This document shows, in pieces, positions 1 through 39,167 of a DNA stretch of 39,167 bases. The stretch comes from Candidatus Asbonarchaeaceae archaeon (GTDB taxonomy: Archaea; Nanohalarchaeota; Nanosalinia; Nanosalinales; Nanohalalkaliarchaeaceae), in contig JAXIOB010000004.1 of assembly GCA_034190585.1 (NCBI GenBank), positions 1 through 39,167 on the forward strand, written 5' to 3'. How positions within the stretch are numbered: position 1 is the first letter of the stretch; each line of letters begins with the position of its first letter. The position numbers and the translations under genes were made by a program. The notes beneath the pieces were generated by a model. It made no database searches, was not told where the DNA came from, and saw only the letters and a list, made by a program, of their open reading frames with translations.

Positions 1-561
1 AAGAGCGTCTCCCTCCTGCTCCGCGGCGGCACCGAGCACGTCGTGGACGAGGTCGAACGGGCGATGGAGGACGCCATCGGCGGCGTCGCCTCCGCCCTCC
101 GGACCGGTACAGTGGTCGGCGGCGGTGGCGCGACCGAGGTCGAACTCGCCCGGCAGCTCAAGGACCACGCGGAAAGCGTGGGCGGTCGGGAACAGCTCGC
201 CATCACTGCCTTCGCGGAGGCGCTGGAGACCGTGCCGCGGACGCTGGCCGAGAACGCCGGTCTCGACCCGATCGACGTCCTCGTGGACCTCCGGTCGAAG
301 CACGAGTCCGGCGAGCAGTGGGCCGGCATCGACGTGTCCTCGGGCGAGTCCGAGGACCTGTTCCGGCAGGACGTGCTGGAGCCGAGCCAGATCAAGACGC
401 AGGCCATCCAGTCCGCCTCGGAAGCTGCGGAGCTCATCCTCCGGATCGACGACGTCATCTCCGCCTCCGGCGACTCCGGCGGCGGCGAGCCCGAGATGCC
501 GGGCGGCGGCGGAGCCCCTGGCGGCATGGGCGGAATGGGGGGCATGGGAGGAATGATGTGA
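1..561 (+). CDS. Thermosome (group II chaperonin) subunit, C-terminal fragment; the 5' end lies outside the window
   Basis: Frame 1 is open from nt 1 ([25 protein letters not shown]...), so the GTG at 43 in the ORF track is internal. It has the conserved equatorial-domain C-terminus ([41 protein letters not shown]). It ends in the typical [13 protein letters not shown] tail. Confidence 0.9.
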
Positions 562-612
562 CTGCGGCGGGCAGTCCATCGTTTGGGAGGCTGTGACCGC
601 AGCTTCCCCCCT

Positions 613-641
613 CATTTTCTCTTCTTTTCTTCGGTTTCTCC
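613..641 (+). terminator. Pyrimidine/T-rich tract downstream of the thermosome gene; possible archaeal oligo-T terminator
   Basis: cattttctcttcttttcttcggtttctcc contains several T3-T4 runs about 50 nt after the stop codon. No strong hairpin is present. Confidence 0.25.
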
Positions 642-660
642 ACAGCTTTGCCCTAAGGTA

Positions 661-666
661 TTTATA
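661..666 (+). promoter_or_regulatory. TATA-like box upstream of the pilus operon
   Basis: TTTATA lies in an otherwise GC-rich region, about 20 nt upstream of ATG 684 and about 38 nt upstream of ATG 702. Confidence 0.3.
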
Positions 667-683
667 CCGTCCCCGGAAAATGC

Positions 684-1304
684 ATGGCACGAGGGTCTAA
701 GATGGCTGACGACGAGGTTGAACTGGCCGGTGCCGACGACGAGTACGAGGTCGTCCCGATGGGGCCGATCCGCCGCCTGGAGCGGCGGCTGGACGAGATG
801 GAAGAACAGTCGGAGCTGTCCCAGAGCGAGTCGCTTGTCCGCGATATGATGGACATGATGCAGCAGAACCAGCAGATGGTCAACAGCATGGTCGAGTCCA
901 CGAACGACCTGAAGAACTCCGTTGAGGAGCTTACCCATAAGATGGACAGCGTTGTCGACAATATGAACGATTTCATGGAGCTGCTGGAGGAGGCGAGCGA
1001 GGCCTCGCTCGAGGAGGACGTGTCCCACGAGATCGGGGAGAGCCTGGTCGACCCGATTGCAGAACGGATGGACCAGCTGAACGAGACCAACCAGCGGATG
1101 CTGGAAGGGCTCAGCAGCCTGAGCGAGGGTGTCGACCAGCTGGACGAACGGATGAAGCGGTTATACGCATCGCAGAAGGACGAGGTATTCGAGAAGCCGT
1201 CCGAGACCCGGCGTTCCGGCGGCAGCCAGCAGGGCGGTGAAACGCAGCGCCGGCAGGCCCGCCGCCGTCAGGACCGCAGCGGCCAGCGTGACGGCGGAAG
1301 CTGA
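684..1304 (+). CDS. Acidic coiled-coil protein with an Arg-rich C-terminal tail; first gene of the pilus operon, function unknown
   Basis: Long ORF with halophile-type coding bias. It has a heptad-like E/Q/M/L-rich core (ELSQSESLVRDMMDMMQQNQQMVNSMVESTNDLKNSVEEL...). The tail reads RRSGGSQQGGETQRRQARRRQDRSGQRDGGS. An alternative start is ATG 702 (MADDEV). Confidence 0.6.
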   Translation: MARGSKMADDEVELAGADDEYEVVPMGPIRRLERRLDEMEEQSELSQSESLVRDMMDMMQQNQQMVNSMVESTNDLKNSVEELTHKMDSVVDNMNDFMELLEEASEASLEEDVSHEIGESLVDPIAERMDQLNETNQRMLEGLSSLSEGVDQLDERMKRLYASQKDEVFEKPSETRRSGGSQQGGETQRRQARRRQDRSGQRDGGS

Positions 1305-1327
1305 GCGAGGACCCGCCGGTATATACG

Positions 1328-1804
1328 ATGATGTCTCGGAAGGGCGTTACACCTGTTGTCGCTATCGTACTGCTTCTGATGATGACCGTCGCGGCAGCTG
1401 GTGCGGCCTACAGCTGGTTCTCCAACATGCAGACCCAGTTCCAGGAACGTGCCGCCGGCCAGATACAGACCGAGCTATCGGTCCGGGACCTGGACTGCAG
1501 TGCCAAAGATGAAACGGTGCAGATAGCGCTCAGCAATTCAGGCTCGACAGACATCGAACTGGGCGATGTGGACGTGTTCATACGTGGCTCCGGCGGCCAC
1601 CTCAACGCCACGTTCACCGGGGAGGACTGGACCGGTGAAGGGTTCGGGGAGCCCGGCGGGTTCGGCAGCGTCACACTGGACATGGCGAATGTGGACAGCG
1701 GGTCCGACTTCCTGGACGCCGGAAGCTTCTACAAGATCGAGATCTACTTCGTCGACACAGACTATACGCTCGCCGCCGGCGGCTGCCTCGCCGAATCCGG
1801 ATAG
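1328..1804 (+). CDS. Archaeal type IV pilin-like protein with a class III signal peptide
   Basis: The N-terminus MMSRKG|VTPVVAIVLLLMMTVAAAGAAY matches the archaeal pilin/archaellin N-terminal pattern: a short basic leader, Gly, then about 20 hydrophobic residues. The size (158 aa) fits a candidate major pilin. Confidence 0.8.
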   Translation: MMSRKGVTPVVAIVLLLMMTVAAAGAAYSWFSNMQTQFQERAAGQIQTELSVRDLDCSAKDETVQIALSNSGSTDIELGDVDVFIRGSGGHLNATFTGEDWTGEGFGEPGGFGSVTLDMANVDSGSDFLDAGSFYKIEIYFVDTDYTLAAGGCLAESG

Positions 1805-1841
1805 GTAACCTTTTTATTCCAGTCAAGAGAACCTGTTTCGT

Positions 1842-2498
1842 ATGGATTTTGGCAGAACAGGCCAGACCCAGGTACTTACTGCGGTGCTTCTCGGCGGCAT
1901 CCTGATCGCCGGTGTCTCCGCCGCCTACGTCTGGGGGCTTCCCATCCTCCAGAAGAACCAGGACGTGAACAACGCGGAGCAGTCCCTGTCCGATATGAAG
2001 GAACTGTCACGGGCTATCAGCTCCGTCGCCTCGTCAGGCGGGTCGCGGTCTATCACGGTCAACCTTGCCGACGGCTCCCTCACCATCGATGCAGACGAGG
2101 ATATCATCACCTACAGGGCGTTGACGACCGGTGCATATGTTTCAACCCGGATGTGGCTGCCGCTGAACGAGAACGATATGCAGGGGGTGAACCGGTCAAC
2201 CGGCCAGCCGATGGACGGGTACGGCATCCGCGGTGTTGATGAACCTGTCCTGCTTGTCGGGAAAGCGAAACGGGTTTCTGACGGATTCCTCACCCGGTAC
2301 AGGATAATCCCGCGGCGGATGCTGGAGACGGGAACAGGACAGACCTTCCAGATAAACCTTGTGCAGGACGGCAACCTCCAGGCGTCGAACGGTCAGCACA
2401 CCGTCGTACTCCGGAGCGGACAGCAGGAGACAGAGACCGGTGCCGGTATCGATGGCGGCACGCTGCGACGCCAGTCAGTGCTGATACGGATTTCATAG
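1842..2498 (+). CDS. Pilin-like / pilus accessory protein with a class III-signal-like N-terminus
   Basis: The N-terminus is MDFGRTG|QTQVLTAVLLGGILIAGVSAAYV, followed by a soluble domain. It sits inside the operon. Confidence 0.6.
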   Translation: MDFGRTGQTQVLTAVLLGGILIAGVSAAYVWGLPILQKNQDVNNAEQSLSDMKELSRAISSVASSGGSRSITVNLADGSLTIDADEDIITYRALTTGAYVSTRMWLPLNENDMQGVNRSTGQPMDGYGIRGVDEPVLLVGKAKRVSDGFLTRYRIIPRRMLETGTGQTFQINLVQDGNLQASNGQHTVVLRSGQQETETGAGIDGGTLRRQSVLIRIS

Positions 2499-2503
2499 GT
2501 GGG

Positions 2504-2923
2504 ATGGTGCGACGCGGCCAATACACGATAATAGAACAGGTGGTCCTGTTCACCCTGGGGATTTCCATCACCCTCGGGTTCCTGTTCGCGTTCAACAGCC
2601 TGACAGAACAGGTGGAAACAGATATGAAGGATGTCCAGTCCGACCTCGTCGCCGAATACGTAGCGTCCAGCGGCATCGAACTGGTCGAGTCCGGCGCCGA
2701 GGGCCGTGTCCAGGTGCCGGTGCCCGAGGAGATCGCTTCCGAACAGTACGCGGTCCGGATGGGCGACGGCGGGGTCCAGGTCCAGGTCGCCGGCGACCAG
2801 GCGGTCGCATCCATGTACGGCCTGGGCTCCACACTGTCGGTCAGCGGGGTCGCCGAGAGCGGGCCGGGCGCGGTCACCATCACCTTCCAGAACGGCGAGC
2901 TGGAGCTTCGAGGTGCAGAATGA
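2504..2923 (+). CDS. Small pilin-like protein with a class III-signal-like N-terminus
   Basis: The N-terminus is MVRRG|QYTIIEQVVLFTLGISITLGFLFAF. Its stop overlaps the ATPase start in an ATGA arrangement at 2920-2923. Confidence 0.65.
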   Translation: MVRRGQYTIIEQVVLFTLGISITLGFLFAFNSLTEQVETDMKDVQSDLVAEYVASSGIELVESGAEGRVQVPVPEEIASEQYAVRMGDGGVQVQVAGDQAVASMYGLGSTLSVSGVAESGPGAVTITFQNGELELRGAE

Positions 2924-4890
2924 TGACAATCAGTATGGACAAACTTATCAAGCGGTTGCAGAAGGCGAGCGACGAGTCGTCATCCCGGCGGCGTGGCAGC
3001 GGCGGGGCGAACGTCCAGATCGGTGGGACCGGTGGAGCCGCTGCAGGAGAGGGTGAAGGCGGTGAGGGCGCCGGCACTGGTGGTAGCAGCCGCGGCGGTG
3101 GTCGTGGCGGAGGTGGTGGCGGAACAGGAAGTGTCTCAATGCCGCAGCAGTCCGGCGGTGGCGGGAGTGAGGAGACGGACGAGGAGAGGGGGAGGCAGGT
3201 TGCGGAGGATATGCAGGCGGTCGAACGGCCCGGTGTGACCATCGTCGCCGGCGACCAGTTACAGCAGGCAGAAGAGCAGGAGGAACATGAACGGGTCGGT
3301 CTTTCCCCCGAACCGTTCGAGGAAGGGGGAGAAGCACAGTACCCGTGGGAGGAAGAATCCGAAGAAGAAACAGAGGACGTCGAGGAAGAAGCAATCGACA
3401 TCCGCTACCCGCTCATCCCGTCGGAACCTGACGAGGGGGAGGACGTCTACGCGTGGGCGCATATCTACTACGACGACGAGAAAGAAAAGATAATCTACAA
3501 GCTGAACGAACCCGGCCTCTCGGACCGGAACGCCGAGATACTGCGGTCTATCGAGGACCGGCTGAAGGAGAAGGTTGATGTCGACTTCGGGGAGATGAAA
3601 CGCGGTGAGGCGCGGGACTACCTCCGGCAGAAGATCGATGAGGTCCTGGAGAGCCGCCAGTTCAACCTCGACAGCGAGACCCGTGGCATCATCCAGTACT
3701 ACGCGTACCGGAACTTCATCGGGCTCGGCAAGATCGAGCCGTTGATGAACGACAAGTACATCGAAGATATCTCCTGCGACGGGGTTGACATCCCGGTGTA
3801 CGTCTACCACAGGAACCCGGATATCTCCTCTGTCGAGACCAATATCGTGTTCGAGGACGGCGATAACCTGGACGCGTTTGTCCGGAAACTGGCGCAGCGG
3901 TGCGGCCGCAGCGTGTCGATGGCCGAGCCGCTTGTCGACGGGTCGCTGCCGGACGGGTCACGTGTCCAGGCCACGCTCGCCACCGATATCGCACGCAGAG
4001 GCTCCAACTTCACCATCCGCCGGTTCACCGAGGAACCGTTGACACCGATCGACATCATGGACTTCGGGACAGTCAACGCCCAGATCCTCGCCTATCTGTG
4101 GCTTGCCATCGAGAACGGCCGGTCCATCCTTATCGCAGGGCCGACCGCGTCCGGTAAGACCACGTTGCTGAATGCGCTGTCACTGTTCATCCCGCCCGAC
4201 CTCAAGATCGTGTCCATCGAGGACACACCGGAGCTGCGGCTGCCACACCCGAACTGGGTGCCGGAAGTTGCGCGCAGCGGGTTCGGGTTCCAGGAGGCCG
4301 AGGGCGGCGCGGTGACGCTTGACGACCTTCTCGAGGAGTCGCTGCGGCAGCGGCCGGACTACATCATCGTCGGCGAGGTCCGTGGTGAAGAGGCGTACAT
4401 CCTCTTCCAGCAGATCGCCACCGGCCACCCTGGCATGTCGACTGTCCACGCCTCCTCGCTTGACAAGGTGATGGACCGGTTGACCACGAAACCGATCGAC
4501 CTCCCGCCGTCACTGATCGAGAACCTGGACATCATCGTGTTCATCAAGCGGATCCGGCGGCAGGGGACGTACGTGCGGCGGATCGACGCCGTCTATGAGC
4601 TGGAGGACTTCGATCCGAACGCAGAGAAGCCGGTGGTGAACAAGCTGTTCGAGTGGGATGCCGCCGCCGACCGGTTCAACAACATCTCCGACAGCTCGCT
4701 GCTCGTCGATATCGCAGAGAACCGGGGGGTGCCGGCTCGGAAGCTGCAGAACGAGGTTGTCCGGCGGCAGGAGATCGTGGAGTGGATGGCCGAGCAGGGG
4801 ATCGACCACTACGAAAAGGTGGGAAGGATCGCCGGCGACTACTACCGCGACCCTGAAACAGTTCTCGACAGGATCGGAACGGAGGACTGA
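2920..4890 (+). CDS. Type II/IV secretion-family (PilB/FlaI/TadA/VirB11-like) filament assembly ATPase with a ~170-aa low-complexity N-terminal extension
   Basis: Walker A is LIAGPTASGKTTLLNAL. The Asp box/Walker B is LRQRPDYIIVGEVRGEEA. The His box is ATGHPGMSTVHA. The N-terminal 170 aa are Gly- and Glu-rich (GGTGGAAAGEGEGGEGAGTGGSSRGGGRGGGGGGTG ... EEESEEETEDVEEE). Confidence 0.92.
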   Translation: MMTISMDKLIKRLQKASDESSSRRRGSGGANVQIGGTGGAAAGEGEGGEGAGTGGSSRGGGRGGGGGGTGSVSMPQQSGGGGSEETDEERGRQVAEDMQAVERPGVTIVAGDQLQQAEEQEEHERVGLSPEPFEEGGEAQYPWEEESEEETEDVEEEAIDIRYPLIPSEPDEGEDVYAWAHIYYDDEKEKIIYKLNEPGLSDRNAEILRSIEDRLKEKVDVDFGEMKRGEARDYLRQKIDEVLESRQFNLDSETRGIIQYYAYRNFIGLGKIEPLMNDKYIEDISCDGVDIPVYVYHRNPDISSVETNIVFEDGDNLDAFVRKLAQRCGRSVSMAEPLVDGSLPDGSRVQATLATDIARRGSNFTIRRFTEEPLTPIDIMDFGTVNAQILAYLWLAIENGRSILIAGPTASGKTTLLNALSLFIPPDLKIVSIEDTPELRLPHPNWVPEVARSGFGFQEAEGGAVTLDDLLEESLRQRPDYIIVGEVRGEEAYILFQQIATGHPGMSTVHASSLDKVMDRLTTKPIDLPPSLIENLDIIVFIKRIRRQGTYVRRIDAVYELEDFDPNAEKPVVNKLFEWDAAADRFNNISDSSLLVDIAENRGVPARKLQNEVVRRQEIVEWMAEQGIDHYEKVGRIAGDYYRDPETVLDRIGTED

Positions 4891-4895
4891 CCAGG

Positions 4896-5780
4896 ATGGA
4901 CGCCCGTCAATCATACATCCGGACGTCACAGCGGCTGGCAGGCGATTTTGCGGACAGGTTGCAGCCGTTGCTGTCGGACCTGGGAAACGACCTCGTGCTT
5001 GCGGACATGGGCCTGACACTGAACGAATACCTCAGCGTGGCCCTGTTCAGCGGCGCAATCGTGTTCGCCGCCACGACCCCGCTTATCAGCATGTTCCTCG
5101 GGCTGATGACCGGGACGCTGGTCGGAGTCCTGTCCGGCCTTATCATGGGCCTGTTCGTCGGCGTGTTCCTGGCGGTAGCGGTATTCATGGGGTTCTACCT
5201 GTACCCGTCCCTGATGGTAGGGGAGCGCCGGTCGAACCTTGACAACAACCTCCCGTTCGCCACCATGTACCTCGCCACCATCGCCGGGACAGGGACGCCG
5301 CCGGCAGCTATCTTCGACCTCCTCGGAGATTTCGACGAGTACGGCGAGGTATCCGAGGAGGCATCGCATATATCCCGTGACATATACACGTTCGGCGCCG
5401 GTACGACGGAGGCGCTGCGGTCCGCCGCCCAGCGAACCCCGTCAGACAAGTTCAAGGAGCTCCTGTGGGGTATCAACTCCATCATCACCACCGGCGGCGA
5501 TCTCCGCGCCTATCTCCACGAGAAATCCGAGGCCTTCATGACTGACTACCGCCGGAGTCTGGACGAGTTCACCGACACACTCTCCCTCCTCGTGGAGATG
5601 TACATCACCCTTGTCATCGTCGGCTCTGTGTTCCTCATCACTATCTCCACCATCATGAGCACGCTGGGCGGCAACTCCTCCCTGATCGTGTCGATACAGA
5701 TATTCACCGTTATCATACTGCTGCCGCTGTCCGCCGTCATGTTTATCGTCATCGTCAAAGGGGTGTCACCGCTGGAATAA
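4896..5780 (+). CDS. Type IV filament platform protein, half-size (single T2SSF/TadB-TadC/FlaJ-like domain), part 1
   Basis: A polytopic membrane protein of 294 aa. It has a cytoplasmic T2SSF-like segment (NLPFATMYLATIAGTGTPPAAIFDLL ... GAGTTEALRSAAQRTPSDKFKELLWGINSIITTGGDLRAYL). Confidence 0.85.
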   Translation: MDARQSYIRTSQRLAGDFADRLQPLLSDLGNDLVLADMGLTLNEYLSVALFSGAIVFAATTPLISMFLGLMTGTLVGVLSGLIMGLFVGVFLAVAVFMGFYLYPSLMVGERRSNLDNNLPFATMYLATIAGTGTPPAAIFDLLGDFDEYGEVSEEASHISRDIYTFGAGTTEALRSAAQRTPSDKFKELLWGINSIITTGGDLRAYLHEKSEAFMTDYRRSLDEFTDTLSLLVEMYITLVIVGSVFLITISTIMSTLGGNSSLIVSIQIFTVIILLPLSAVMFIVIVKGVSPLE

Positions 5781-6733
5781 TGGACCTGCATATAGACCTC
5801 CGGTCCTACATCGACGACCTGTCCTTTAAGCAGAAGATAGAGCTGCTTTCATTCGGTGTCGGCGGGTTCATCCTTATCGTCGCAGTGATTCTGTACGTCC
5901 GTGGTATCCGCACCGTCGGCGGCTCACTGTTCGTTGCCGGCCTCATCACATCGTTCCTCCCGTACGGCCTGTACAGCTATTTCCGTGAAAAGAAGTACCG
6001 GGGGATGGAGGAGGATTTCCCGCTGTTCCTGCGGAACGTGTCCGAGGCGATCAAGGGCGGGATGTCGATGCCGCAGGCATTCCAGCACGCGGCAAAGACC
6101 AACTACGGGAAGCTCGATCCCGAGGTGCAGCGTGCCGCGCACCAGCTCTCCTGGGGTATCCCGTTCCCCGAGGTCATGGACAGGACGTCCACCCGCATCC
6201 GCGGCAGTGGACTTATCCGCCGTTCCATCGCCATCATCCTCCAGTCCTACGAATCCGGCGGCAATATCGCCGAGACGCTGGACGCGATCGCGGCGAACGC
6301 GTCTCGCATCAAGGAGGCGGAGAAGGAACGCGAAGCGGTGCTGAAACAGCAGGTGTACATCATCTATGCCATCCACTTCCTGTTCCTCGGTATCATCATC
6401 GCGCTGTACATGCTCCTGTCCAACTTCATCCTCGAACTCGGCGGTGGCGGTGGCGGGTTCCTCGGCGGTGTCCCGAACTTCTGCAGTCCAACCAACCCGA
6501 CCATCGCCCAGCCGATGTGTTCGCTGTGCCCTGCCTTCGGCATGGGCAAGGCAACGGCAAGCATCTGCTACTACAAGTCGCTGTTCCTCCTGATGCTGGT
6601 CGTCGAAGGCGTGTTCAACGGCCTGGTAATCGGCGAGATAACGCGCAGCAAAGTGTCCGCAGGGATCAAACACTCCGTCATCATGGGCACCCTCGGGTTC
6701 ATCATCTATCTTGTCGCGATCACGGTAATATGA
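5780..6733 (+). CDS. Type IV filament platform protein, half-size (single T2SSF-like domain), part 2
   Basis: The start overlaps the previous stop by 1 nt (TAATG). The T2SSF-like segment is DFPLFLRNVSEAIKGGMSMPQAFQHAA ... LIRRSIAIILQSYESGGNIAETLDAIA. It also has an unusual GGGGGGF / Cys-containing loop (NFCSPTNPTIAQPMCSLCPAFGMGKATASICYY). Confidence 0.85.
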   Translation: MDLHIDLRSYIDDLSFKQKIELLSFGVGGFILIVAVILYVRGIRTVGGSLFVAGLITSFLPYGLYSYFREKKYRGMEEDFPLFLRNVSEAIKGGMSMPQAFQHAAKTNYGKLDPEVQRAAHQLSWGIPFPEVMDRTSTRIRGSGLIRRSIAIILQSYESGGNIAETLDAIAANASRIKEAEKEREAVLKQQVYIIYAIHFLFLGIIIALYMLLSNFILELGGGGGGFLGGVPNFCSPTNPTIAQPMCSLCPAFGMGKATASICYYKSLFLLMLVVEGVFNGLVIGEITRSKVSAGIKHSVIMGTLGFIIYLVAITVI

Positions 6734-7533
6734 CCGGACAGATCAGCATCGACTACCTCGCGGGTGCACTTATCTTCTTCGGATCCCTTGTATTCCTTAT
6801 ATCCAACGTTATGACGGCGCTGCCCGCGTTCACACAGGCACAGCAGACAGACGAACTGACCCTGGCGACGTGGTCCATCAGCGAGGTCGTGATGGAGGAC
6901 AAAGGGCGGTGGAGCAGTACCAGCGACGGCGGGACTGACTGGCAGAATCATCTCGGGAAGATAGATATCATCGGGCTGCAGGGAGAGGACGGCCTGTCAC
7001 GCGAGAAAGTGTCGGCGCTTACCAGTCTCAACCAGTCCTGGCTGCGGGAAGCGCTACGGACAGGGAAGAAGGTGAACATCGCTGCGGAGACCGTTATCGA
7101 TGTCGATACCAGTAACACCTTCCAGCAGGGAGCGTCCCCGGACTTTATCACCGAACCCGCCTATCCGGGGTTCGTTGACGGTGAGGTCCACTACGGTGCG
7201 AAAGTGCTTGACGACAGCAACCGGTACTTCCTGCTGACGAAGAACAAACATCTCGGCTGGTACAACCGGTTACGGGTCAGCGACGACGCCGACTTCACAG
7301 GGAGCGAGGTCCACAACCTGACACAGACGGTGTTCCTCCCGGTCAGCGAGAACACGTATACCGCGGACGCGGGGAACACCGAAATCAGCGGGGGCAACCT
7401 GCTGATCCTCCGCCGGTCGCTCGGCAGGGCCGGGAACGTCCCGCAGGGCTCGGCCACGGACATCGTCTCGGTGGACCGGTACGGTGTGATGGACGGCAAC
7501 GTCGTGGAGGTGACGTTCCGCGTATGGAACTGA
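6730..7533 (+). CDS. Pilin-like secreted protein with a class III-signal-like N-terminus
   Basis: I chose ATG 6730 because it forms an ATGA overlap with the stop at 6731-6733. The track ORF from 6517 overlaps the upstream gene. The N-terminus is MTG|QISIDYLAGALIFFGSLVFLISNV. Confidence 0.6.
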   Translation: MTGQISIDYLAGALIFFGSLVFLISNVMTALPAFTQAQQTDELTLATWSISEVVMEDKGRWSSTSDGGTDWQNHLGKIDIIGLQGEDGLSREKVSALTSLNQSWLREALRTGKKVNIAAETVIDVDTSNTFQQGASPDFITEPAYPGFVDGEVHYGAKVLDDSNRYFLLTKNKHLGWYNRLRVSDDADFTGSEVHNLTQTVFLPVSENTYTADAGNTEISGGNLLILRRSLGRAGNVPQGSATDIVSVDRYGVMDGNVVEVTFRVWN

Positions 7534-9485
7534 CCGCCTCCCGGAAAGGCTACGTCCACGCACTGGAAGGCGTTATCGCAGCGCTTATCGTTGTCGTCTA
7601 CCTGAACTCCATCGTCTCCGTCCCCAGTACCACGGACTGGGAGACCGCCCGGATATCAAAAGAGTCCGAGGACATGCTGGCCGCACTGGACAGATCCGGG
7701 TTCATGGACAGGGTCGTGCTGCAGAACGACCCGGAAAGCTTCAACGCGTTCGTGAACACGCTCAGCAGCTCTGCCTCATACTCGATACAGGTATCAGGCC
7801 TGCCCAAACAGTTCATCGATGTCGGCGTCCTGGCGCCCAACTCCTCCACCGTCCGTGCAGAAACCGCTGCGCAGGAAACACAGCCGCCAGGGGTTCCTGC
7901 CTCCGTCGACAGCAGCGGGTTCCGCACCGGAACGGTTACCGGCGACGGGTTCAACAATCTTGATATCGCCCTCGCCGACACCGTCAAGAACGGTATCACC
8001 GGTTTCAGCACCGTCAGCGTCGACCTGGACGATGATGGCGACTTCAGCGGGCCCGGCGAAGGCCCGTACAACTTCAGCGAACGGTTCACATGTGACGGCA
8101 CCGATACCGGATGCACGTTCACCGAGATATACGAGTTCGGTCCGTTCAATACAACGGTCCCGGTGTACAACGCCTCCACTGCTGCCGGGTTATCGTCGAA
8201 GATATCGGAGATGGAGATCGGCCGCCGCACGGTCAACATCAGCTTCGACGCGGTCAACCCGTTCGACGAACGCCTCACCCGGTTCGACACGCTCTGGATA
8301 GAGAACCTGGATGCCGGCGGGATAGCGGAGCACAGCCGCCATATCGAGAACTTCCTCAGGCGGGGCCGGATGTTGCTTATCCACTCGAGCGTGGACAGGG
8401 CCGCCATCGATGCGAACTATCTCGGTGAACTCGGGTTCGACTATATCCAGGAATATCAGGTCGACGGAAGCGACAACCGGAACGTCCTGTTCAGTCTTCA
8501 TGGCCCGCGCAACGAGTCGTACCGTCCGGCCCAGTACTACCTTGACGGCGGCATCCGTATCACAGACTTCACCGGCAGCGGCGGGTTCGACACCGCATCC
8601 TTCACACTCCGAGGCCAGGACATCACGGCGCGGCGGTGGGATGACCAGGTATCATTCAGCACCTCCGCCTTCCAGGTCAACCATTCCACAGGCTCCCGTG
8701 CGACCATCACCGGGAACACCTACCGTATCGACACCCTGCGGCCGCTGGTGCTCGAACCCGTCGGGCAGCAGACGTTCGACACGTTCAACACGGAACGGGT
8801 CGACGCCGAATACCATCTGACACGGATGGCGCACCGCACCTACAACATCACCCAGTACGACCGGACTGCTGATTACGACAACCAGTTCGAAGAACGCTCT
8901 GACCTGCCGGGGCAGTACAGCGACGGACCGGTGAACACGCCGTGCGACCCTGACGACAACCCGTACCGGCTCGGCGACATCACCGTCGACGGCACCTCGT
9001 ACACGTTTATCATGGTCAACTTCGAACCAGAACAGCCCTGCGACGGGTACTACGAGTTCCTGTACATGGACCTGAACGACGACGGCGACGTCGACGACGA
9101 CTCCCTGTCCGAATCCTCCCACGAAGGTCCGTACCAGGAAGGATACCGCATCAATATTTCGGGCGAACCCTACGAGGTGTCGCTCAGCCTTGACGGAACC
9201 GAGATCAAGCTCACCCGGATCGGACAGCGGCTGGTCGGCGAGATCCCGGTGTCGCGGGACATGTTCGGCCGCGGCGGGGCGGCGGCGCTCGTCCGGCGGC
9301 CGGCGCTCGGCCACGACGATGCAGCACTGCTGACAGCATTGATGGCGCGGGAGACGCAGGAACAGCAGGCGTTCACCGCTCCACGGACTCTCGGCGACAC
9401 GTCGATAGGGTACACGCGGCTCAGTTCCGCGGGACGCAAAAACACGTTCGGCTACACGCTGGAAACCGTGTGGTGGTTCCAGTGA
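7524..9485 (+). CDS. Large (653 aa) pilin-like surface protein with DxDxDG-type putative Ca-binding loops
   Basis: The N-terminus is MELTASRKG|YVHALEGVIAALIVVVYLNSI. It has two acidic loops, VDLDDDGDFSGPGEGPY and MDLNDDGDVDDDSLSESSHEGPY. Its start overlaps the upstream gene by 10 nt. Confidence 0.65.
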   Translation: MELTASRKGYVHALEGVIAALIVVVYLNSIVSVPSTTDWETARISKESEDMLAALDRSGFMDRVVLQNDPESFNAFVNTLSSSASYSIQVSGLPKQFIDVGVLAPNSSTVRAETAAQETQPPGVPASVDSSGFRTGTVTGDGFNNLDIALADTVKNGITGFSTVSVDLDDDGDFSGPGEGPYNFSERFTCDGTDTGCTFTEIYEFGPFNTTVPVYNASTAAGLSSKISEMEIGRRTVNISFDAVNPFDERLTRFDTLWIENLDAGGIAEHSRHIENFLRRGRMLLIHSSVDRAAIDANYLGELGFDYIQEYQVDGSDNRNVLFSLHGPRNESYRPAQYYLDGGIRITDFTGSGGFDTASFTLRGQDITARRWDDQVSFSTSAFQVNHSTGSRATITGNTYRIDTLRPLVLEPVGQQTFDTFNTERVDAEYHLTRMAHRTYNITQYDRTADYDNQFEERSDLPGQYSDGPVNTPCDPDDNPYRLGDITVDGTSYTFIMVNFEPEQPCDGYYEFLYMDLNDDGDVDDDSLSESSHEGPYQEGYRINISGEPYEVSLSLDGTEIKLTRIGQRLVGEIPVSRDMFGRGGAAALVRRPALGHDDAALLTALMARETQEQQAFTAPRTLGDTSIGYTRLSSAGRKNTFGYTLETVWWFQ

Positions 9486-10804
9486 TCCGTCGCGGCCAGT
9501 TCTTCATCATCACCGCCGTCCTTATCGCCGGCGCGCTACTGTCGACCACAACCCTCATCGCCTCGTCACAGACCGTCGACTACAACACGGTGCTGGAACG
9601 CCACGCAACCGGGTACGTGTCGAACGCCGCCAGTGAGATCCGTTCGGAGTGGTGGAATATCTCGTGGAGCATGCGGAAGACGGCGGTCCTCGAGGAGCGC
9701 AGCGGCCAGTTCCTCGACAACGAGTCCGTCAGCGTCACGCTGGACGCGAAGCCGGGACTTGTCCAGGACGACTGTGATGATATCCGCATCATAGCGGACG
9801 GCGAGGAACGGCCCTGGCTCAACACCACTGCCTGCGAGATCGACACCTACACCGCAGCGATCGACGGTGTGGCACGGTACAGACTGGACAACAGCAGCGG
9901 CGACACCGCCTACGATACGACTGGCCACGGCCACCACGGCTCCCTGACCGGCGACCCGCAGTGGGTGAGCGGCAAGTTCGACAACGGTCTCGCGACCGAC
10001 AGCGATGACAGTGTGGAGGTCCCGGACGCGAACGCACTCGACTTCACCGGTGACGGGTTCACCGTCGCCTTCTGGCTGCAGCCCCGCGGCACACCTGACG
10101 GCGACCGGCGGCAGCTGTTCGTCAAGGGCGACGGCACGTCAAACGGCGGCAGGAACTATGCGATGTGGCTGCGGCCGAACGCCAACACCATCCACTTCCG
10201 TGTCGACCCCGGGAACCAGGGAATCTCCGCGACCGGTACAGAACTGGACGTCGGCCGGTGGTACCACATCGCCGGCGTCTACGACCCGGACAACAACGAG
10301 CTCCGGTTCTACCTGGACGGCGACCTCGACGGCAGCCGCTCCGGCGTGACGATGGACAGCGACTCGGACAACGACGGCAGCCTCCACCTCGGCGAATCCC
10401 CGAACTACCCTGCTGCCGACATGGTCATCGACGATTTCCGCGTGTACAACCGGACGCTCCCGGTCGAGAAGATAGAGGGTATCGCACGGAACGGGATCGG
10501 CCTCGACATGGCAGCCGACCTGATCCCGAAGGAGGAGAAACCGGTCCACATCTACTACAACAACCCGGCAGCCCGCGACCCTGGCTACGATGGGACGTCT
10601 ATCCAGACGACAGCCCTCGACGACCGGCCGACCGCGTCGGTCGGTGCCGCCCGCTCCATCGACGAGATCATGCGCAAGATGGAGGAGAACGTCCAGCGGC
10701 TGGACAGGGCTATCGGCGCCGACCTCCGCCTCGTCCTTCGCGAGGGCTGCAACCAGCTGGAGCTCGTGTCGCCGCAGATATCGCTCCGCGAAACAGTATG
10801 CTAG
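9482..10804 (+). CDS. Modular pilin-like protein carrying a LamG / concanavalin A-like lectin domain
   Basis: The ORF is open from GTG 9470. I prefer GTG 9482 because it gives a GTGA overlap with the upstream stop and the N-terminus MIRRG|QFFIITAVLIAGALL, parallel to MVRRGQ of ORF 2504. The LamG signature is GHGHHGSLTGDPQWVSGKFDNGL...DALDFTGDGFTVAFWLQP...WYHIAGVYDPDNNELRFYLDGDL...MVIDDFRVYNRTLPVEKIEGI. Confidence 0.8.
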   Translation: MIRRGQFFIITAVLIAGALLSTTTLIASSQTVDYNTVLERHATGYVSNAASEIRSEWWNISWSMRKTAVLEERSGQFLDNESVSVTLDAKPGLVQDDCDDIRIIADGEERPWLNTTACEIDTYTAAIDGVARYRLDNSSGDTAYDTTGHGHHGSLTGDPQWVSGKFDNGLATDSDDSVEVPDANALDFTGDGFTVAFWLQPRGTPDGDRRQLFVKGDGTSNGGRNYAMWLRPNANTIHFRVDPGNQGISATGTELDVGRWYHIAGVYDPDNNELRFYLDGDLDGSRSGVTMDSDSDNDGSLHLGESPNYPAADMVIDDFRVYNRTLPVEKIEGIARNGIGLDMAADLIPKEEKPVHIYYNNPAARDPGYDGTSIQTTALDDRPTASVGAARSIDEIMRKMEENVQRLDRAIGADLRLVLREGCNQLELVSPQISLRETVC

Positions 10805-10823
10805 CGGGGACTGACCCCGCTAG
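10801..10823. terminator. Perfect 9-bp inverted repeat (5-nt loop) between convergent genes; candidate bidirectional terminator
   Basis: CTAGCGGGG-ACTGA-CCCCGCTAG. The left arm contains the TAG stop of the + gene (10802-10804). The right arm contains the stop of the - gene (10820-10822). Confidence 0.5.
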
Positions 10824-12013
10824 AATTCATCGATGTACTCTATCTCCTTCTCCTCCAGCCCCAGGTCCCGGACCAGCGTCTCCCGCAGCTCCTCGTCCTG
10901 GAACAGGAACTGGAGGAACGGGATGAAGTCCGTCGCGGTCGCCGCCGACAGGTGCAGCTCCTCTCCCATTTTCCGCCCGATACTGTCCCGGCGGTTCCGT
11001 GCTGCACGGGTCTGCCCCATGCGGCGGATGCTGGACGGGTAGCTGTACTTCGTCCACCCGGAGTACTTCTCCTCCTTGGACAGCGCCACGCCGACCGTCG
11101 CAAGATTGTACACGTACTTCAACAGGGACCAGTCCTGCCGCTGCTCCATCCGCCCCCGGAACAGGTCCGCGGCCGCAAGGTTCGTATATGCCCGGGCCAG
11201 GTCGCCGGGCTTCGTGTACTCCTTCGGTACGTTCTCACGGATCCAGGCGACGAACGTTCCGTAGTCCTCGTCGACCCCGTCGGTCGCGTCGGACGCGGTC
11301 GCCGCGGTCGTCGTCTTGAACACGATCTTCAATGCCTCGAAGATGTCACGCTCTGTCTCCCGGTACCCCAGCTCCTTCACATCCCCCTCCGTCAATGTGT
11401 CGGTGGCGAGGCTTTCCAGGTCGTTGATAGCGGACCGCATGTCCCCGTCGGCACGCTGCGCGATCGCCTTCACCGCAGCGTCGTCGTACTCGATATCCTC
11501 TTCCTCACAGATTTCCCGCAGCCGCGCCGCGATCGAGTTCGTGTGGACGTTGCCGAGCTCGACCGTCTTGCACTTGTTCCGCAGTGTCTGCATGCCCGAC
11601 GCGTACGGGTCGTTCGCGGTCAGCACCATCGGGAACCGTGTCTCGTCCACCAGGCCTGTGATGATCTTCCGGCCGCCCCGGTCGCTGCGTCCCATCCCAT
11701 CCACCTCGTCCACCAGCACCAGCTTCTGCTTCCCTGTAAAAGACCGCTGTTTCACCGCCTGCTCCAGCTTCTCCTGCACCGCGGTCTTCGTCCGTGCATC
11801 GCTCGCGTTCGTCTCGAACAGCTCCATCCCGAGCTCGTTCGCAAGTGCGTGTACCAATGCGGTCTTCCCGGAGCCCGGCGGGCCGTGCAGTAACAGGGCG
11901 GAGTCGCCCTGATTCCAGTCCTTTACCCACTGCCGCACCTCCTGTATCTCGCTGCTGCTTCCCTTGAACCCGTCGAGCGTCTCCGGCCGGTATGTTTCGG
12001 TCCACATACCCAT
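10820..12013 (-). CDS. rfcL: Replication factor C large subunit
   Basis: The N-terminus is MGMWTETYRPETLDGFKGSSSEIQEVRQWVKDW. The AAA+ Walker A is LLLHGPPGSGKTALVHALA. It also has ETNASDART, a Walker B (LVLVDEVDGM) and a sensor region. An alternative start is ATG 12007. Confidence 0.9.
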   Translation of the reverse strand: MGMWTETYRPETLDGFKGSSSEIQEVRQWVKDWNQGDSALLLHGPPGSGKTALVHALANELGMELFETNASDARTKTAVQEKLEQAVKQRSFTGKQKLVLVDEVDGMGRSDRGGRKIITGLVDETRFPMVLTANDPYASGMQTLRNKCKTVELGNVHTNSIAARLREICEEEDIEYDDAAVKAIAQRADGDMRSAINDLESLATDTLTEGDVKELGYRETERDIFEALKIVFKTTTAATASDATDGVDEDYGTFVAWIRENVPKEYTKPGDLARAYTNLAAADLFRGRMEQRQDWSLLKYVYNLATVGVALSKEEKYSGWTKYSYPSSIRRMGQTRAARNRRDSIGRKMGEELHLSAATATDFIPFLQFLFQDEELRETLVRDLGLEEKEIEYIDEF

Positions 12014-12038
12014 TGGTCATGCTACGGAATATTTTATG

Positions 12039-13115
12039 TCACGTGCTATCCCACGTCCACCGAATGTTGGCGCCATAGTTGATGAAGAATGCTGCGCCGA
12101 TCGCCACAAGATTTGAGATCAGGTAGTAAACCGCGAAAATATCGGTTAGAGCCCAGAGAACGGCTAAATTGACAGCACCGCCAGCCGCTGATACCACATG
12201 GTACTGATATAACCGTTGCAGCAGGTTTCGCATCCCTTCATCACCGGTATCAGGAAAGGTCCATCTGTCGTGAAATGCAAAGTTGAACAGCATCGCGCTC
12301 TCAGCAGCTGCTGTCGCTGAAAACAGATAGAAAACTCCCATGATATCTGTCAGTGCGTAGAGGATTCCCATGTTGACAAATACCCCGAGTCCGCCGACAG
12401 TTCCGAACTTCAATATCTTCTGGTTCTTTTCGATCGCAAGTCGGCCCAGCAACCAAAGGTTATCTATCAGGTCGCGTGTAGTGTATTTTGGGGAGCCTGC
12501 CCGTCGGCGCCGAAACGTGATGGGAACTTCTGTCGCCGTATTGCCGGCGTTGAGGACGGTGAATAATGACGCTGCTTGGAAATGAAACCTGTCGGGCAGT
12601 GAAGCATTAACGATTGTGTTTGCCGCCTCACGTGAATAGGCTTTGAAACCGCTTGTAACATCCTTCACGGGCGATTGCAATAGCACACGATACAGGTAGC
12701 TACCGAGGTATGGAAAGATGCGGCGGTGAAGCGGGTCTTGTCGGTCCCCTCCATCAACGTACCGTGACCCGACTGCGATGTCGTTTCCATCGCGAACGGA
12801 CGCAACTAAGTCCATGATATGCTCTGGCGGATGCGAGAAATCAGCATCCATCTGAACAATGATGTCGCCCTCGGCCGCCGCAAATCCCTTCTGGTACGCT
12901 GCGCCGATTCCATGCCGGGTATCGTTCAATATCGCTCGAACCCTGTCGTTTTGAGCAGTTAACTTCTCCAGTGTCGCTGCGGTGCCATCGGTTGAGCCGC
13001 CGTCCACGACGATAATTTCGTAATCCTCTCCATCAATCGCGTCCTCGACCAAGCCAATCAGGTCTTCGATGTTGGGAAATTCATTATAGGTAGGGATAAC
13101 TATCGAAATATCCAT
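12039..13115 (-). CDS. GT2 polyprenyl/dolichyl-phosphate glycosyltransferase (DPM1/Ppm1-like) fused to a C-terminal GtrA-like membrane domain
   Basis: The GT2 motifs are ISIVIPTYNEFPNIEDL, YEIIVVDGGSTDGT and IVQMDADFSHPP. The C-terminal four-helix segment is KFGTVGGLGVFVNMGILYALTD...VVSAAGGAVNLAVLWALTD. Confidence 0.85.
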   Translation of the reverse strand: MDISIVIPTYNEFPNIEDLIGLVEDAIDGEDYEIIVVDGGSTDGTAATLEKLTAQNDRVRAILNDTRHGIGAAYQKGFAAAEGDIIVQMDADFSHPPEHIMDLVASVRDGNDIAVGSRYVDGGDRQDPLHRRIFPYLGSYLYRVLLQSPVKDVTSGFKAYSREAANTIVNASLPDRFHFQAASLFTVLNAGNTATEVPITFRRRRAGSPKYTTRDLIDNLWLLGRLAIEKNQKILKFGTVGGLGVFVNMGILYALTDIMGVFYLFSATAAAESAMLFNFAFHDRWTFPDTGDEGMRNLLQRLYQYHVVSAAGGAVNLAVLWALTDIFAVYYLISNLVAIGAAFFINYGANIRWTWDST

Positions 13116-13119
13116 GGTA

Positions 13120-13899
13120 TCATTCCTGTGGGGCTATGACGCTGCCGAACGTCTCTCCATCTAACGCGTCCCTGATATTTCCTTCCGTGGTTCCTGAGAA
13201 AATATGCCCTTGCTGCTCGTATTCAAACAGTGAACGAACCTTGTTTTCCATTCCCCCGCTCGCATCGTAGCGCGCCGATGGACTGAATACTGAGCTGTCG
13301 AATGATTCTATCGTATCTAGCTTCGTGGCATTGTCCTCCGCAGGGGTTCGGTCGTAAACACCGTCAACGTCAGTTGCGTGGAGCACGATATCTGCGTCGA
13401 TCTCCTGAGCCATCGCTGCGGCCAGTACGTCGCCTGATAACACTGCTGCCGTCTTCTTTTCATCATAGGCCGGAACCCCGAAGAGAACGGGAACTATTCC
13501 TTGAGAAATAAGCGGGCAAATAGCCTTAGTGTAAAAATTGTCCAACCGTCCTTCGACCATCATGGCAGCTGTTGACGGCTGAGCGGGAAAGGCAGGAATT
13601 CCTGCCTCCTGAAGCTTGCTTGTGAAAATGCAATTGAGCTCGTTTTGCAGCCGCTGGATGCGGGCGAAATCCTGTCTGTTTTGGGTAGATGTTATCCCGG
13701 TCCACAAACCTGTGTTTGACGCAGCAGGGTGGCCATACGACCCCGACCCGTGGACCAGTACAATACTGTCATCGAAGGAGGTTATCTCCTCCGCTGCCCG
13801 CTGCATCATCCTCCGGTCAGGCTGCGGCGAATCAGAGTACTTGTCAGTTATTATACTGCCGCCAACTTTTAGCACAACACTTTCGTATGAATCAGGCAT
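13120..13899 (-). CDS. ipk: Isopentenyl phosphate kinase (amino-acid-kinase fold; IPK/FomA family)
   Basis: Motifs are VVLKVGGSIITDK, IVLVHGSGSYGHPAAS and LHATDVDGVYDRTP...DASGGMENKV. The length is 259 aa. Confidence 0.8.
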   Translation of the reverse strand: MPDSYESVVLKVGGSIITDKYSDSPQPDRRMMQRAAEEITSFDDSIVLVHGSGSYGHPAASNTGLWTGITSTQNRQDFARIQRLQNELNCIFTSKLQEAGIPAFPAQPSTAAMMVEGRLDNFYTKAICPLISQGIVPVLFGVPAYDEKKTAAVLSGDVLAAAMAQEIDADIVLHATDVDGVYDRTPAEDNATKLDTIESFDSSVFSPSARYDASGGMENKVRSLFEYEQQGHIFSGTTEGNIRDALDGETFGSVIAPQE

Positions 13900-13920
13900 A
13901 CCTGGATTTATCTCCGCAGA

Positions 13921-13965
13921 ACTTTTATCTATACCGTAAAGGAAAGAAAGAAAAAGATTTTAATG
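13921..13965. promoter_or_regulatory. A/T-rich divergent promoter region between ipk (-) and the GT2 operon (+)
   Basis: acttttatctata lies about 22-34 nt from the ipk start on the minus strand. gattttaatgcc lies about 15-25 nt upstream of ATG 13979. Confidence 0.3.
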
Positions 13966-13978
13966 CCTTTTAACCGCT

Positions 13979-14827
13979 ATGAATACTTATTCAGTTCTCA
14001 TTCCGGTCCACAACGAGAGCGATACCATCGGCGACATTTTGGACAGCGTCATGGAGTCTGAGACTCCTGAACTGTTTGCTCAGGAGGATGTCGTGGTTGT
14101 AGCGTCAGGGTGCACCGACAGCACCATTGAAATCGTACGGGGATATGATGAGGTGACGCTAATTGAGGAAGAATCCCGGAATGGGAAGTCGGCGGCGATT
14201 CGCGAAGGACTTGAAAAGATTTCTTCTGACATTGTCGTGCTTTCGAGTGGAGATCTTCGCTGGGAGGATGGGACACTTGACGCGCTTCTTGAACCGTTCC
14301 GTGACGAGGCGGTAGGTGTCGCCACTTCCCGTCCGATACCGAACGATGATATTTCAGGTGTGACAAGATTGTACAATCAATCTGTGTGGGACATCCACCA
14401 TTATCTTTCCAAACGACAGCCTAAGGCAGGAGAACTTATCGCATTCCGGAACGTAATCAGAAATATTCCAGAAAAATGTGTCGCTGATGAGGAGTATATT
14501 GCTCAGAGTTTGGAACAAGAATATGAGAAGGTGTATGCAATGGATGCAGTGGTCCAAAATTTCCCGCCTGATTCCTTCGCCCAACTGTACAGACAGCGGC
14601 GTCGTGTCTTCCTAGGCCACCTAGACCTTCTTTCAAAGGAGGGGTACTGTGCGCCATCGGTACGGAACGGATTATTGTTTCGAAGTCTTTGGGAATATAT
14701 GCGGAAGGAGGGCTATGACTGGCGGCTAGCATTGGTTGCCGGTGTGGAACTTATTTGCCGTGGTGACGCTGTCCTACGGTATCTCGTGAACGGTGAGAAG
14801 CCTTACATATGGGAGCAGGTGGAATAA
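13979..14827 (+). CDS. Glycosyltransferase family 2
   Basis: The N-terminus is YSVLIPVHNESDTIGDILDSV. Further motifs are VVVVASGCTDSTIEIV and SRNGKSAAIREGL. It is the first gene of a four-gene + strand block. Confidence 0.75.
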   Translation: MNTYSVLIPVHNESDTIGDILDSVMESETPELFAQEDVVVVASGCTDSTIEIVRGYDEVTLIEEESRNGKSAAIREGLEKISSDIVVLSSGDLRWEDGTLDALLEPFRDEAVGVATSRPIPNDDISGVTRLYNQSVWDIHHYLSKRQPKAGELIAFRNVIRNIPEKCVADEEYIAQSLEQEYEKVYAMDAVVQNFPPDSFAQLYRQRRRVFLGHLDLLSKEGYCAPSVRNGLLFRSLWEYMRKEGYDWRLALVAGVELICRGDAVLRYLVNGEKPYIWEQVE

Positions 14828-14830
14828 CCT

Positions 14831-15790
14831 TTGGATTCCGATAAGTTGGATGAAATTTGGGAAGGAGATTCGTTTACGTGGTGTCAAAGCGGTGAGTTGC
14901 GTGACGGGTTAGAACATGCAGTATCCGGTGGGAAACGACTTCGAACGTTGCTCTGTCTACGTACATGCAATGCGCTCAATGGAGATCAAATGGAGGCTGA
15001 AGTGTTCGCACAGGCTGTTGAATCCTTGCACAATGCGACGCTTGTGCATGATGATATCCAGGACGGTGACGAGTTCCGGCGCGGTAAACCATCGATCTGG
15101 AAACAATATGGCAAGCCACAGGCAATTGGGATCGGAGAAGCACTATTCGCTGAAGGATACCGGCATATACTAGACCATCGTGACAGGTTCGGAACGTTGA
15201 AGTGTCTGCGGCTGCTTGAGATATACAATGAGGCCCAGCGGACCGTTATCGATGGGCAGGCAATGGATATCTCGTTTCGCAACCGCATGACGGTTTCAGA
15301 AGAGGAGTATATGCAGATGGCTCGGAAAAAGACCGGTGCACTTCTAACAGCCTCGCTCACTGGAGCTGCGGTAATAGCGCAATCAGACAGTGATGTGGTT
15401 GAACGACTGGAACAGGCTGGAAGATTTATCGGCCCGGCATTTCAAATACGAGATGACGTCATTGATATCAAGGAGAACGATAGCGGGCGTCGCGGAAATG
15501 ATATACGGGAGGGGAAACGCTCGCTTATCGTTGTTCACGCGTTTCAGCGATTATCGAAGGCCGATAAACAAGCTCTGGGTGATATACTTGACATGCCGCG
15601 TGACGCAACCACCGATGCGCAGGTAGACAGAGGTATTGAATTGATGGAACAGGCTTCAGCGGTTGAGGAAGCCCAAAAAACGGCCGAGAGATTGATCGAT
15701 GACGCCCGTGAACACCTTCGCGATGTTTCGGCTGATGGGTTCAAGGAGGTGTGTGATGTCGTCGATTTTTTGGTCGAACGCACATTTTAA
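14831..15790 (+). CDS. trans-Polyprenyl diphosphate synthase (GGPP synthase family; product chain length uncertain)
   Basis: The FARM is LVHDDIQDGDEFRRGKPS and the SARM is FQIRDDVID. It also has KTGALL and GKRS. The start is TTG, 3 nt after the upstream stop. Confidence 0.9.
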   Translation: MDSDKLDEIWEGDSFTWCQSGELRDGLEHAVSGGKRLRTLLCLRTCNALNGDQMEAEVFAQAVESLHNATLVHDDIQDGDEFRRGKPSIWKQYGKPQAIGIGEALFAEGYRHILDHRDRFGTLKCLRLLEIYNEAQRTVIDGQAMDISFRNRMTVSEEEYMQMARKKTGALLTASLTGAAVIAQSDSDVVERLEQAGRFIGPAFQIRDDVIDIKENDSGRRGNDIREGKRSLIVVHAFQRLSKADKQALGDILDMPRDATTDAQVDRGIELMEQASAVEEAQKTAERLIDDAREHLRDVSADGFKEVCDVVDFLVERTF

Positions 15791-15814
15791 ACCGTGACCT
15801 AATAACCATCCGAT

Positions 15815-16708
15815 GTGGCGCCTGTACAAATCAGTAAGTTCCTATCCCGAACTGCACAGCTCTACCGCGTACGAGATTGGAAATCAGCGGTAGGGCTTGC
15901 AGTTCTTGGATGGTTGACCACTGGCGGCCGTCCAGCTCACCTTGTCACCGCAACTGCAACATCAGCGCTTCTCTTGGCGTTTTCCTTTGCGTTTAATGAT
16001 ATTTGCGATGCCAGATACACCAATGAGTCAACTAGGTTAGGAGAGCTGTATCGGGATCAGCCGGAGGCGGCGACGGGGGTAGCAATCCTGCCGCTGGTGG
16101 CAGCTGTTCTGTTGCTATGGACGCTGCCTCCACGGGTAGCAGTGGCTGCTGCCGGGTTTGTCTTGTTGACGATACAGTATTCAGCTCCCCCGTTCCAGTT
16201 AACAGCCCGACCTGTGCTAGGGACAATCACTAATGTCATTTCAGCACTACTACTTATTCTGGTCGGGGCATCATCCCGTCCCCTTACACCAGCGACAGTG
16301 ATTCTGATACTCGTCTATACATGGTTCTTCATATTGGCAGAACTGTTACACCAGGTCGACGACTTTGACGAGGACCAGGCTGCCGGAAGATCCACCCTTG
16401 CAATTATTATCGGTCCTGAGCAGTTGCATAAAATCTTGAAAATCGGGTGTTTAGCTGTCTCTATCGTAGCTGCTATGACGGCGCTATTCCTCCCTGAGAT
16501 CGCCGTCCTACTCGTCGTGGCGTCCCTATTTAACCTTCTTCGGGTCGTTCGTCTAAACGGCCTCAGCCCTCTTGAGTTAGGGGACTGCAGGGAGCGGTTG
16601 TTTGGGACAGTAGAGGGCCTTGTATACCTCATTGTGCTCTCCATCCCACTGGCTGGTCAATCAACACAACAGGTTATTCCTGTTCTTGTAGGCGGTGGTG
16701 TAGGGTGA
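15815..16708 (+). CDS. UbiA-family membrane prenyltransferase (paralogue 1)
   Basis: Polytopic membrane protein. The first Asp motif is AFNDICDARY and the second is HQVDDFDEDQAAGRSTLA. The start is GTG. Its stop overlaps the next gene's start (GTGA at 16705-16708). Confidence 0.75.
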   Translation: MAPVQISKFLSRTAQLYRVRDWKSAVGLAVLGWLTTGGRPAHLVTATATSALLLAFSFAFNDICDARYTNESTRLGELYRDQPEAATGVAILPLVAAVLLLWTLPPRVAVAAAGFVLLTIQYSAPPFQLTARPVLGTITNVISALLLILVGASSRPLTPATVILILVYTWFFILAELLHQVDDFDEDQAAGRSTLAIIIGPEQLHKILKIGCLAVSIVAAMTALFLPEIAVLLVVASLFNLLRVVRLNGLSPLELGDCRERLFGTVEGLVYLIVLSIPLAGQSTQQVIPVLVGGGVG

Positions 16709-18498
16709 GAGCGCGCTTGAATTCGTGCATCAGGAAGTTGCGTCATAGCAGTTCTTACGTGGATAGGTATGACACGGTACGTGCCCTTCTTCTGTTGATA
16801 CTTTTGGTCGGAGCTGGCGTCCGCATAGCCAATCTAGGCGGGTCGCCCCTGTGGGCCGGAGAGGCGATGTGGGCAGAGACGTCAGCAGAACTGGTTGAGC
16901 AGCCCCGCGTCATTCCGCGGTACCTTGAAACCGGCAGACCTTTAACCGGTCACCCTCCGGTTTATTTCCACCTTAATACCCTGGCGTATATTGCCGGCGA
17001 CCCTGGAGAGGCAGCGCTGAGACTCCTGAGCGCCCTCGCCGGCGCCCTGACAGGTCTCATAATCTATTTACTTGGTAGACGGTTCTATGATGAGAATACT
17101 GGTCTGATGGCTGCCGCGTTCTTAGCGGTGTCTAGTAATCATGTTCTCTACAGTCGACAAGTGCATCCAACTGCCCTCGGCGTATTCTTGATGGCTTCAT
17201 CAGTCTATCTTGCGGTCAAGGCAGCTCAGACAGGAGAAACGAAGATGATTGGGGCAGCGGCTGGAACAGCACTGCTGGCTGTATCAACCCATTATATGGC
17301 CGCGGTATTGTTACTGCTCTTTCCCGCCATATTTTACATTGAGCAGGGATGGCGACAGTCTTTGACGGGAGAACGATCGTTGTTAGGGGGGTATATTGCG
17401 TTGGTCGTTGCAACGAGTATCCACGGTATCTGGAATATTGTCAATGCATACCCCGCCACGATGCTCAACCCTGTCCGTCGCTCAAGGACATCAGTGTTTC
17501 AATTTATCTCTGGTCTTCGGACTGAAATAGCGACTGTGGGCGGCGGTCTCTGGCGTCTTATCTCGTTCTACTTCTCTCCCTCGTTCCTTTATTTACCGCC
17601 GCTGTTGGCGCTTGTTCCTGTAACAGACGCAGGCCGCCCTAGCAGAGCATGGAGGGATAGTCCAGATGGGCCGGCTGCTGGCTCACGCATCCTGTATCTG
17701 TGGATTCTCATAACTGCTGCGATACTAACTGGTGTCGTCCTCCTTTACAGAGCCACTGGGTTGGATCCGGTTCGGTCTCATCCGTTCCTTGTTATCCCAT
17801 TGCTGCTGCTGGCCGCACGAGGCAGCGTTCTCCTATACCGTCGCAGCCAGGGTTTCGGGATTCTACCAGTTCTTTTGCTACTTACCTATCTCACCCATTT
17901 GCCGGCGGTGATGGGAATAGGCGTTGTCAATCCAGATATCGGGGGAAGTATGGTGCGTAACGCCATGTACACAGTCGACTCAGTGTACGTGGCCGTTGAT
18001 ACCGACCTCGATCAGGATCAATCCTTGCAAGAACTACAATACGGGCTGGTTGCGCCGAACGTTAGCGTCGAATTCTCTTATGATGTGTATTTGCCGAAGA
18101 TGTTCGTTGAGACAGAGTCTATCGTCTGTACTGGCGAGTATTACAGGCCGCTCTTCTGCTTTAATCGCCATCCAGTCGGATTCAACGACGCGCTGGATTG
18201 GGATAACGTGACAGCGTATCTTGATGCACAGATACAGGAGGGTGAGACCGTATACGCGTCCCGAGCGGGTCCTGTTCGCTACTATTCGGATTCACCGGTT
18301 TCTGTGACCGACCTGATCTGTAATATCGGACACCGAGGCTGCAACATTTCACGTGCGGTGGACAACGACACACCGTTCTGGATAGTTGTAACGGCCGACA
18401 GGTTTGCATGGCAGTTCACCTCAAACGAAAAAAGGAAATTGCAGAACTCCTGCAACAAGACCGTGCTTGACTATGTCTGGATCTTCCATTGTCGGTAG
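16705..18498 (+). CDS. GT-C fold membrane glycosyltransferase (ArnT / PMT_2 / GT39-like), paralogue 1
   Basis: The N-terminal loop is VRIANLGGSPLWAGEAMWAE. It also has LLGRRFYDENTGLMAAAFLAVSSNHVLYSRQ, more than 10 predicted TM helices and a C-terminal Cys-containing soluble domain. It is clearly paralogous to ORF 25697-27595. Confidence 0.75.
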   Translation: MRARLNSCIRKLRHSSSYVDRYDTVRALLLLILLVGAGVRIANLGGSPLWAGEAMWAETSAELVEQPRVIPRYLETGRPLTGHPPVYFHLNTLAYIAGDPGEAALRLLSALAGALTGLIIYLLGRRFYDENTGLMAAAFLAVSSNHVLYSRQVHPTALGVFLMASSVYLAVKAAQTGETKMIGAAAGTALLAVSTHYMAAVLLLLFPAIFYIEQGWRQSLTGERSLLGGYIALVVATSIHGIWNIVNAYPATMLNPVRRSRTSVFQFISGLRTEIATVGGGLWRLISFYFSPSFLYLPPLLALVPVTDAGRPSRAWRDSPDGPAAGSRILYLWILITAAILTGVVLLYRATGLDPVRSHPFLVIPLLLLAARGSVLLYRRSQGFGILPVLLLLTYLTHLPAVMGIGVVNPDIGGSMVRNAMYTVDSVYVAVDTDLDQDQSLQELQYGLVAPNVSVEFSYDVYLPKMFVETESIVCTGEYYRPLFCFNRHPVGFNDALDWDNVTAYLDAQIQEGETVYASRAGPVRYYSDSPVSVTDLICNIGHRGCNISRAVDNDTPFWIVVTADRFAWQFTSNEKRKLQNSCNKTVLDYVWIFHCR

Positions 18499-18647
18499 AG
18501 GAAATTATCCTACGTTTCATGATGAATCAAATTTTTCCCTCCCAAAGAAGGCATCTCTACCGATTATTTAGACAGGTTTCGGTCACAAAGAACGGGCGCC
18601 CTGCCCCTAAAAATTCTACGATCTAAGGCACTGAAGGTCGAAAGATG

Positions 18648-18654
18648 TATTAAT
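18648..18654 (+). promoter_or_regulatory. TATA-like box about 22-28 nt upstream of ATG 18676 (suggests a leaderless or short-leader mRNA)
   Basis: tattaat lies within the 177-nt intergenic spacer. Confidence 0.3.
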
Positions 18655-18675
18655 CTCTCAAGCACAACTCTATCT

Positions 18676-19863
18676 ATGGTTAGTGAGAGTGAATTCGAGC
18701 AATACGTAGGACGACCAGGATATTACCAAAGTATGAAGGTGAGTGGGTCTGAGGGGAATTATCTGGTTTCTCAGGAGGGTAGAAAATTTATTGATCTTAT
18801 CGCGGGGTGGTGCGTTGTCAATGCAGGATACGGGCGTGAGGAGATTATCTCTCGCATGGCGGAACATGCCGAACAGGCGGCCTACGTGAAGACGTCCTAT
18901 ATTGACGAGCGAACTGTGCAATTGGCCGAGCGGCTAGCTCAGCTAGCACCTGGCAATCTTCGGCAAACGTTTAGAGTGCCCAGCGGCACCGAAGCTGTAG
19001 AGATTTCAATCAAGGCTGCAAGGCTTTACACTGGGAAAGACACCATAATAAGTAACGAATTGGCGTATCACGGGACAGCGTATGGTGCGATGAGTGCAGG
19101 ATATGATGAACTAGGACAGCCATTCACTCCGTTAGATCCGGGGTTTGATCGGGTACCAGTTCCAGACTTTACAGATGCGTGGTACGACGAGTTTGCGGAG
19201 CGGATGTCGAAGGGGGACGTAGCTGCATACCTCTCAGAGACAGTTCTCACCCATCAGGGAGTCGTTATTCCGCCGAATGATCACTATGAACGGGTGAGTG
19301 AAATCTGTAATGCGAACGATGCACTTCTGATACTGGATGAGGTAGCGAACGGGTTTGGACGGACAGGGAAAATGTTTGCCGCCGACCACTATGGCGTGAC
19401 TCCGGATATAATGGCGCTCGCAAAGGGGATGAGTTCCGGGTACGCTCCCGCTGGTGGGGCTATCATGGCCCCAGATATCGGGGAGGAGATGTCTACCACT
19501 AAAATGAGCGCCTACTCAACGTTTGGCTGGGTTCCCGCAGCTGTTGGAGCTGTGCAGGCGAATATCGACATTTTACAGGACGAAGGACTTTCTACGGGTC
19601 AGGAGAATCTCGGGGATACCCTCGAGGAGGAGCTGATTCGTATCGACGGTGTGCGAGAGGTTCGACGGAAAGGATTGCTTGTTGGCGTCGTGCTTGAGGA
19701 TTCAACTGCCGCCGATGCGCGGGCGGCCGCATCACAGAACGGTGTTCTTGCCGGAACGACCAATGATGGACGCGTTCTCCTTCTTGCCCCGCCGCTCAAC
19801 GTTGAAGAGGCCTATGTGGCGGAAGGCATCCAGCGCCTCGAGAACGCGATCGAGGTGAGGTAA
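18676..19863 (+). CDS. Class III (omega-type) PLP-dependent aminotransferase
   Basis: Motifs are GWCVVNAGYGREEI, PSGTEAVEISIKAAR, LILDEVANGFGRTGKMFA and PDIMALAKGMSSGYAP (PLP lysine context). Confidence 0.9.
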   Translation: MVSESEFEQYVGRPGYYQSMKVSGSEGNYLVSQEGRKFIDLIAGWCVVNAGYGREEIISRMAEHAEQAAYVKTSYIDERTVQLAERLAQLAPGNLRQTFRVPSGTEAVEISIKAARLYTGKDTIISNELAYHGTAYGAMSAGYDELGQPFTPLDPGFDRVPVPDFTDAWYDEFAERMSKGDVAAYLSETVLTHQGVVIPPNDHYERVSEICNANDALLILDEVANGFGRTGKMFAADHYGVTPDIMALAKGMSSGYAPAGGAIMAPDIGEEMSTTKMSAYSTFGWVPAAVGAVQANIDILQDEGLSTGQENLGDTLEEELIRIDGVREVRRKGLLVGVVLEDSTAADARAAASQNGVLAGTTNDGRVLLLAPPLNVEEAYVAEGIQRLENAIEVR

Positions 19864-20508
19864 TTGGAGGCGGTGGTAAACGTAGGAGGAGCGACCTTGC
19901 GTGATTCAGATGTGCTCGGCCCCGTAGTGGAAGAACTGGAGGCTGTTGACGAACAGCTAATACTGGTAGCAGGGGGAGGAGGACTTGTCGATGAAATACG
20001 ACGATTGGATACATCCCATGACTTACCGGCCTCGCTGTGCCACTGGGCTGCTATCAGGTGTATGGACATTAACGGTGAGGTACTGGCGTCCAGATCTCAG
20101 CGGTTTGTGCCCGTCAGCCTTGCGAACCAAATCGAGAGTGCGTGGAGGGAAGACGAAATCCCTGTACTACTTCCGCACGACATTCTAAAAGAGAAAAATC
20201 CGTTGCCTGTGTCGTGGGCGGTGACTTCTGATTCAATTTCTGTGTGGGCAGCCTCCTACTTTGGATTAGACGCTGCGATACTTCTTAAGCAGGTCAAAGG
20301 GATAACCCAGGATGGTGAACTCCGGGGTGAGATTGGAGCGGCCGAGGTACGTGACAGTGATACAGACGTGGTGGATCCGGTCTTGCCGCAGGTTATCATT
20401 CGTCACGGAGTCCAGGCATCAATAGTCTCATCACGCCATCCTGGTCGTGTAGCGAGCGCGATACGCGGTGAGCCGTGTCAGGGGACTCTCATTCTTCCAG
20501 AGGTCTAA
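19864..20508 (+). CDS. Small amino-acid-kinase-fold protein (uridylate-kinase-related); candidate MfnE-like small-molecule phosphate kinase
   Basis: The TTG start directly abuts the aminotransferase stop. It has VVNVGGATL (the KxGGS-type loop), LILVAGGGGLVDEIR and PVSWAVTSDSISVWAASYFGLDAAILLKQVKGI. At 214 aa it is shorter than UMP kinase or IPK. Confidence 0.5.
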   Translation: MEAVVNVGGATLRDSDVLGPVVEELEAVDEQLILVAGGGGLVDEIRRLDTSHDLPASLCHWAAIRCMDINGEVLASRSQRFVPVSLANQIESAWREDEIPVLLPHDILKEKNPLPVSWAVTSDSISVWAASYFGLDAAILLKQVKGITQDGELRGEIGAAEVRDSDTDVVDPVLPQVIIRHGVQASIVSSRHPGRVASAIRGEPCQGTLILPEV

Positions 20509-20638
20509 AGAGGAATCTATTCGGTGTCTATATCAGCCCCAATTTTTCTGGACGTCTTGAAGAATTCTGATTCCCGGCCCAGTATACCGGCTCTGAAGAC
20601 GGAAAAAATGCCGGAAATACACCTAAGATTTAATAATT

Positions 20639-20647
20639 CAGTAGTAG
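20639..20647 (+). promoter_or_regulatory. TATA-like box about 27 nt upstream of TTG 20670
   Basis: tttaataat lies in the 161-nt spacer. Confidence 0.3.
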
Positions 20648-20669
20648 GAACAAAGAATGGAGAGCGCCC

Positions 20670-21500
20670 TTGAATCTGAAGCGTTTCTATAGGGTTTCTG
20701 ATTGGTATCCAAATATGGGGATCGCGGTAGTCGGTGTTCTAAGTGCAGGTGTTGGCGCTGGAAACGTGGTTTCAGCCGCTGTTGCGTTGGTCCAGGTGTT
20801 CCTTGTTCAGCTCCACTCGTTCAGTATGAATAACTATTACGACGCCAGATATTGGAAAGAAAATAACTACATACAGGAGCTATTAGAGCACGGGACGCCT
20901 CGTTGGAAAATATATTTTTACGGCCACATACCTCTTCTCTTGGCGGCGCTCTTTTTACCGGTTTCAGGGATATTCACACTACTTCTTCTGGGATATGCCG
21001 CCCTCTTCTACGTATACCAGGGCCCGCCGCGACTGAAGATGCACTGGGCCTCCTCTCTGGTGCTGAACGCGATCCCGCTCGGACTGATAATATACCTTCA
21101 TCCTTATCTGGTTACGTCAGGACGTCTCGAAACCACAGGAATATTCTTCGCGGTGATGTTCACATTCTACATGGCATTCTTCGAGATCGCACATCAACTT
21201 CAGCACGATAAGATAGAGAGCAGTCATTCATTGGTCGACGTATTTGGGCGGGAAACCTCTGTTAAAATAGGGATGATCGCCCTAACCATCCCTGCGCTAC
21301 TTGGACTGTTGTTGTATTTCGTTGCAACCCTGCCGGCGTCGATAAGTGCAGTAGCGGTAGGATTCACAGCTTTGCGGCTTTATACACTCATCGATATCGG
21401 AACTGATCCCGACGCCGTGCAAACTATAAGAGGCTCTTGGCATAAGTTCTATTCTGCATTTGAGGGCGCAATTTACGTAATTTTACTGGCTGTGATGTAG
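20670..21500 (+). CDS. UbiA-family membrane protein, divergent paralogue 2 with eroded Asp-rich motifs
   Basis: Polytopic. It aligns by eye to paralogue 1: SMNNYYDARYWKEN versus AFNDICDARYTNES, and EIAHQLQHDKIESSHSLVDVFG versus ELLHQVDDFDEDQAAGRSTLAIIIG. The start is TTG; an internal Met lies at 20715. Confidence 0.55.
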   Translation: MNLKRFYRVSDWYPNMGIAVVGVLSAGVGAGNVVSAAVALVQVFLVQLHSFSMNNYYDARYWKENNYIQELLEHGTPRWKIYFYGHIPLLLAALFLPVSGIFTLLLLGYAALFYVYQGPPRLKMHWASSLVLNAIPLGLIIYLHPYLVTSGRLETTGIFFAVMFTFYMAFFEIAHQLQHDKIESSHSLVDVFGRETSVKIGMIALTIPALLGLLLYFVATLPASISAVAVGFTALRLYTLIDIGTDPDAVQTIRGSWHKFYSAFEGAIYVILLAVM

Positions 21501-21582
21501 AGAGCAGCTGAATCTGATTATCGATAGTTATCTTACGTGCTATGTTAACAGTATTTTAACCCACATCTTGCTTAAACAGCCC

Positions 21583-22530
21583 TTAGACAATATTATCCCA
21601 TAAGTCACCCATGATACGGCGTTCGGCGATTTCGCTATACATCTCTACACCGTCAGTAGTAGAATCTGCGGTATCTGTCGAGGTAATACCTCCAAACTGT
21701 GTTCTCTCGGGATCTAATGTTACCTGTTTCAGTTCTGTATTTCCGAACTCTGGGTGAAGGCAAAGGGCAGCAGCAATTGGGTCAAAGAGAACACCTCTGT
21801 ATGAGGTGGGAAATATCTGTGATATGTGGCCTCGAACCGATTCGTAGACCATCAAGCTTGGCGGATAGGTACCTGTGCTCAGCCAAGATGAGGGTATAAC
21901 GTGCTTGATTGTCTGTAGCACCGCCCGCCTACTAATACCGCCGAGGGGGGGATACAGTGACTGACAGATGTCGCCTGTAACAAGTCTCTGCTCACCCGGT
22001 GCATCAAGAACTTTTTTTGCGGCTCTTGGATCTTTCCAGAAATTGAATTCAGCGCCATGCGGGGTGTTGCCATACCCGATGCCGCCACCCATGATTGTAA
22101 CAGTTTGATACCCTTGTAGTAAACTGTGGTGCTTGTCTATCGCTCGCGCGATATTGGATAAGGGACCTATTACGAGTAGATCGATTCCATCGTTCATATT
22201 ATTGAACAGAAATTCTGTAGAGAGTCCGTAGACGTCGCAATCGGTTCCGTTAAATGTTATGCCGCCGAGTCCGTCGTCTCCGTGGATGTCCCTACTATCG
22301 TGTTCAGGTCCTTGCTGATCGACAACCCCCTTGTTTATAGGAATATTGAGGTCGAGTGCATCGGCGATATACGCAGCATTCTGTAATACCTGTTCTCGAC
22401 CCACATTCCCGGGGACCGTGTTTATACCGACAATTTCTGCACAGTCTGCATTAGCAAGATAGGTGAGTGCCAGGAAATCATCGACACCGGCGTCAGTTTC
22501 GATTAATATTCTCTTTGGTTCATCGCTCAT
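21583..22530 (-). CDS. Inosine/uridine-preferring nucleoside hydrolase family protein
   Basis: The N-terminal metal/ribose-binding motif is ILIETDAGVDDFLALTYL. The protein also contains LLVIGPLSNIARAI, and it is 315 aa long. Confidence 0.85.
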   Translation of the reverse strand: MSDEPKRILIETDAGVDDFLALTYLANADCAEIVGINTVPGNVGREQVLQNAAYIADALDLNIPINKGVVDQQGPEHDSRDIHGDDGLGGITFNGTDCDVYGLSTEFLFNNMNDGIDLLVIGPLSNIARAIDKHHSLLQGYQTVTIMGGGIGYGNTPHGAEFNFWKDPRAAKKVLDAPGEQRLVTGDICQSLYPPLGGISRRAVLQTIKHVIPSSWLSTGTYPPSLMVYESVRGHISQIFPTSYRGVLFDPIAAALCLHPEFGNTELKQVTLDPERTQFGGITSTDTADSTTDGVEMYSEIAERRIMGDLWDNIV

Positions 22531-22622
22531 ACGTCATTAAGGCTCCATTAGATAAGAACTACACGTGGAAGAACAAAAAAGGTACTTCCCGATTTATTTA
22601 CAGCCGGATCGGCGAGACTCGC

Positions 22623-23267
22623 TTACTCAACAGTAATTTGGTCGATGGCTCCCCATTCACCACAGCTGTCGCCGCGGGGGCCGCCGGCGATGACAGAAAC
22701 TCCTAGCAGTACCTGCTGGCCGCTAAAGGCTGATAAGTTAGCCGTTAGGGTGGTCCACCCACTACTGGGGGTAATCACTCGATCCCTACGGACGCCCTCA
22801 TCACCGCCTGGACTGGCAAAGATTTCGATAATTGAATCCGCAGTACATCCCGAGTACTCAGAATAGTCGGTCTTACCCGCGATATTTTGGACAACTGCTT
22901 GAGCTTCGAGATTTTCTTTTTCAGGTAAATTAACTGTTTGAAAGACGCGAACCCTTTCTCCATCAGGAGCGTTCATGGTAATCATGCCCTTCTTGTCGCC
23001 GCGAGGAGGAGTCAACTCAGGATTATATGCAGCAGTTCCGCTCCAAGGTGCTGATTGGAATTTGCTGAAGAAATAGGGCGGCTGTACCCCCGCAAGTCTT
23101 GATTCAGAGTAAATGAAATCGGAGTTTCTGACTACATTATTATCAGACGCATCTCCTCTTTGGGTTGTCAGACCACCATCCATCAGGAAATAGCCAGCAG
23201 CTCCCCCGACAGCTAAAATAACGAAAATCGCAAGGAAGTCTTTCTGGTCAAAATACATATCAATCAT
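22623..23267 (-). CDS. Membrane-anchored secreted protein of unknown function
   Basis: The N-terminal TM is FLAIFVILAVGGAAGYFLM. The extracellular domain ends in GGPRGDSCGEWGAIDQITVE. Confidence 0.5.
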   Translation of the reverse strand: MIDMYFDQKDFLAIFVILAVGGAAGYFLMDGGLTTQRGDASDNNVVRNSDFIYSESRLAGVQPPYFFSKFQSAPWSGTAAYNPELTPPRGDKKGMITMNAPDGERVRVFQTVNLPEKENLEAQAVVQNIAGKTDYSEYSGCTADSIIEIFASPGGDEGVRRDRVITPSSGWTTLTANLSAFSGQQVLLGVSVIAGGPRGDSCGEWGAIDQITVE

Positions 23268-23375
23268 TCTATTGTAAAATTCTGTTTGCTTATAAGCCTT
23301 TCCCTTAGCAATCAGTCGACATCATATCACCATCAGGTTTATGTTTAATTTTTTCAAAGGCGAAAAATATTCGCG

Positions 23376-24944
23376 ATGAATGGTGATGAAAATCGGGCTG
23401 TTGTATTTCTAATCCTGTTTTTAATGGCCCTTGTTGCCGGTATTGGCGTGTCTCTGTTCATGGGATCTACGTTTTCAACAAATTCCGCTGAAACGGTGGA
23501 TGCCCCTGAAACTGTGAGCACGTGCCAGCCGCCTGGAAAAGGGGAAAATTCCGTTCTAAAATGTTTTGATGGTGGGTCTTTCTGCAGGATGACCACTATT
23601 TCCGAACGGCCTGTCAACTGTTCTGAATGGTATGGCTCATCTCCATCAGCTGACTGTGACTGCACGACGCATAATTTAAACAATGTCTCAATGATCACTG
23701 ACCCGGTCAATTATGTTATGGCTCCCACCGCAAACGCGACCTATAGCGAAACAGTCGTAACCTCTAAAATTCCAAATGGGTGGGATCTCGAACCCCTTCC
23801 CAACGATCGAGGATTTCTGGTGACATTACACAATGGAAGCCTAATCAAATATAACGGTAGTACGTTGCACATACTTGGAAATATTGATGTTTACAATCGT
23901 CAGATGGCAGGGTTGATGGGGCTGGCAATCGACCCCAATTTTTCTCAAAACAAGCGGGTGTACTTATATTACACGTATGATAAGGTAGGAGAGGAATGGG
24001 AGCGGTTCAATTATGACCAACGATCCGGAAGATTTTTCGTCAAAAGTAGGATATCACGGTTTGAGGTCAACAATGGGAAGCTTGTTAATCAGACGGTGCT
24101 CGTTGATCAAATCCCCGGTGATACCATGCATACCGGCGGTCGGCTAGAAACCGGTCCTGATGACAATCTCTGGTTCACTGTGGGGGACGCGGGAAACGGG
24201 TGGCATAGTTTCTATAAAAAGTATATGAACGGAAAGATAATGAGAGTCAACCTGAATGGGTCAATCCCGTCGAAAAATCCGTTCAAGGATTCTCTGGTGT
24301 ATACGAGAGGTCACAGGAACCCGCAAGGATTGGCCTGGAATCCTCAGTCGGGTAATGCATGGTCTTCTGAGCACAGTGACTGGAGAAACGACGAGATAAA
24401 CCGCCTTAAAAAAGGTGAATGGTATGGATGGCCTATCAAGCAGTGCCGAAGTTACAATGGAGAATTGGCCGAATTATCGGACCGTGAGATTACCCAGACA
24501 ATCGACTGCTTGGAAAGCATGAGCGGCAGAAATGAGGCGGAGCAATGTAGTCCGGGAATACGTTCAAAACTGGAACAAACGATAGATGAGGTTGATTCTA
24601 AGGTTCGCCGCGTTAATGTTACGCCAGCGGATATGGCTCTCATGTTTGATGAGGCCACATCCCCGGCAGCCTGTTCCGGCGATGACTGGACGCTGGCCCC
24701 GAGCGGTATGACGTTTGTAGACGACTCTGACCACCCATGGTACGGAGATCTTTTCGTCGCTGGCCTCAGAAGCAATCATCTCCATCGTTTCGATATTGAA
24801 AACGGAGAGGTTGATAATGACTCAATTTTCTACATACCTGAGGCGCCTGGTATATCCGCTCGCCTGCGGGATGTCGAATTTCATGACGGAAGCCTCTGGA
24901 TCCTTGGTGACTCACACGGGATAGTGCGGCTTTCACCCTCCTAA
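23376..24944 (+). CDS. Membrane-anchored PQQ-dependent (soluble-glucose/sorbosone dehydrogenase-type) beta-propeller sugar dehydrogenase
   Basis: The N-terminal TM is followed by a Cys-rich linker. The GSDH-type motifs are GLMGLAIDPNFSQNKRVYLYYTY, HTGGRLETGPDDNLWFTVGDAGN, RGHRNPQGLAWNPQSGNAWSSEHS and WYGWP. Confidence 0.8.
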   Translation: MNGDENRAVVFLILFLMALVAGIGVSLFMGSTFSTNSAETVDAPETVSTCQPPGKGENSVLKCFDGGSFCRMTTISERPVNCSEWYGSSPSADCDCTTHNLNNVSMITDPVNYVMAPTANATYSETVVTSKIPNGWDLEPLPNDRGFLVTLHNGSLIKYNGSTLHILGNIDVYNRQMAGLMGLAIDPNFSQNKRVYLYYTYDKVGEEWERFNYDQRSGRFFVKSRISRFEVNNGKLVNQTVLVDQIPGDTMHTGGRLETGPDDNLWFTVGDAGNGWHSFYKKYMNGKIMRVNLNGSIPSKNPFKDSLVYTRGHRNPQGLAWNPQSGNAWSSEHSDWRNDEINRLKKGEWYGWPIKQCRSYNGELAELSDREITQTIDCLESMSGRNEAEQCSPGIRSKLEQTIDEVDSKVRRVNVTPADMALMFDEATSPAACSGDDWTLAPSGMTFVDDSDHPWYGDLFVAGLRSNHLHRFDIENGEVDNDSIFYIPEAPGISARLRDVEFHDGSLWILGDSHGIVRLSPS

Positions 24945-25028
24945 GCTTGCAGTCATAGAGTGAGATTGACTGCGGCCAGTTAGAAAAAATCAGTATGTTT
25001 TAGAGGATAGAATTCACCAGGTAGTTCT

Positions 25029-25700
25029 ATGGTAGTTGAGAGATTTGAAAGGGTTTCAATACCACTTTTGGCGGTTTTGGTTATTACTTTCGGCGCTATT
25101 GCAGCGATAAATTCTTCCCCCCAAGTTTCTGATGGCGATAATTTGTCATCACAAGAAATTGTATCTAAAGATCCTAATTTGTCAGCATTCCAGGATCTCG
25201 GATCTCCTGAGGATGGTGAACGGGTGCGTTGGTTGGCGACCGATGAAGTTGGTCCCTGGCACATTGATGGGAGCGCGGGAATCACAAGTTTAGATGCTGG
25301 CAACCGAGTAGTGCTTCATCCGACGGGAGGTAATTGGAGGAATTCAGTTGACTCTGCAATCAGACAAACTGTGGAGCTTCCATCAGGTGAACCGCTGACC
25401 GCTGTTTTAAAGGCTAGGAATCCTGCTTCTGAATGGCGGTCCACGAAAAGTCGCTGTATTAACAGTCTTGTTACACTTGCAGTGGCAAAGAATGATGTGG
25501 GAAGCACCCCTGTTTACAATCGAACTATTGTAGGAGATAAACCAAGAAAGATTACGATGGACGTATCCCGGTTCGCAGGTGAAACTGTGCAGTTGGCCGC
25601 TCTGGCTGACGCTGCAGGTAAAGGATGTGGAAGATGGAACGCTGAATTCACGCTAATATCTTCGCTGTACATACAAACGGAGGAGGACACCGATTTATGA
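25029..25700 (+). CDS. Membrane-anchored secreted protein of unknown function; paralogous module to ORF 22623-23267
   Basis: The N-terminal TM is IPLLAVLVITFGAIAAI. The protein also contains IRQTVELPSGEPLTAV...RC...VSRFAGETVQLAALADAAGKGCGRWNAEF, and its stop overlaps the next start (ATGA at 25697-25700). Confidence 0.5.
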   Translation: MVVERFERVSIPLLAVLVITFGAIAAINSSPQVSDGDNLSSQEIVSKDPNLSAFQDLGSPEDGERVRWLATDEVGPWHIDGSAGITSLDAGNRVVLHPTGGNWRNSVDSAIRQTVELPSGEPLTAVLKARNPASEWRSTKSRCINSLVTLAVAKNDVGSTPVYNRTIVGDKPRKITMDVSRFAGETVQLAALADAAGKGCGRWNAEFTLISSLYIQTEEDTDL

Positions 25701-27595
25701 ATAGGTCAATCGTTCGTGCCTTGCGATTCCGAGGTGTTCAGTTTTTCAAACTGGTCAAGAATCGTTACGACCAATTTAAAGCAGCAGTTTTCAATCATTC
25801 GACCCGTGTTTTTATCTCCGGTATAGTTATCATCGCGCTCGTACTGCGGGCATGGAATCTTGGTCGTCGACCGATGTGGACGGATGAGGCCGTTTACGCC
25901 GTTATGGGCCAGAAGATAGCTAAAGGCGCATTGCTCCCTGTATGGCCGCTTTCTGAGCGTGTATTTGCTGGACAACCGCCGCTAGTTATCCATCTGATGT
26001 CTATTCCGTATCATATAGTCCAGTCTGTTCCGTCGGCAGTACATTTTAGGATGGTAGCAGTATTGGCCGGTGTCGCGACAGTATATGTATGCTATCGAAT
26101 TGGCGCCTCTATATATAATGAGAAGGTGGGCCTGATAGCCGCTTTCCTAATCGCAGTATCGCCTAATCATCTTCTCTACTCACGACAAGCTCTTCCCCAC
26201 TCTATCGGCATCCTTGCCTTCGTCTCAGTCGCATATGTCCTCATCAAATACTGTCGTCACGGAGAAAAAAAGTATATCTGGGCGACGGGAGCAGGGTCGG
26301 TGCTCGCAATAAGTCTCCACTATCTCAATGTTTTACTCATACCGTTGGTAGCTCTAACACTTATTTGGCGGTACATCTCGGAGATCAAAAAATTTAGATA
26401 TCGACGGCGATGGGCCGCTTGGGGTGCGATAAATATCGGATCTGCTGCCGCATATATCATCTATTTCATGAACTTTACTGGGGGCGCACGGACGGGAAGA
26501 AATCCTTTCCGAGGAGAAGTATCCATCCAGAACCCGGTCACTGTGGTATCCGCGCTCTCGGAATTTCTGTCGAGGCAAATCGAATGGATAGTCTCTCTTG
26601 GTATTGCCTCGTATGCAGCGAAAGGAATCGATTTCCTGAGATATTACGGGAATTTATCTAACCTGTTCCTCCCTGTTTTCCTGGCAGGTGTTGGCGTATA
26701 TTTCAGTGCGACGGAGAAAAGGGGTATTCTGTGGTATCCAATCGCCCTGTTTGCTTCAGTATTTGGCGTATTGATTTTCATCGTCTATCCGTTCTACCAG
26801 AAAATAGGGATTTCGCCGGTCCGTTCACACTCATTTCTCATACCGCCAATGTTCATTTTAGCCGCTTATGGTATAGAGAAACTGAACGGATGGAAAAATT
26901 TAGGCTACATCTTATTGGCCTTATTTACAGTCGTGTCGATGCTTCATTTCCCACTTATCGCGACTGGAAATGTAGTGGCGGTGACAACGGAAGGATACCA
27001 TGAGTTCACGGTTGAGATCGGTAAATCTATTTTCAATACGGTCAATACTAAACTGCTGATTATTACAGGGATGAGAGGGCTCGAGTCAAGGATTAGAGCG
27101 CAGGAGTATTTCAAGCAGACATCGTCGATTGTTTGTAGTGGAGAGCATTACAGGCCGTTGTTCTGCTTTTCTCGCCATCCCGTCGGATATAATGATGCGA
27201 AAAATTGGCAACAGCCAGTCAATCATATCTTAACGCAAGGAAAGGTTCCAAATAAGCTAGTTGCTTCCATGTTTGTATCGCATGTCGCGCCTGTCCTGTA
27301 TTATTTGCAACGCGCCGATCCAATTACACGTCTTAGGTATGGATATGATTTCAGCCATCAATATCGTGGAAACGGAAATAACTCGATTCAATCGTTGTCT
27401 TGTAATATAGACAAGCGACAGTGCAATGTTACAGCATGGTTGAGGGGTGAGAAGTCTGTATGGTTCGTTCTGGATAACGTGCGGTCTAAATATCAGTTGA
27501 ACCAGTGGGAAACGGAATATATGAAGAGGCGATGTAAAACCAAAAGATTTTCGTATACTGAGGTGATAAAGTGCACTGGTAATAGGACAGAATGA
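25697..27595 (+). CDS. GT-C fold membrane glycosyltransferase (ArnT / PMT_2 / GT39-like), paralogue 2
   Basis: It has LRAWNLGRRPMWTDEAVYAV (the DE loop motif) and RIGASIYNEKVGLIAAFLIAVSPNHLLYSRQ. The C-terminal domain shares CSGEHYRPLFCFSRHPVGYNDAKNW with paralogue 1. Confidence 0.8.
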   Translation: MNRSIVRALRFRGVQFFKLVKNRYDQFKAAVFNHSTRVFISGIVIIALVLRAWNLGRRPMWTDEAVYAVMGQKIAKGALLPVWPLSERVFAGQPPLVIHLMSIPYHIVQSVPSAVHFRMVAVLAGVATVYVCYRIGASIYNEKVGLIAAFLIAVSPNHLLYSRQALPHSIGILAFVSVAYVLIKYCRHGEKKYIWATGAGSVLAISLHYLNVLLIPLVALTLIWRYISEIKKFRYRRRWAAWGAINIGSAAAYIIYFMNFTGGARTGRNPFRGEVSIQNPVTVVSALSEFLSRQIEWIVSLGIASYAAKGIDFLRYYGNLSNLFLPVFLAGVGVYFSATEKRGILWYPIALFASVFGVLIFIVYPFYQKIGISPVRSHSFLIPPMFILAAYGIEKLNGWKNLGYILLALFTVVSMLHFPLIATGNVVAVTTEGYHEFTVEIGKSIFNTVNTKLLIITGMRGLESRIRAQEYFKQTSSIVCSGEHYRPLFCFSRHPVGYNDAKNWQQPVNHILTQGKVPNKLVASMFVSHVAPVLYYLQRADPITRLRYGYDFSHQYRGNGNNSIQSLSCNIDKRQCNVTAWLRGEKSVWFVLDNVRSKYQLNQWETEYMKRRCKTKRFSYTEVIKCTGNRTE

Positions 27596-27664
27596 TTTAA
27601 CCACAAAAAATTAGGCGCCCGTTTAAATTAGGAAATTTCTGATTGTAATGTACCGACTGATTTT

Positions 27665-27674
27665 TTATTTTATA
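27665..27674 (+). promoter_or_regulatory. TATA-like box about 20-29 nt upstream of ATG 27694
   Basis: ttatttta-ta lies within gattttttattttatagc. On the same strand it could also act as an oligo-T terminator for the upstream GT-C gene. Confidence 0.3.
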
Positions 27675-27693
27675 GCTGGATTATTGCTGTAAT

Positions 27694-28582
27694 ATGAACT
27701 GTGAGATATGCGATAGTCCAATGCGAGTAGCCTATTCTGGGAGAGATTGCGTATTTACCAGTACACCGGACCGGAGATTTTCGATTTTTCAGTGCTCAGC
27801 ATGTGGGTTCGGTAAGCGACTTCCTCAACCTGATAATCTCCAGAAGTATTATCCCGAAGAATATTATGATTATTTTTCAGTAATAAGGGAGCGTGAATAC
27901 AGCCTGCGATTTCGATGCTGGTACGAACGCAAATTCTCCCCGAATCTACTGCTTCCTCAGACTAAAGGTAGACTATTAGAAATAGGATTCGGGGGAGGGT
28001 ACAGGCTGGCGGAGTTAGATAGCGATGGGTGGGATGTGGTGGGAATTGATTCGAACGAGGATGCTATTGAGAAAGCTGCTGAAAAGTCTAACGCCGAGCT
28101 GCTACAAGGAACTCTGACTGATACGGAACCGGAATTTTCAGCTGGCGAATTTGACCTGGTATTGATGGAGATGACTCTCGAACATATCAAGAACCCGTTT
28201 CAGGCCCTCAAAGAAATTAAACGGATATTAGATTCGGAAGGATTTGTGGTCATAAAATGTTCAAATATTGACGCCTTATTTCGAAAAATTTTTTCCAAAG
28301 TACTGGCAGGGGTACGATATTCCCAGACACTTTTACTATTACACGCCAAGAGCACTAGAGAGTTTGATGGAAAAAATGGGATTCTAATTGGAAGATGAGA
28401 GCCATGACTACCGCTCGACGCAATTAACTGCAAACTCCAACAAATTCCTTAGTGACGCTTATGATATTAAAATTCGGCCTACTATCTTAGGTGGAATACT
28501 TTTCACATTAGGAATTATGTCCGGTGCGTTAGGTAAACCTAGTTATTTTGTACACCGATGTAGATTAGGTGACAACGATTGA
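27694..28582 (+). pseudogene. Class I SAM-dependent methyltransferase with an N-terminal Cys4 zinc ribbon, disrupted by one frameshift and one in-frame TAA
   Basis: The zinc ribbon is CEICDSPM...CSACGF. SAM motif I is LLEIGFGGGYRLAEL. After FRKIF (an A5T6 run at 28284-28294) the family-typical sequence continues in frame 2 (PKYWQGYDIPRHFYYYTPRALESLMEKMGF). It then hits TAA at 28385-28387 and continues in the same frame as the track ORF 28388-28582. Confidence 0.65.
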
Positions 28583-28653
28583 GTCCATAATATAAAAATC
28601 TAAGACATATGAATTTACCAGAATATTGGAGAAAAAATTTCCCCTCTCATTTT

Positions 28654-29367
28654 TTACTGATCAAGTCGGCCTAGCATTTCCCTAACGATTTCCGGGTCAA
28701 GCGAAGCTTCTCTATCTGTGCCTGTGCACACAGCGCCGCGGACACCAAAGATATCAAATCCGATGTCACGTATTTTACCAACTTGTTCGATGTCCAGTGA
28801 CCCAGCAGCCGCAGTCGTAAGATTCTGCTGTTTCGCTTCCTCCACGATTTCCTGGAGTGTTTGAGGCTCTGTATGATCGAACAGCGTTTTGCCATCTTTC
28901 TCCGCAGTATCAATCATCACTGCGTCAGCCCCCGATTTGGTAGCTATCGTGGGGAGGTCGACCGGGTTGACGGAGTTAAACCGTTTGTGATCGGCGTACC
29001 CGCCGGCAACGAGCTTGGTTGAAGATCCATTCAGACCCTCGCTGGCAGCTCTGAGAAGCTCTATTGCATCCTCAATCGTTTCTGGTCCTTTCAAACCGAC
29101 CTTAATGTAATCGGGGTTGTACTGCAGTGCACCATGCACCGCTAGGCTAACAGTTCCCGGGAGATGCGGGACGTCCCCAACAGCGATGCTGGTACTAGCT
29201 GTAGAAGGCGCTGCGTCCATGATTCGCTCAATCCTATGCGCTGGTTGCGCTCCCAGCGAACCTTCACCAGGATTTTTGATGTCGATGATATCAGGCGGTG
29301 TATCCGCAATATTGGCTGCCTCTTCTGGAGTCTTGACGGTAACAAGTGATTTCAAAATCCTATTCAC
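28654..29367 (-). CDS. mfnB: (5-formylfuran-3-yl)methyl phosphate (4-HFC-P) synthase, MfnB family (UPF0264/DUF556)
   Basis: Blocks characteristic of MfnB as I recall the M. jannaschii enzyme: PDIIDIKNPGEGSLGA, VGDVPHLPGTVSLAV, DYIKVGL, AGGYADHKR, VMIDTAEKDGKTLFDH, AAAGSL and DIFGVRGAVCTG. The length is 237 aa. The Schiff-base Lys contexts (DIKNP, IKVGL) are retained. Confidence 0.88.
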   Translation of the reverse strand: MNRILKSLVTVKTPEEAANIADTPPDIIDIKNPGEGSLGAQPAHRIERIMDAAPSTASTSIAVGDVPHLPGTVSLAVHGALQYNPDYIKVGLKGPETIEDAIELLRAASEGLNGSSTKLVAGGYADHKRFNSVNPVDLPTIATKSGADAVMIDTAEKDGKTLFDHTEPQTLQEIVEEAKQQNLTTAAAGSLDIEQVGKIRDIGFDIFGVRGAVCTGTDREASLDPEIVREMLGRLDQ

Positions 29368-29368
29368 C

Positions 29369-29971
29369 TCATTGGATTGTGGTTGGAGGCCTCAGCTGAA
29401 ATATGTTGTGGCATCGACCCCCTGCTGATTCTACATACCTCGACGCTGATCGCATCAGTCTCTCGTCTGGATTGGCGGTTGGTCGGCCAGTGTAGTCGCC
29501 GGACCCAGATTTGACTTTTTGCAGTGCGTCATCTATCACTAAGTCATCTCGAAGAGCGAACACAGCTGTCGCGACGGCTACGGATCTGCTCTCACCTGCG
29601 GCGCAGTGAAGGAGAATTTTTCTCTCATTGCCGATTTCTCTTACCACTGCCGACGCAGCACTATCAAACATTGTCTGTGCATTGCATCCGTCTCGTAACG
29701 GACGGTGGATATCCGTGGTAGCTGTGGAACTTGCAGTCAGCGTCACGACCGTCTCAATTCCCAGTTCGTCGTGCCGGCTCTCCTGGCGAGCATCTACCAG
29801 ATCGCCGATGTATAAGTGATCTGAGAGCCGGTCCATAGATCGGCACCGGTCCCGACGAATACGGGCACGTTGAAGCGGTAAGGCGATAGACTCTATGAGC
29901 CAGTTCGACGGCCTCAAATCCATACGAACATATCTCGCCATATATTTATGTATCCTCGGTTGCGCGAACAT
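29369..29971 (-). CDS. Cys-based (HCX5R) dual-specificity / PTP-superfamily phosphatase
   Basis: The active-site loop is LLHCAAGESRSVAVATAVFAL. The protein also contains DHLYIGDL, and its stop lies 1 nt upstream of the mfnB start, so the two genes look co-transcribed. The likely true start is ATG 29836 (MDRLSDHLYIGDL); the 5' extension to 29971 is Arg-rich and dubious. Confidence 0.75.
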   Translation of the reverse strand: MFAQPRIHKYMARYVRMDLRPSNWLIESIALPLQRARIRRDRCRSMDRLSDHLYIGDLVDARQESRHDELGIETVVTLTASSTATTDIHRPLRDGCNAQTMFDSAASAVVREIGNERKILLHCAAGESRSVAVATAVFALRDDLVIDDALQKVKSGSGDYTGRPTANPDERLMRSASRYVESAGGRCHNIFQLRPPTTIQ

Positions 29972-30012
29972 CGTAGTGTCTCTTAATCGGTTTCGGAGGG
30001 AAGGGTGAGAAA

Positions 30013-31776
30013 ATGGCAGGGATCAGCGGTGTCTGGAGTCCGAACGGAGAATCGGGGAAAGAAGCTATACTACCGATGCTGCGTCCGATGACGAGATCCG
30101 GTAGGAGCTGTGAAGTATTCTCAGCTGAGGATATGCACCTTGGTGTCCGCTCCTCTGAGTCCTGCGGATTCGATGATGGAAACCGTATTGTGGCGGTAGA
30201 CGGAGAAGTATATAACAAAAAAGCACTTTGCGAAACTTCCTTCAGCGACGATGATTCTACTGAGCGAATCGTAGCTCAGGCATACGAGGAACAGGGGGAG
30301 GATCTTTTCAACGAACTAGCGGGAGATTATGCGCTCGCCCTGTTGGACTGTGACCGGTCGAAACTGATTTTAGACACGGGATTAGCGAATAACAAAAATT
30401 TTTTCTACAGTCTCATGGGTTCCGACCTGATTTTCGCTTCCGAGCTCAAGGGGCTGATGCAGGCAGGCGCAATCGACCCATCGATTGACAGGTCGTCCAT
30501 CGGAAATCTTTTGACGTATGGCCACGTTCCAGCCCCCTTTACGCTGTTCGAAGGCCTTCGGAGACTGCCTCCGGGCGCCACTGCGATTACGACTGAGGCA
30601 GGGATGACGCTTGTGCCGGCTGGAGAGCCAAGGCAATACCCGCCTATCGAGGATTTGCCAGCGGCCGTTACATCCGTCGAACAGTCGCTCAAGGGGGCGA
30701 TCAACCGTCGTCTGAGTCAGAGCGATGATATAGGGATGATGCTGTCTGGCGGGATAGACTCTGCACTTCTCACATCATATCTCGATGAGATGGTGTCTGG
30801 TCCAGTGTCGACATTCACCGTGGGATTCGGTGAGGATCAACAGTACGCTCACAGCGTATCTGAACACGTAGGGACCGATCATTCGGAGAAAATCCTGTCG
30901 GCTGATGAGATGATCGGCCAAATACCCAAGGTGCTGTGGTGGCGCGAGTATCCTTCGAAAGATCCGGGGGTTTCACCTCTGTATCACATCGACAGCTTGA
31001 CCGACCGCACGGAGTTGATATGGGGGCAAGGCGCTGAGGAAGTTGTTATGGGGCGGCAAGATTATGTGGCGTTACACGCACTAAGTTCCGTGCCGCGGCG
31101 GCAGGCGATATCGCGCGTGTTCCACGACGCCACCCCTCCAGTGAGAAATCGGTCAAAACTGCACAGGATGTACAACCTTCTCCGTTCCCGCGGCCCGGCC
31201 GAATCGTTTACGACATTCCGCGACTCAGGCCCAAAAGATAGACAGAACTGGGCCGCGAGTGACGTGCATGTAGGGAATACATCACGGGTGCGAGCCCCCA
31301 AGAATATTCACCATCCGTGCAGCCAGTATGGGTGGACATCTCTGATAAACGGGTTCCTGAGCGATGTATTTCCTGCTCCAGAACGCCGGTTGATGAGCCC
31401 GTTTCTTGATTCTCAAGTTCTTGATACAGGTTATCGTATCTCATCACGGTTGCATCTTCGGGATGGACGGCCGCGCTACCTTCTTCGAAAACTTGGGGCA
31501 AAGCGTCTTCCTCAACAAGTCACTGGTCGCGGCCGGGATTCATGGGCGTCTCAGACCCGTAATGTTGTTTTGAATAATTCGTCAATCCTTCTTGCAATCG
31601 CGGATCGTCTCCAGGATCGCAATATTATCACTGAATCAGCGCGGACAATCGTGCAGAGGCAGCCACACCGCTGGGGAAAGAATCTTTGGACATTAGTTAA
31701 TCTTGAACTATTTCTAGAGATTTTCATCGATGAAGACTTCGAGGAGGAGCCGCCCGGGATCGATTATTTTATTTAA
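30013..31776 (+). CDS. Asparagine synthase (AsnB)-family amidotransferase/adenylating enzyme lacking the N-terminal Cys nucleophile
   Basis: The N-terminus is MAGISGVW where canonical enzymes have MCGI. It has VDGEVYN where canonical enzymes have NGEIYN. The PP-loop MLSGGIDSALLTSYL is intact. The length is 587 aa. Confidence 0.85.
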   Translation: MAGISGVWSPNGESGKEAILPMLRPMTRSGRSCEVFSAEDMHLGVRSSESCGFDDGNRIVAVDGEVYNKKALCETSFSDDDSTERIVAQAYEEQGEDLFNELAGDYALALLDCDRSKLILDTGLANNKNFFYSLMGSDLIFASELKGLMQAGAIDPSIDRSSIGNLLTYGHVPAPFTLFEGLRRLPPGATAITTEAGMTLVPAGEPRQYPPIEDLPAAVTSVEQSLKGAINRRLSQSDDIGMMLSGGIDSALLTSYLDEMVSGPVSTFTVGFGEDQQYAHSVSEHVGTDHSEKILSADEMIGQIPKVLWWREYPSKDPGVSPLYHIDSLTDRTELIWGQGAEEVVMGRQDYVALHALSSVPRRQAISRVFHDATPPVRNRSKLHRMYNLLRSRGPAESFTTFRDSGPKDRQNWAASDVHVGNTSRVRAPKNIHHPCSQYGWTSLINGFLSDVFPAPERRLMSPFLDSQVLDTGYRISSRLHLRDGRPRYLLRKLGAKRLPQQVTGRGRDSWASQTRNVVLNNSSILLAIADRLQDRNIITESARTIVQRQPHRWGKNLWTLVNLELFLEIFIDEDFEEEPPGIDYFI

Positions 31777-31803
31777 AAATCCAGTTAATGCAGGTCTCGA
31801 TAG

Positions 31804-32319
31804 ATGGATATTTCAACATTTGATCGCCTCCTCCGGGATGCCCTTCTCCACCTCCGTGAGACGTCGATAGACAATAAAGGACCGGTCGCTGCAGGACTTG
31901 AATCCCAGGGGAAGACGGTATACGCCGTGTCCGAGAAGAGAGGGGAGAACTGGCTGCATGCTGAACACAAGGTTCTGCAGAAGTTTACGTCCAGGCATGG
32001 AGCCATCGGTGATGACGCCGTCATGGCTGTGTCGTTATCGCCCTGTAAATCTGAAACATTATCACGGCATGGTCCGCCTTGCACTGAGTTACTTCGTGGC
32101 GAAGGTCTTGGAATTGATGTTAGCGTTGACAGGATTCATGTTGGGCTCGTTGACGAGAAGGAGGCAACACTTGATCAATACCGTAGAATGGGGTTCGATA
32201 TCACCTGTACAGAGTCGGAACAGCTTCGAACGTGCTGCCAAAGACTTGAAACGTTCTTCGAACTTCCGCACGAGCAGCGGGATTCCGCATTCATCAACCA
32301 GGCGCTCAGGCAACTGTGA
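31804..32319 (+). CDS. Cytidine/deoxycytidylate (RibD-like) zinc deaminase-fold protein
   Basis: The zinc ligand pattern is HAEHKVL ... SLSPCKSETLSRHGPPCTELL (H-A-E ... PC-x10-C). The length is 171 aa. Confidence 0.65.
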   Translation: MDISTFDRLLRDALLHLRETSIDNKGPVAAGLESQGKTVYAVSEKRGENWLHAEHKVLQKFTSRHGAIGDDAVMAVSLSPCKSETLSRHGPPCTELLRGEGLGIDVSVDRIHVGLVDEKEATLDQYRRMGFDITCTESEQLRTCCQRLETFFELPHEQRDSAFINQALRQL

Positions 32320-32344
32320 TTGATGATGACTCCGGGACGGAAGA

Positions 32345-33742
32345 TCATTCTACAGTTGTATCTCTGACAGCCATTCCGAGGCAACGGAGATCATCTGATT
32401 GGTTCAACTCCTTCGGCGTCAGACATTTCCCGCTAAACTCGAACTGGAGATGGTGCGGCTCCTCGGATGACGGAAGGTCCAGGGATGCGGTGGTCCACGT
32501 GGGAGTCAGGCTGATTGACCGGATTTGCTCTCCGTTATGATAAATATCGACCTCACGATTCTCAGCCGAGGTTCGGAGTTCCACGGAGATTGCTTCTGCG
32601 TCCTCGGTGATAAGTATTCCTGACGATCCAGATGCCCACCGGTGCCCGGTAGCATCCTCAGGATACCAGTTACCTGTAAACATCGCTTGATCATCGACGA
32701 ACGGCCGGTGAAAACTTACCTTGGAGACACCGAAACGTGCGCATCCGTTATTCTTACCCTCTGAACACCTGTCAGATGGACTTCCTGAAGAAAGGGTCAC
32801 GTTGGTTCGCCCAGGATCTAAAAGTAGTTGAGGTGTGACAATCCTCCTCCCTGAGCTGGGAATCCTCCACGAATAGTTTCGGTTTCCTGTATGAAGAGTA
32901 AGGGGTTGGGGTCTGTTCTGCTGTCGCCATGCATTAAATGCCATCCGCGCTCGTACAGGGTCCTTATTAGGGTTTTCTATGGTAATAATCGATCCATTGT
33001 TTGATACCCGTAATGGGATCGGAATGTTCACTACCGAGGGATTTCCGGGGTTGTAATCATCAACAGAAATATCCTTGAGTAGGAAACTCCCGCAACCAGA
33101 TAATTCAATTAGAGGTAATAATCGCTGAACAGGTTCGCAGCGGGAGCTTCGCAGACTCAACGTGTTTTCTCCTTCAAATATTGTGATCGGCACATGTCTC
33201 GTCTCCCAGGTGTTTGAGAAATTGGTTACACTGATTATTCTGTTACCCTGCGCGATTATCATCTGGTTGGCATTCCGAACGGCAGATTGAGATTTGAATG
33301 AAACAAGGACGGTTTGGGACGCATCGCCTGGGACTTCGATTGTTCCATTTTCCCTCATCAACAACCAGTCATTGCCGGAAGGTGATCTCTCGAATCCAGA
33401 TTCGACCTGGGCATAGCCGTGCGGGGTGACCGGGTCGAGTAAAAATATTGAAGAAACCGGGAGGGAGAATACGCTATATCCTATTGGCATCGCCGGATGA
33501 TAACTCTCGTTCAACTTAATCCATCCCTTCCGCGGGACATCTGTCGAAAACGACTGATCCTCCAGCAGAAGAGCCGAGGTGTGGAAATACACGTTTGCAT
33601 CACTCGTGTAGAACTGAGGGGTCACCCGGAGGAACGGCAGAGTTATAATCACAGCTGCCAGGAAAATAATGAACAGGTGCCGCCGTTCCATGAGATATTT
33701 TTTTGGAGCTACAAGATTTAAACCTTTAGATGCTAAATGCAA
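32345..33742 (-). CDS. Membrane-anchored secreted protein with three tandem Cys-terminated modules; function unknown
   Basis: The N-terminal TM is HLFIIFLAAVIITLPF, and the likely true start is ATG 33691 (MERRHLF). The modules end in SGCGSFLLKDISVDD, NNGCARFGVSKVSF and LRCLGMAVRDTTVE. Confidence 0.5.
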   Translation of the reverse strand: MHLASKGLNLVAPKKYLMERRHLFIIFLAAVIITLPFLRVTPQFYTSDANVYFHTSALLLEDQSFSTDVPRKGWIKLNESYHPAMPIGYSVFSLPVSSIFLLDPVTPHGYAQVESGFERSPSGNDWLLMRENGTIEVPGDASQTVLVSFKSQSAVRNANQMIIAQGNRIISVTNFSNTWETRHVPITIFEGENTLSLRSSRCEPVQRLLPLIELSGCGSFLLKDISVDDYNPGNPSVVNIPIPLRVSNNGSIITIENPNKDPVRARMAFNAWRQQNRPQPLTLHTGNRNYSWRIPSSGRRIVTPQLLLDPGRTNVTLSSGSPSDRCSEGKNNGCARFGVSKVSFHRPFVDDQAMFTGNWYPEDATGHRWASGSSGILITEDAEAISVELRTSAENREVDIYHNGEQIRSISLTPTWTTASLDLPSSEEPHHLQFEFSGKCLTPKELNQSDDLRCLGMAVRDTTVE

Positions 33743-35185
33743 CGCATGAATCTTGGCGGCGGGGTATCACTTACAAAGCAGCATGCGCTGTGGGGCGCAC
33801 TTATTGCGGGGGTATATGTTCTTCTCTATGTATTTCTACCGTCGACACCTGTTGGGACGATGTCCCAGTTGCATGGTGATATACGGCTCCTGCTCGGCAT
33901 GCGCGGCTTCAACGTTCTATTGTTTGCACTTACAGCGGTTCTTACCTATGTACTGGCGGATGACGTATTTGGGGATGAACGGGTCGGGTTGCTCGCCGCC
34001 TTGTTAGTAGTTATATCTCCTTTGGCGAACCATGCAATTGTGGCCTGGACCCATGTCCCGGTCGCGTTCCTCACGGTCGTGGCCTTCATTGCATATCGGA
34101 GATTTCTTGATGGGTATGAAACGCGCTGGTTTATACTCGTCGCCGCAGCTGCATCATTCATATTCACAATAAAATATCCTGACGTTGTGCTCATGTTCCC
34201 GATATTAGGGCACATGGCCCTGTTGGTCGTTCGTGATAGGGAATATCAGATTGTACGGAAAAGTATCATCCCGCTCGTAGTTCTATTTTTGGTTATCGCG
34301 CCCACAGCAGCATTCCACTATTCATCATTCGGCAGCGTGGCGACAACGCCCTACCATATGCGACCCCAGGCGCTGCCACCAAATAACAAGCCGAACATCG
34401 CGGTTACCTTTGACCCCGCACGCCTTGTAGACACTGTGCCTGCTATGCTGTTTCGTTTTGACCCGGACATGGAGCTATTACAGCAGAACGTACAGGACTT
34501 CGAATTTGCCGAGTATAAATCAGCTCTGTTCCAATCCTCACCGCCGCTGACTCTAGGGCTCTTTGGATTTATCTTGGCATGGCGACGCAAGGACAACCAG
34601 CGGTTTGTTGCATTGGCTGCGTCGTCATCAGCATTATTGATACTCCTCTATGGCTCATGGATATACTTCAGTGCGGGGTGGACAACTAACATCAGATATT
34701 TGACATCTATAATCCCGCTTCTCGCAGTATTCACTGCATACGCTGTCACAAGACTGGATATAGACTGGCGGCGGCTGCAGCTGTATGGATCAGCCACAGC
34801 GGTTGCGGCCTTTTCGGGTACGGCGTACTATAGTGTACAGGCTCAGGATCTCGTCGCAAAGGCCGGATTAAACACACTGGCATTTGTCACAGCTCTGGTG
34901 CTCTCCATCCTCTTCCTGCTCAATGAAAGCTACGACCGAAACGACCTGCGGATCCTCTTCCACTGCACCTTCGGCGCGGCAATCGGAGTTGGTGGCGCCC
35001 TTGTTTTGGTGCTCGGAAACCTTAGATTATTCAACGCACCGCCAGGGTCATTGCTTATCACCAATATTGAACAAACGCTATTTCTTGGCCTAGCTCTGGC
35101 TGCGGCAATCACGGGCACAGTATATATCCTGTTTGATGAGGTCAGGAGGCGGAGCGCGGTCAGTGAGTGGATAGACAACCGTTGA
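33737..35185 (+). CDS. Polytopic membrane protein, GT-C/ArnT-like putative glycosyltransferase (third in the island)
   Basis: It has about 12 predicted TM helices. It contains LTYVLADDVFGDERVGLLAALLVVISPLANHAIV, which resembles the ArnT/PMT_2 helix 3-4 region. An alternative start is ATG 33746. Confidence 0.5.
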   Translation: MQRMNLGGGVSLTKQHALWGALIAGVYVLLYVFLPSTPVGTMSQLHGDIRLLLGMRGFNVLLFALTAVLTYVLADDVFGDERVGLLAALLVVISPLANHAIVAWTHVPVAFLTVVAFIAYRRFLDGYETRWFILVAAAASFIFTIKYPDVVLMFPILGHMALLVVRDREYQIVRKSIIPLVVLFLVIAPTAAFHYSSFGSVATTPYHMRPQALPPNNKPNIAVTFDPARLVDTVPAMLFRFDPDMELLQQNVQDFEFAEYKSALFQSSPPLTLGLFGFILAWRRKDNQRFVALAASSSALLILLYGSWIYFSAGWTTNIRYLTSIIPLLAVFTAYAVTRLDIDWRRLQLYGSATAVAAFSGTAYYSVQAQDLVAKAGLNTLAFVTALVLSILFLLNESYDRNDLRILFHCTFGAAIGVGGALVLVLGNLRLFNAPPGSLLITNIEQTLFLGLALAAAITGTVYILFDEVRRRSAVSEWIDNR

Positions 35186-35297
35186 TCCCTGGTTCAAATC
35201 ATAGAACCGATTCTGGTGGTTCGCGCACGGGCCGCCTTGTATCTGAACAGGCGTTGAGGGCTACCATTATTATGTTCCAGCGCTCTCACAGTACCCT

Positions 35298-37286
35298 ATG
35301 GAACTTCGAGGATCTCACCTTTCCCGATACGTCCTGGTGTTTGCACCTGTTTTATTAGCGGCTATCGTTGCTCCCCGTATCGTGGTGTCGCTAGCCGCTG
35401 TTGTGCTTCTCCCAGGATATATTCTTTCGACCAACCTGTTCGACGGAATCTGGAACCGTGGAATCGCTGCAGTTCCGCTTGGCGCGGCGATGCTTGCTAC
35501 GGCTGTTTACGGCGCTAAATTTATCCCTATCCCACTGAACACCGGCACTATAATGGTGTATGTACTGATGTTTATCGTGATTTGGCTGTTCGGCAATCGT
35601 CAGCCGGACCTGATGGAGTACCGACTGACTATCGACCGCAACTCGGTGTATATTTCCGGAATCGCTCTACTTGCCGTGGCGACACGGCTTCTCCCAGTGT
35701 CGAAGATGAATGCGCCATTGTTTGCCGATCCAGCGGTGGAAGGAACGCTTGCCAAACTTATCGCGTCCGCAAGCCAGATTCCGGGTACCTGGGAACCGTT
35801 CGCCCCGATCGCGCTCCATCATCAGCCCGGGTTTGCCAGTATCACTGCCGCGGTCCACATACTGTCTGGTATCCCCGTTCCCCGTGTCATCCTTGTCTTC
35901 GGCGGACTGATCCACGCTCTGTTCCCCCTTGCGGTGTTCACCCTGGCGGACGTGTACCTCGAACGGCGGAAGGCAGTCGTCGCCGGGTTCGTCGCACTTC
36001 TTGCAGCCTTCCCCGCCTACTCATTCGTGGCAGGGATGAACTCCGCCAACCTCGGCTTCGTTCTCGCCGTCGTCCTCGCCGCAGCCGCGGCACGGTTCCT
36101 CCGGGAGGAGAAGGGAACGCCCCCGGTCCTCGCTGTCCTGGCGACGGGCACGGTGCTGGTCCACCCGCTCGGACTCATCGTAGCAGGATTCTTCCTCCTG
36201 CCGGAAACGGTGAGGAAGATGGTCGCCGCGCGGAACACTGGTGATGCGATGCCACGGACGCTTCTCCAGGCCGGTGCGGCTGTGGCAGCTCTGCCGGTGC
36301 TGCTGTCCCTCCCGTATTACTGGCCGATCCTTGGGTCCGGTTCGGCGGCTGCCACGGAACAGTTCGCTATCCAGAGCTCGTATATCCTTTCTGGTTCTGG
36401 GCTGTCTATATTCCACGTCATCGAACCGTTCTACGTCAACGTCCTGAACTGGAGTGGCGGGTGGCACGTCCCGCCGGACGCGGCGCTCCTCGCCATCGTG
36501 TTCAACCCGCTTGCCTCGGCCCTTCTTATCGCCGCAGTTACCGCGGTGTACCGGAACCGGCAGGGGTTGGAATGGCCGGTGGTGGCAGGGGTGGCGTGGT
36601 ACGTGATACTGCTCCTGTTTAGCACGGTGCAGGCCGCCGCCCAGGTGGCGTTCCCGTTTCACGCGTTCATCTACCCGTCCCGCGTGAAATTCCTGTTCGC
36701 CGTCCCGATAGCCCTCCTCTCGGCTGCCGCCCTCCGCGATACCACCGTCCCGTTGCGCGGCCGGCAGGTCCCGGTGCTGCTCGCCGCCGTCCTCCTACTC
36801 AGTCCGGTCAGCCTGTACGCGGTGGCCGGACATCTAAACGAGCTCGCGTCGGACCCTGTCGTGGCGGACACTGACCGCGCCGCCATCGCCTGGCTGGACC
36901 GGAACGTGCCGGAGGACGCGGCGGTGCTGAACACGGTGACCGACGTTGAGGCCGGCGCGTTCATCGGCGGCCCCGCCCAGTGGATTCCTGCGTACACCGG
37001 TAACCCAGTCGTGTTCCCGGCGACGTCCATCACCGGCGACGTGTCACAGCTGCAGGACCGCCGCCGGTTCATGGATGCGATGCGGAACGGGTCAGCGACA
37101 AAATTCCAGGCGCTTCTGGACACGTACAACGTCTCCTACATCTACCTCTCCTCGAACAGCATGGATGGACGGGGCGACGACCACCGGGTCGATCACGAGG
37201 ATATCGCGGTGCTCTGCCAGTGCCGGACCGCGTACAGCAACGAGGACGTCACCGTCCTGGCAACGCCTCGAGCAGGATCGTCCTGA
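35298..37286 (+). CDS. Large polytopic membrane protein with a C-terminal soluble domain; possible GT-C-type enzyme, function unknown
   Basis: A 662-aa ORF with many hydrophobic helices and the C-terminal segment AAIAWLDRNVPEDAAVLNTV...WIPAYTGNPVVFP...VSYIYLSS. I saw no WWDYG motif, so it is not an obvious AglB. Confidence 0.5.
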   Translation: MELRGSHLSRYVLVFAPVLLAAIVAPRIVVSLAAVVLLPGYILSTNLFDGIWNRGIAAVPLGAAMLATAVYGAKFIPIPLNTGTIMVYVLMFIVIWLFGNRQPDLMEYRLTIDRNSVYISGIALLAVATRLLPVSKMNAPLFADPAVEGTLAKLIASASQIPGTWEPFAPIALHHQPGFASITAAVHILSGIPVPRVILVFGGLIHALFPLAVFTLADVYLERRKAVVAGFVALLAAFPAYSFVAGMNSANLGFVLAVVLAAAAARFLREEKGTPPVLAVLATGTVLVHPLGLIVAGFFLLPETVRKMVAARNTGDAMPRTLLQAGAAVAALPVLLSLPYYWPILGSGSAAATEQFAIQSSYILSGSGLSIFHVIEPFYVNVLNWSGGWHVPPDAALLAIVFNPLASALLIAAVTAVYRNRQGLEWPVVAGVAWYVILLLFSTVQAAAQVAFPFHAFIYPSRVKFLFAVPIALLSAAALRDTTVPLRGRQVPVLLAAVLLLSPVSLYAVAGHLNELASDPVVADTDRAAIAWLDRNVPEDAAVLNTVTDVEAGAFIGGPAQWIPAYTGNPVVFPATSITGDVSQLQDRRRFMDAMRNGSATKFQALLDTYNVSYIYLSSNSMDGRGDDHRVDHEDIAVLCQCRTAYSNEDVTVLATPRAGSS

Positions 37287-37929
37287 GGATGTTCCACCCG
37301 TCGGCGAACGTCCGGAGTTTCGCGTCACCGTTCTGCCGTTCCTTCTCGAAGCTCGGGACCTCCAGGATGCGCAGCCCGTGCTTCGCCGCCTTGATGGACA
37401 GTTCGGCCTCGATGTCGAACCCGCGGGCGTCGAGCGCGATGTCCTGGAACGGTTCCCGCCGGAACGACCGGTACCCGTAGCACAGGTCGGAGAAATCGGT
37501 CCGCCAGAACAGGTTGACCAGCGCCACGAACGTCCGGTTCCCGAGGTACCGGAGCAGCGGCATGTCCGCGGTGCCGCCGCCCTGGATGAACCGGGAGCCC
37601 ATGCACACGTCGTACCCGGCGTCGATGCCCTCGATAAGCAGCCCGAGCTCTGACGCCTTGTGGCTCAGGTCGGCGTCCATCGTCACGACGGTGTCGCCGT
37701 CCGCCGCCGCGATGCCTTCCCGGAGCGCGGTCCCCTTCCCGCCGTCGTCGGTGATGACCGTTGTCCCGTGGTCCTCGGCGATCTCCCGGGTCCGGTCGTC
37801 GGAATGCCCGTCGACGATGATGACCTCGTACGTCTCCGGCCGTTCCTCCATCTCCGCCTCGACGTCGTCCAGCAGCCGCGGCAGGTTCTCCTCCTCGTTC
37901 AATGTCGGGATGATGATGGATACGTCCAT
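37249..37929 (-). CDS. GT2 polyprenyl/dolichyl-phosphate glycosyltransferase (DPM1-like)
   Basis: Motifs are VSIIIPTLNEEENLPRLL, YEVIIVDGHSDDRT and VVTMDADLSHKASEL. The length is 226 aa. Confidence 0.85.
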   Translation of the reverse strand: MDVSIIIPTLNEEENLPRLLDDVEAEMEERPETYEVIIVDGHSDDRTREIAEDHGTTVITDDGGKGTALREGIAAADGDTVVTMDADLSHKASELGLLIEGIDAGYDVCMGSRFIQGGGTADMPLLRYLGNRTFVALVNLFWRTDFSDLCYGYRSFRREPFQDIALDARGFDIEAELSIKAAKHGLRILEVPSFEKERQNGDAKLRTFADGWNILRTILLEALPGR

Positions 37930-37965
37930 ACCCTGCCGCTGTCTGGAGCACAGACAAATTAATGG

Positions 37966-39167
37966 TTAAGGGTCGCTGGCCCGCGGCTGCCCCGGCCGCG
38001 GCCGGTCGAGCCGGATCGTCGCTTCCGGGTCAGGGTAGACGATCATCGTGTTGAACGCGGCCGCATACAGCGCGGCCTGCGACCGATGGGTCGGCAGGTA
38101 GCTGAGCTTGACGCGAACCGGGCCGGAACGGTTCGCCGTGATCGCCACACGGTCAGCGGTGACGGTGGCGTTGACCGATGCGGGGGGCGTCGGCTGGAGG
38201 CTGATGGACCGGAGCCTGTCGACGACCGTCGCGGCGCCCGCCCCCATCCTGATGACGGCGGAGAACCGGTCCCTGTGGTCGGGCGCGGCCCGGTGCCAGG
38301 TGACAGGCACGCTCAGGTTCGAGACGAACAGCCGGTCGTTCACATGTCGCCACTGCTGCCACGTCCCGACCAGCGCCACCGGCTCCCGCTGCACCGGTTC
38401 CACGAGCCGGTACCCGTCCGTGTTCTCGAACAGCGTGTACGGCCCGGCCGGTCCGATCCGGTGCATCGCTGCGGCCATCCGTTCGCCGGCGCTGCCTGTC
38501 CGTGTCAGCACGTACCGCACCCCGAGGTCGTCCAGCCGCCGGTCGACGAGCGGGGGCGGAGCGGTCGTGTCGCAGGTGCGGCAGATCGGGTTGTGCACCA
38601 TCGTCGTGGAGATCCACGACTCCAGTGTCAGGATGTAACTGGCGGAAGGGCTGGAGTCCAGGTGGACGTCGTTGACCGCCGCATGCCGTGTGTGGACCGG
38701 GAGCATCCCCTGCAGCGCGTAGGAGTCGTACACCGAGCTGTTCACGGTCTCGACCATGACGCGGCCGGCCGGCTGTTTTTCGAGTTCGCTGTACACCGGT
38801 CCGGGGTCGTAGCCGAGCTGCCAGTGCTGGTCGGGCTGCGTCTGCAGCACCAGAAGTAGCCCGGGCAGGAGGACGAGGCCTGCCACGACGCGCCGGCGCC
38901 CGTACCGGCCGGCCAGGTGCGTGTAGACGCGGTAGGCGCCGATTCCTGCGAGGATGCTGCCGAACAGCAACGCGTAGGTGAACAGCCGGAGCTCCTGCGT
39001 GATGACAGGGAGCTCGACCGCGCTCAGCCCGAGCAGCGCGAGGAACGCGGCAAGCAGCGACCGCAGCTCCACCGTATCGTAGCCACCGATAACCGCCAGC
39101 GGCAGCAACAGGACAGGGAACAGTCCGAGTTCGGCCGCACCCATCGTATACGTGGACAGGTACGGCA
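37966..39167 (-). CDS. Membrane protein with a large extracytoplasmic domain, unknown function; possibly 5'-truncated by the window edge
   Basis: The frame stays open upstream of Met 39144 to the window end (..PYLSTYTMGAAELGLFPVLLLP). It has N-terminal TM helices followed by a soluble domain, and its coding bias matches the flanking high-GC genes. Confidence 0.45.
   Translation of the reverse strand, partial: PYLSTYTMGAAELGLFPVLLLPLAVIGGYDTVELRSLLAAFLALLGLSAVELPVITQELRLFTYALLFGSILAGIGAYRVYTHLAGRYGRRRVVAGLVLLPGLLLVLQTQPDQHWQLGYDPGPVYSELEKQPAGRVMVETVNSSVYDSYALQGMLPVHTRHAAVNDVHLDSSPSASYILTLESWISTTMVHNPICRTCDTTAPPPLVDRRLDDLGVRYVLTRTGSAGERMAAAMHRIGPAGPYTLFENTDGYRLVEPVQREPVALVGTWQQWRHVNDRLFVSNLSVPVTWHRAAPDHRDRFSAVIRMGAGAATVVDRLRSISLQPTPPASVNATVTADRVAITANRSGPVRVKLSYLPTHRSQAALYAAAFNTMIVYPDPEATIRLDRPRPGQPRASDP

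Follow-up and report, generated by a model that had tools for sequence, protein, structure and literature searches.

Why a tiny, salt-loving, symbiotic non-methanogen should carry furan genes of a methanogen cofactor, in a layout kept in a dozen other genomes, is the question raised by the contig analyzed here (39,167 nucleotides in full, hereafter the window). The source organism is a Nanohaloarchaeon, a DPANN symbiont, and not a haloarchaeon. Nanohaloarchaeota are symbiotic and fermentative and are devoid of lipid and cofactor pathways (PMC6642349), and a complete archaeal Wood-Ljungdahl pathway is lacking in DPANN (PMC9982363).

A hypervariable island of cell-surface type

An initial annotation had joined the furan genes, lipid-carrier genes and surface transferases of the window into a single system. 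The gene classes that it named were all found using Pfam and NCBIfam (Table 1), and, as it had stated, no MfnA, MfnD or MfnF is present within the window. The proposed island (13979-32319) comprised the core and was nonetheless too narrow, as it leaves out the isopentenyl phosphate kinase (IPK), a GT2 gene and GT-C 3; GC content (0.43-0.54, vs 0.62-0.67 in the flanks) places its limits at 12039-35185. This is a ~23 kb, low-GC, hypervariable island of cell-surface type, its hypervariability being apparent from comparison with the same chromosomal site in a close relative (L097), where the flanks are 76% identical at the nucleotide level whereas the cassette proteins share just 49-57% identity. 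The L097 site holds only aminotransferase, kinase, UbiA and MfnB.

Table 1. Features of the window, with coordinates, strand and supporting matches
Feature	Position	Strand	Match
GT2 fused to GtrA/DPMS membrane domain	12039-13115	-	
IPK	13120-13899	-	NF040647, 176.7 bits (cut-off 120)
GT2	13979-14827	+	
trans-Prenyl diphosphate synthase	14831-15790	+	PF00348, 207 bits
UbiA1, divergent UbiA2-family paralogue	15815-16708	+	PF01040, 53.5 bits
GT-C 1, PMT_2 type	16705-18498	+	PF13231, 67 bits
Class III (omega-type) aminotransferase	18676-19863	+	PF00202, 254 bits
MfnE-like small kinase, amino-acid-kinase fold	19864-20508	+	NCBIfam MfnE, NF040622
UbiA2, UbiA-fold membrane enzyme	20670-21500	+	PF01040, 39.7 bits (cut-off 34.2)
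Nucleoside hydrolase	21583-22530	-	Pfam
hyp214, membrane-anchored	within 21583-24944	-	TM anchor
GSDH-type beta-propeller, membrane-anchored	within 21583-24944	+	Pfam, TM anchor
hyp223 (membrane-anchored extracytoplasmic protein) and GT-C 2	25029-27595	+	
GT-C 2, PMT_2 type	25697-27595	+	PF13231, 44 bits
SAM-dependent methyltransferase	27694-28398	+	PF08241, 66 bits
MfnB, 4-HFC-P synthase homologue	28654-29367	-	PF04476, 227.8 bits
Dual-specificity (DSP-type, Cys) phosphatase	29369-29971	-	PF00782, 32.2 bits (slightly under cut-off 33.5)
AsnB-like adenylating amide ligase	30013-31776	+	PF00733, 129.5 bits
Cytidine/dCMP deaminase-like, weak	31804-32319	+	PF00383, 27.1 bits (cut-off 25)
hyp465 (-) and GT-C 3 (+), divergent pair	32345-35185		
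GT-C 3, PMT_2 type	33737-35185	+	
DUF6541 membrane protein	35298-37286		

The furan genes and UbiA2

The MfnB homologue matched M. jannaschii MfnB MJ1099 (PDB 4rc1, 3e-49) and conserves the catalytic residues D29, K31, K89, D153 and K157, so that by its sequence it looks catalytically intact and active. The kinase, which the initial annotation had described merely as sharing the chemistry of MfnE, has MfnE (NF040622) as its sole NCBIfam match, aligned over practically its full length (positions 3-203 of 211, 94.9 bits), and is therefore a homologue of MfnE; it also matched PDB 7qrh (1e-17) and has the motifs GGG..AD.VR, H..AI..MD and SW[DE]VTSDSI in common with the canonical MfnE of two methanofuran-type loci (L064 and L085). 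Counting against the pathway proposed below, the kinases of the window, L004 and L097 carry Asn instead of the KxGG lysine. Both proteins score under their NCBIfam equivalog cut-offs (300 for the kinase; 225.7 bits against 341 for MfnB, NF002573), and their substrates may thus differ from the canonical ones.

The aminotransferase carries the PLP motifs DEV..GFGRTG and LAKG and abuts the kinase with zero gap. Orthologues immediately upstream of the kinase were found in L004, L011 and L097 (58% identity), and at the other triad loci a HisA/HisF-like gene alternates with the class III aminotransferase.

UbiA2 belongs to a rare family (112 representatives among 1.84 billion) with the motifs SFSMN[DN]YYD and E.xHQ..H. 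Its AF2 model (pLDDT 85) matched AfUbiA (4tq4), DGGGPS (7bpu, TM 0.80) and a phosphoribosyltransferase (8j8j, TM 0.69) in Foldseek. We propose from sequence and predicted fold that UbiA2 is the coupling enzyme, using the kinase product. Two features count against such a role: the second Asp-rich motif is missing and the first reads NNxxD in the window, and UbiA2 is not nearer the polyprenyl-phosphate phosphoribosyltransferase 8j8j than DGGGPS or AfUbiA.

A kinase-UbiA2-MfnB triad conserved across phyla

The conserved core consists of the class III aminotransferase, the MfnE-like kinase, UbiA2 and MfnB. The kinase-UbiA2-MfnB triad, often with overlapping ORFs, occurs at 13 distinct loci from Nanohaloarchaeota, Omnitrophota and metagenome contigs (the window, L004, L007, L010, L011, L013, L014, L015, L091, L092/93, L096, L097 and L101), in all of which the kinase adjoins or overlaps UbiA2. 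The triad MfnBs, that of the window included, form a clade separate from methanogen MfnBs. A search started from UbiA2 recovered the triad in five of six loci, equivalent to about four independent ones, since L095 is on the same contig as L014 and L092 and L093 are near-identical. On the other side, L094 and L098 place an AsnB-like protein beside a UbiA2-family member with neither MfnB nor kinase, and the UbiA2-family locus L099 is without MfnB. Recurrence in other genomes puts the co-localisation of the core far above chance, and we are highly confident that a conserved, operon-like triad exists across phyla. The linkage of Mfn-type furan genes to a UbiA-family enzyme in a non-methanogen, as first suggested, is thereby borne out.

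Could the triad simply serve methanofuran synthesis? The canonical order in L064 is MfnB-MfnA-MfnD-MfnF-MfnE, MfnE is paired with MfnF in L085 and L030, and MfnF is found in all eight loci that have MfnE without UbiA2. None of the UbiA2 loci, by contrast, has MfnF, MfnA or MfnD, which argues that UbiA2 takes the place of MfnF; a product other than methanofuran is likely.

Surface transferases and recurrent accessories

Co-occurrence of mfnB with UbiA and GT-C genes in other genomes, a check suggested by the initial annotation, was also found: PMT_2 GT-C genes are present at 10 of 14 UbiA2 loci vs 0 of 62 control MfnB loci (Fisher p = 1e-9, a statistic inflated by the phylogenetic relatedness of the loci). 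No GT-C was found within 10 kb of L014 and L092/93. In L013, kinase, UbiA, MfnB and GT-C are consecutive, without a GT2. GT-C 2, with a W-T-D-E loop motif, is by sequence a candidate for transferring the lipid-linked product on the extracytoplasmic side. Its start is overlapped by hyp223 (4 nt), homologues of which also sit ahead of GT-C genes at L004 and L011. The hyp465 protein consists of a TM anchor followed by three beta-sandwich modules (AF2 pLDDT 69; Foldseek matches to BcsB, CBM51 and Cry domains, 1e-10 to 1e-5). Its repeats align with residues 598-1052 of the L015 GT-C, the module corresponding to the tandem beta-sandwich C-terminal tail of GT-C fusions at related loci, and the hyp465/PMT_2 divergent pair is kept in L102.

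Three accessories turn up repeatedly beside the triad, namely an AsnB-like ligase, a phosphatase and a methyltransferase. The ligase begins MAGISG and is without Cys2, that is, with a dead glutaminase site, and this reading of the initial annotation extends to MfnB-linked copies elsewhere: Cys2 is also missing in L010, L091 and L096, the L013 start (MGKICG) being ambiguous. L094, without MfnB, retains MCGICG, and the L098 copy is without Cys2, with no MfnB in the 7.4 kb of that locus. In L004, L011 and L015 an AMP-binding-like protein alternates with the ligase. The ligase is proposed to form an amide from some amine that is not ammonia released from glutamine, with the furan amine as a possible candidate.

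The phosphatase (motif HCAAGESRS, CX5R) is co-directional with mfnB at a distance of 1 nt; it has an orthologue in L013 (42% identity), and a HAD phosphatase occupies the matching position in L014. Conversion of polyprenyl-PP to polyprenyl-P and trimming of an intermediate are candidate roles, against which the proposed route lacks an obvious phosphatase substrate. The methyltransferase has an orthologue in L013 (39% identity), and methyltransferases are present in L004 and L098 too.

Island cargo

The single-system view is supported for the aminotransferase-kinase-UbiA2-MfnB core, its GT-C association and the recurrent AsnB-like ligase, and is not supported for the unconserved genes. IPK and prenyl synthase have no homologues at UbiA2 loci, and the 12039-15790 block, missing from the equivalent site in L097, may provide lipid carrier or ordinary lipid-linked sugars. 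The prenyl synthase is trans-type, IdsA/GGPPS-like, and not one of the cis-prenyltransferases that produce dolichol-type carriers. Membership of the GT2s is not supported, their relatives in L091, L092/L093 and L099 being distant and weak (24-32% identity). The nucleoside hydrolase, hyp214 and GSDH genes, inserted between UbiA2 and mfnB, have homologues at no related locus, nor does the deaminase-like protein, which has no NCBIfam match. IPK, prenyl synthase, GT2s, nucleoside hydrolase, GSDH and deaminase are thus island cargo, outside the conserved pathway. The same is true of UbiA1 and GT-C 1, a second UbiA/GT-C pair specific to the window (4-nt ORF overlap); UbiA1 shares 26% identity and the family motifs with UbiA2, and GT-C 1 carries G-E in place of D-E.

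Proposed pathway and comparison with known systems

We infer from gene content that the conserved heart of the island is a rewired furan branch of methanofuran biosynthesis. MfnB would condense two glyceraldehyde-3-P into the phosphorylated furan aldehyde 4-HFC-P, whose aldehyde the aminotransferase, replaced in other lineages by the HisA/HisF-like Orf17-type protein, would convert to an aminomethyl group, giving F1-P; the kinase would then raise this furfuryl phosphate to the diphosphate F1-PP. UbiA2 would bind F1-PP in the way that other UbiA enzymes hold prenyl-PP or PRPP, and would pass the furfuryl group on to a nucleophile in the membrane, for which polyprenyl phosphate is the most likely candidate. 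The lipid-phosphate-linked furan would be flipped, and GT-C enzymes would decorate a surface glycan or protein with it. The AsnB-like ligase would make an amide, either to the amine of the furan or on the acceptor.

Consumption of the kinase product by UbiA2 is somewhat favoured, and use of a polyprenyl-phosphate-linked donor by the GT-C enzymes is doubtful; the reading as a whole, from furfuryl diphosphate through coupling to a membrane acceptor to surface delivery, appears evenly balanced. Overall, the ties of furan genes to UbiA2 and surface transferases point to a molecule of the surface or membrane that contains furan and is as yet undescribed, and our literature search found no description of a furan-gene/UbiA2/GT-C system.

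The aminotransferase would perform a step like that of MfnC with a different fold class, and MfnE adjoins MfnF in methanofuran clusters whereas the MfnE-like kinase adjoins UbiA2 here. UbiA-family phosphoribosyltransferases act on PRPP with polyprenyl phosphate as acceptor, and UbiA2 is proposed to act likewise with furfuryl diphosphate. Finally, UbiA/GT-C pentofuranosylation systems, in which a UbiA-family synthase works jointly with a phosphatase, a flippase and a CBM-bearing GT-C (PMC11127046), offer a precedent for the logic of surface delivery from UbiA2 to GT-C.

Gene content and genomic setting of the island

Genes of the window were mapped by Pfam and NCBIfam scans, and the ORF listing together with base composition delimited a block at 12039-35185, hereafter the island, in which gene GC is 0.43-0.54 as compared to 0.62-0.67 in the flanks. 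Every gene listed in the initial annotation proved to be real; the span assigned there to the island was too narrow, as it leaves out the isopentenyl phosphate kinase (IPK), the third of the GT-C transferases and a GT2.

Genes of the island identified in the window
Feature	Position	Strand	Remarks
GT2 fused to GtrA/DPMS membrane domain	12039-13115	(-)	Pfam/NCBIfam
Isopentenyl phosphate kinase (IPK)	13120-13899	(-)	NF040647, over equivalog cut-off
GT2	13979-14827		Pfam/NCBIfam
trans-Prenyl diphosphate synthase	14831-15790		Pfam/NCBIfam
UbiA1	15815-16708		overlaps GT-C 1
GT-C 1	16705-18498		overlapped by UbiA1
Class III aminotransferase	18676-19863		
Amino-acid-kinase-fold protein, 214 aa (MfnE-like kinase)	19864-20508		
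UbiA2	20670-21500		
Nucleoside hydrolase	21583-22530	(-)	
hyp214, anchored hypothetical protein			after nucleoside hydrolase in gene order
Anchored GSDH-type protein			between hyp214 and hyp223
hyp223 and GT-C 2	25029-27595		overlapping ORFs
Methyltransferase			between GT-C 2 and MfnB
MfnB	28654-29367	(-)	
CX5R phosphatase (DSP-type)	29369-29971	(-)	1 nt from MfnB
AsnB-like protein	30013-31776		
Deaminase			weak match; between AsnB-like gene and hyp465
hyp465		(-)	divergent from GT-C 3
GT-C 3	33737-35185		divergent from hyp465

Directly ahead of the island stand a gene for an RFC-type ATPase and, from archaeal type IV pilus-like systems, an operon at 2920-10804 and 1328-2923. The latter encodes a PilB-type ATPase with PilB3_C, two T2SSF proteins, DUF7287/7288/7289/7266 pilin-like proteins and a LamG-domain protein, and is syntenic in the Nanohaloarchaea MAG L097. 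Further upstream, the C-terminal part of a thermosome/Cpn60-TCP1 gene (43-561) is truncated by the start of the window. Scans of the window for tRNA genes and Rfam families returned no matches, so that no RNA element or tRNA-linked integration site explains the island.

The window MfnB is identical to a deposited protein of a "Candidatus Nanohaloarchaea archaeon" MAG, and the high-GC flanks share 76% nucleotide identity over 8 kb with L097, to whose counterparts PilB and RFC are 90% and 78% identical, respectively. The window RFC is also 74% identical to that of Nanohaloarchaeota QJJ-7. A haloarchaeal host or a chimeric contig, an idea arising from the 62-67% GC of the flanks, was ruled out by the synteny of these flanks with Nanohaloarchaea MAGs.

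A kinase-UbiA-MfnB triad recurs across phyla

The neighbourhoods of the closest MfnB relatives were examined, followed by a survey of 80 MfnB loci from species-representative genomes, with neighbour genes called by local phmmer and jackhmmer on six-frame ORFs. An operon-like triad of an MfnE-like kinase, a UbiA2-family protein and MfnB was found in 13 distinct loci including the window, within a sample in which many loci stem from related MAGs and several contigs are short. The triad is present in the window and four other Nanohaloarchaeota MAGs (L004/L012, L011, L013 and L015), in L007, and in two Omnitrophota (L010, Ca. Saelkia tenebricola, and L014); searches starting from UbiA2, in metagenomes and by exhaustive profile, added L091, the near-identical L092/93, L096, L097 and L101. 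In most loci the kinase/UbiA or UbiA/MfnB reading frames overlap or lie a few bases apart. The association of mfnB with UbiA and GT-C genes, first noticed in the window, was found again in other genomes, in triad loci across phyla.

Partial versions were also encountered. L099 carries the kinase and UbiA genes, MfnB not being seen there, and L094 and L098 encode a UbiA2 relative with an AsnB-like gene and, in the available DNA, neither MfnB nor the kinase; in L094 a HisA/F-like gene is present as well, along with two GT-Cs. With an AsnB-like gene as partner in L094 and L098 where MfnB and the kinase are missing, the UbiA2 family may accept more than one head group. Two neighbouring MfnB-like ORFs, one of them shorter, lie at L011:4518-5792, suggestive of a tandem duplication or a frameshift. 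Moreover, in several bacteria, namely L016 (Elusimicrobia), L035 (Flavobacteriaceae), L014 and L092/93, MfnB stands directly beside a radical SAM gene, which hints at additional non-methanofuran uses of MfnB.

At the site equivalent to the island, L097 contains the aminotransferase, kinase, UbiA and MfnB genes alone, right behind RFC and at a GC of 0.68. This cassette, that is the triad plus its putative amination gene, shows 49-57% protein identity between the window and L097, as compared to 60-90% for the flanks, and this far greater divergence indicates that the site behaves as a hypervariable, exchanged surface locus.

No counterparts were found at related loci for IPK, the prenyl synthase, UbiA1/GT-C 1, the nucleoside hydrolase, hyp214, the GSDH-type protein and the deaminase. 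Given this absence of conservation, the nucleoside hydrolase, the deaminase and the GSDH-type protein were dropped as pathway members. The initial view of the island as one pathway is thus supported for the core triad, recurring in 13 loci, but not for IPK, the prenyl synthase, the nucleoside hydrolase and the deaminase. IPK (176.7 bits against NF040647, cut-off 120) and the trans-prenyl synthase occur here in a lineage reported to be devoid of the mevalonate pathway; the synthase has an Ala at -5 ahead of its first DDxxD (NATLVHDDIQD), a trait of long-chain prenyl synthases, and the two genes may reflect isoprenoid phosphate salvage.

The deviant GC and mosaic structure of the island, as well as its cargo of IPK, prenyl synthase, nucleoside hydrolase, GSDH-type and deaminase genes not kept elsewhere, would be expected if these genes shared no common pathway and had been assorted by accident in a horizontally acquired glycosylation island. 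We consider this very improbable, and for the core genes it is already contradicted by the occurrence of the triad and its accessory set in 13 distinct loci from two domains of life, with reading frames that often overlap.

UbiA2 occupies the place of MfnF beside an MfnE-like kinase

The sole NCBIfam match of the kinase is MfnE (NF040622), which it covers over its full length (positions 3-203 of 211) with 94.9 bits, below the equivalog cut-off of 300; its best PDB match is 7qrh (1e-17). The motifs GGG..AD.VR, H..AI..MD and SW.VTSDSI are common to the window kinase and canonical MfnE. The lysine of KxGG is replaced by Asn in the window (VVNVGGA), L004 and L097 kinases, as opposed to Lys in the other triad kinases and canonical MfnE. 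This replacement, a feature of the aminotransferase-bearing subclade to which the window belongs, calls for caution as to whether the window kinase is intact.

The window MfnB matches M. jannaschii MfnB (4rc1) at 3e-49 and exceeds the PF04476 cut-off (227.8 bits, cut-off 22.4), and scores 225.7 bits against the NCBIfam equivalog NF002573, under its cut-off of 341. The catalytic residues of the M. jannaschii enzyme reportedly include Asp25, Lys27, Lys85 and Asp151. Lys155 is named as well (PMC11365854). D29, K31, K89, D153 and K157 of the window MfnB align with the M. jannaschii catalytic residues and are invariant or nearly so in 22 relatives. A simple neighbour-joining tree, which has no bootstrap support, placed the MfnBs of the triad loci in two groups outside the methanogen clade.

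For comparison, NCBIfam identified canonical clusters in Bathyarchaeota L064 (MfnB-MfnA-MfnD-MfnF-MfnE), Altiarchaeales L085 (MfnB, MfnE, MfnF, MfnD) and Halanaerobium L030 (MptA-MfnB-MfnF-MfnE), and these proteins were used to build local HMMs for the Mfn partners. Halanaerobium congolense L030, like L077, represents a case of methanopterin-/methanofuran-type genes in a fermentative Firmicute. Using these HMMs, we found MfnF in all eight loci in which an MfnE-like gene occurs without UbiA2, and neither MfnF, MfnA nor MfnD in the window or any UbiA2 locus, which bears out the absence of these three genes from the window as initially annotated. The kinase always adjoins its respective partner, be it MfnF or UbiA2. 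UbiA2 thus occupies the place held by MfnF in canonical clusters, and this complementary distribution, together with the adjacency of the kinase, is our main argument that UbiA2 consumes the kinase product. The best-supported reading of these data is that the cassette would be a rewired furan branch of methanofuran synthesis.

Alternating genes for putative amination and amide-forming steps accompany the triad

A class III aminotransferase is encoded in the window, L004, L011 and L097, and a HisA/HisF-like PF00977 gene lies near the triad in L007, L010, L013, L014, L015, L091, L092/93, L099 and L101. As the two alternate, with no locus containing both, they are suggested to serve one and the same step, and the HisA/HisF-like protein, which is of the Orf17 type, may thus be the one responsible for amination. 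Methylofuran synthesis in Methylorubrum depends on the PF00977 protein Orf17, to which no role has been assigned, and the MfnC-type transaminase of this pathway is unidentified (PMC8141765).

A similar alternation was observed for adenylate-forming enzymes. The AsnB-like ligase gene is found in the window, L010, L013, L091, L096 and L101, and also in L094 and L098, and is replaced by an AMP-binding-like protein of 408-443 aa in L004:6794-8020, L011 and L015:10633-11964, suggesting a conserved amide-forming step. The window AsnB-like protein begins with MAGISG and thus is devoid of the N-terminal glutaminase nucleophile Cys2, which is missing also from the copies of L010, L091, L096 and L098; the copy of L094, a locus without MfnB, retains it. 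Other recurrent accessory genes encode a phosphatase (DSP in the window and L013, HAD in L014) and a methyltransferase (window, L013 and L004).

UbiA2 defines a rare subfamily with a divergent second motif

Relatives of UbiA2 are scarce: a word-based protein search retrieved seven only, and it took an exhaustive profile search of 1.84 billion cluster representatives to recover 112 at E <= 1e-3. A metagenome scan with a degenerate pattern derived from the UbiA2 alignment confirmed at least six loci. Both window proteins exceed the PF01040 cut-off of 34.2 bits (UbiA2 39.7, UbiA1 53.5), UbiA1 being a paralogue of the UbiA2 subfamily with 26% identity. The AF2 model of UbiA2 (pLDDT 85) adopts a nine-helix UbiA fold and matches 4tq4, 7bpu, 8j8j, 4od4 and UBIAD1 with a Foldseek probability of 1.0; its nearest structures are AfUbiA and DGGGPS, the phosphoribosyltransferase Rv3806c (8j8j) being further off at a TM of 0.69. 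Likewise, the UbiA2 family profile matched AfUbiA and DGGGPS and gave no sequence match to 8j8j at E <= 10.

In the UbiA superfamily, Mg-diphosphate is bound by two Asp-rich motifs, NDxxDxxxD and DxxxD. The first reads N[DN]xxD in the subfamily (NNYYD in UbiA2, NDICD in UbiA1), and the second is replaced in UbiA2 by E.xHQ..H, as opposed to UbiA1, which retains DDFDED. The N-D-x-x-D-x-x-x-D residues required in the phosphoribosyltransferases termed PPPRS (PMC11127046) are degenerate in the window UbiA2 (NNYYDARYW), with the fourth Asp absent and Asn at the second position. The predicted structure fits a prenyltransferase-like and a phosphoribosyltransferase-like function alike, the fold match to 8j8j being no better than those to other UbiA enzymes. 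UbiA2 represents a defined new UbiA subfamily; in 1.8 billion proteins it numbers about 100 representatives, and its substrate is testable.

With AfUbiA, crystallized with GPP/DMAPP bound, and the ether-forming DGGGPS as nearest structures, UbiA2 might be a conventional prenyltransferase that prenylates the electron-rich furan ring or its hydroxymethyl group, giving a lipid-anchored furan, either a membrane lipid or a membrane-bound cofactor, instead of a GT-C donor. Prenyl diphosphate is the commonest substrate in UbiA chemistry, the adjacent trans-prenyl synthase would be its source in the window, where IPK is also encoded and UbiA1 lies right behind the synthase, and the recurrent DSP/HAD phosphatases could release a furan alcohol. 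We nonetheless regard such a function as unlikely, as no other UbiA2 locus has IPK or the prenyl synthase, the MfnE-like kinase, tightly coupled as it is, would have no role to play, and neither the replacement of MfnF, the consumer of the kinase product, nor the GT-C association would be explained.

GT-C transferases are linked to UbiA2-family loci

GT-C enzymes need lipid-phosphate-linked donors. The three PMT_2-type GT-Cs of the window (PF13231 67.2, 44.0 and 39.4 bits, cut-off 26.1; 7-12 hydrophobic segments) are thus presumed, from knowledge of the family, to use a polyprenyl-phosphate-linked donor. In GT-C 2 and its relatives the first extracytoplasmic loop contains W-x-D-E; GT-C 1 has W-A-G-E in its place, and may be catalytically altered. 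GT-C 1 and GT-C 2 share a Cys-rich C-terminal motif, SIVC[TS]GE[YH]YRPLFCF.RHPVG.

Since direct phmmer searches with the window GT-Cs missed most GT-C genes at related loci, an iterated local PMT_2 model was used. This model, which is biased toward the GT-C type of the window, detected GT-C genes at 10 of the 14 UbiA2-family loci that span 7 kb or more, as compared to 0 of 62 other MfnB loci (Fisher p 1e-9, kinship ignored). In L013 the kinase, UbiA, MfnB and GT-C genes are consecutive and GT2 is absent, and in Omnitrophota L010 a PMT_2 gene immediately precedes the kinase; in the window, UbiA1 overlaps GT-C 1 and hyp223 overlaps GT-C 2. The membrane-anchored hyp465 consists of a chain of three beta-sandwich modules (model pLDDT 69) with Foldseek matches to BcsB, CBM51 and Cry-type domains. 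GT-C fusions of L015, L004, L013 and L007 carry repeats of this module at their C-termini, and a divergent hyp465/PMT_2 pair is also present in L102.

A UbiA protein encoded with a phosphatase and a GT-C bearing a carbohydrate-binding tail is a described architecture (PMC11127046), and the UbiA proteins could accordingly be PPPRS-like enzymes that use PRPP for ordinary pentofuranosylation, with MfnB and the kinase serving another purpose or precursor supply. Several observations would fit: 8j8j is among the Foldseek matches of UbiA2, the window nucleoside hydrolase could provide ribose, HisA/HisF-like proteins, which bind phosphoribosyl substrates, recur, and UbiA occurs without MfnB in L094 and L098. 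The failure of the family profile to match 8j8j while matching AfUbiA and DGGGPS, the degenerate PPPRS motif and the absence of epimerase genes make this quite unlikely, and it leaves unexplained both the cross-phylum kinase-UbiA-MfnB operon and the complementarity with MfnF.

Alternatively, the triad might make a soluble C1 carrier resembling methanofuran or methylofuran, with UbiA2 as a non-orthologous substitute of MfnF, or with the genes for the tyramine branch and MfnF located elsewhere, and the GT-Cs being mere neighbours in a glycosylation island. No other role is known for MfnB and MfnE homologues, the Orf17-type gene needed for methylofuran is linked with the triad in many loci, and canonical mfn clusters do exist in non-methanogens such as Halanaerobium and Bathyarchaeota. 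Yet every UbiA2 locus is devoid of MfnF, MfnA and MfnD, UbiA2 is an integral membrane protein, the GT-C link extends across phyla (L010) and into single operons (L013), and the cassette resides in a hypervariable surface-type locus. Furthermore, Nanohaloarchaeota are fermentative, host-dependent symbionts reported to be without lipid (mevalonate), nucleotide and cofactor pathways (PMC6642349), and DPANN generally do not have a complete archaeal Wood-Ljungdahl pathway (PMC9982363); a C1-carrier function in such genome-reduced hosts appears improbable to us.

A proposed model for furan transfer to the cell surface

In a rewired furan branch, MfnB would make the furan aldehyde phosphate 4-HFC-P from two glyceraldehyde-3-P, the aminotransferase would convert it to the aminomethyl furan phosphate F1-P, and the kinase would phosphorylate the latter to the diphosphate F1-PP, from which UbiA2 would transfer the furfuryl group with diphosphate leaving. 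The furan amine could then be the nucleophile for the AsnB-like ligase with its dead glutaminase. Polyprenyl phosphate would be the favoured acceptor of UbiA2, because GT-Cs need lipid-phosphate-linked donors and UbiA-family phosphoribosyltransferases act likewise with the diphosphate PRPP, these PRPP-using enzymes being encoded with a phosphatase, a flippase and a carbohydrate-binding-tailed GT-C (PMC11127046). We tentatively propose, as a possible though still doubtful outcome, that the ultrasmall symbionts Nanohaloarchaeota and Omnitrophota build a polyprenyl-phosphate-linked aminomethyl-furan by means of Mfn-type enzymes and a new UbiA subfamily replacing MfnF, and that GT-Cs put this non-sugar group on the surface.

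If this furan-surface reading is true, the furan chemistry of methanofuran would for the first time serve something other than a C1 cofactor, and a GT-C donor that is no glycose would likewise be a first. Orf17 would then take the part of MfnC in bacteria, whose equivalent has long been missing, which is a testable idea on two open points of methylofuran synthesis, namely what Orf17 does and which enzyme acts as the transaminase. MfnB and MfnE are treated as methanofuran/methylofuran markers, and where non-methanogens have them, this is taken for a trace of C1 metabolism. A conserved cassette that passes a furan diphosphate to a membrane UbiA-fold enzyme and GT-Cs would mean a second, structural use of Mfn chemistry and would caution against such annotation. 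As genome-reduced episymbionts, the carriers meet their host at the cell surface, and a hypervariable surface-modification locus beside a pilus operon is a plausible host-recognition determinant.

Comparison with known systems

Like the F1-PP branch of methanofuran/methylofuran synthesis (MfnB, MfnC, MfnE and MfnF of M. jannaschii; Orf22/Orf21/Orf9 of Methylorubrum), the cassette has an MfnB homologue that keeps the catalytic residues, a full-length MfnE homologue with MfnE-specific motifs, a putative amination gene beside this kinase and, in related loci, a recurrent Orf17-type HisA/HisF-like gene. In contrast to this branch, it has a UbiA-fold integral membrane protein in place of MfnF, no tyramine branch (MfnA, MfnD) at its loci, a class III aminotransferase where MfnC is of class I/II, non-methanogenic ultrasmall symbionts as hosts, and GT-Cs and a dead-glutaminase AsnB-like ligase as neighbours.

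In three-component extracytoplasmic pentofuranosylation and the mycobacterial DPA pathway, a UbiA-family polyprenyl-phosphate phosphoribosyltransferase (Rv3806c, C. youngae ORF15) is joined by a phosphatase, a flippase and GT-Cs (GT136, Emb/Aft) carrying a C-terminal CBM (PMC11127046, PMC10994848). The resemblance lies in a UbiA-fold enzyme encoded with a phosphatase and GT-Cs bearing extracytoplasmic beta-sandwich modules, in the overlap of UbiA1 with GT-C 1, in a flippase-type GtrA domain in the window and MOP flippases in L015, L007 and L099, and in the logic of putting a diphosphate-activated head group on a lipid phosphate. However, UbiA2 is not orthologous (its profile misses 8j8j and NDxxDxxxD is degenerate), the window phosphatase is of the DSP type, the epimerase is absent and the head-group genes are Mfn-type, so that the group moved would be furfuryl and not a sugar.

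With Arn and Gtr systems (ArnT; GT2 synthase, GtrA flippase and PMT_2/GT-C), the window shares PMT_2 GT-Cs and a GT2-GtrA/DPMS fusion, and as in Arn the cassette aminotransferase would make an amine-bearing head group; yet it belongs to class III where Arn has a DegT/ArnB-type enzyme, lipid linking would rest with a conserved UbiA-fold protein in place of a GT2, and the GT2s of the window are not conserved together with the triad. AfUbiA of A. fulgidus (4tq3-4tq6) and DGGGP synthase (6m31/7bpu) provide the best sequence and fold matches of UbiA2, with the same nine-helix fold, but at 13-22% identity and with E..HQ..H of UbiA2 standing for the second Asp-rich motif. AfUbiA itself has no known natural substrate.

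In the literature searched, no description was found of MfnB/MfnE linked to UbiA or GT-C enzymes, nor of the cassette under furanmethanol and prenyltransferase, 4-HFC-P, or Nanohaloarchaea and methanofuran. Overall, the cassette has enzymes in common with methanofuran synthesis and its logic in common with UbiA/GT-C three-component systems, and it falls outside both, lacking the MfnF partnership of the former and the PPPRS signature of the latter, and there is a real chance that its product represents a new class.

Follow-up and report, generated by a model that had tools for sequence, protein, structure and literature searches.

An MfnE-family kinase, a UbiA-type membrane enzyme and an MfnB homologue form a conserved cassette in a minority of nanohaloarchaea, joined in one lineage by a class III aminotransferase of plausibly MfnC-like role

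The enzymes that build the furan of methanofuran have been regarded as serving only the C1 carriers of methanogens and methylotrophs. Among them, the 4-HFC-P:alanine aminotransferase MfnC (MJ0684) is a PLP-dependent enzyme of class I/II. The methylofuran genes of Methylorubrum extorquens include Orf22 (MfnB), Orf21 (MfnE), Orf9 (MfnF) and Orf17 (PF00977); methylofuran cannot be made without Orf17, whose role is unexplained, and the bacterial MfnC-type transaminase is still unidentified (PMC8141765). Like that gene set, the cassettes described here contain clustered MfnB and MfnE homologues, and most carry an Orf17-type gene by the kinase; unlike it, they have a UbiA-family membrane enzyme in place of MfnF. 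Our starting point was a 39,167-nt stretch from a Candidatus Asbonarchaeaceae archaeon (the window; genome G000), in which a class III aminotransferase gene abuts a kinase gene (Table 1). The first-pass annotation had proposed the two as a candidate non-orthologous MfnC and MfnE pair that would carry furan activation through the two steps after MfnB. Our results uphold the kinase half of that proposal, while the aminotransferase half stands only as a candidate. A literature search found no work linking nanohaloarchaea to Mfn genes, and none on the MfnE structure 7QRH.

Table 1. Features of the aminotransferase-kinase locus and of the genes downstream of it, in window coordinates.
Feature	Position	Strand	Evidence and remarks
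TATA-like box (TATTAAT)	18648-18654	+	~25 nt before aminotransferase ATG; read from sequence
Class III PLP aminotransferase ORF	18676-19863	+	ATG start, 395 aa, stop TAA 19861-19863
SD-like GAGGTGAGG	19852-19860	+	Within aminotransferase 3' end, 3 nt before kinase TTG; read from sequence
MfnE-family kinase ORF	19864-20508	+	TTG start, 214 aa; PF00696 1.7e-12
TATA-like TTTAATAA	20630-20637	+	In 161-nt kinase-UbiA spacer; read from sequence
UbiA-family membrane transferase	20670-21500	+	Divergent, 276 aa; PF01040 4.5e-10; Atlas UbiA fold
223-aa protein, no known family	25029-25700	+	No Pfam/NCBIfam match
GT-C (PMT_2/Agl23-like) membrane transferase	25697-27595	+	PF13231 3.5e-11; TIGR03663 1.5e-11; overlaps end of 223-aa gene
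SAM-dependent methyltransferase	27694-28398	+	PF08241 4.8e-18; 37-39% identical homologues near G053 and G054 cassettes
MfnB-type 4-HFC-P synthase	28654-29367	-	237 aa; PF04476 1.9e-67; 4RC1 (MJ1099) 3.3e-49
Dual-specificity-phosphatase-like protein	29369-29971	-	PF00782 1.1e-7, below Pfam cut-off; downstream of mfnB
Asparagine-synthase-like amidotransferase	30013-31776	+	PF00733 3.1e-37; 38% identical homologues at G053 and G054 cassettes

The two plus-strand ORFs meet with no spacer, the TTG of the kinase following directly on the aminotransferase stop codon, as the first-pass annotation had read it. This arrangement, together with the SD-like GAGGTGAGG inside the aminotransferase gene, suggests that translation of the kinase is coupled to that of the aminotransferase, and the two are probably co-translated. 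Since an independent second study yielded a contig that spans the junction (18999-20342) with 0 differences, the junction is not an assembly artefact. The TTG start is supported because every kinase orthologue starts 2-5 residues ahead of the VVN/K-GG strand and because strand 1 of the AF2 model comprises residues 3-7; the public gene call begins at Leu12 (203 aa), with strand 1 cut off. For the aminotransferase, the long start is backed by orthologues that align from residue 4-5. The TATTAAT box could be an archaeal promoter yielding a leaderless aminotransferase transcript, and TTTAATAA a possible separate promoter for the UbiA gene. The window also holds a canonical IPK gene (13120-13899), a polyprenyl diphosphate synthase gene and a second UbiA gene.

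The 214-aa ORF truly belongs to the MfnE family, although as a divergent member. It scored 94.9 bits against the NCBIfam MfnE model (NF040622, positions 3-203 of 211), compared with at most 18 bits against other amino-acid-kinase models. MfnE was likewise the best and sole strong NCBIfam model for all nanohaloarchaeal kinase orthologues (95-137 bits), which reached at most 61 bits against the PyrH, ArgB and IPK models. All of these MfnE scores lie below the equivalog cut-off of 300 bits; however, since bacterial MfnE homologues, one of them within an H4MPT/methylofuran cluster, also score far below it (48-100 bits), and lower than the nanohaloarchaeal kinases, the cut-off appears to be tuned to orthologues nearer the model. 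The closest PDB match was MfnE of Methanococcus vannielii (7QRH), both by sequence (E 1.1e-17) and by fold (TM 0.90/0.92, rmsd 1.8 Å), whereas UMP kinases gave TM ~0.8 and rmsd >3 Å; the best 50 PDB fold matches listed were all amino-acid-kinase-fold proteins. The AF2 model (pLDDT 97) has an alpha/beta pattern in a single domain of ~210 aa. Alignment showed that the invariant residues G8, G9, G37-39, R46, H60, W118, T121, D123 and D171 are kept, as is the MfnE-family signature SWxVTSDSI, and the motifs quoted in the first-pass annotation are present (VVNVGGATL, residues 4-12; VAGGGG, 35-40; TSDS, 121-124). PyrH, IPK and other amino-acid-kinase subfamilies were thus ruled out by profile and fold. 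The earlier argument that the ORF is too short for PyrH does not hold, since archaeal UMP kinases of ~210-226 residues are among the fold matches. The identification as MfnE was nevertheless borne out beyond what had been proposed: MfnE ranks first among both profiles and solved structures, its signature is retained and MfnB strictly co-occurs with the kinase, all of which marks a homologue inside the MfnE family, not an analogue.

The named nearest relatives of the kinase are MfnE genes of methanogens, Archaeoglobi, Bathyarchaeia, Asgard archaea and planctomycetes. With MfnE (MJ0458; 7QRH; bacterial Orf21) it shares family, fold, signature, a length of ~210 aa and linkage to MfnB, but it differs in its ~25-30% identity and low profile score, in the Asn that replaces its KxGG Lys, in having a UbiA membrane enzyme rather than MfnF as its partner, and in a host with no detected formylmethanofuran enzymes. 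The kinase trees are quick trees. In the first, 30 canonical MfnE sequences formed a clade with 95% support that left the nanohaloarchaeal kinases outside; when metagenome sequences were included, the backbone was unresolved and the UbiA-linked kinases fell into three groups among the canonical clades. A natural MfnF-MfnE fusion (P0218) occurs among the longer MfnE homologues, which suggests that the kinase normally passes its product to the next transferase. Besides this fusion, the longer homologues showed only N-terminal extensions with no Pfam match, and fusion to an aminotransferase was not seen.

The Lys of the KxGG motif aids phosphoryl transfer in amino-acid-kinase enzymes. It is replaced by Asn (Asn7) only in the kinases of the window genome, G002, G003 and G050, and is Lys in 32 of the 32 other aligned sequences. 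Since the residue lost is the one that aids phosphoryl transfer, the activity or substrate of the Asn7 kinases may differ from those of the Lys-bearing enzymes. The substitution, found only in the four aminotransferase-linked kinases, would also fit an inactive kinase kept for a binding or scaffolding role, or a cassette in decay. We consider this very improbable: the other family-invariant residues have all survived 40-50% divergence among the four genomes, the reading frames are intact, AF2 models the protein with very high confidence, and the block that contains the kinase has been transferred and retained. The predicted reaction of the kinase is the phosphorylation of a furan-methyl phosphate, yielding the diphosphate.

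Kinase, UbiA and MfnB, in that order, are the conserved three-gene core of a cassette found in a minority of nanohaloarchaea and in some low-GC uncultured organisms. Of 70 nanohaloarchaeal species genomes, 8 carry all three genes, MfnB being present in 8/8 kinase carriers and 0/62 other genomes, and the cassette recurs on 5 low-GC metagenome contigs. A UbiA gene adjoins the kinase in all 13 cassettes (8 genomes and 5 metagenome loci) and in most of them lies between the kinase and MfnB. The kinase and UbiA genes overlap by 4 nt in 5 of the 8 nanohaloarchaeal cassettes, unlike in the window. Close orthologues of this UbiA occur in the same 8/70 genomes, with one more distant match (36% identity) in G047. 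In the window, the mfnB homologue lies 8.1 kb downstream of the kinase, in line with the ~8 kb first noted; its product conserves the IIDxKNP, YIKVGL and DTAxKDGKTLFD segments of 4RC1. MfnB also lies within 6 kb at 21 of 77 canonical MfnE loci, so the pairing of kinase and MfnB is ancestral to the MfnE family. No class III aminotransferase or UbiA2 homologue was found within 6 kb of the 77 canonical loci.

These linkages also bear on whether the kinase might act on another phosphate monoester, such as an isoprenoid phosphate, and feed UbiA with a prenyl diphosphate. The IPK, polyprenyl diphosphate synthase and second UbiA genes nearby would suit such a role; IPK and UMP kinase, amino-acid-kinase-fold enzymes of similar size, also phosphorylate phosphates, and both the score under the MfnE cut-off and the replaced Lys leave room for a different substrate. 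Yet the MfnB distribution and its adjacency in most cassettes are hard to reconcile with an isoprenoid substrate, fold and profile are far nearer MfnE than IPK or PyrH, and a canonical IPK is already encoded in the window. We regard an isoprenoid substrate as improbable and retain the furan-methyl phosphate as the predicted one.

UbiA-superfamily enzymes that use non-prenyl diphosphate donors exist, e.g., the mycobacterial decaprenyl-phosphate phosphoribosyltransferase Rv3806c. By analogy, the logic would be alike: the diphosphate comes from a soluble enzyme, and its organic group is then moved onto a lipid acceptor by a membrane enzyme of UbiA fold, with GT-C enzymes nearby. However, the window UbiA has no close sequence relation to Rv3806c, and its motifs are N(D/N)YYD...E and, as the second Asp-rich motif, ExxHQxxH. 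It stands where MfnF would act, and it is predicted to use the furan-methyl diphosphate in place of MfnF. Neither FTR nor MfnF (PF01913, PF01968) was found in the five carriers searched (G000, G002, G003, G024 and the closed 1.03-Mb genome G025; carrier MAGs are 72-85% complete), apart from a single PF01968 match below threshold in G002 (14 bits, E 0.007), and MfnA was not found in the window genome. Considering that FTR and MfnF were found in none of the five, the product of the cassette is not methanofuran.

The aminotransferase matched PF00202 over residues 20-392 (E 2.1e-75, 254 bits, profile positions 11-403 of 403) and PF00155 as a fragment only (21.7 bits). Lys250, which binds PLP, and Asp221, which binds the pyridine nitrogen, are invariant in its alignment. 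Since the window enzyme belongs to class III and MfnC to class I/II, the two are non-homologous at class level and the former could at most be an analogue of MfnC, sharing with it PLP dependence, the proposed reaction and a place before the kinase step. A close orthologue of a curated housekeeping enzyme, a check raised by the first-pass annotation, was not found: all 25 NCBIfam models listed scored far below their equivalog or subfamily cut-offs, the best being argD (241 against 410 bits) and PatA (228 against 612 bits), so that ArgD, PatA/YgjG, GabT, BioA and the ornithine and beta-alanine-pyruvate aminotransferases were ruled out. Solved class III homologues are the putrescine aminotransferase YgjG (4UOX, E 9e-56) and SMTA of Shimia marina (8WQJ, E 6e-42), one of the omega-transaminases that aminate furan aldehydes such as furfural and HMF (PMC11286754). 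Both share with the window enzyme the class III family and the conserved PLP Lys and Asp. However, they are only distant homologues, the substrate proposed here carries a phosphate, and the Arg found before the PPL motif of YgjG is absent from the entire clade of the window enzyme.

The aminotransferase gene adjoins the kinase in G000, G002, G003 and G050 (a 0-33 nt gap or a 4-nt overlap); an apparent frameshift splitting the G003 gene into three pieces proved to be a 10-N scaffold gap. These are 4 of the 13 cassettes, all of one kinase sub-branch whose members diverge by 40-50% and form a single clade in the quick trees, and the adjacency therefore counts as a single evolutionary event. The gene is missing from the other nine cassettes, and no PF00202 gene at all was detected in the carrier genomes G053, G054 and G024. 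The aminotransferase is thus a lineage-specific addition, not a core part of the cassette. Between genomes of two different GTDB families, the aminotransferase, kinase and UbiA genes are 84, 78 and 82% identical, compared with 58, 40 and 57% between two genomes of one genus. Since identity is higher across families than within a genus, the three genes appear to have been transferred as a unit.

Orthologues of the aminotransferase (48-55% identity) occur in a second conserved setting: on 5 contigs they adjoin SufBD, with cytidine deaminase also there and no kinase. In one such genome (G007, 71% complete), neither the kinase nor MfnB was detected. More distant homologues (35-38% identity) are frequent among CPR bacteria and DPANN archaea, with unrelated neighbourhoods in which glutamate dehydrogenase, acetyltransferase and ribosomal genes form no consistent pattern. 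These distributions, and an adjacency that arose only once, would be expected if the aminotransferase were a general enzyme of nitrogen metabolism that landed by the cassette, its abutment reflecting small-genome compaction. However, the kinase-linked and SufBD-linked enzymes lie on opposite sides of a branch with 97% support and differ at residues 277-279, beside the conserved YxTFGW active-site segment, and the gene has stayed next to the kinase despite 40-60% sequence divergence and a transfer between families. A general role thus seems decidedly unlikely, and a role within the furan pathway is the reading that we pursue.

Within that pathway, the enzyme might still act on another carbonyl, e.g., a keto or aldehyde function of the acceptor or of some later intermediate, with the furan aldehyde aminated by a class I/II enzyme encoded elsewhere in the genome or not at all. 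Indeed, cassettes with no class III enzyme are the majority, and most carriers, the window genome included, have a class I/II aminotransferase of MfnC's family (~380 aa in G000, G002, G025 and G053) that could perform the step. G025 also encodes a DegT-type aminotransferase 2.3 kb upstream of its kinase, and the accessory genes differ between cassette types. On the other hand, genes for consecutive steps would be expected in just this order, with the aminotransferase immediately ahead of the kinase, the enzyme moves as a block with the kinase and UbiA, and that block encodes no other obvious carbonyl-generating enzyme. We consider action on another carbonyl unlikely, if a real contender. An MfnC-like role for the aminotransferase is plausible, by analogy with its furfural-aminating relatives and from the operon and the block transfer. 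Of the proposal that it catalyzes the step before the kinase, what stands is that it is no housekeeping orthologue and travels with the kinase and UbiA; the nine cassettes that lack it, three of them in genomes with no class III enzyme, and the SufBD contexts weigh against it.

The family and fold of the kinase, the gene order and co-occurrence, the lack of detectable methanofuran users in the genomes searched and the block transfer of aminotransferase, kinase and UbiA are observed; the substrates and products of the pathway, what the aminotransferase does and which acceptor UbiA uses are inferred as follows. MfnB would condense 2 glyceraldehyde-3-phosphate to the furan aldehyde phosphate 4-HFC-P, whose aldehyde an aminotransferase, in the window's sub-branch most likely the class III enzyme directly upstream of the kinase, would convert to an aminomethyl group, giving F1-P. 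The kinase would then add a second phosphate to form F1-PP. UbiA, replacing MfnF, would take F1-PP as its electrophilic donor, much as other members of its family take prenyl diphosphates or PRPP, and would attach the furan to a membrane lipid or lipid-linked surface precursor. We give this reading as a whole, including amination by the upstream aminotransferase in the window's sub-branch, a probability of roughly 45%.

What is new here is the aminotransferase variant of the cassette and its complementarity with Orf17-like genes. A HisA/F-like gene of the Orf17/MJ0703 type (PF00977, TIGR00734) sits beside the kinase in most UbiA-linked cassettes and is also found near canonical MfnE genes. No PF00977 gene was found in the window, G002, G003 or G050, a further difference from M. 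extorquens. In all four, a class III aminotransferase stands ahead of the kinase where the Orf17-type gene would be, and Asn replaces the conserved Lys of the kinase. It is conceivable, though doubtful, that the aminotransferase took over the job of the Orf17-type protein, so that the cassette would make aminomethylfuran diphosphate for UbiA to attach to a membrane lipid or lipid-linked surface glycan in these symbionts. If this were true, Orf17-type proteins would perform or enable amination of the furan aldehyde, the missing 'MfnC' step of bacteria.

Further genes may extend the system. The 223-aa protein has weak homologues after MfnB in G002 and G050 (BLASTP 25% identity, E 2e-7 to 7e-10) and the GT-C transferase has one downstream in G002, so that both are tentatively assigned to it. 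The phosphatase-like protein has 40-42% identical homologues at the G053 and G054 cassettes. Since accessory genes vary by cassette type (ligase-like, AsnS-like, methyltransferase, radical SAM), the cassette products probably differ.

A furan synthase and its activating kinase are thus tied to a membrane UbiA in genome-reduced salt-lake symbionts that lack a C1 pathway, which points to a furan-bearing compound of membrane or surface not described so far. For the amination, a step whose bacterial counterpart is still to be named (PMC8141765), the aminotransferase offers a non-homologous candidate, and its complementary pattern with the Orf17/MJ0703 family offers a handle on the essential role of that family.

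A contig from an independent study covers 18999-20342 with zero differences, so the junction of the two ORFs is real. Together with the coordinates and the PF00202 and PF00696 matches, this upheld the first-pass description of a class III aminotransferase directly followed by a kinase-fold protein. Since every kinase orthologue opens 2-5 residues ahead of a conserved VV(N/K)xGG strand, and strand 1 of the AF2 model comprises residues 3-7, TTG 19864 is the right start. Beginning at Leu12, the public call (203 aa) cuts off this strand, the caller probably having been misled by an SD-like GGAGGA that arises from Gly-Gly codons. Compared with the orthologue-supported ORFs, the stored calls are too short for both genes, i.e., 376 vs 395 aa for the aminotransferase (18676-18735) and 203 vs 214 aa for the kinase (19864-19896). 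The sample was a salt lake metagenome, and the window is a contig of a 0.57-Mb MAG (73% complete, ~63% G+C) whose genes have Nanohaloarchaeota MAGs as their nearest named relatives. Both ORFs sit within a 24-kb stretch of ~50% G+C flanked by DNA of 62-67%.

Features of the ORF pair and of related loci (L013, L014, L016, L020 and L110 lie outside the window)
Feature	Position	Strand	Remarks
Class III aminotransferase ORF, 395 aa	18676-19863	+	ATG start, TAA stop 19861-19863; PF00202 2.1e-75, full length
Amino-acid-kinase-fold ORF, 214 aa	19864-20508	+	TTG start on base right after TAA; PF00696 1.7e-12
SD-like GAGGTGAGG	3 nt 5' of kinase TTG	+	Sequence reading
Kinase-UbiA spacer, 161 nt	20509-20669		TATA-like TTTAATAA
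Cassette UbiA gene	20670-21500	+	ExxHQxxH at second motif
Other UbiA-family gene	15815-16708		ExxHQ at second motif
MfnB-like ORF, G050	L016 4602-5093		163-aa N-terminal-type piece
MfnB-like ORF, G050	L016 5103-5795		Full 230-aa copy
TIGR00734 (Orf17/MJ0703-type) gene	L013 9282-9992		
TIGR00734 (Orf17/MJ0703-type) gene	L014 6522-7259		
TIGR00734 (Orf17/MJ0703-type) gene	L020 10996-11706		
TIGR00734 (Orf17/MJ0703-type) gene	L110 4567-5271		

By homology, the kinase is MfnE-like, a closer relation than the non-orthologous one that the first-pass annotation had proposed. The NCBIfam MfnE model scored 94.9 bits over positions 3-203 of 211, vs 18 bits for the next kinase models, and all seven nanohaloarchaeal orthologues tested scored 97-137 bits for MfnE vs ≤61 bits for PyrH, ArgB and IPK. 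The kinase falls below the curated MfnE cut-off of 300 bits; however, this cut-off does not delimit the family, since bacterial MfnE homologues score just 48-100 bits, including one in a planctomycete H4MPT/methylofuran cluster that also holds FTR, MCH, an ATP-grasp ligase and a Hydantoinase_A (MfnF-type) gene. A PDB sequence search gave 7QRH, titled MfnE of Methanococcus vannielii, as the best match (E 1.1e-17; runner-up 0.016), and the kinase model (pLDDT 97) superposed on it with TM 0.90/0.92 and rmsd 1.8 Å, vs TM ~0.8 and rmsd >3 Å on UMP kinases. The nearest relatives in a one-genome-per-species scan were MfnE genes of methanogens, Archaeoglobi, Bathyarchaeia, Asgard archaea, planctomycetes and others. 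All invariants of a 36-sequence alignment (G8, G9, G37-39, R46, H60, A63, W118, T121, D123, I125 and D171) are kept in the window kinase. The Lys of KxGG, present in all 32 other aligned MfnE-family sequences, is Asn in the window (Asn7, codon 19882-19884), G002, G003 and G050, which are exactly the four kinases with a class III aminotransferase upstream. Quick trees were compatible both with the UbiA-linked kinases being one clade beside canonical MfnE and with their being several lineages among them. The representative library also contained P0218, a natural 566-aa protein in which an MfnE-type kinase domain is fused to a Hydantoinase_A (MfnF-type) domain.

Eight of the class's 70 species genomes had the kinase (the window's genome, G000, and G002, G003, G024, G025, G050, G053 and G054, spanning five genera and three families), and MfnB (PF04476) was found in exactly the same eight. 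UbiA orthologues were present in all eight carriers, with one remoter match (36% identity) in G047 among the 70 genomes. The UbiA gene lies immediately 3' of the kinase in every carrier, and MfnB follows UbiA directly or one gene later in six; it is 8 kb off in the window and on a separate short contig in G024. A metagenome scan by UbiA alignment recovered five further loci (28-49% G+C), four with the same kinase-UbiA-MfnB core and the fifth, a 2.2-kb contig, with MfnB upstream of the kinase on the opposite strand. MfnB also lies within 6 kb at 21 of 77 canonical MfnE loci; within that distance none of the 77 had a homologue of the cassette UbiA gene or of the class III aminotransferase. The window MfnB retains segments aligning with the active-site regions of MJ1099. 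The link between the kinase and MfnB is strong.

Several features of the cassettes vary. The kinase and UbiA genes are separated by a spacer in the window and overlap by 4 nt in five other carriers. A second Asp-rich motif is usual in UbiA enzymes where both window genes show ExxHQ. The first motif of the cassette UbiA orthologues is NDYYD except in the window, G002 and G050, where it reads NNYYD. G050 carries two tandem MfnB-like ORFs.

No curated enzyme proved closely orthologous to the aminotransferase. The housekeeping candidates were rejected, the best NCBIfam scores being 241 bits vs a cut-off of 410 for an argD subfamily and 228 vs 612 for PatA. The aminotransferase keeps the PLP Lys250 and Asp221. 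About ten nanohaloarchaeal proteins are closest to it (48-59% identity); after these, identity falls to ≤38%, among homologues from CPR bacteria and DPANN archaea whose gene neighbourhoods are unrelated. The whole clade, including these CPR and DPANN homologues, has an invariant Arg100 ahead of the SGTEA segment and is without the Arg preceding the PPL motif of YgjG (window residues 365-372), which we take to bind a carboxylate.

In favor of a role with the kinase, the aminotransferase lies directly 5' of it in four genomes (0 nt in G000, a 4-nt overlap in G003, and 33 nt in G002 and G050). Although G002 and G050 belong to different GTDB families, their aminotransferase, kinase and UbiA are 84, 78 and 82% identical (L012 3853-6539 vs L016 179-2859), vs just 58, 40 and 57% between the window and G002, which share a genus; therefore, the block moves as a unit. 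These identities and the ~50% G+C stretch in a ~63% genome indicate lateral transfer of the block. Class III relatives, one of which is in the PDB (8WQJ), are known to aminate furan aldehydes (PMC11286754). Against such a role, no class III gene was found near 9 of the 13 cassettes, nor anywhere in the genomes of G053, G054 and G024. A class I/II aminotransferase, the family of MfnC itself, was present in four of five carriers tested (G000, G002, G025 and G053, not G024). In addition, five contigs carry orthologues (48-55%) in a conserved SufBD neighbourhood without the kinase, and neither kinase nor MfnB was found in one such genome, G007 (71% complete). The SufBD-linked proteins form a clade (97% support, quick tree) separate from the kinase-linked ones, and residues 277-279, beside a conserved YxTFGW segment, distinguish the two groups; this is compatible with a change in specificity. 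The proposal that the pair are furan-activation enzymes is partly supported: it held for the kinase, as an MfnE homologue linked to MfnB, and the aminotransferase is a plausible, lineage-specific candidate for supplying the amino group.

In cassettes lacking the aminotransferase, a HisA/HisF-like gene adjoins the kinase (G025, G024, G053, G054 and metagenome contigs L110-L112) or lies 3 kb from it (L113). It is matched best by TIGR00734 (143-160 bits, full length), a family that also recurs near canonical MfnE genes. According to PMC8141765, this is the Orf17/MJ_0703 family; methylofuran synthesis requires Orf17, probably early in the pathway, and the paper assigns neither a function to Orf17 nor a gene to the bacterial MfnC-type transaminase. 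No PF00977 gene was found in the four aminotransferase-bearing genomes (72-78% complete). Since the aminotransferase, the absence of PF00977 and the Asn-for-Lys change all map to a single kinase branch (quick trees), this complementarity is a single event, and we regard it as a lead rather than a statistic. New here are the class III aminotransferase variant, its transfer as a block, the replacement of Lys by Asn and the Orf17-type complementarity; no description of any of them was found in the searchable literature.

Neither FTR nor MfnF was found in G000, G002, G003, G024 or G025, the last a closed 1.03-Mb genome, with a sub-threshold PF01968 match in G002 as the sole exception, and MfnA was not found in G000. 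Between or after UbiA and MfnB, G002, G050 and G025 encode a protein of 408-443 aa whose AMP-binding (adenylate-forming ligase) signature is weak (L012 6794-8020, L016 3093-4346, L013 12204-13535). The window's genome had no homologue of it; the window instead has an AsnS-like amidotransferase, a phosphatase-like gene and a methyltransferase in common with G053 and G054. Recurrent genes around the cassettes encode flippase-like (Polysacc_synt), GT2, GT-C and radical SAM proteins, which fits a membrane or surface destination. In the simplest reading, methanofuran synthesis would contribute its furan-forming and furan-activating steps here, the diphosphate product would pass to a UbiA-type membrane enzyme in place of MfnF, and the end product would be something other than the C1 carrier. 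The pathway, so read, ends in a UbiA-dependent product and not in methanofuran.

Follow-up and report, generated by a model that had tools for sequence, protein, structure and literature searches.

A predicted furan-phosphate gene module with a UbiA-family membrane transferase in a nanohaloarchaeal gene island

To our knowledge, the chemistry of MfnB, by which a single active site converts two triose phosphates to a furan, has until now been linked with just two cofactors, the methanofuran of methanogens and the methylofuran of methylotrophs. The methanofuran pathway of M. jannaschii comprises MfnA to MfnF, among which MfnB is MJ1099, MfnE is MJ0458 and MfnF is MJ0840. The mycobacterial decaprenyl-phosphoryl-ribose/arabinose pathway uses the UbiA-family DPPR synthase Rv3806c, the PAP2-type phosphatase Rv3807c and GT-C arabinosyltransferases. 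DPPR synthase joins a non-prenyl, diphosphate-activated donor to a polyprenyl-phosphate acceptor, and phosphatase and GT-C steps then reach the envelope. As far as we know, Nanohaloarchaeota are fermentative symbionts that lack C1 pathways. For methylofuran, Methylorubrum extorquens uses Orf22 (MfnB), Orf21 (MfnE), Orf9 (MfnF) and the HisA/HisF-like protein Orf17, and the Orf17/MJ0703 family is required for the synthesis (PMC8141765).

The DNA analysed here, hereafter the window, is a stretch of 39,167 nucleotides from a Candidatus Nanohaloarchaea archaeon metagenome-assembled genome (MAG), a host that bears out an earlier note in which this DNA was described as halophile-like and not that of a methanogen. 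Its mfnB-like gene (28654..29355, minus strand) encodes a predicted 4-HFC-P synthase of 233 amino acids. The mechanically called open reading frame reaches a GTG codon at 29367 (28654-29367, minus strand). All MfnB homologues begin with MK(S/A)L(I/V)T, and the start was reset to the TTG codon at 29355 because homologue N-termini align there, in agreement with NCBI entry MDY6761494.1. A run of six T residues is present about 20 nt past the stop codon.

The Pfam profile PF04476 (4HFCP_synth) matches window MfnB with 227.8 bits (E 1.9e-67; cut-off 22.4) over profile positions 2-227 of 228, and the MJ1099 structures (PDB 4RC1 and 4U9P) match it with an E value of 3.3e-49 by phmmer. The latter match is far above chance level. 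Together with the six sequence blocks quoted in the earlier note, all of which are present in the translation, the two matches support its claim of a clear MfnB homologue, and they show the protein to be full-length. The NCBIfam equivalog cut-offs are missed (NF002573, 225.7 versus 341 bits; NF002575, 211 versus 304 bits), and we assign the protein to a divergent clade of the MfnB family (EC 4.2.3.153).

The gene does not stand alone in the window. Three genes absent from the earlier reading lie 8 kb away in the same island (18676-21500), and in related nanohaloarchaea they directly adjoin mfnB. The first (18676..19863, plus strand) encodes a class-III (omega) aminotransferase, AT3, which matches Aminotran_3 with 254 bits. 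Its top NCBIfam matches, all below cut-off, are ArgD, putrescine aminotransferase and PigE, which are aldehyde or omega-amine transaminases. At three of the loci surveyed below (L001, L005 and L092), an AT3 gene lies directly 5' of an MfnE-like gene. The second gene (19864..20508, plus strand) encodes a kinase of the AA_kinase fold whose sole NCBIfam match is the MfnE model NF040622 (94.9 bits versus a cut-off of 300; positions 3-203 of 211); orthologues reach 137 bits (L001) and 178 bits (L011). An NCBIfam scan of 17 island proteins, all of them from the window, gave no match to MfnA, MfnC, MfnD or MfnF.

The third gene (20670..21500, plus strand) encodes UbiA2, a divergent integral membrane transferase of the UbiA superfamily (PF01040, 39.7 bits, cut-off 34.2; eight of nine relatives also pass). 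An AlphaFold2 model of UbiA2 (pLDDT 85, pTM 0.86) aligns by Foldseek to DGGGP synthase (7BPU, TM-score 0.80), AfUbiA (4TQ4, 0.72) and the membrane PRTase 8J8J (0.69), the last of which is the DPPR synthase Rv3806c. UbiA2 carries the motifs FYR, SFxxN[DN]xxD and ExxHQxxH. In place of the canonical pair NDxxDxxxD and DxxxD, which binds Mg2+-diphosphate, the subfamily has a motif 1 that is shrunk to N-[ND]-x-x-D, with the third Asp missing, and ExxHQxxH instead of the DxxxD of motif 2. Because of these two losses, diphosphate/Mg2+ chemistry is not assured for UbiA2. A word-indexed homologue search was too insensitive (UbiA2 matched 7 proteins, and the phosphatase discussed below matched only itself), and UbiA2 homologues were taken instead from an exhaustive search of representatives and from locus scans. 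The UbiA2 subfamily is distinct and very small, as only 73 of 1.84 billion proteins represent it.

The survey yielded 25 non-redundant UbiA2 loci from Nanohaloarchaeota, Omnitrophota and uncultured lineages. MfnB and MfnE are each encoded in 20/25, AT3 in 4/25, an AsnB-like or PaaK-like enzyme in 12/25 and hisAF_rel, a member of the Orf17/MJ0703 family, in 15/25. Like MfnB and MfnE, hisAF_rel scores below its NCBIfam equivalog cut-off. The five GTDB loci whose MfnB is closest to that of the window (L012-L016) are exactly those in which UbiA2 adjoins MfnB; none of the other 75 shows this arrangement. Conversely, in a metagenome scan seeded with UbiA2, MfnB, MfnE or hisAF_rel adjoins in 18 of 19 loci. 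As judged by this linkage, MfnB, MfnE and UbiA2 constitute a tight module that is joined by either hisAF_rel or an aminotransferase. Because hisAF_rel belongs to the Orf17/MJ0703 family, the module is tied to furan chemistry. The earlier note had also considered that mfnB might be a common gene of this lineage with an unrelated role; the gene does recur in the lineage, but no unrelated role is known for it. A literature search on mfnB or methanofuran with Nanohaloarchaeota found no description of the cluster, and the conserved gene set around nanohaloarchaeal mfnB is previously undescribed.

Family memberships, catalytic residues, gene linkage and island structure can be read from these sequences, and every substrate and product named here is a prediction. 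In our preferred reading, to which we give about an even chance, the window encodes a real and probably active MfnB. Its pathway would differ from that of classical methanofuran synthesis: F1-PP would be made, and UbiA2 would use it to load the aminomethylfuran unit onto a membrane acceptor. MfnB would probably convert two molecules of D-glyceraldehyde-3-P to 4-HFC-P. AT3, as a predicted non-orthologous stand-in for MfnC, would turn 4-HFC-P into F1-P, with a hisAF_rel/Orf17-type gene present instead in most other lineages. F1-P is predicted to be converted to F1-PP by the MfnE-like kinase. UbiA2, the predicted replacement for the soluble MfnF, would take F1-PP as a diphosphate-activated electrophile that alkylates a membrane-bound acceptor, which could be a polyprenyl phosphate (compare the UbiA-family DPPR synthase, which uses PRPP) or a lipid hydroxyl (compare DGGGP synthase). 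The amine of the lipid-linked aminomethylfuran would then be converted to an amide by an AsnB-like or PaaK-like enzyme at the cost of ATP, a methyltransferase may also tailor the molecule, and GT-C/PMT_2 enzymes would probably deliver the product to the envelope. More tentatively, and at somewhat less than an even chance, we suggest that ultrasmall uncultured prokaryotes, Nanohaloarchaeota and Omnitrophota among them, produce a new class of membrane or envelope conjugates of aminomethylfuran from F1-PP by means of a dedicated UbiA-type "furfuryl transferase".

Immediately upstream of mfnB is a gene for a small VH1-like dual-specificity phosphatase (DSP) of 184 amino acids (29369..29923, minus strand), with the P-loop HCAAGESRS and, about 30 residues before it, the general-acid region PLRDG. 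The open reading frame extends to 29971. ATG 29923 is most likely the start, and is favored because the N-terminus MDLRPSNW..RIRR is kept in the orthologue at the nanohaloarchaeal locus L014. The two proteins are 41% identical, and the HCX5R(S) loop and Asp general acid are intact in both. Pfam DSPc (PF00782) gives 32.2 bits for the window protein, against a gathering score of 33.5, and 61.5 bits for the L014 protein. A profile built from the two sequences finds DUSP21 (1e-10) and VH1 (~1e-9) in the PDB, and with DUSP18 and DUSP22 included the range is 1e-10 to 1e-8. These matches, and the presence of HCAAGESRS in the translation, agree with the PTP/DSP-fold phosphatase that had been reported upstream in the same operon. 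The accompanying hint at lipid- or glucan-phosphate phosphatases is not sustained, since the profile search points to neither subgroup and its top matches are atypical protein DSPs. A single-sequence AlphaFold2 model of the phosphatase (pLDDT 32) was unusable.

The phosphatase stop codon (29369-29371) is followed by 13 nt before the mfnB TTG, rather than the 1 nt given before the start was corrected. The gap holds a Shine-Dalgarno-like sequence, GAGGTGA, and no terminator, and the two genes clearly form one predicted transcription unit in the window. On the other side, an AT-rich TATA-like element read from the sequence (CATAAATATA on the minus strand, 29941..29950) is located in the 89-bp region between the phosphatase gene and a divergent AsnB-like gene, 18-27 nt before ATG 29923. 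This spacing fits a leaderless archaeal transcript from a putative phosphatase promoter.

The AsnB-like gene (30013..31776, plus strand) encodes a PP-loop synthetase that matches Asn_synthase (129.5 bits) and GATase_7 in Pfam. The PP-loop SGGxDS is kept as SGGIDS. The N-terminal catalytic Cys is not: the protein begins with MAGISGV where AsnB has MCGI, and there is no Cys at position 2 or 5. Cys2 is replaced at L011, L014, L099, L102 and L109 as well, and the proteins of L099, L102 and L014 have a Cys three residues further on. The orthologues at L011 (Omnitrophota, 31% identical) and L014 (Nanohaloarchaea, 39%) adjoin mfnB. A SAM-dependent methyltransferase gene (27694..28398, plus strand; Methyltransf_11 and _23) is convergent with window mfnB, and at L014 a homologous methyltransferase gene follows the AsnB-like gene.

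The earlier note was right that the Mfn pathway, as known, includes no phosphatase. In our preferred reading, the DSP would be an accessory of the AsnB-like/methyltransferase sub-module that acts in tailoring or maturation, most likely an enzyme that removes phosphate from a phosphorylated pathway intermediate, and this is the weakest step of the proposal. The proposed coupling of phosphatase and mfnB stands for the window but is not general. The DSP is present in 2/25 UbiA2 loci, and among all loci examined it occurs only in the window and at L014, where the pair is not co-transcribed: the gene lies 2.3 kb from mfnB on the opposite strand and keeps its divergent pairing with the AsnB-like gene. 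We regard the phosphatase as a minor accessory whose conserved partner is the AsnB-like gene and not mfnB.

This distribution would also suit a DSP with no role in furan chemistry, either a regulatory protein Tyr/Ser/Thr phosphatase or an enzyme of the pathway that the AsnB-like gene serves, that was put before mfnB by rearrangement of the island. The best-matching relatives in the structural database are atypical protein DSPs (DUSP21, DUSP18, DUSP22 and poxvirus VH1), and window mfnB is inverted and split from AT3-MfnE-UbiA2 by comparison with L092. We consider this explanation a real possibility, though on the doubtful side, given that both DSP genes are <3 kb from an mfnB of the same clade and that the window pair has the short gap, Shine-Dalgarno-like sequence and lack of a terminator described above. 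In Omnitrophota L015, the gene that comes directly after mfnB encodes a non-homologous phosphatase of the HAD family, a hint that such an enzyme is needed repeatedly.

The gene content around UbiA2 bears on a further explanation, that the product is a true C1 carrier of the methanofuran or methylofuran type. UbiA2 would then be an alternative MfnF that forms an ether to a tyramine- or tyrosine-containing acceptor, and the AsnB-like or PaaK-like enzyme would be a ligase of the MfnD/MyfA type. The synthesis of methanofuran or methylofuran is indeed the only setting from which MfnB, MfnE and hisAF_rel are known (PMC8141765), ether formation occurs in the UbiA family (for example, in DGGGP synthase, TM-score 0.80), and the carboxylate activators in 12/25 loci could build side-chain amides. 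However, genes for Mch, Fhc/Fwd-like (including FhcC-like), MptA-like, CitG, RimK/MptN-like and other H4MPT/C1 proteins are absent from the window and from the flanks of the 25 UbiA2 loci, yet such genes do surround mfnB in bacteria that use these cofactors (Halanaerobium L031, Desulfovibrionaceae L058 and Hakubella L091). Nanohaloarchaeota and Omnitrophota, the hosts of the module, have small genomes, and an integral membrane transferase among envelope genes is unexpected for a soluble cofactor. We therefore consider a C1 carrier unlikely; the module has no apparent C1 role, as judged from the flanks examined and from what is generally known of the nanohaloarchaeal phylum.

The envelope genes include PMT_2 at the window (three copies), L001, L011, L016, L101 and L106, Wzx-type flippases at L007 and L016, and GT1/GT4 glycosyltransferases at L004, L007 and also L009, a locus with same-clade MfnB and no UbiA2. 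By phmmer, PMT_2 is counted in 4/25 UbiA2 loci, and L001/L013 and L016 are further cases by Pfam. Such genes could be bystanders, since envelope islands of archaea commonly contain them.

The active site of MfnB speaks to the view that the clade runs some other reaction of the class-I-aldolase type, such as one on a sugar phosphate for glycan synthesis, and makes no furan. MJ1099 residues D25, K27, K85, D151, K155 and R217 (D25, K85 and D151 being numbered by counting on the MJ1099 sequence) correspond to D29, K31, K89, D153, K157 and R219 of the window protein. All six are kept, and they are invariant across the clade in an alignment of 21 sequences. Two Lys and two Asp residues are essential in MfnB, the Schiff base of MJ1099 forms via Lys27, and K155 and R217 act in catalysis or binding (PMC6604932, PMC11365854). 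The loss of catalytic Lys or Asp residues, which the earlier note had named as fatal to its reading, is thus not seen. Other features weigh in the same direction: full-length identity to biochemically characterized proteins of the MJ1099 type amounts to 42-45%, and the clade is almost always paired with the MfnE-like kinase and usually with hisAF_rel, both of which are specific to the furan branch. Although the clade scores below all NCBIfam MfnB equivalog cut-offs, consistently has N/H-L beside the GDVP motif where methanogen MfnB has Y-K, and lies amid glycan genes, a different aldolase reaction seems improbable.

In neighbor-joining trees, which are unbootstrapped and carry no support values, the nanohaloarchaeal MfnBs are monophyletic, stand apart from methanogen MfnB and group with Omnitrophota, Elusimicrobia and uncultured sequences. 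No methanogens are among the closest relatives of window MfnB, and nothing points to recent transfer from such organisms; the halophilic-methanogen donor suggested in the earlier note lacks evidence and is rejected on these trees. It is extremely improbable that mfnB is a recent acquisition from a halophilic methanogen that now persists as a functionless relic because, although the low-GC island departs from genome composition, the reading frame is intact with all catalytic residues, the trees separate the gene from methanogens, and a cluster position adjacent to RFC is shared by L001, L092 and the window.

The island spans 12014..35800 and has 41-55% GC in composition profiles, versus 60-67% in its flanks. 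In the sister genome L092, a left flank of 76% nucleotide identity leads directly into AT3-MfnE-UbiA2-MfnB, at 66-73% GC. Cluster proteins of the two genomes are 43-66% identical, whereas the best-conserved flank genes (type IV pilus/archaellum-type ATPase, membrane genes and RFC) reach about 82-91%, and the surface-protein genes between these 49-76%. The RFC-adjacent position is common to at least three nanohaloarchaeal genomes, and we interpret the island as a divergent replacement and expansion of the furan cluster at this conserved locus. It looks like replacement by another nanohaloarchaeal-type allele. Given its place in a hypervariable replacement island, the module may experience diversifying selection, which is frequent for surface structures. 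No tRNA genes were found at the island borders. An origin of the high-GC flanks in Halobacteria was considered and rejected, since the flank is 76% identical in nucleotides to a Nanohaloarchaea MAG whose whole region has 66-73% GC.

By Pfam and NCBIfam, the left end of the island (12039..18498) carries isoprenoid and polyprenyl-phosphate sugar genes: GT2-GtrA (12039-13115, minus strand), isopentenyl phosphate kinase (13120-13899, minus strand; IPPK_Arch, 176.7 bits versus a cut-off of 120), GT2 (13979-14827), an IdsA-like prenyl diphosphate synthase (14831-15790), UbiA1 (15815-16708), a paralogue that has FYR/LYR, SFxFNDxxD and ExxHQ motifs in common with UbiA2, and PMT_2 (16705-18498). Nearer mfnB are u223 (25029-25700, plus strand), whose small product is hydrophobic in a segment at the N-terminus, and a PMT_2/GT-C membrane transferase (25697-27595, plus strand; PMT_2, 44 bits). 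Homologues of u223 are encoded directly 3' of mfnB in L001 and L004 (E 1e-7 to 1e-8), and the L001 copy lies 5' of a PMT_2 gene. These proteins, u201 and u222, were considered as cryptic phosphatases and rejected, as neither contains an HCX5R or HAD motif and both resemble small proteins with a hydrophobic N-terminal segment. At the right end (31804..35185, Pfam) are a deaminase-like gene (31804-32319), a gene for a 465-aa protein (32345-33742, minus strand), with weak homologues near mfnB in L004/L005 and L016, and the third PMT_2 gene (33737-35185).

A tightly linked module of MfnB, MfnE and UbiA in lineages that depend on hosts, have small genomes and show no apparent C1 metabolism would mean a second biological use of the furan block, probably at the membrane or cell surface, where symbiont and host are in contact. 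If the proposal is correct, the MfnB/MfnE furan branch would for the first time be known to serve something other than C1 cofactors, and F1-PP would be a new type of donor for the UbiA superfamily, for which UbiA2 is a concrete candidate for a new reaction. The mutually exclusive pattern of hisAF_rel and aminotransferase would point to the missing function of Orf17/MJ0703, and would offer a handle on that unexplained step. As a caution, matches to mfnB and mfnE alone should not be annotated as methanofuran biosynthesis in DPANN or Omnitrophota MAGs.

Among described systems, the window phosphatase resembles the atypical DSPs (VH1, DUSP18/21/22) in its HCX5R(S) P-loop, upstream Asp general acid and length of about 180 amino acids. 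Unlike them, it is archaeal, has a conserved basic N-terminal extension and is encoded in a biosynthetic island, paired with an AsnB-like gene. DGGGP synthase (PDB 6M31/7BPU) and AfUbiA (PDB 4TQ3) are the top structural and profile matches of UbiA2, which is closer to both than to the PRTase, and DGGGP synthase forms an ether by diphosphate displacement, which is the bond chemistry of MfnF. However, identity to these enzymes is 13-20%, ExxHQxxH stands at the second Asp-rich motif, and the UbiA2 gene is linked to MfnB and MfnE rather than to lipid-core genes. The mycobacterial pathway is comparable in that the UbiA2 model aligns to 8J8J and the island has PMT_2/GT-C and phosphatase genes. In contrast, the donor would be F1-PP and not PRPP, and the window phosphatase has a DSP fold, whereas Rv3807c is of the PAP2 type; the likeness is an analogy of architecture only.

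As in M. extorquens, homologues of the trio of MfnB, MfnE and Orf17/hisAF_rel are clustered in most UbiA2-type loci, so that the trio exists outside methanogens. The methylotroph genes, and also those of Halanaerobium, lie inside an "archaeal-like" H4MPT/Fhc cluster, whereas UbiA2-type loci lack those genes, and the window has an aminotransferase and no hisAF_rel. The methanofuran pathway of M. jannaschii differs in using a class-I MfnC where the window has a class-III aminotransferase, and the window has a membrane enzyme of the UbiA family at the MfnF step, a non-methanogen host and cell-envelope rather than C1 neighbors. Nevertheless, window MfnB is 45% identical to methanococcal MfnB with all catalytic residues present, the MfnE-like kinase has the AA_kinase fold, and an aminotransferase step is plausible. 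The predicted logic is common to both systems: a furan aldehyde phosphate would become an amine and then a diphosphate, from which the furan would be transferred.

The mfnB gene occupies positions 28654-29367 on the reverse (-) strand when taken as a mechanical ORF (237 aa), and its translation contains, exactly, every MfnB motif block quoted in the earlier note. Homolog starts align with TTG 29355, which yields a protein of 233 aa and is also the start called at NCBI. The protein matches the Pfam family PF04476 (4-HFC-P synthase) end to end (227.8 bits, E 1.9e-67), and comparison with the solved M. jannaschii MfnB, MJ1099 (4RC1/4U9P; E 3.3e-49), confirms the homology proposed earlier. It scores 225.7 against the NCBIfam equivalog cut-off of 341 for MfnB, and is therefore a divergent member of the family. 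Because the NCBI label of this protein is already MfnB, the homology by itself is not new.

The essential Asp and Lys residues of MJ1099 presumably include D25, K85, and D151, as numbered by counting on its sequence. Two Lys and two Asp residues are essential for MfnB, with Lys27 forming a Schiff base (PMC6604932), and K155 and R217 have since been added to the key residues (PMC11365854). MJ1099 residues D25, K27, K85, D151, K155, and R217 correspond to D29, K31, K89, D153, K157, and R219 of the window protein, where all are present; they are also invariant across a 21-sequence alignment of its closest relatives. Thus, the catalytic Lys and Asp residues are all kept. Trees were built by neighbor joining without support values. 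One nanohaloarchaeal lineage carries, directly upstream of the full-length gene, an additional MfnB copy truncated to 163 aa (L004:3131-3622 and L005:4602-5093).

Three genes missing from the earlier note's account encode a class-III (omega) aminotransferase (18676-19863), an MfnE-like protein of the AA_kinase fold (19864-20508), and UbiA2, a divergent UbiA-family membrane protein (20670-21500). The only NCBIfam match of the MfnE-like protein is the MfnE model, at full length and 94.9 bits, below the cut-off. The same three genes are found directly before mfnB in QJJ-7 (L001), in L004/L005, and in the sister MAG L092, with a lone PaaK-like gene separating UbiA2 from mfnB in L001 and L004/L005.

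A GTDB-wide scan with an alignment of the MfnB clade was used to examine this linkage among the best 80 loci. The five loci most similar to the window MfnB belong to four Nanohaloarchaeota species and one member of Omnitrophota, and UbiA2 lies next to mfnB in exactly these five. Among the 80, loci from methanogens, Bathyarchaeota, Altiarchaeales, Hadarchaeota, Asgard archaea, and proteobacteria all lack UbiA2 beside mfnB. The UbiA2 subfamily is tiny: of 1.84 billion proteins, 73 representatives reach E<=1e-3 and 16 reach E<=1e-30. In the reverse direction, a metagenome scan seeded with UbiA2 produced 19 loci, 18 of which have MfnB, MfnE, or hisAF_rel adjacent; the lone exception (L110) is the weakest match. 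When pooled and de-duplicated, the UbiA2 loci number 25. MfnB and MfnE-like genes are each found in 20 of these, hisAF_rel in 15, AsnB-like genes in 7, PaaK-like genes in 5, the class-III aminotransferase in 4, and the dual-specificity phosphatase (DSP) in 2. Loci that lack MfnB or MfnE are short contigs and the exception L110.

The Pfam UbiA threshold is passed by eight of nine UbiA2 relatives. An AlphaFold2 model of UbiA2 (pLDDT 85, pTM 0.86) superposes on DGGGP synthase (TM 0.80), AfUbiA (0.72), and the mycobacterial membrane PRTase 8J8J (0.69), as well as on ApUbiA and UBIAD1. Subfamily members carry an N-terminal FYR motif, a first Asp-rich motif reduced to SFxxN[DN]xxD, and ExxHQxxH at the place of the second Asp-rich motif of UbiA enzymes. 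A paralog and second member of this unusual subfamily, UbiA1 (15815-16708), is located between genes for an IdsA-like prenyl diphosphate synthase and a PMT_2 protein, and overlaps the start of the latter. It is 25% identical to UbiA2, with which it shares the FYR/LYR and ExxHQ motifs. The gene for an archaeal isopentenyl phosphate kinase also lies close by (13120-13899), even though the general view is that nanohaloarchaea rely on host lipids.

Gene neighborhoods and sequences of the encoded proteins together suggest a pathway. MfnB would produce 4-HFC-P, whose aldehyde would be aminated by the omega-aminotransferase to give F1-P; aldehyde amination is a reaction type of class-III aminotransferases. 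The MfnE-like kinase would then convert F1-P to F1-PP. In the 2015 work of Wang et al. on MfnF, F1-PP is said to react via ionization to a furan-stabilized carbocation. Such ionization resembles the chemistry of prenyl diphosphates, and therefore a UbiA-type enzyme would be a chemically natural substitute for MfnF. UbiA2 may accordingly stand in place of MfnF, using F1-PP. Because UbiA2 is an integral membrane protein, its acceptor is most likely lipophilic. Candidates are a polyprenyl phosphate, on the model of DPPR synthase with PRPP, and a lipid hydroxyl group, on that of DGGGP synthase.

Other genes recur near the module. PMT_2/GT-C membrane transferases, which use polyprenyl-phosphate-linked donors, are further conserved partners, and recur together with Wzx-type flippases and glycosyltransferases; this context fits export of a furan unit to the envelope. 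The partners also include genes for small proteins (u201/u222/u223), hydrophobic in their N-terminal segment, that lie before PMT_2 genes. The window also encodes an AsnB-like PP-loop enzyme (30013-31776) that begins with MAGISGV, without the catalytic Cys, and retains SGGIDS. Other module loci have a PaaK-like adenylating enzyme instead. The recurrence and apparent alternation of these AsnB-like proteins lacking Cys2 and PaaK-like enzymes suggests that an amide is formed in an ATP-dependent reaction, with the F1 amine as a plausible site. The canonical Cys2 is absent in all module-linked AsnB-like proteins (the window protein, L011:10812-12608, L014:5844-7598, L099, L102, and L109), whose N-termini are MAGISGV, MAGIAGV, MAGICGI, MSGICGI, and MGKICGV, and the SGG(I/L)DS PP-loop is kept. 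In some of them, a Cys is present three residues after that position and would require N-terminal processing to serve as a nucleophile. Three full-length aligned sequences share a unique C-terminus, EEPPxI(D/E)xF.

The hisAF_rel genes correspond to TIGR00734, the Orf17/MJ0703 family, which is required for an unknown early step of methylofuran synthesis; Orf22, Orf21, and Orf9 are the MfnB, MfnE, and MfnF homologs (Hemmann et al., PMC8141765). In none of the 25 UbiA2 loci (including window 18676-19863, L007, L011, L014-L016, and L093-L105) do hisAF_rel and the aminotransferase occur together. This mutual exclusion may hint at the step carried out by Orf17/MJ0703 in furan cofactor synthesis, possibly an amination, or it could simply mean that another part of the genome encodes an aminotransferase.

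The gene upstream of mfnB, for a small dual-specificity phosphatase, spans 29369-29971 (-) as a mechanical ORF (200 aa) that contains the quoted HCX5R motif. A conserved N-terminus (MDLRPSNW) sets its start at ATG 29923 (184 aa), and a TATA-like element, CATAAATATA, is located 18-27 nt upstream. The NCBI call, MDY6761495.1 (155 aa), begins at an internal Met (29836) and thereby omits a basic 29-residue N-terminal segment (29836-29923) that is conserved in the ortholog from another nanohaloarchaeon (L014). The DSPc score of the window protein (32.2 bits) is marginally under the Pfam gathering score; the L014 ortholog is 41% identical and scores 61.5 bits. A profile of the two matches DUSP21, poxvirus VH1, DUSP18, and DUSP22 (E 1e-10 to 1e-8), and both have HCAAG(E/Q)SRS and a PL(R/K)DG general-acid region. 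Catalytic activity is plausible.

The phosphatase gene does adjoin mfnB, as noted earlier, but the reported 1-nt gap becomes 13 nt from its stop codon to TTG 29355, given the aligned homolog starts. This gap contains GAGGTGA, and the stop codon of mfnB is followed ~20 nt later by a T6 run; the proposed co-transcription is thus well supported by sequence. Only the window and L014 carry the DSP among the 25 UbiA2 loci, and its conserved partner in both is a divergently transcribed AsnB-like gene with a methyltransferase, not mfnB. An unrelated HAD phosphatase gene follows mfnB in the Omnitrophota locus (L015), which lends weak support to a recurring dephosphorylation step. A pathway phosphatase and an unrelated or regulatory protein phosphatase are about equally likely.

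The exact window proteins have been deposited under a Candidatus Nanohaloarchaea archaeon MAG (40.8-kb contig), in keeping with the earlier impression that the genome is not that of a methanogen. The flanks are 60-67% GC, and a segment at about 12.0-35.8 kb (12014-35800) is 41-55% GC. No tRNA or integrase gene was found at its borders. The right breakpoint falls inside a DUF6541 gene (35298-37286), whose first ~500 bp are 53% GC and whose remainder is 64-67%. The left flank is 76% nucleotide-identical to L092 (GCA_034190525.1), with which it shares genes for a type IV pilus/archaellum-type ATPase, membrane proteins, a Laminin_G protein, and RFC. In L092, RFC is followed at once by the aminotransferase, MfnE-like, UbiA-like, and MfnB genes, all 66-73% GC, and the RFC-adjacent position recurs in QJJ-7. 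The ATPase, membrane proteins, and RFC are ~82-91% identical between the two genomes, and the surface proteins encoded in between 49-76%, whereas identity drops to 43-66% for the cluster proteins. Therefore, the island is a divergent replacement and expansion of the cluster at a conserved position, as is typical of surface-structure islands. The window mfnB is inverted, about 7 kb from its partner genes, and now downstream of the phosphatase. The L092 aminotransferase (L092:8102-9360) is split into three ORFs, owing either to pseudogene formation or to faulty assembly. The region directly upstream of the island (2920-10804) is syntenic with L092; it encodes the pilus/archaellum-like secretion ATPase, two membrane-platform proteins, a protein of 653 aa, and a concanavalin-like surface protein (Laminin_G_3), and may represent host-adhesion machinery.

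In Halanaerobium congolense (L031), mfnB and mfnE reside within a classical H4MPT/methylofuran C1 cluster, and mfnB is flanked by homologs of the other cluster genes in L058 and L091 as well. Such homologs are absent from the examined flanks of all 25 UbiA2 loci. The cluster in strain DSM 11287 (L031:5268-15316) includes FhcC-like, Mch, RimK/MptN-like, CitG, MptA-like, pterin-binding, and HPPK genes, and is unexpected for the genus Halanaerobium; this cultured halophilic fermentative bacterium offers a tractable organism for work on MfnB outside methanogens. The literature searched yielded no description of mfnB in Nanohaloarchaeota or of MfnB-MfnE-UbiA linkage. The window module has the furan branch in common with the methanofuran and methylofuran pathways, but differs from them in terminal transferase, aminotransferase class, gene context, and type of host.
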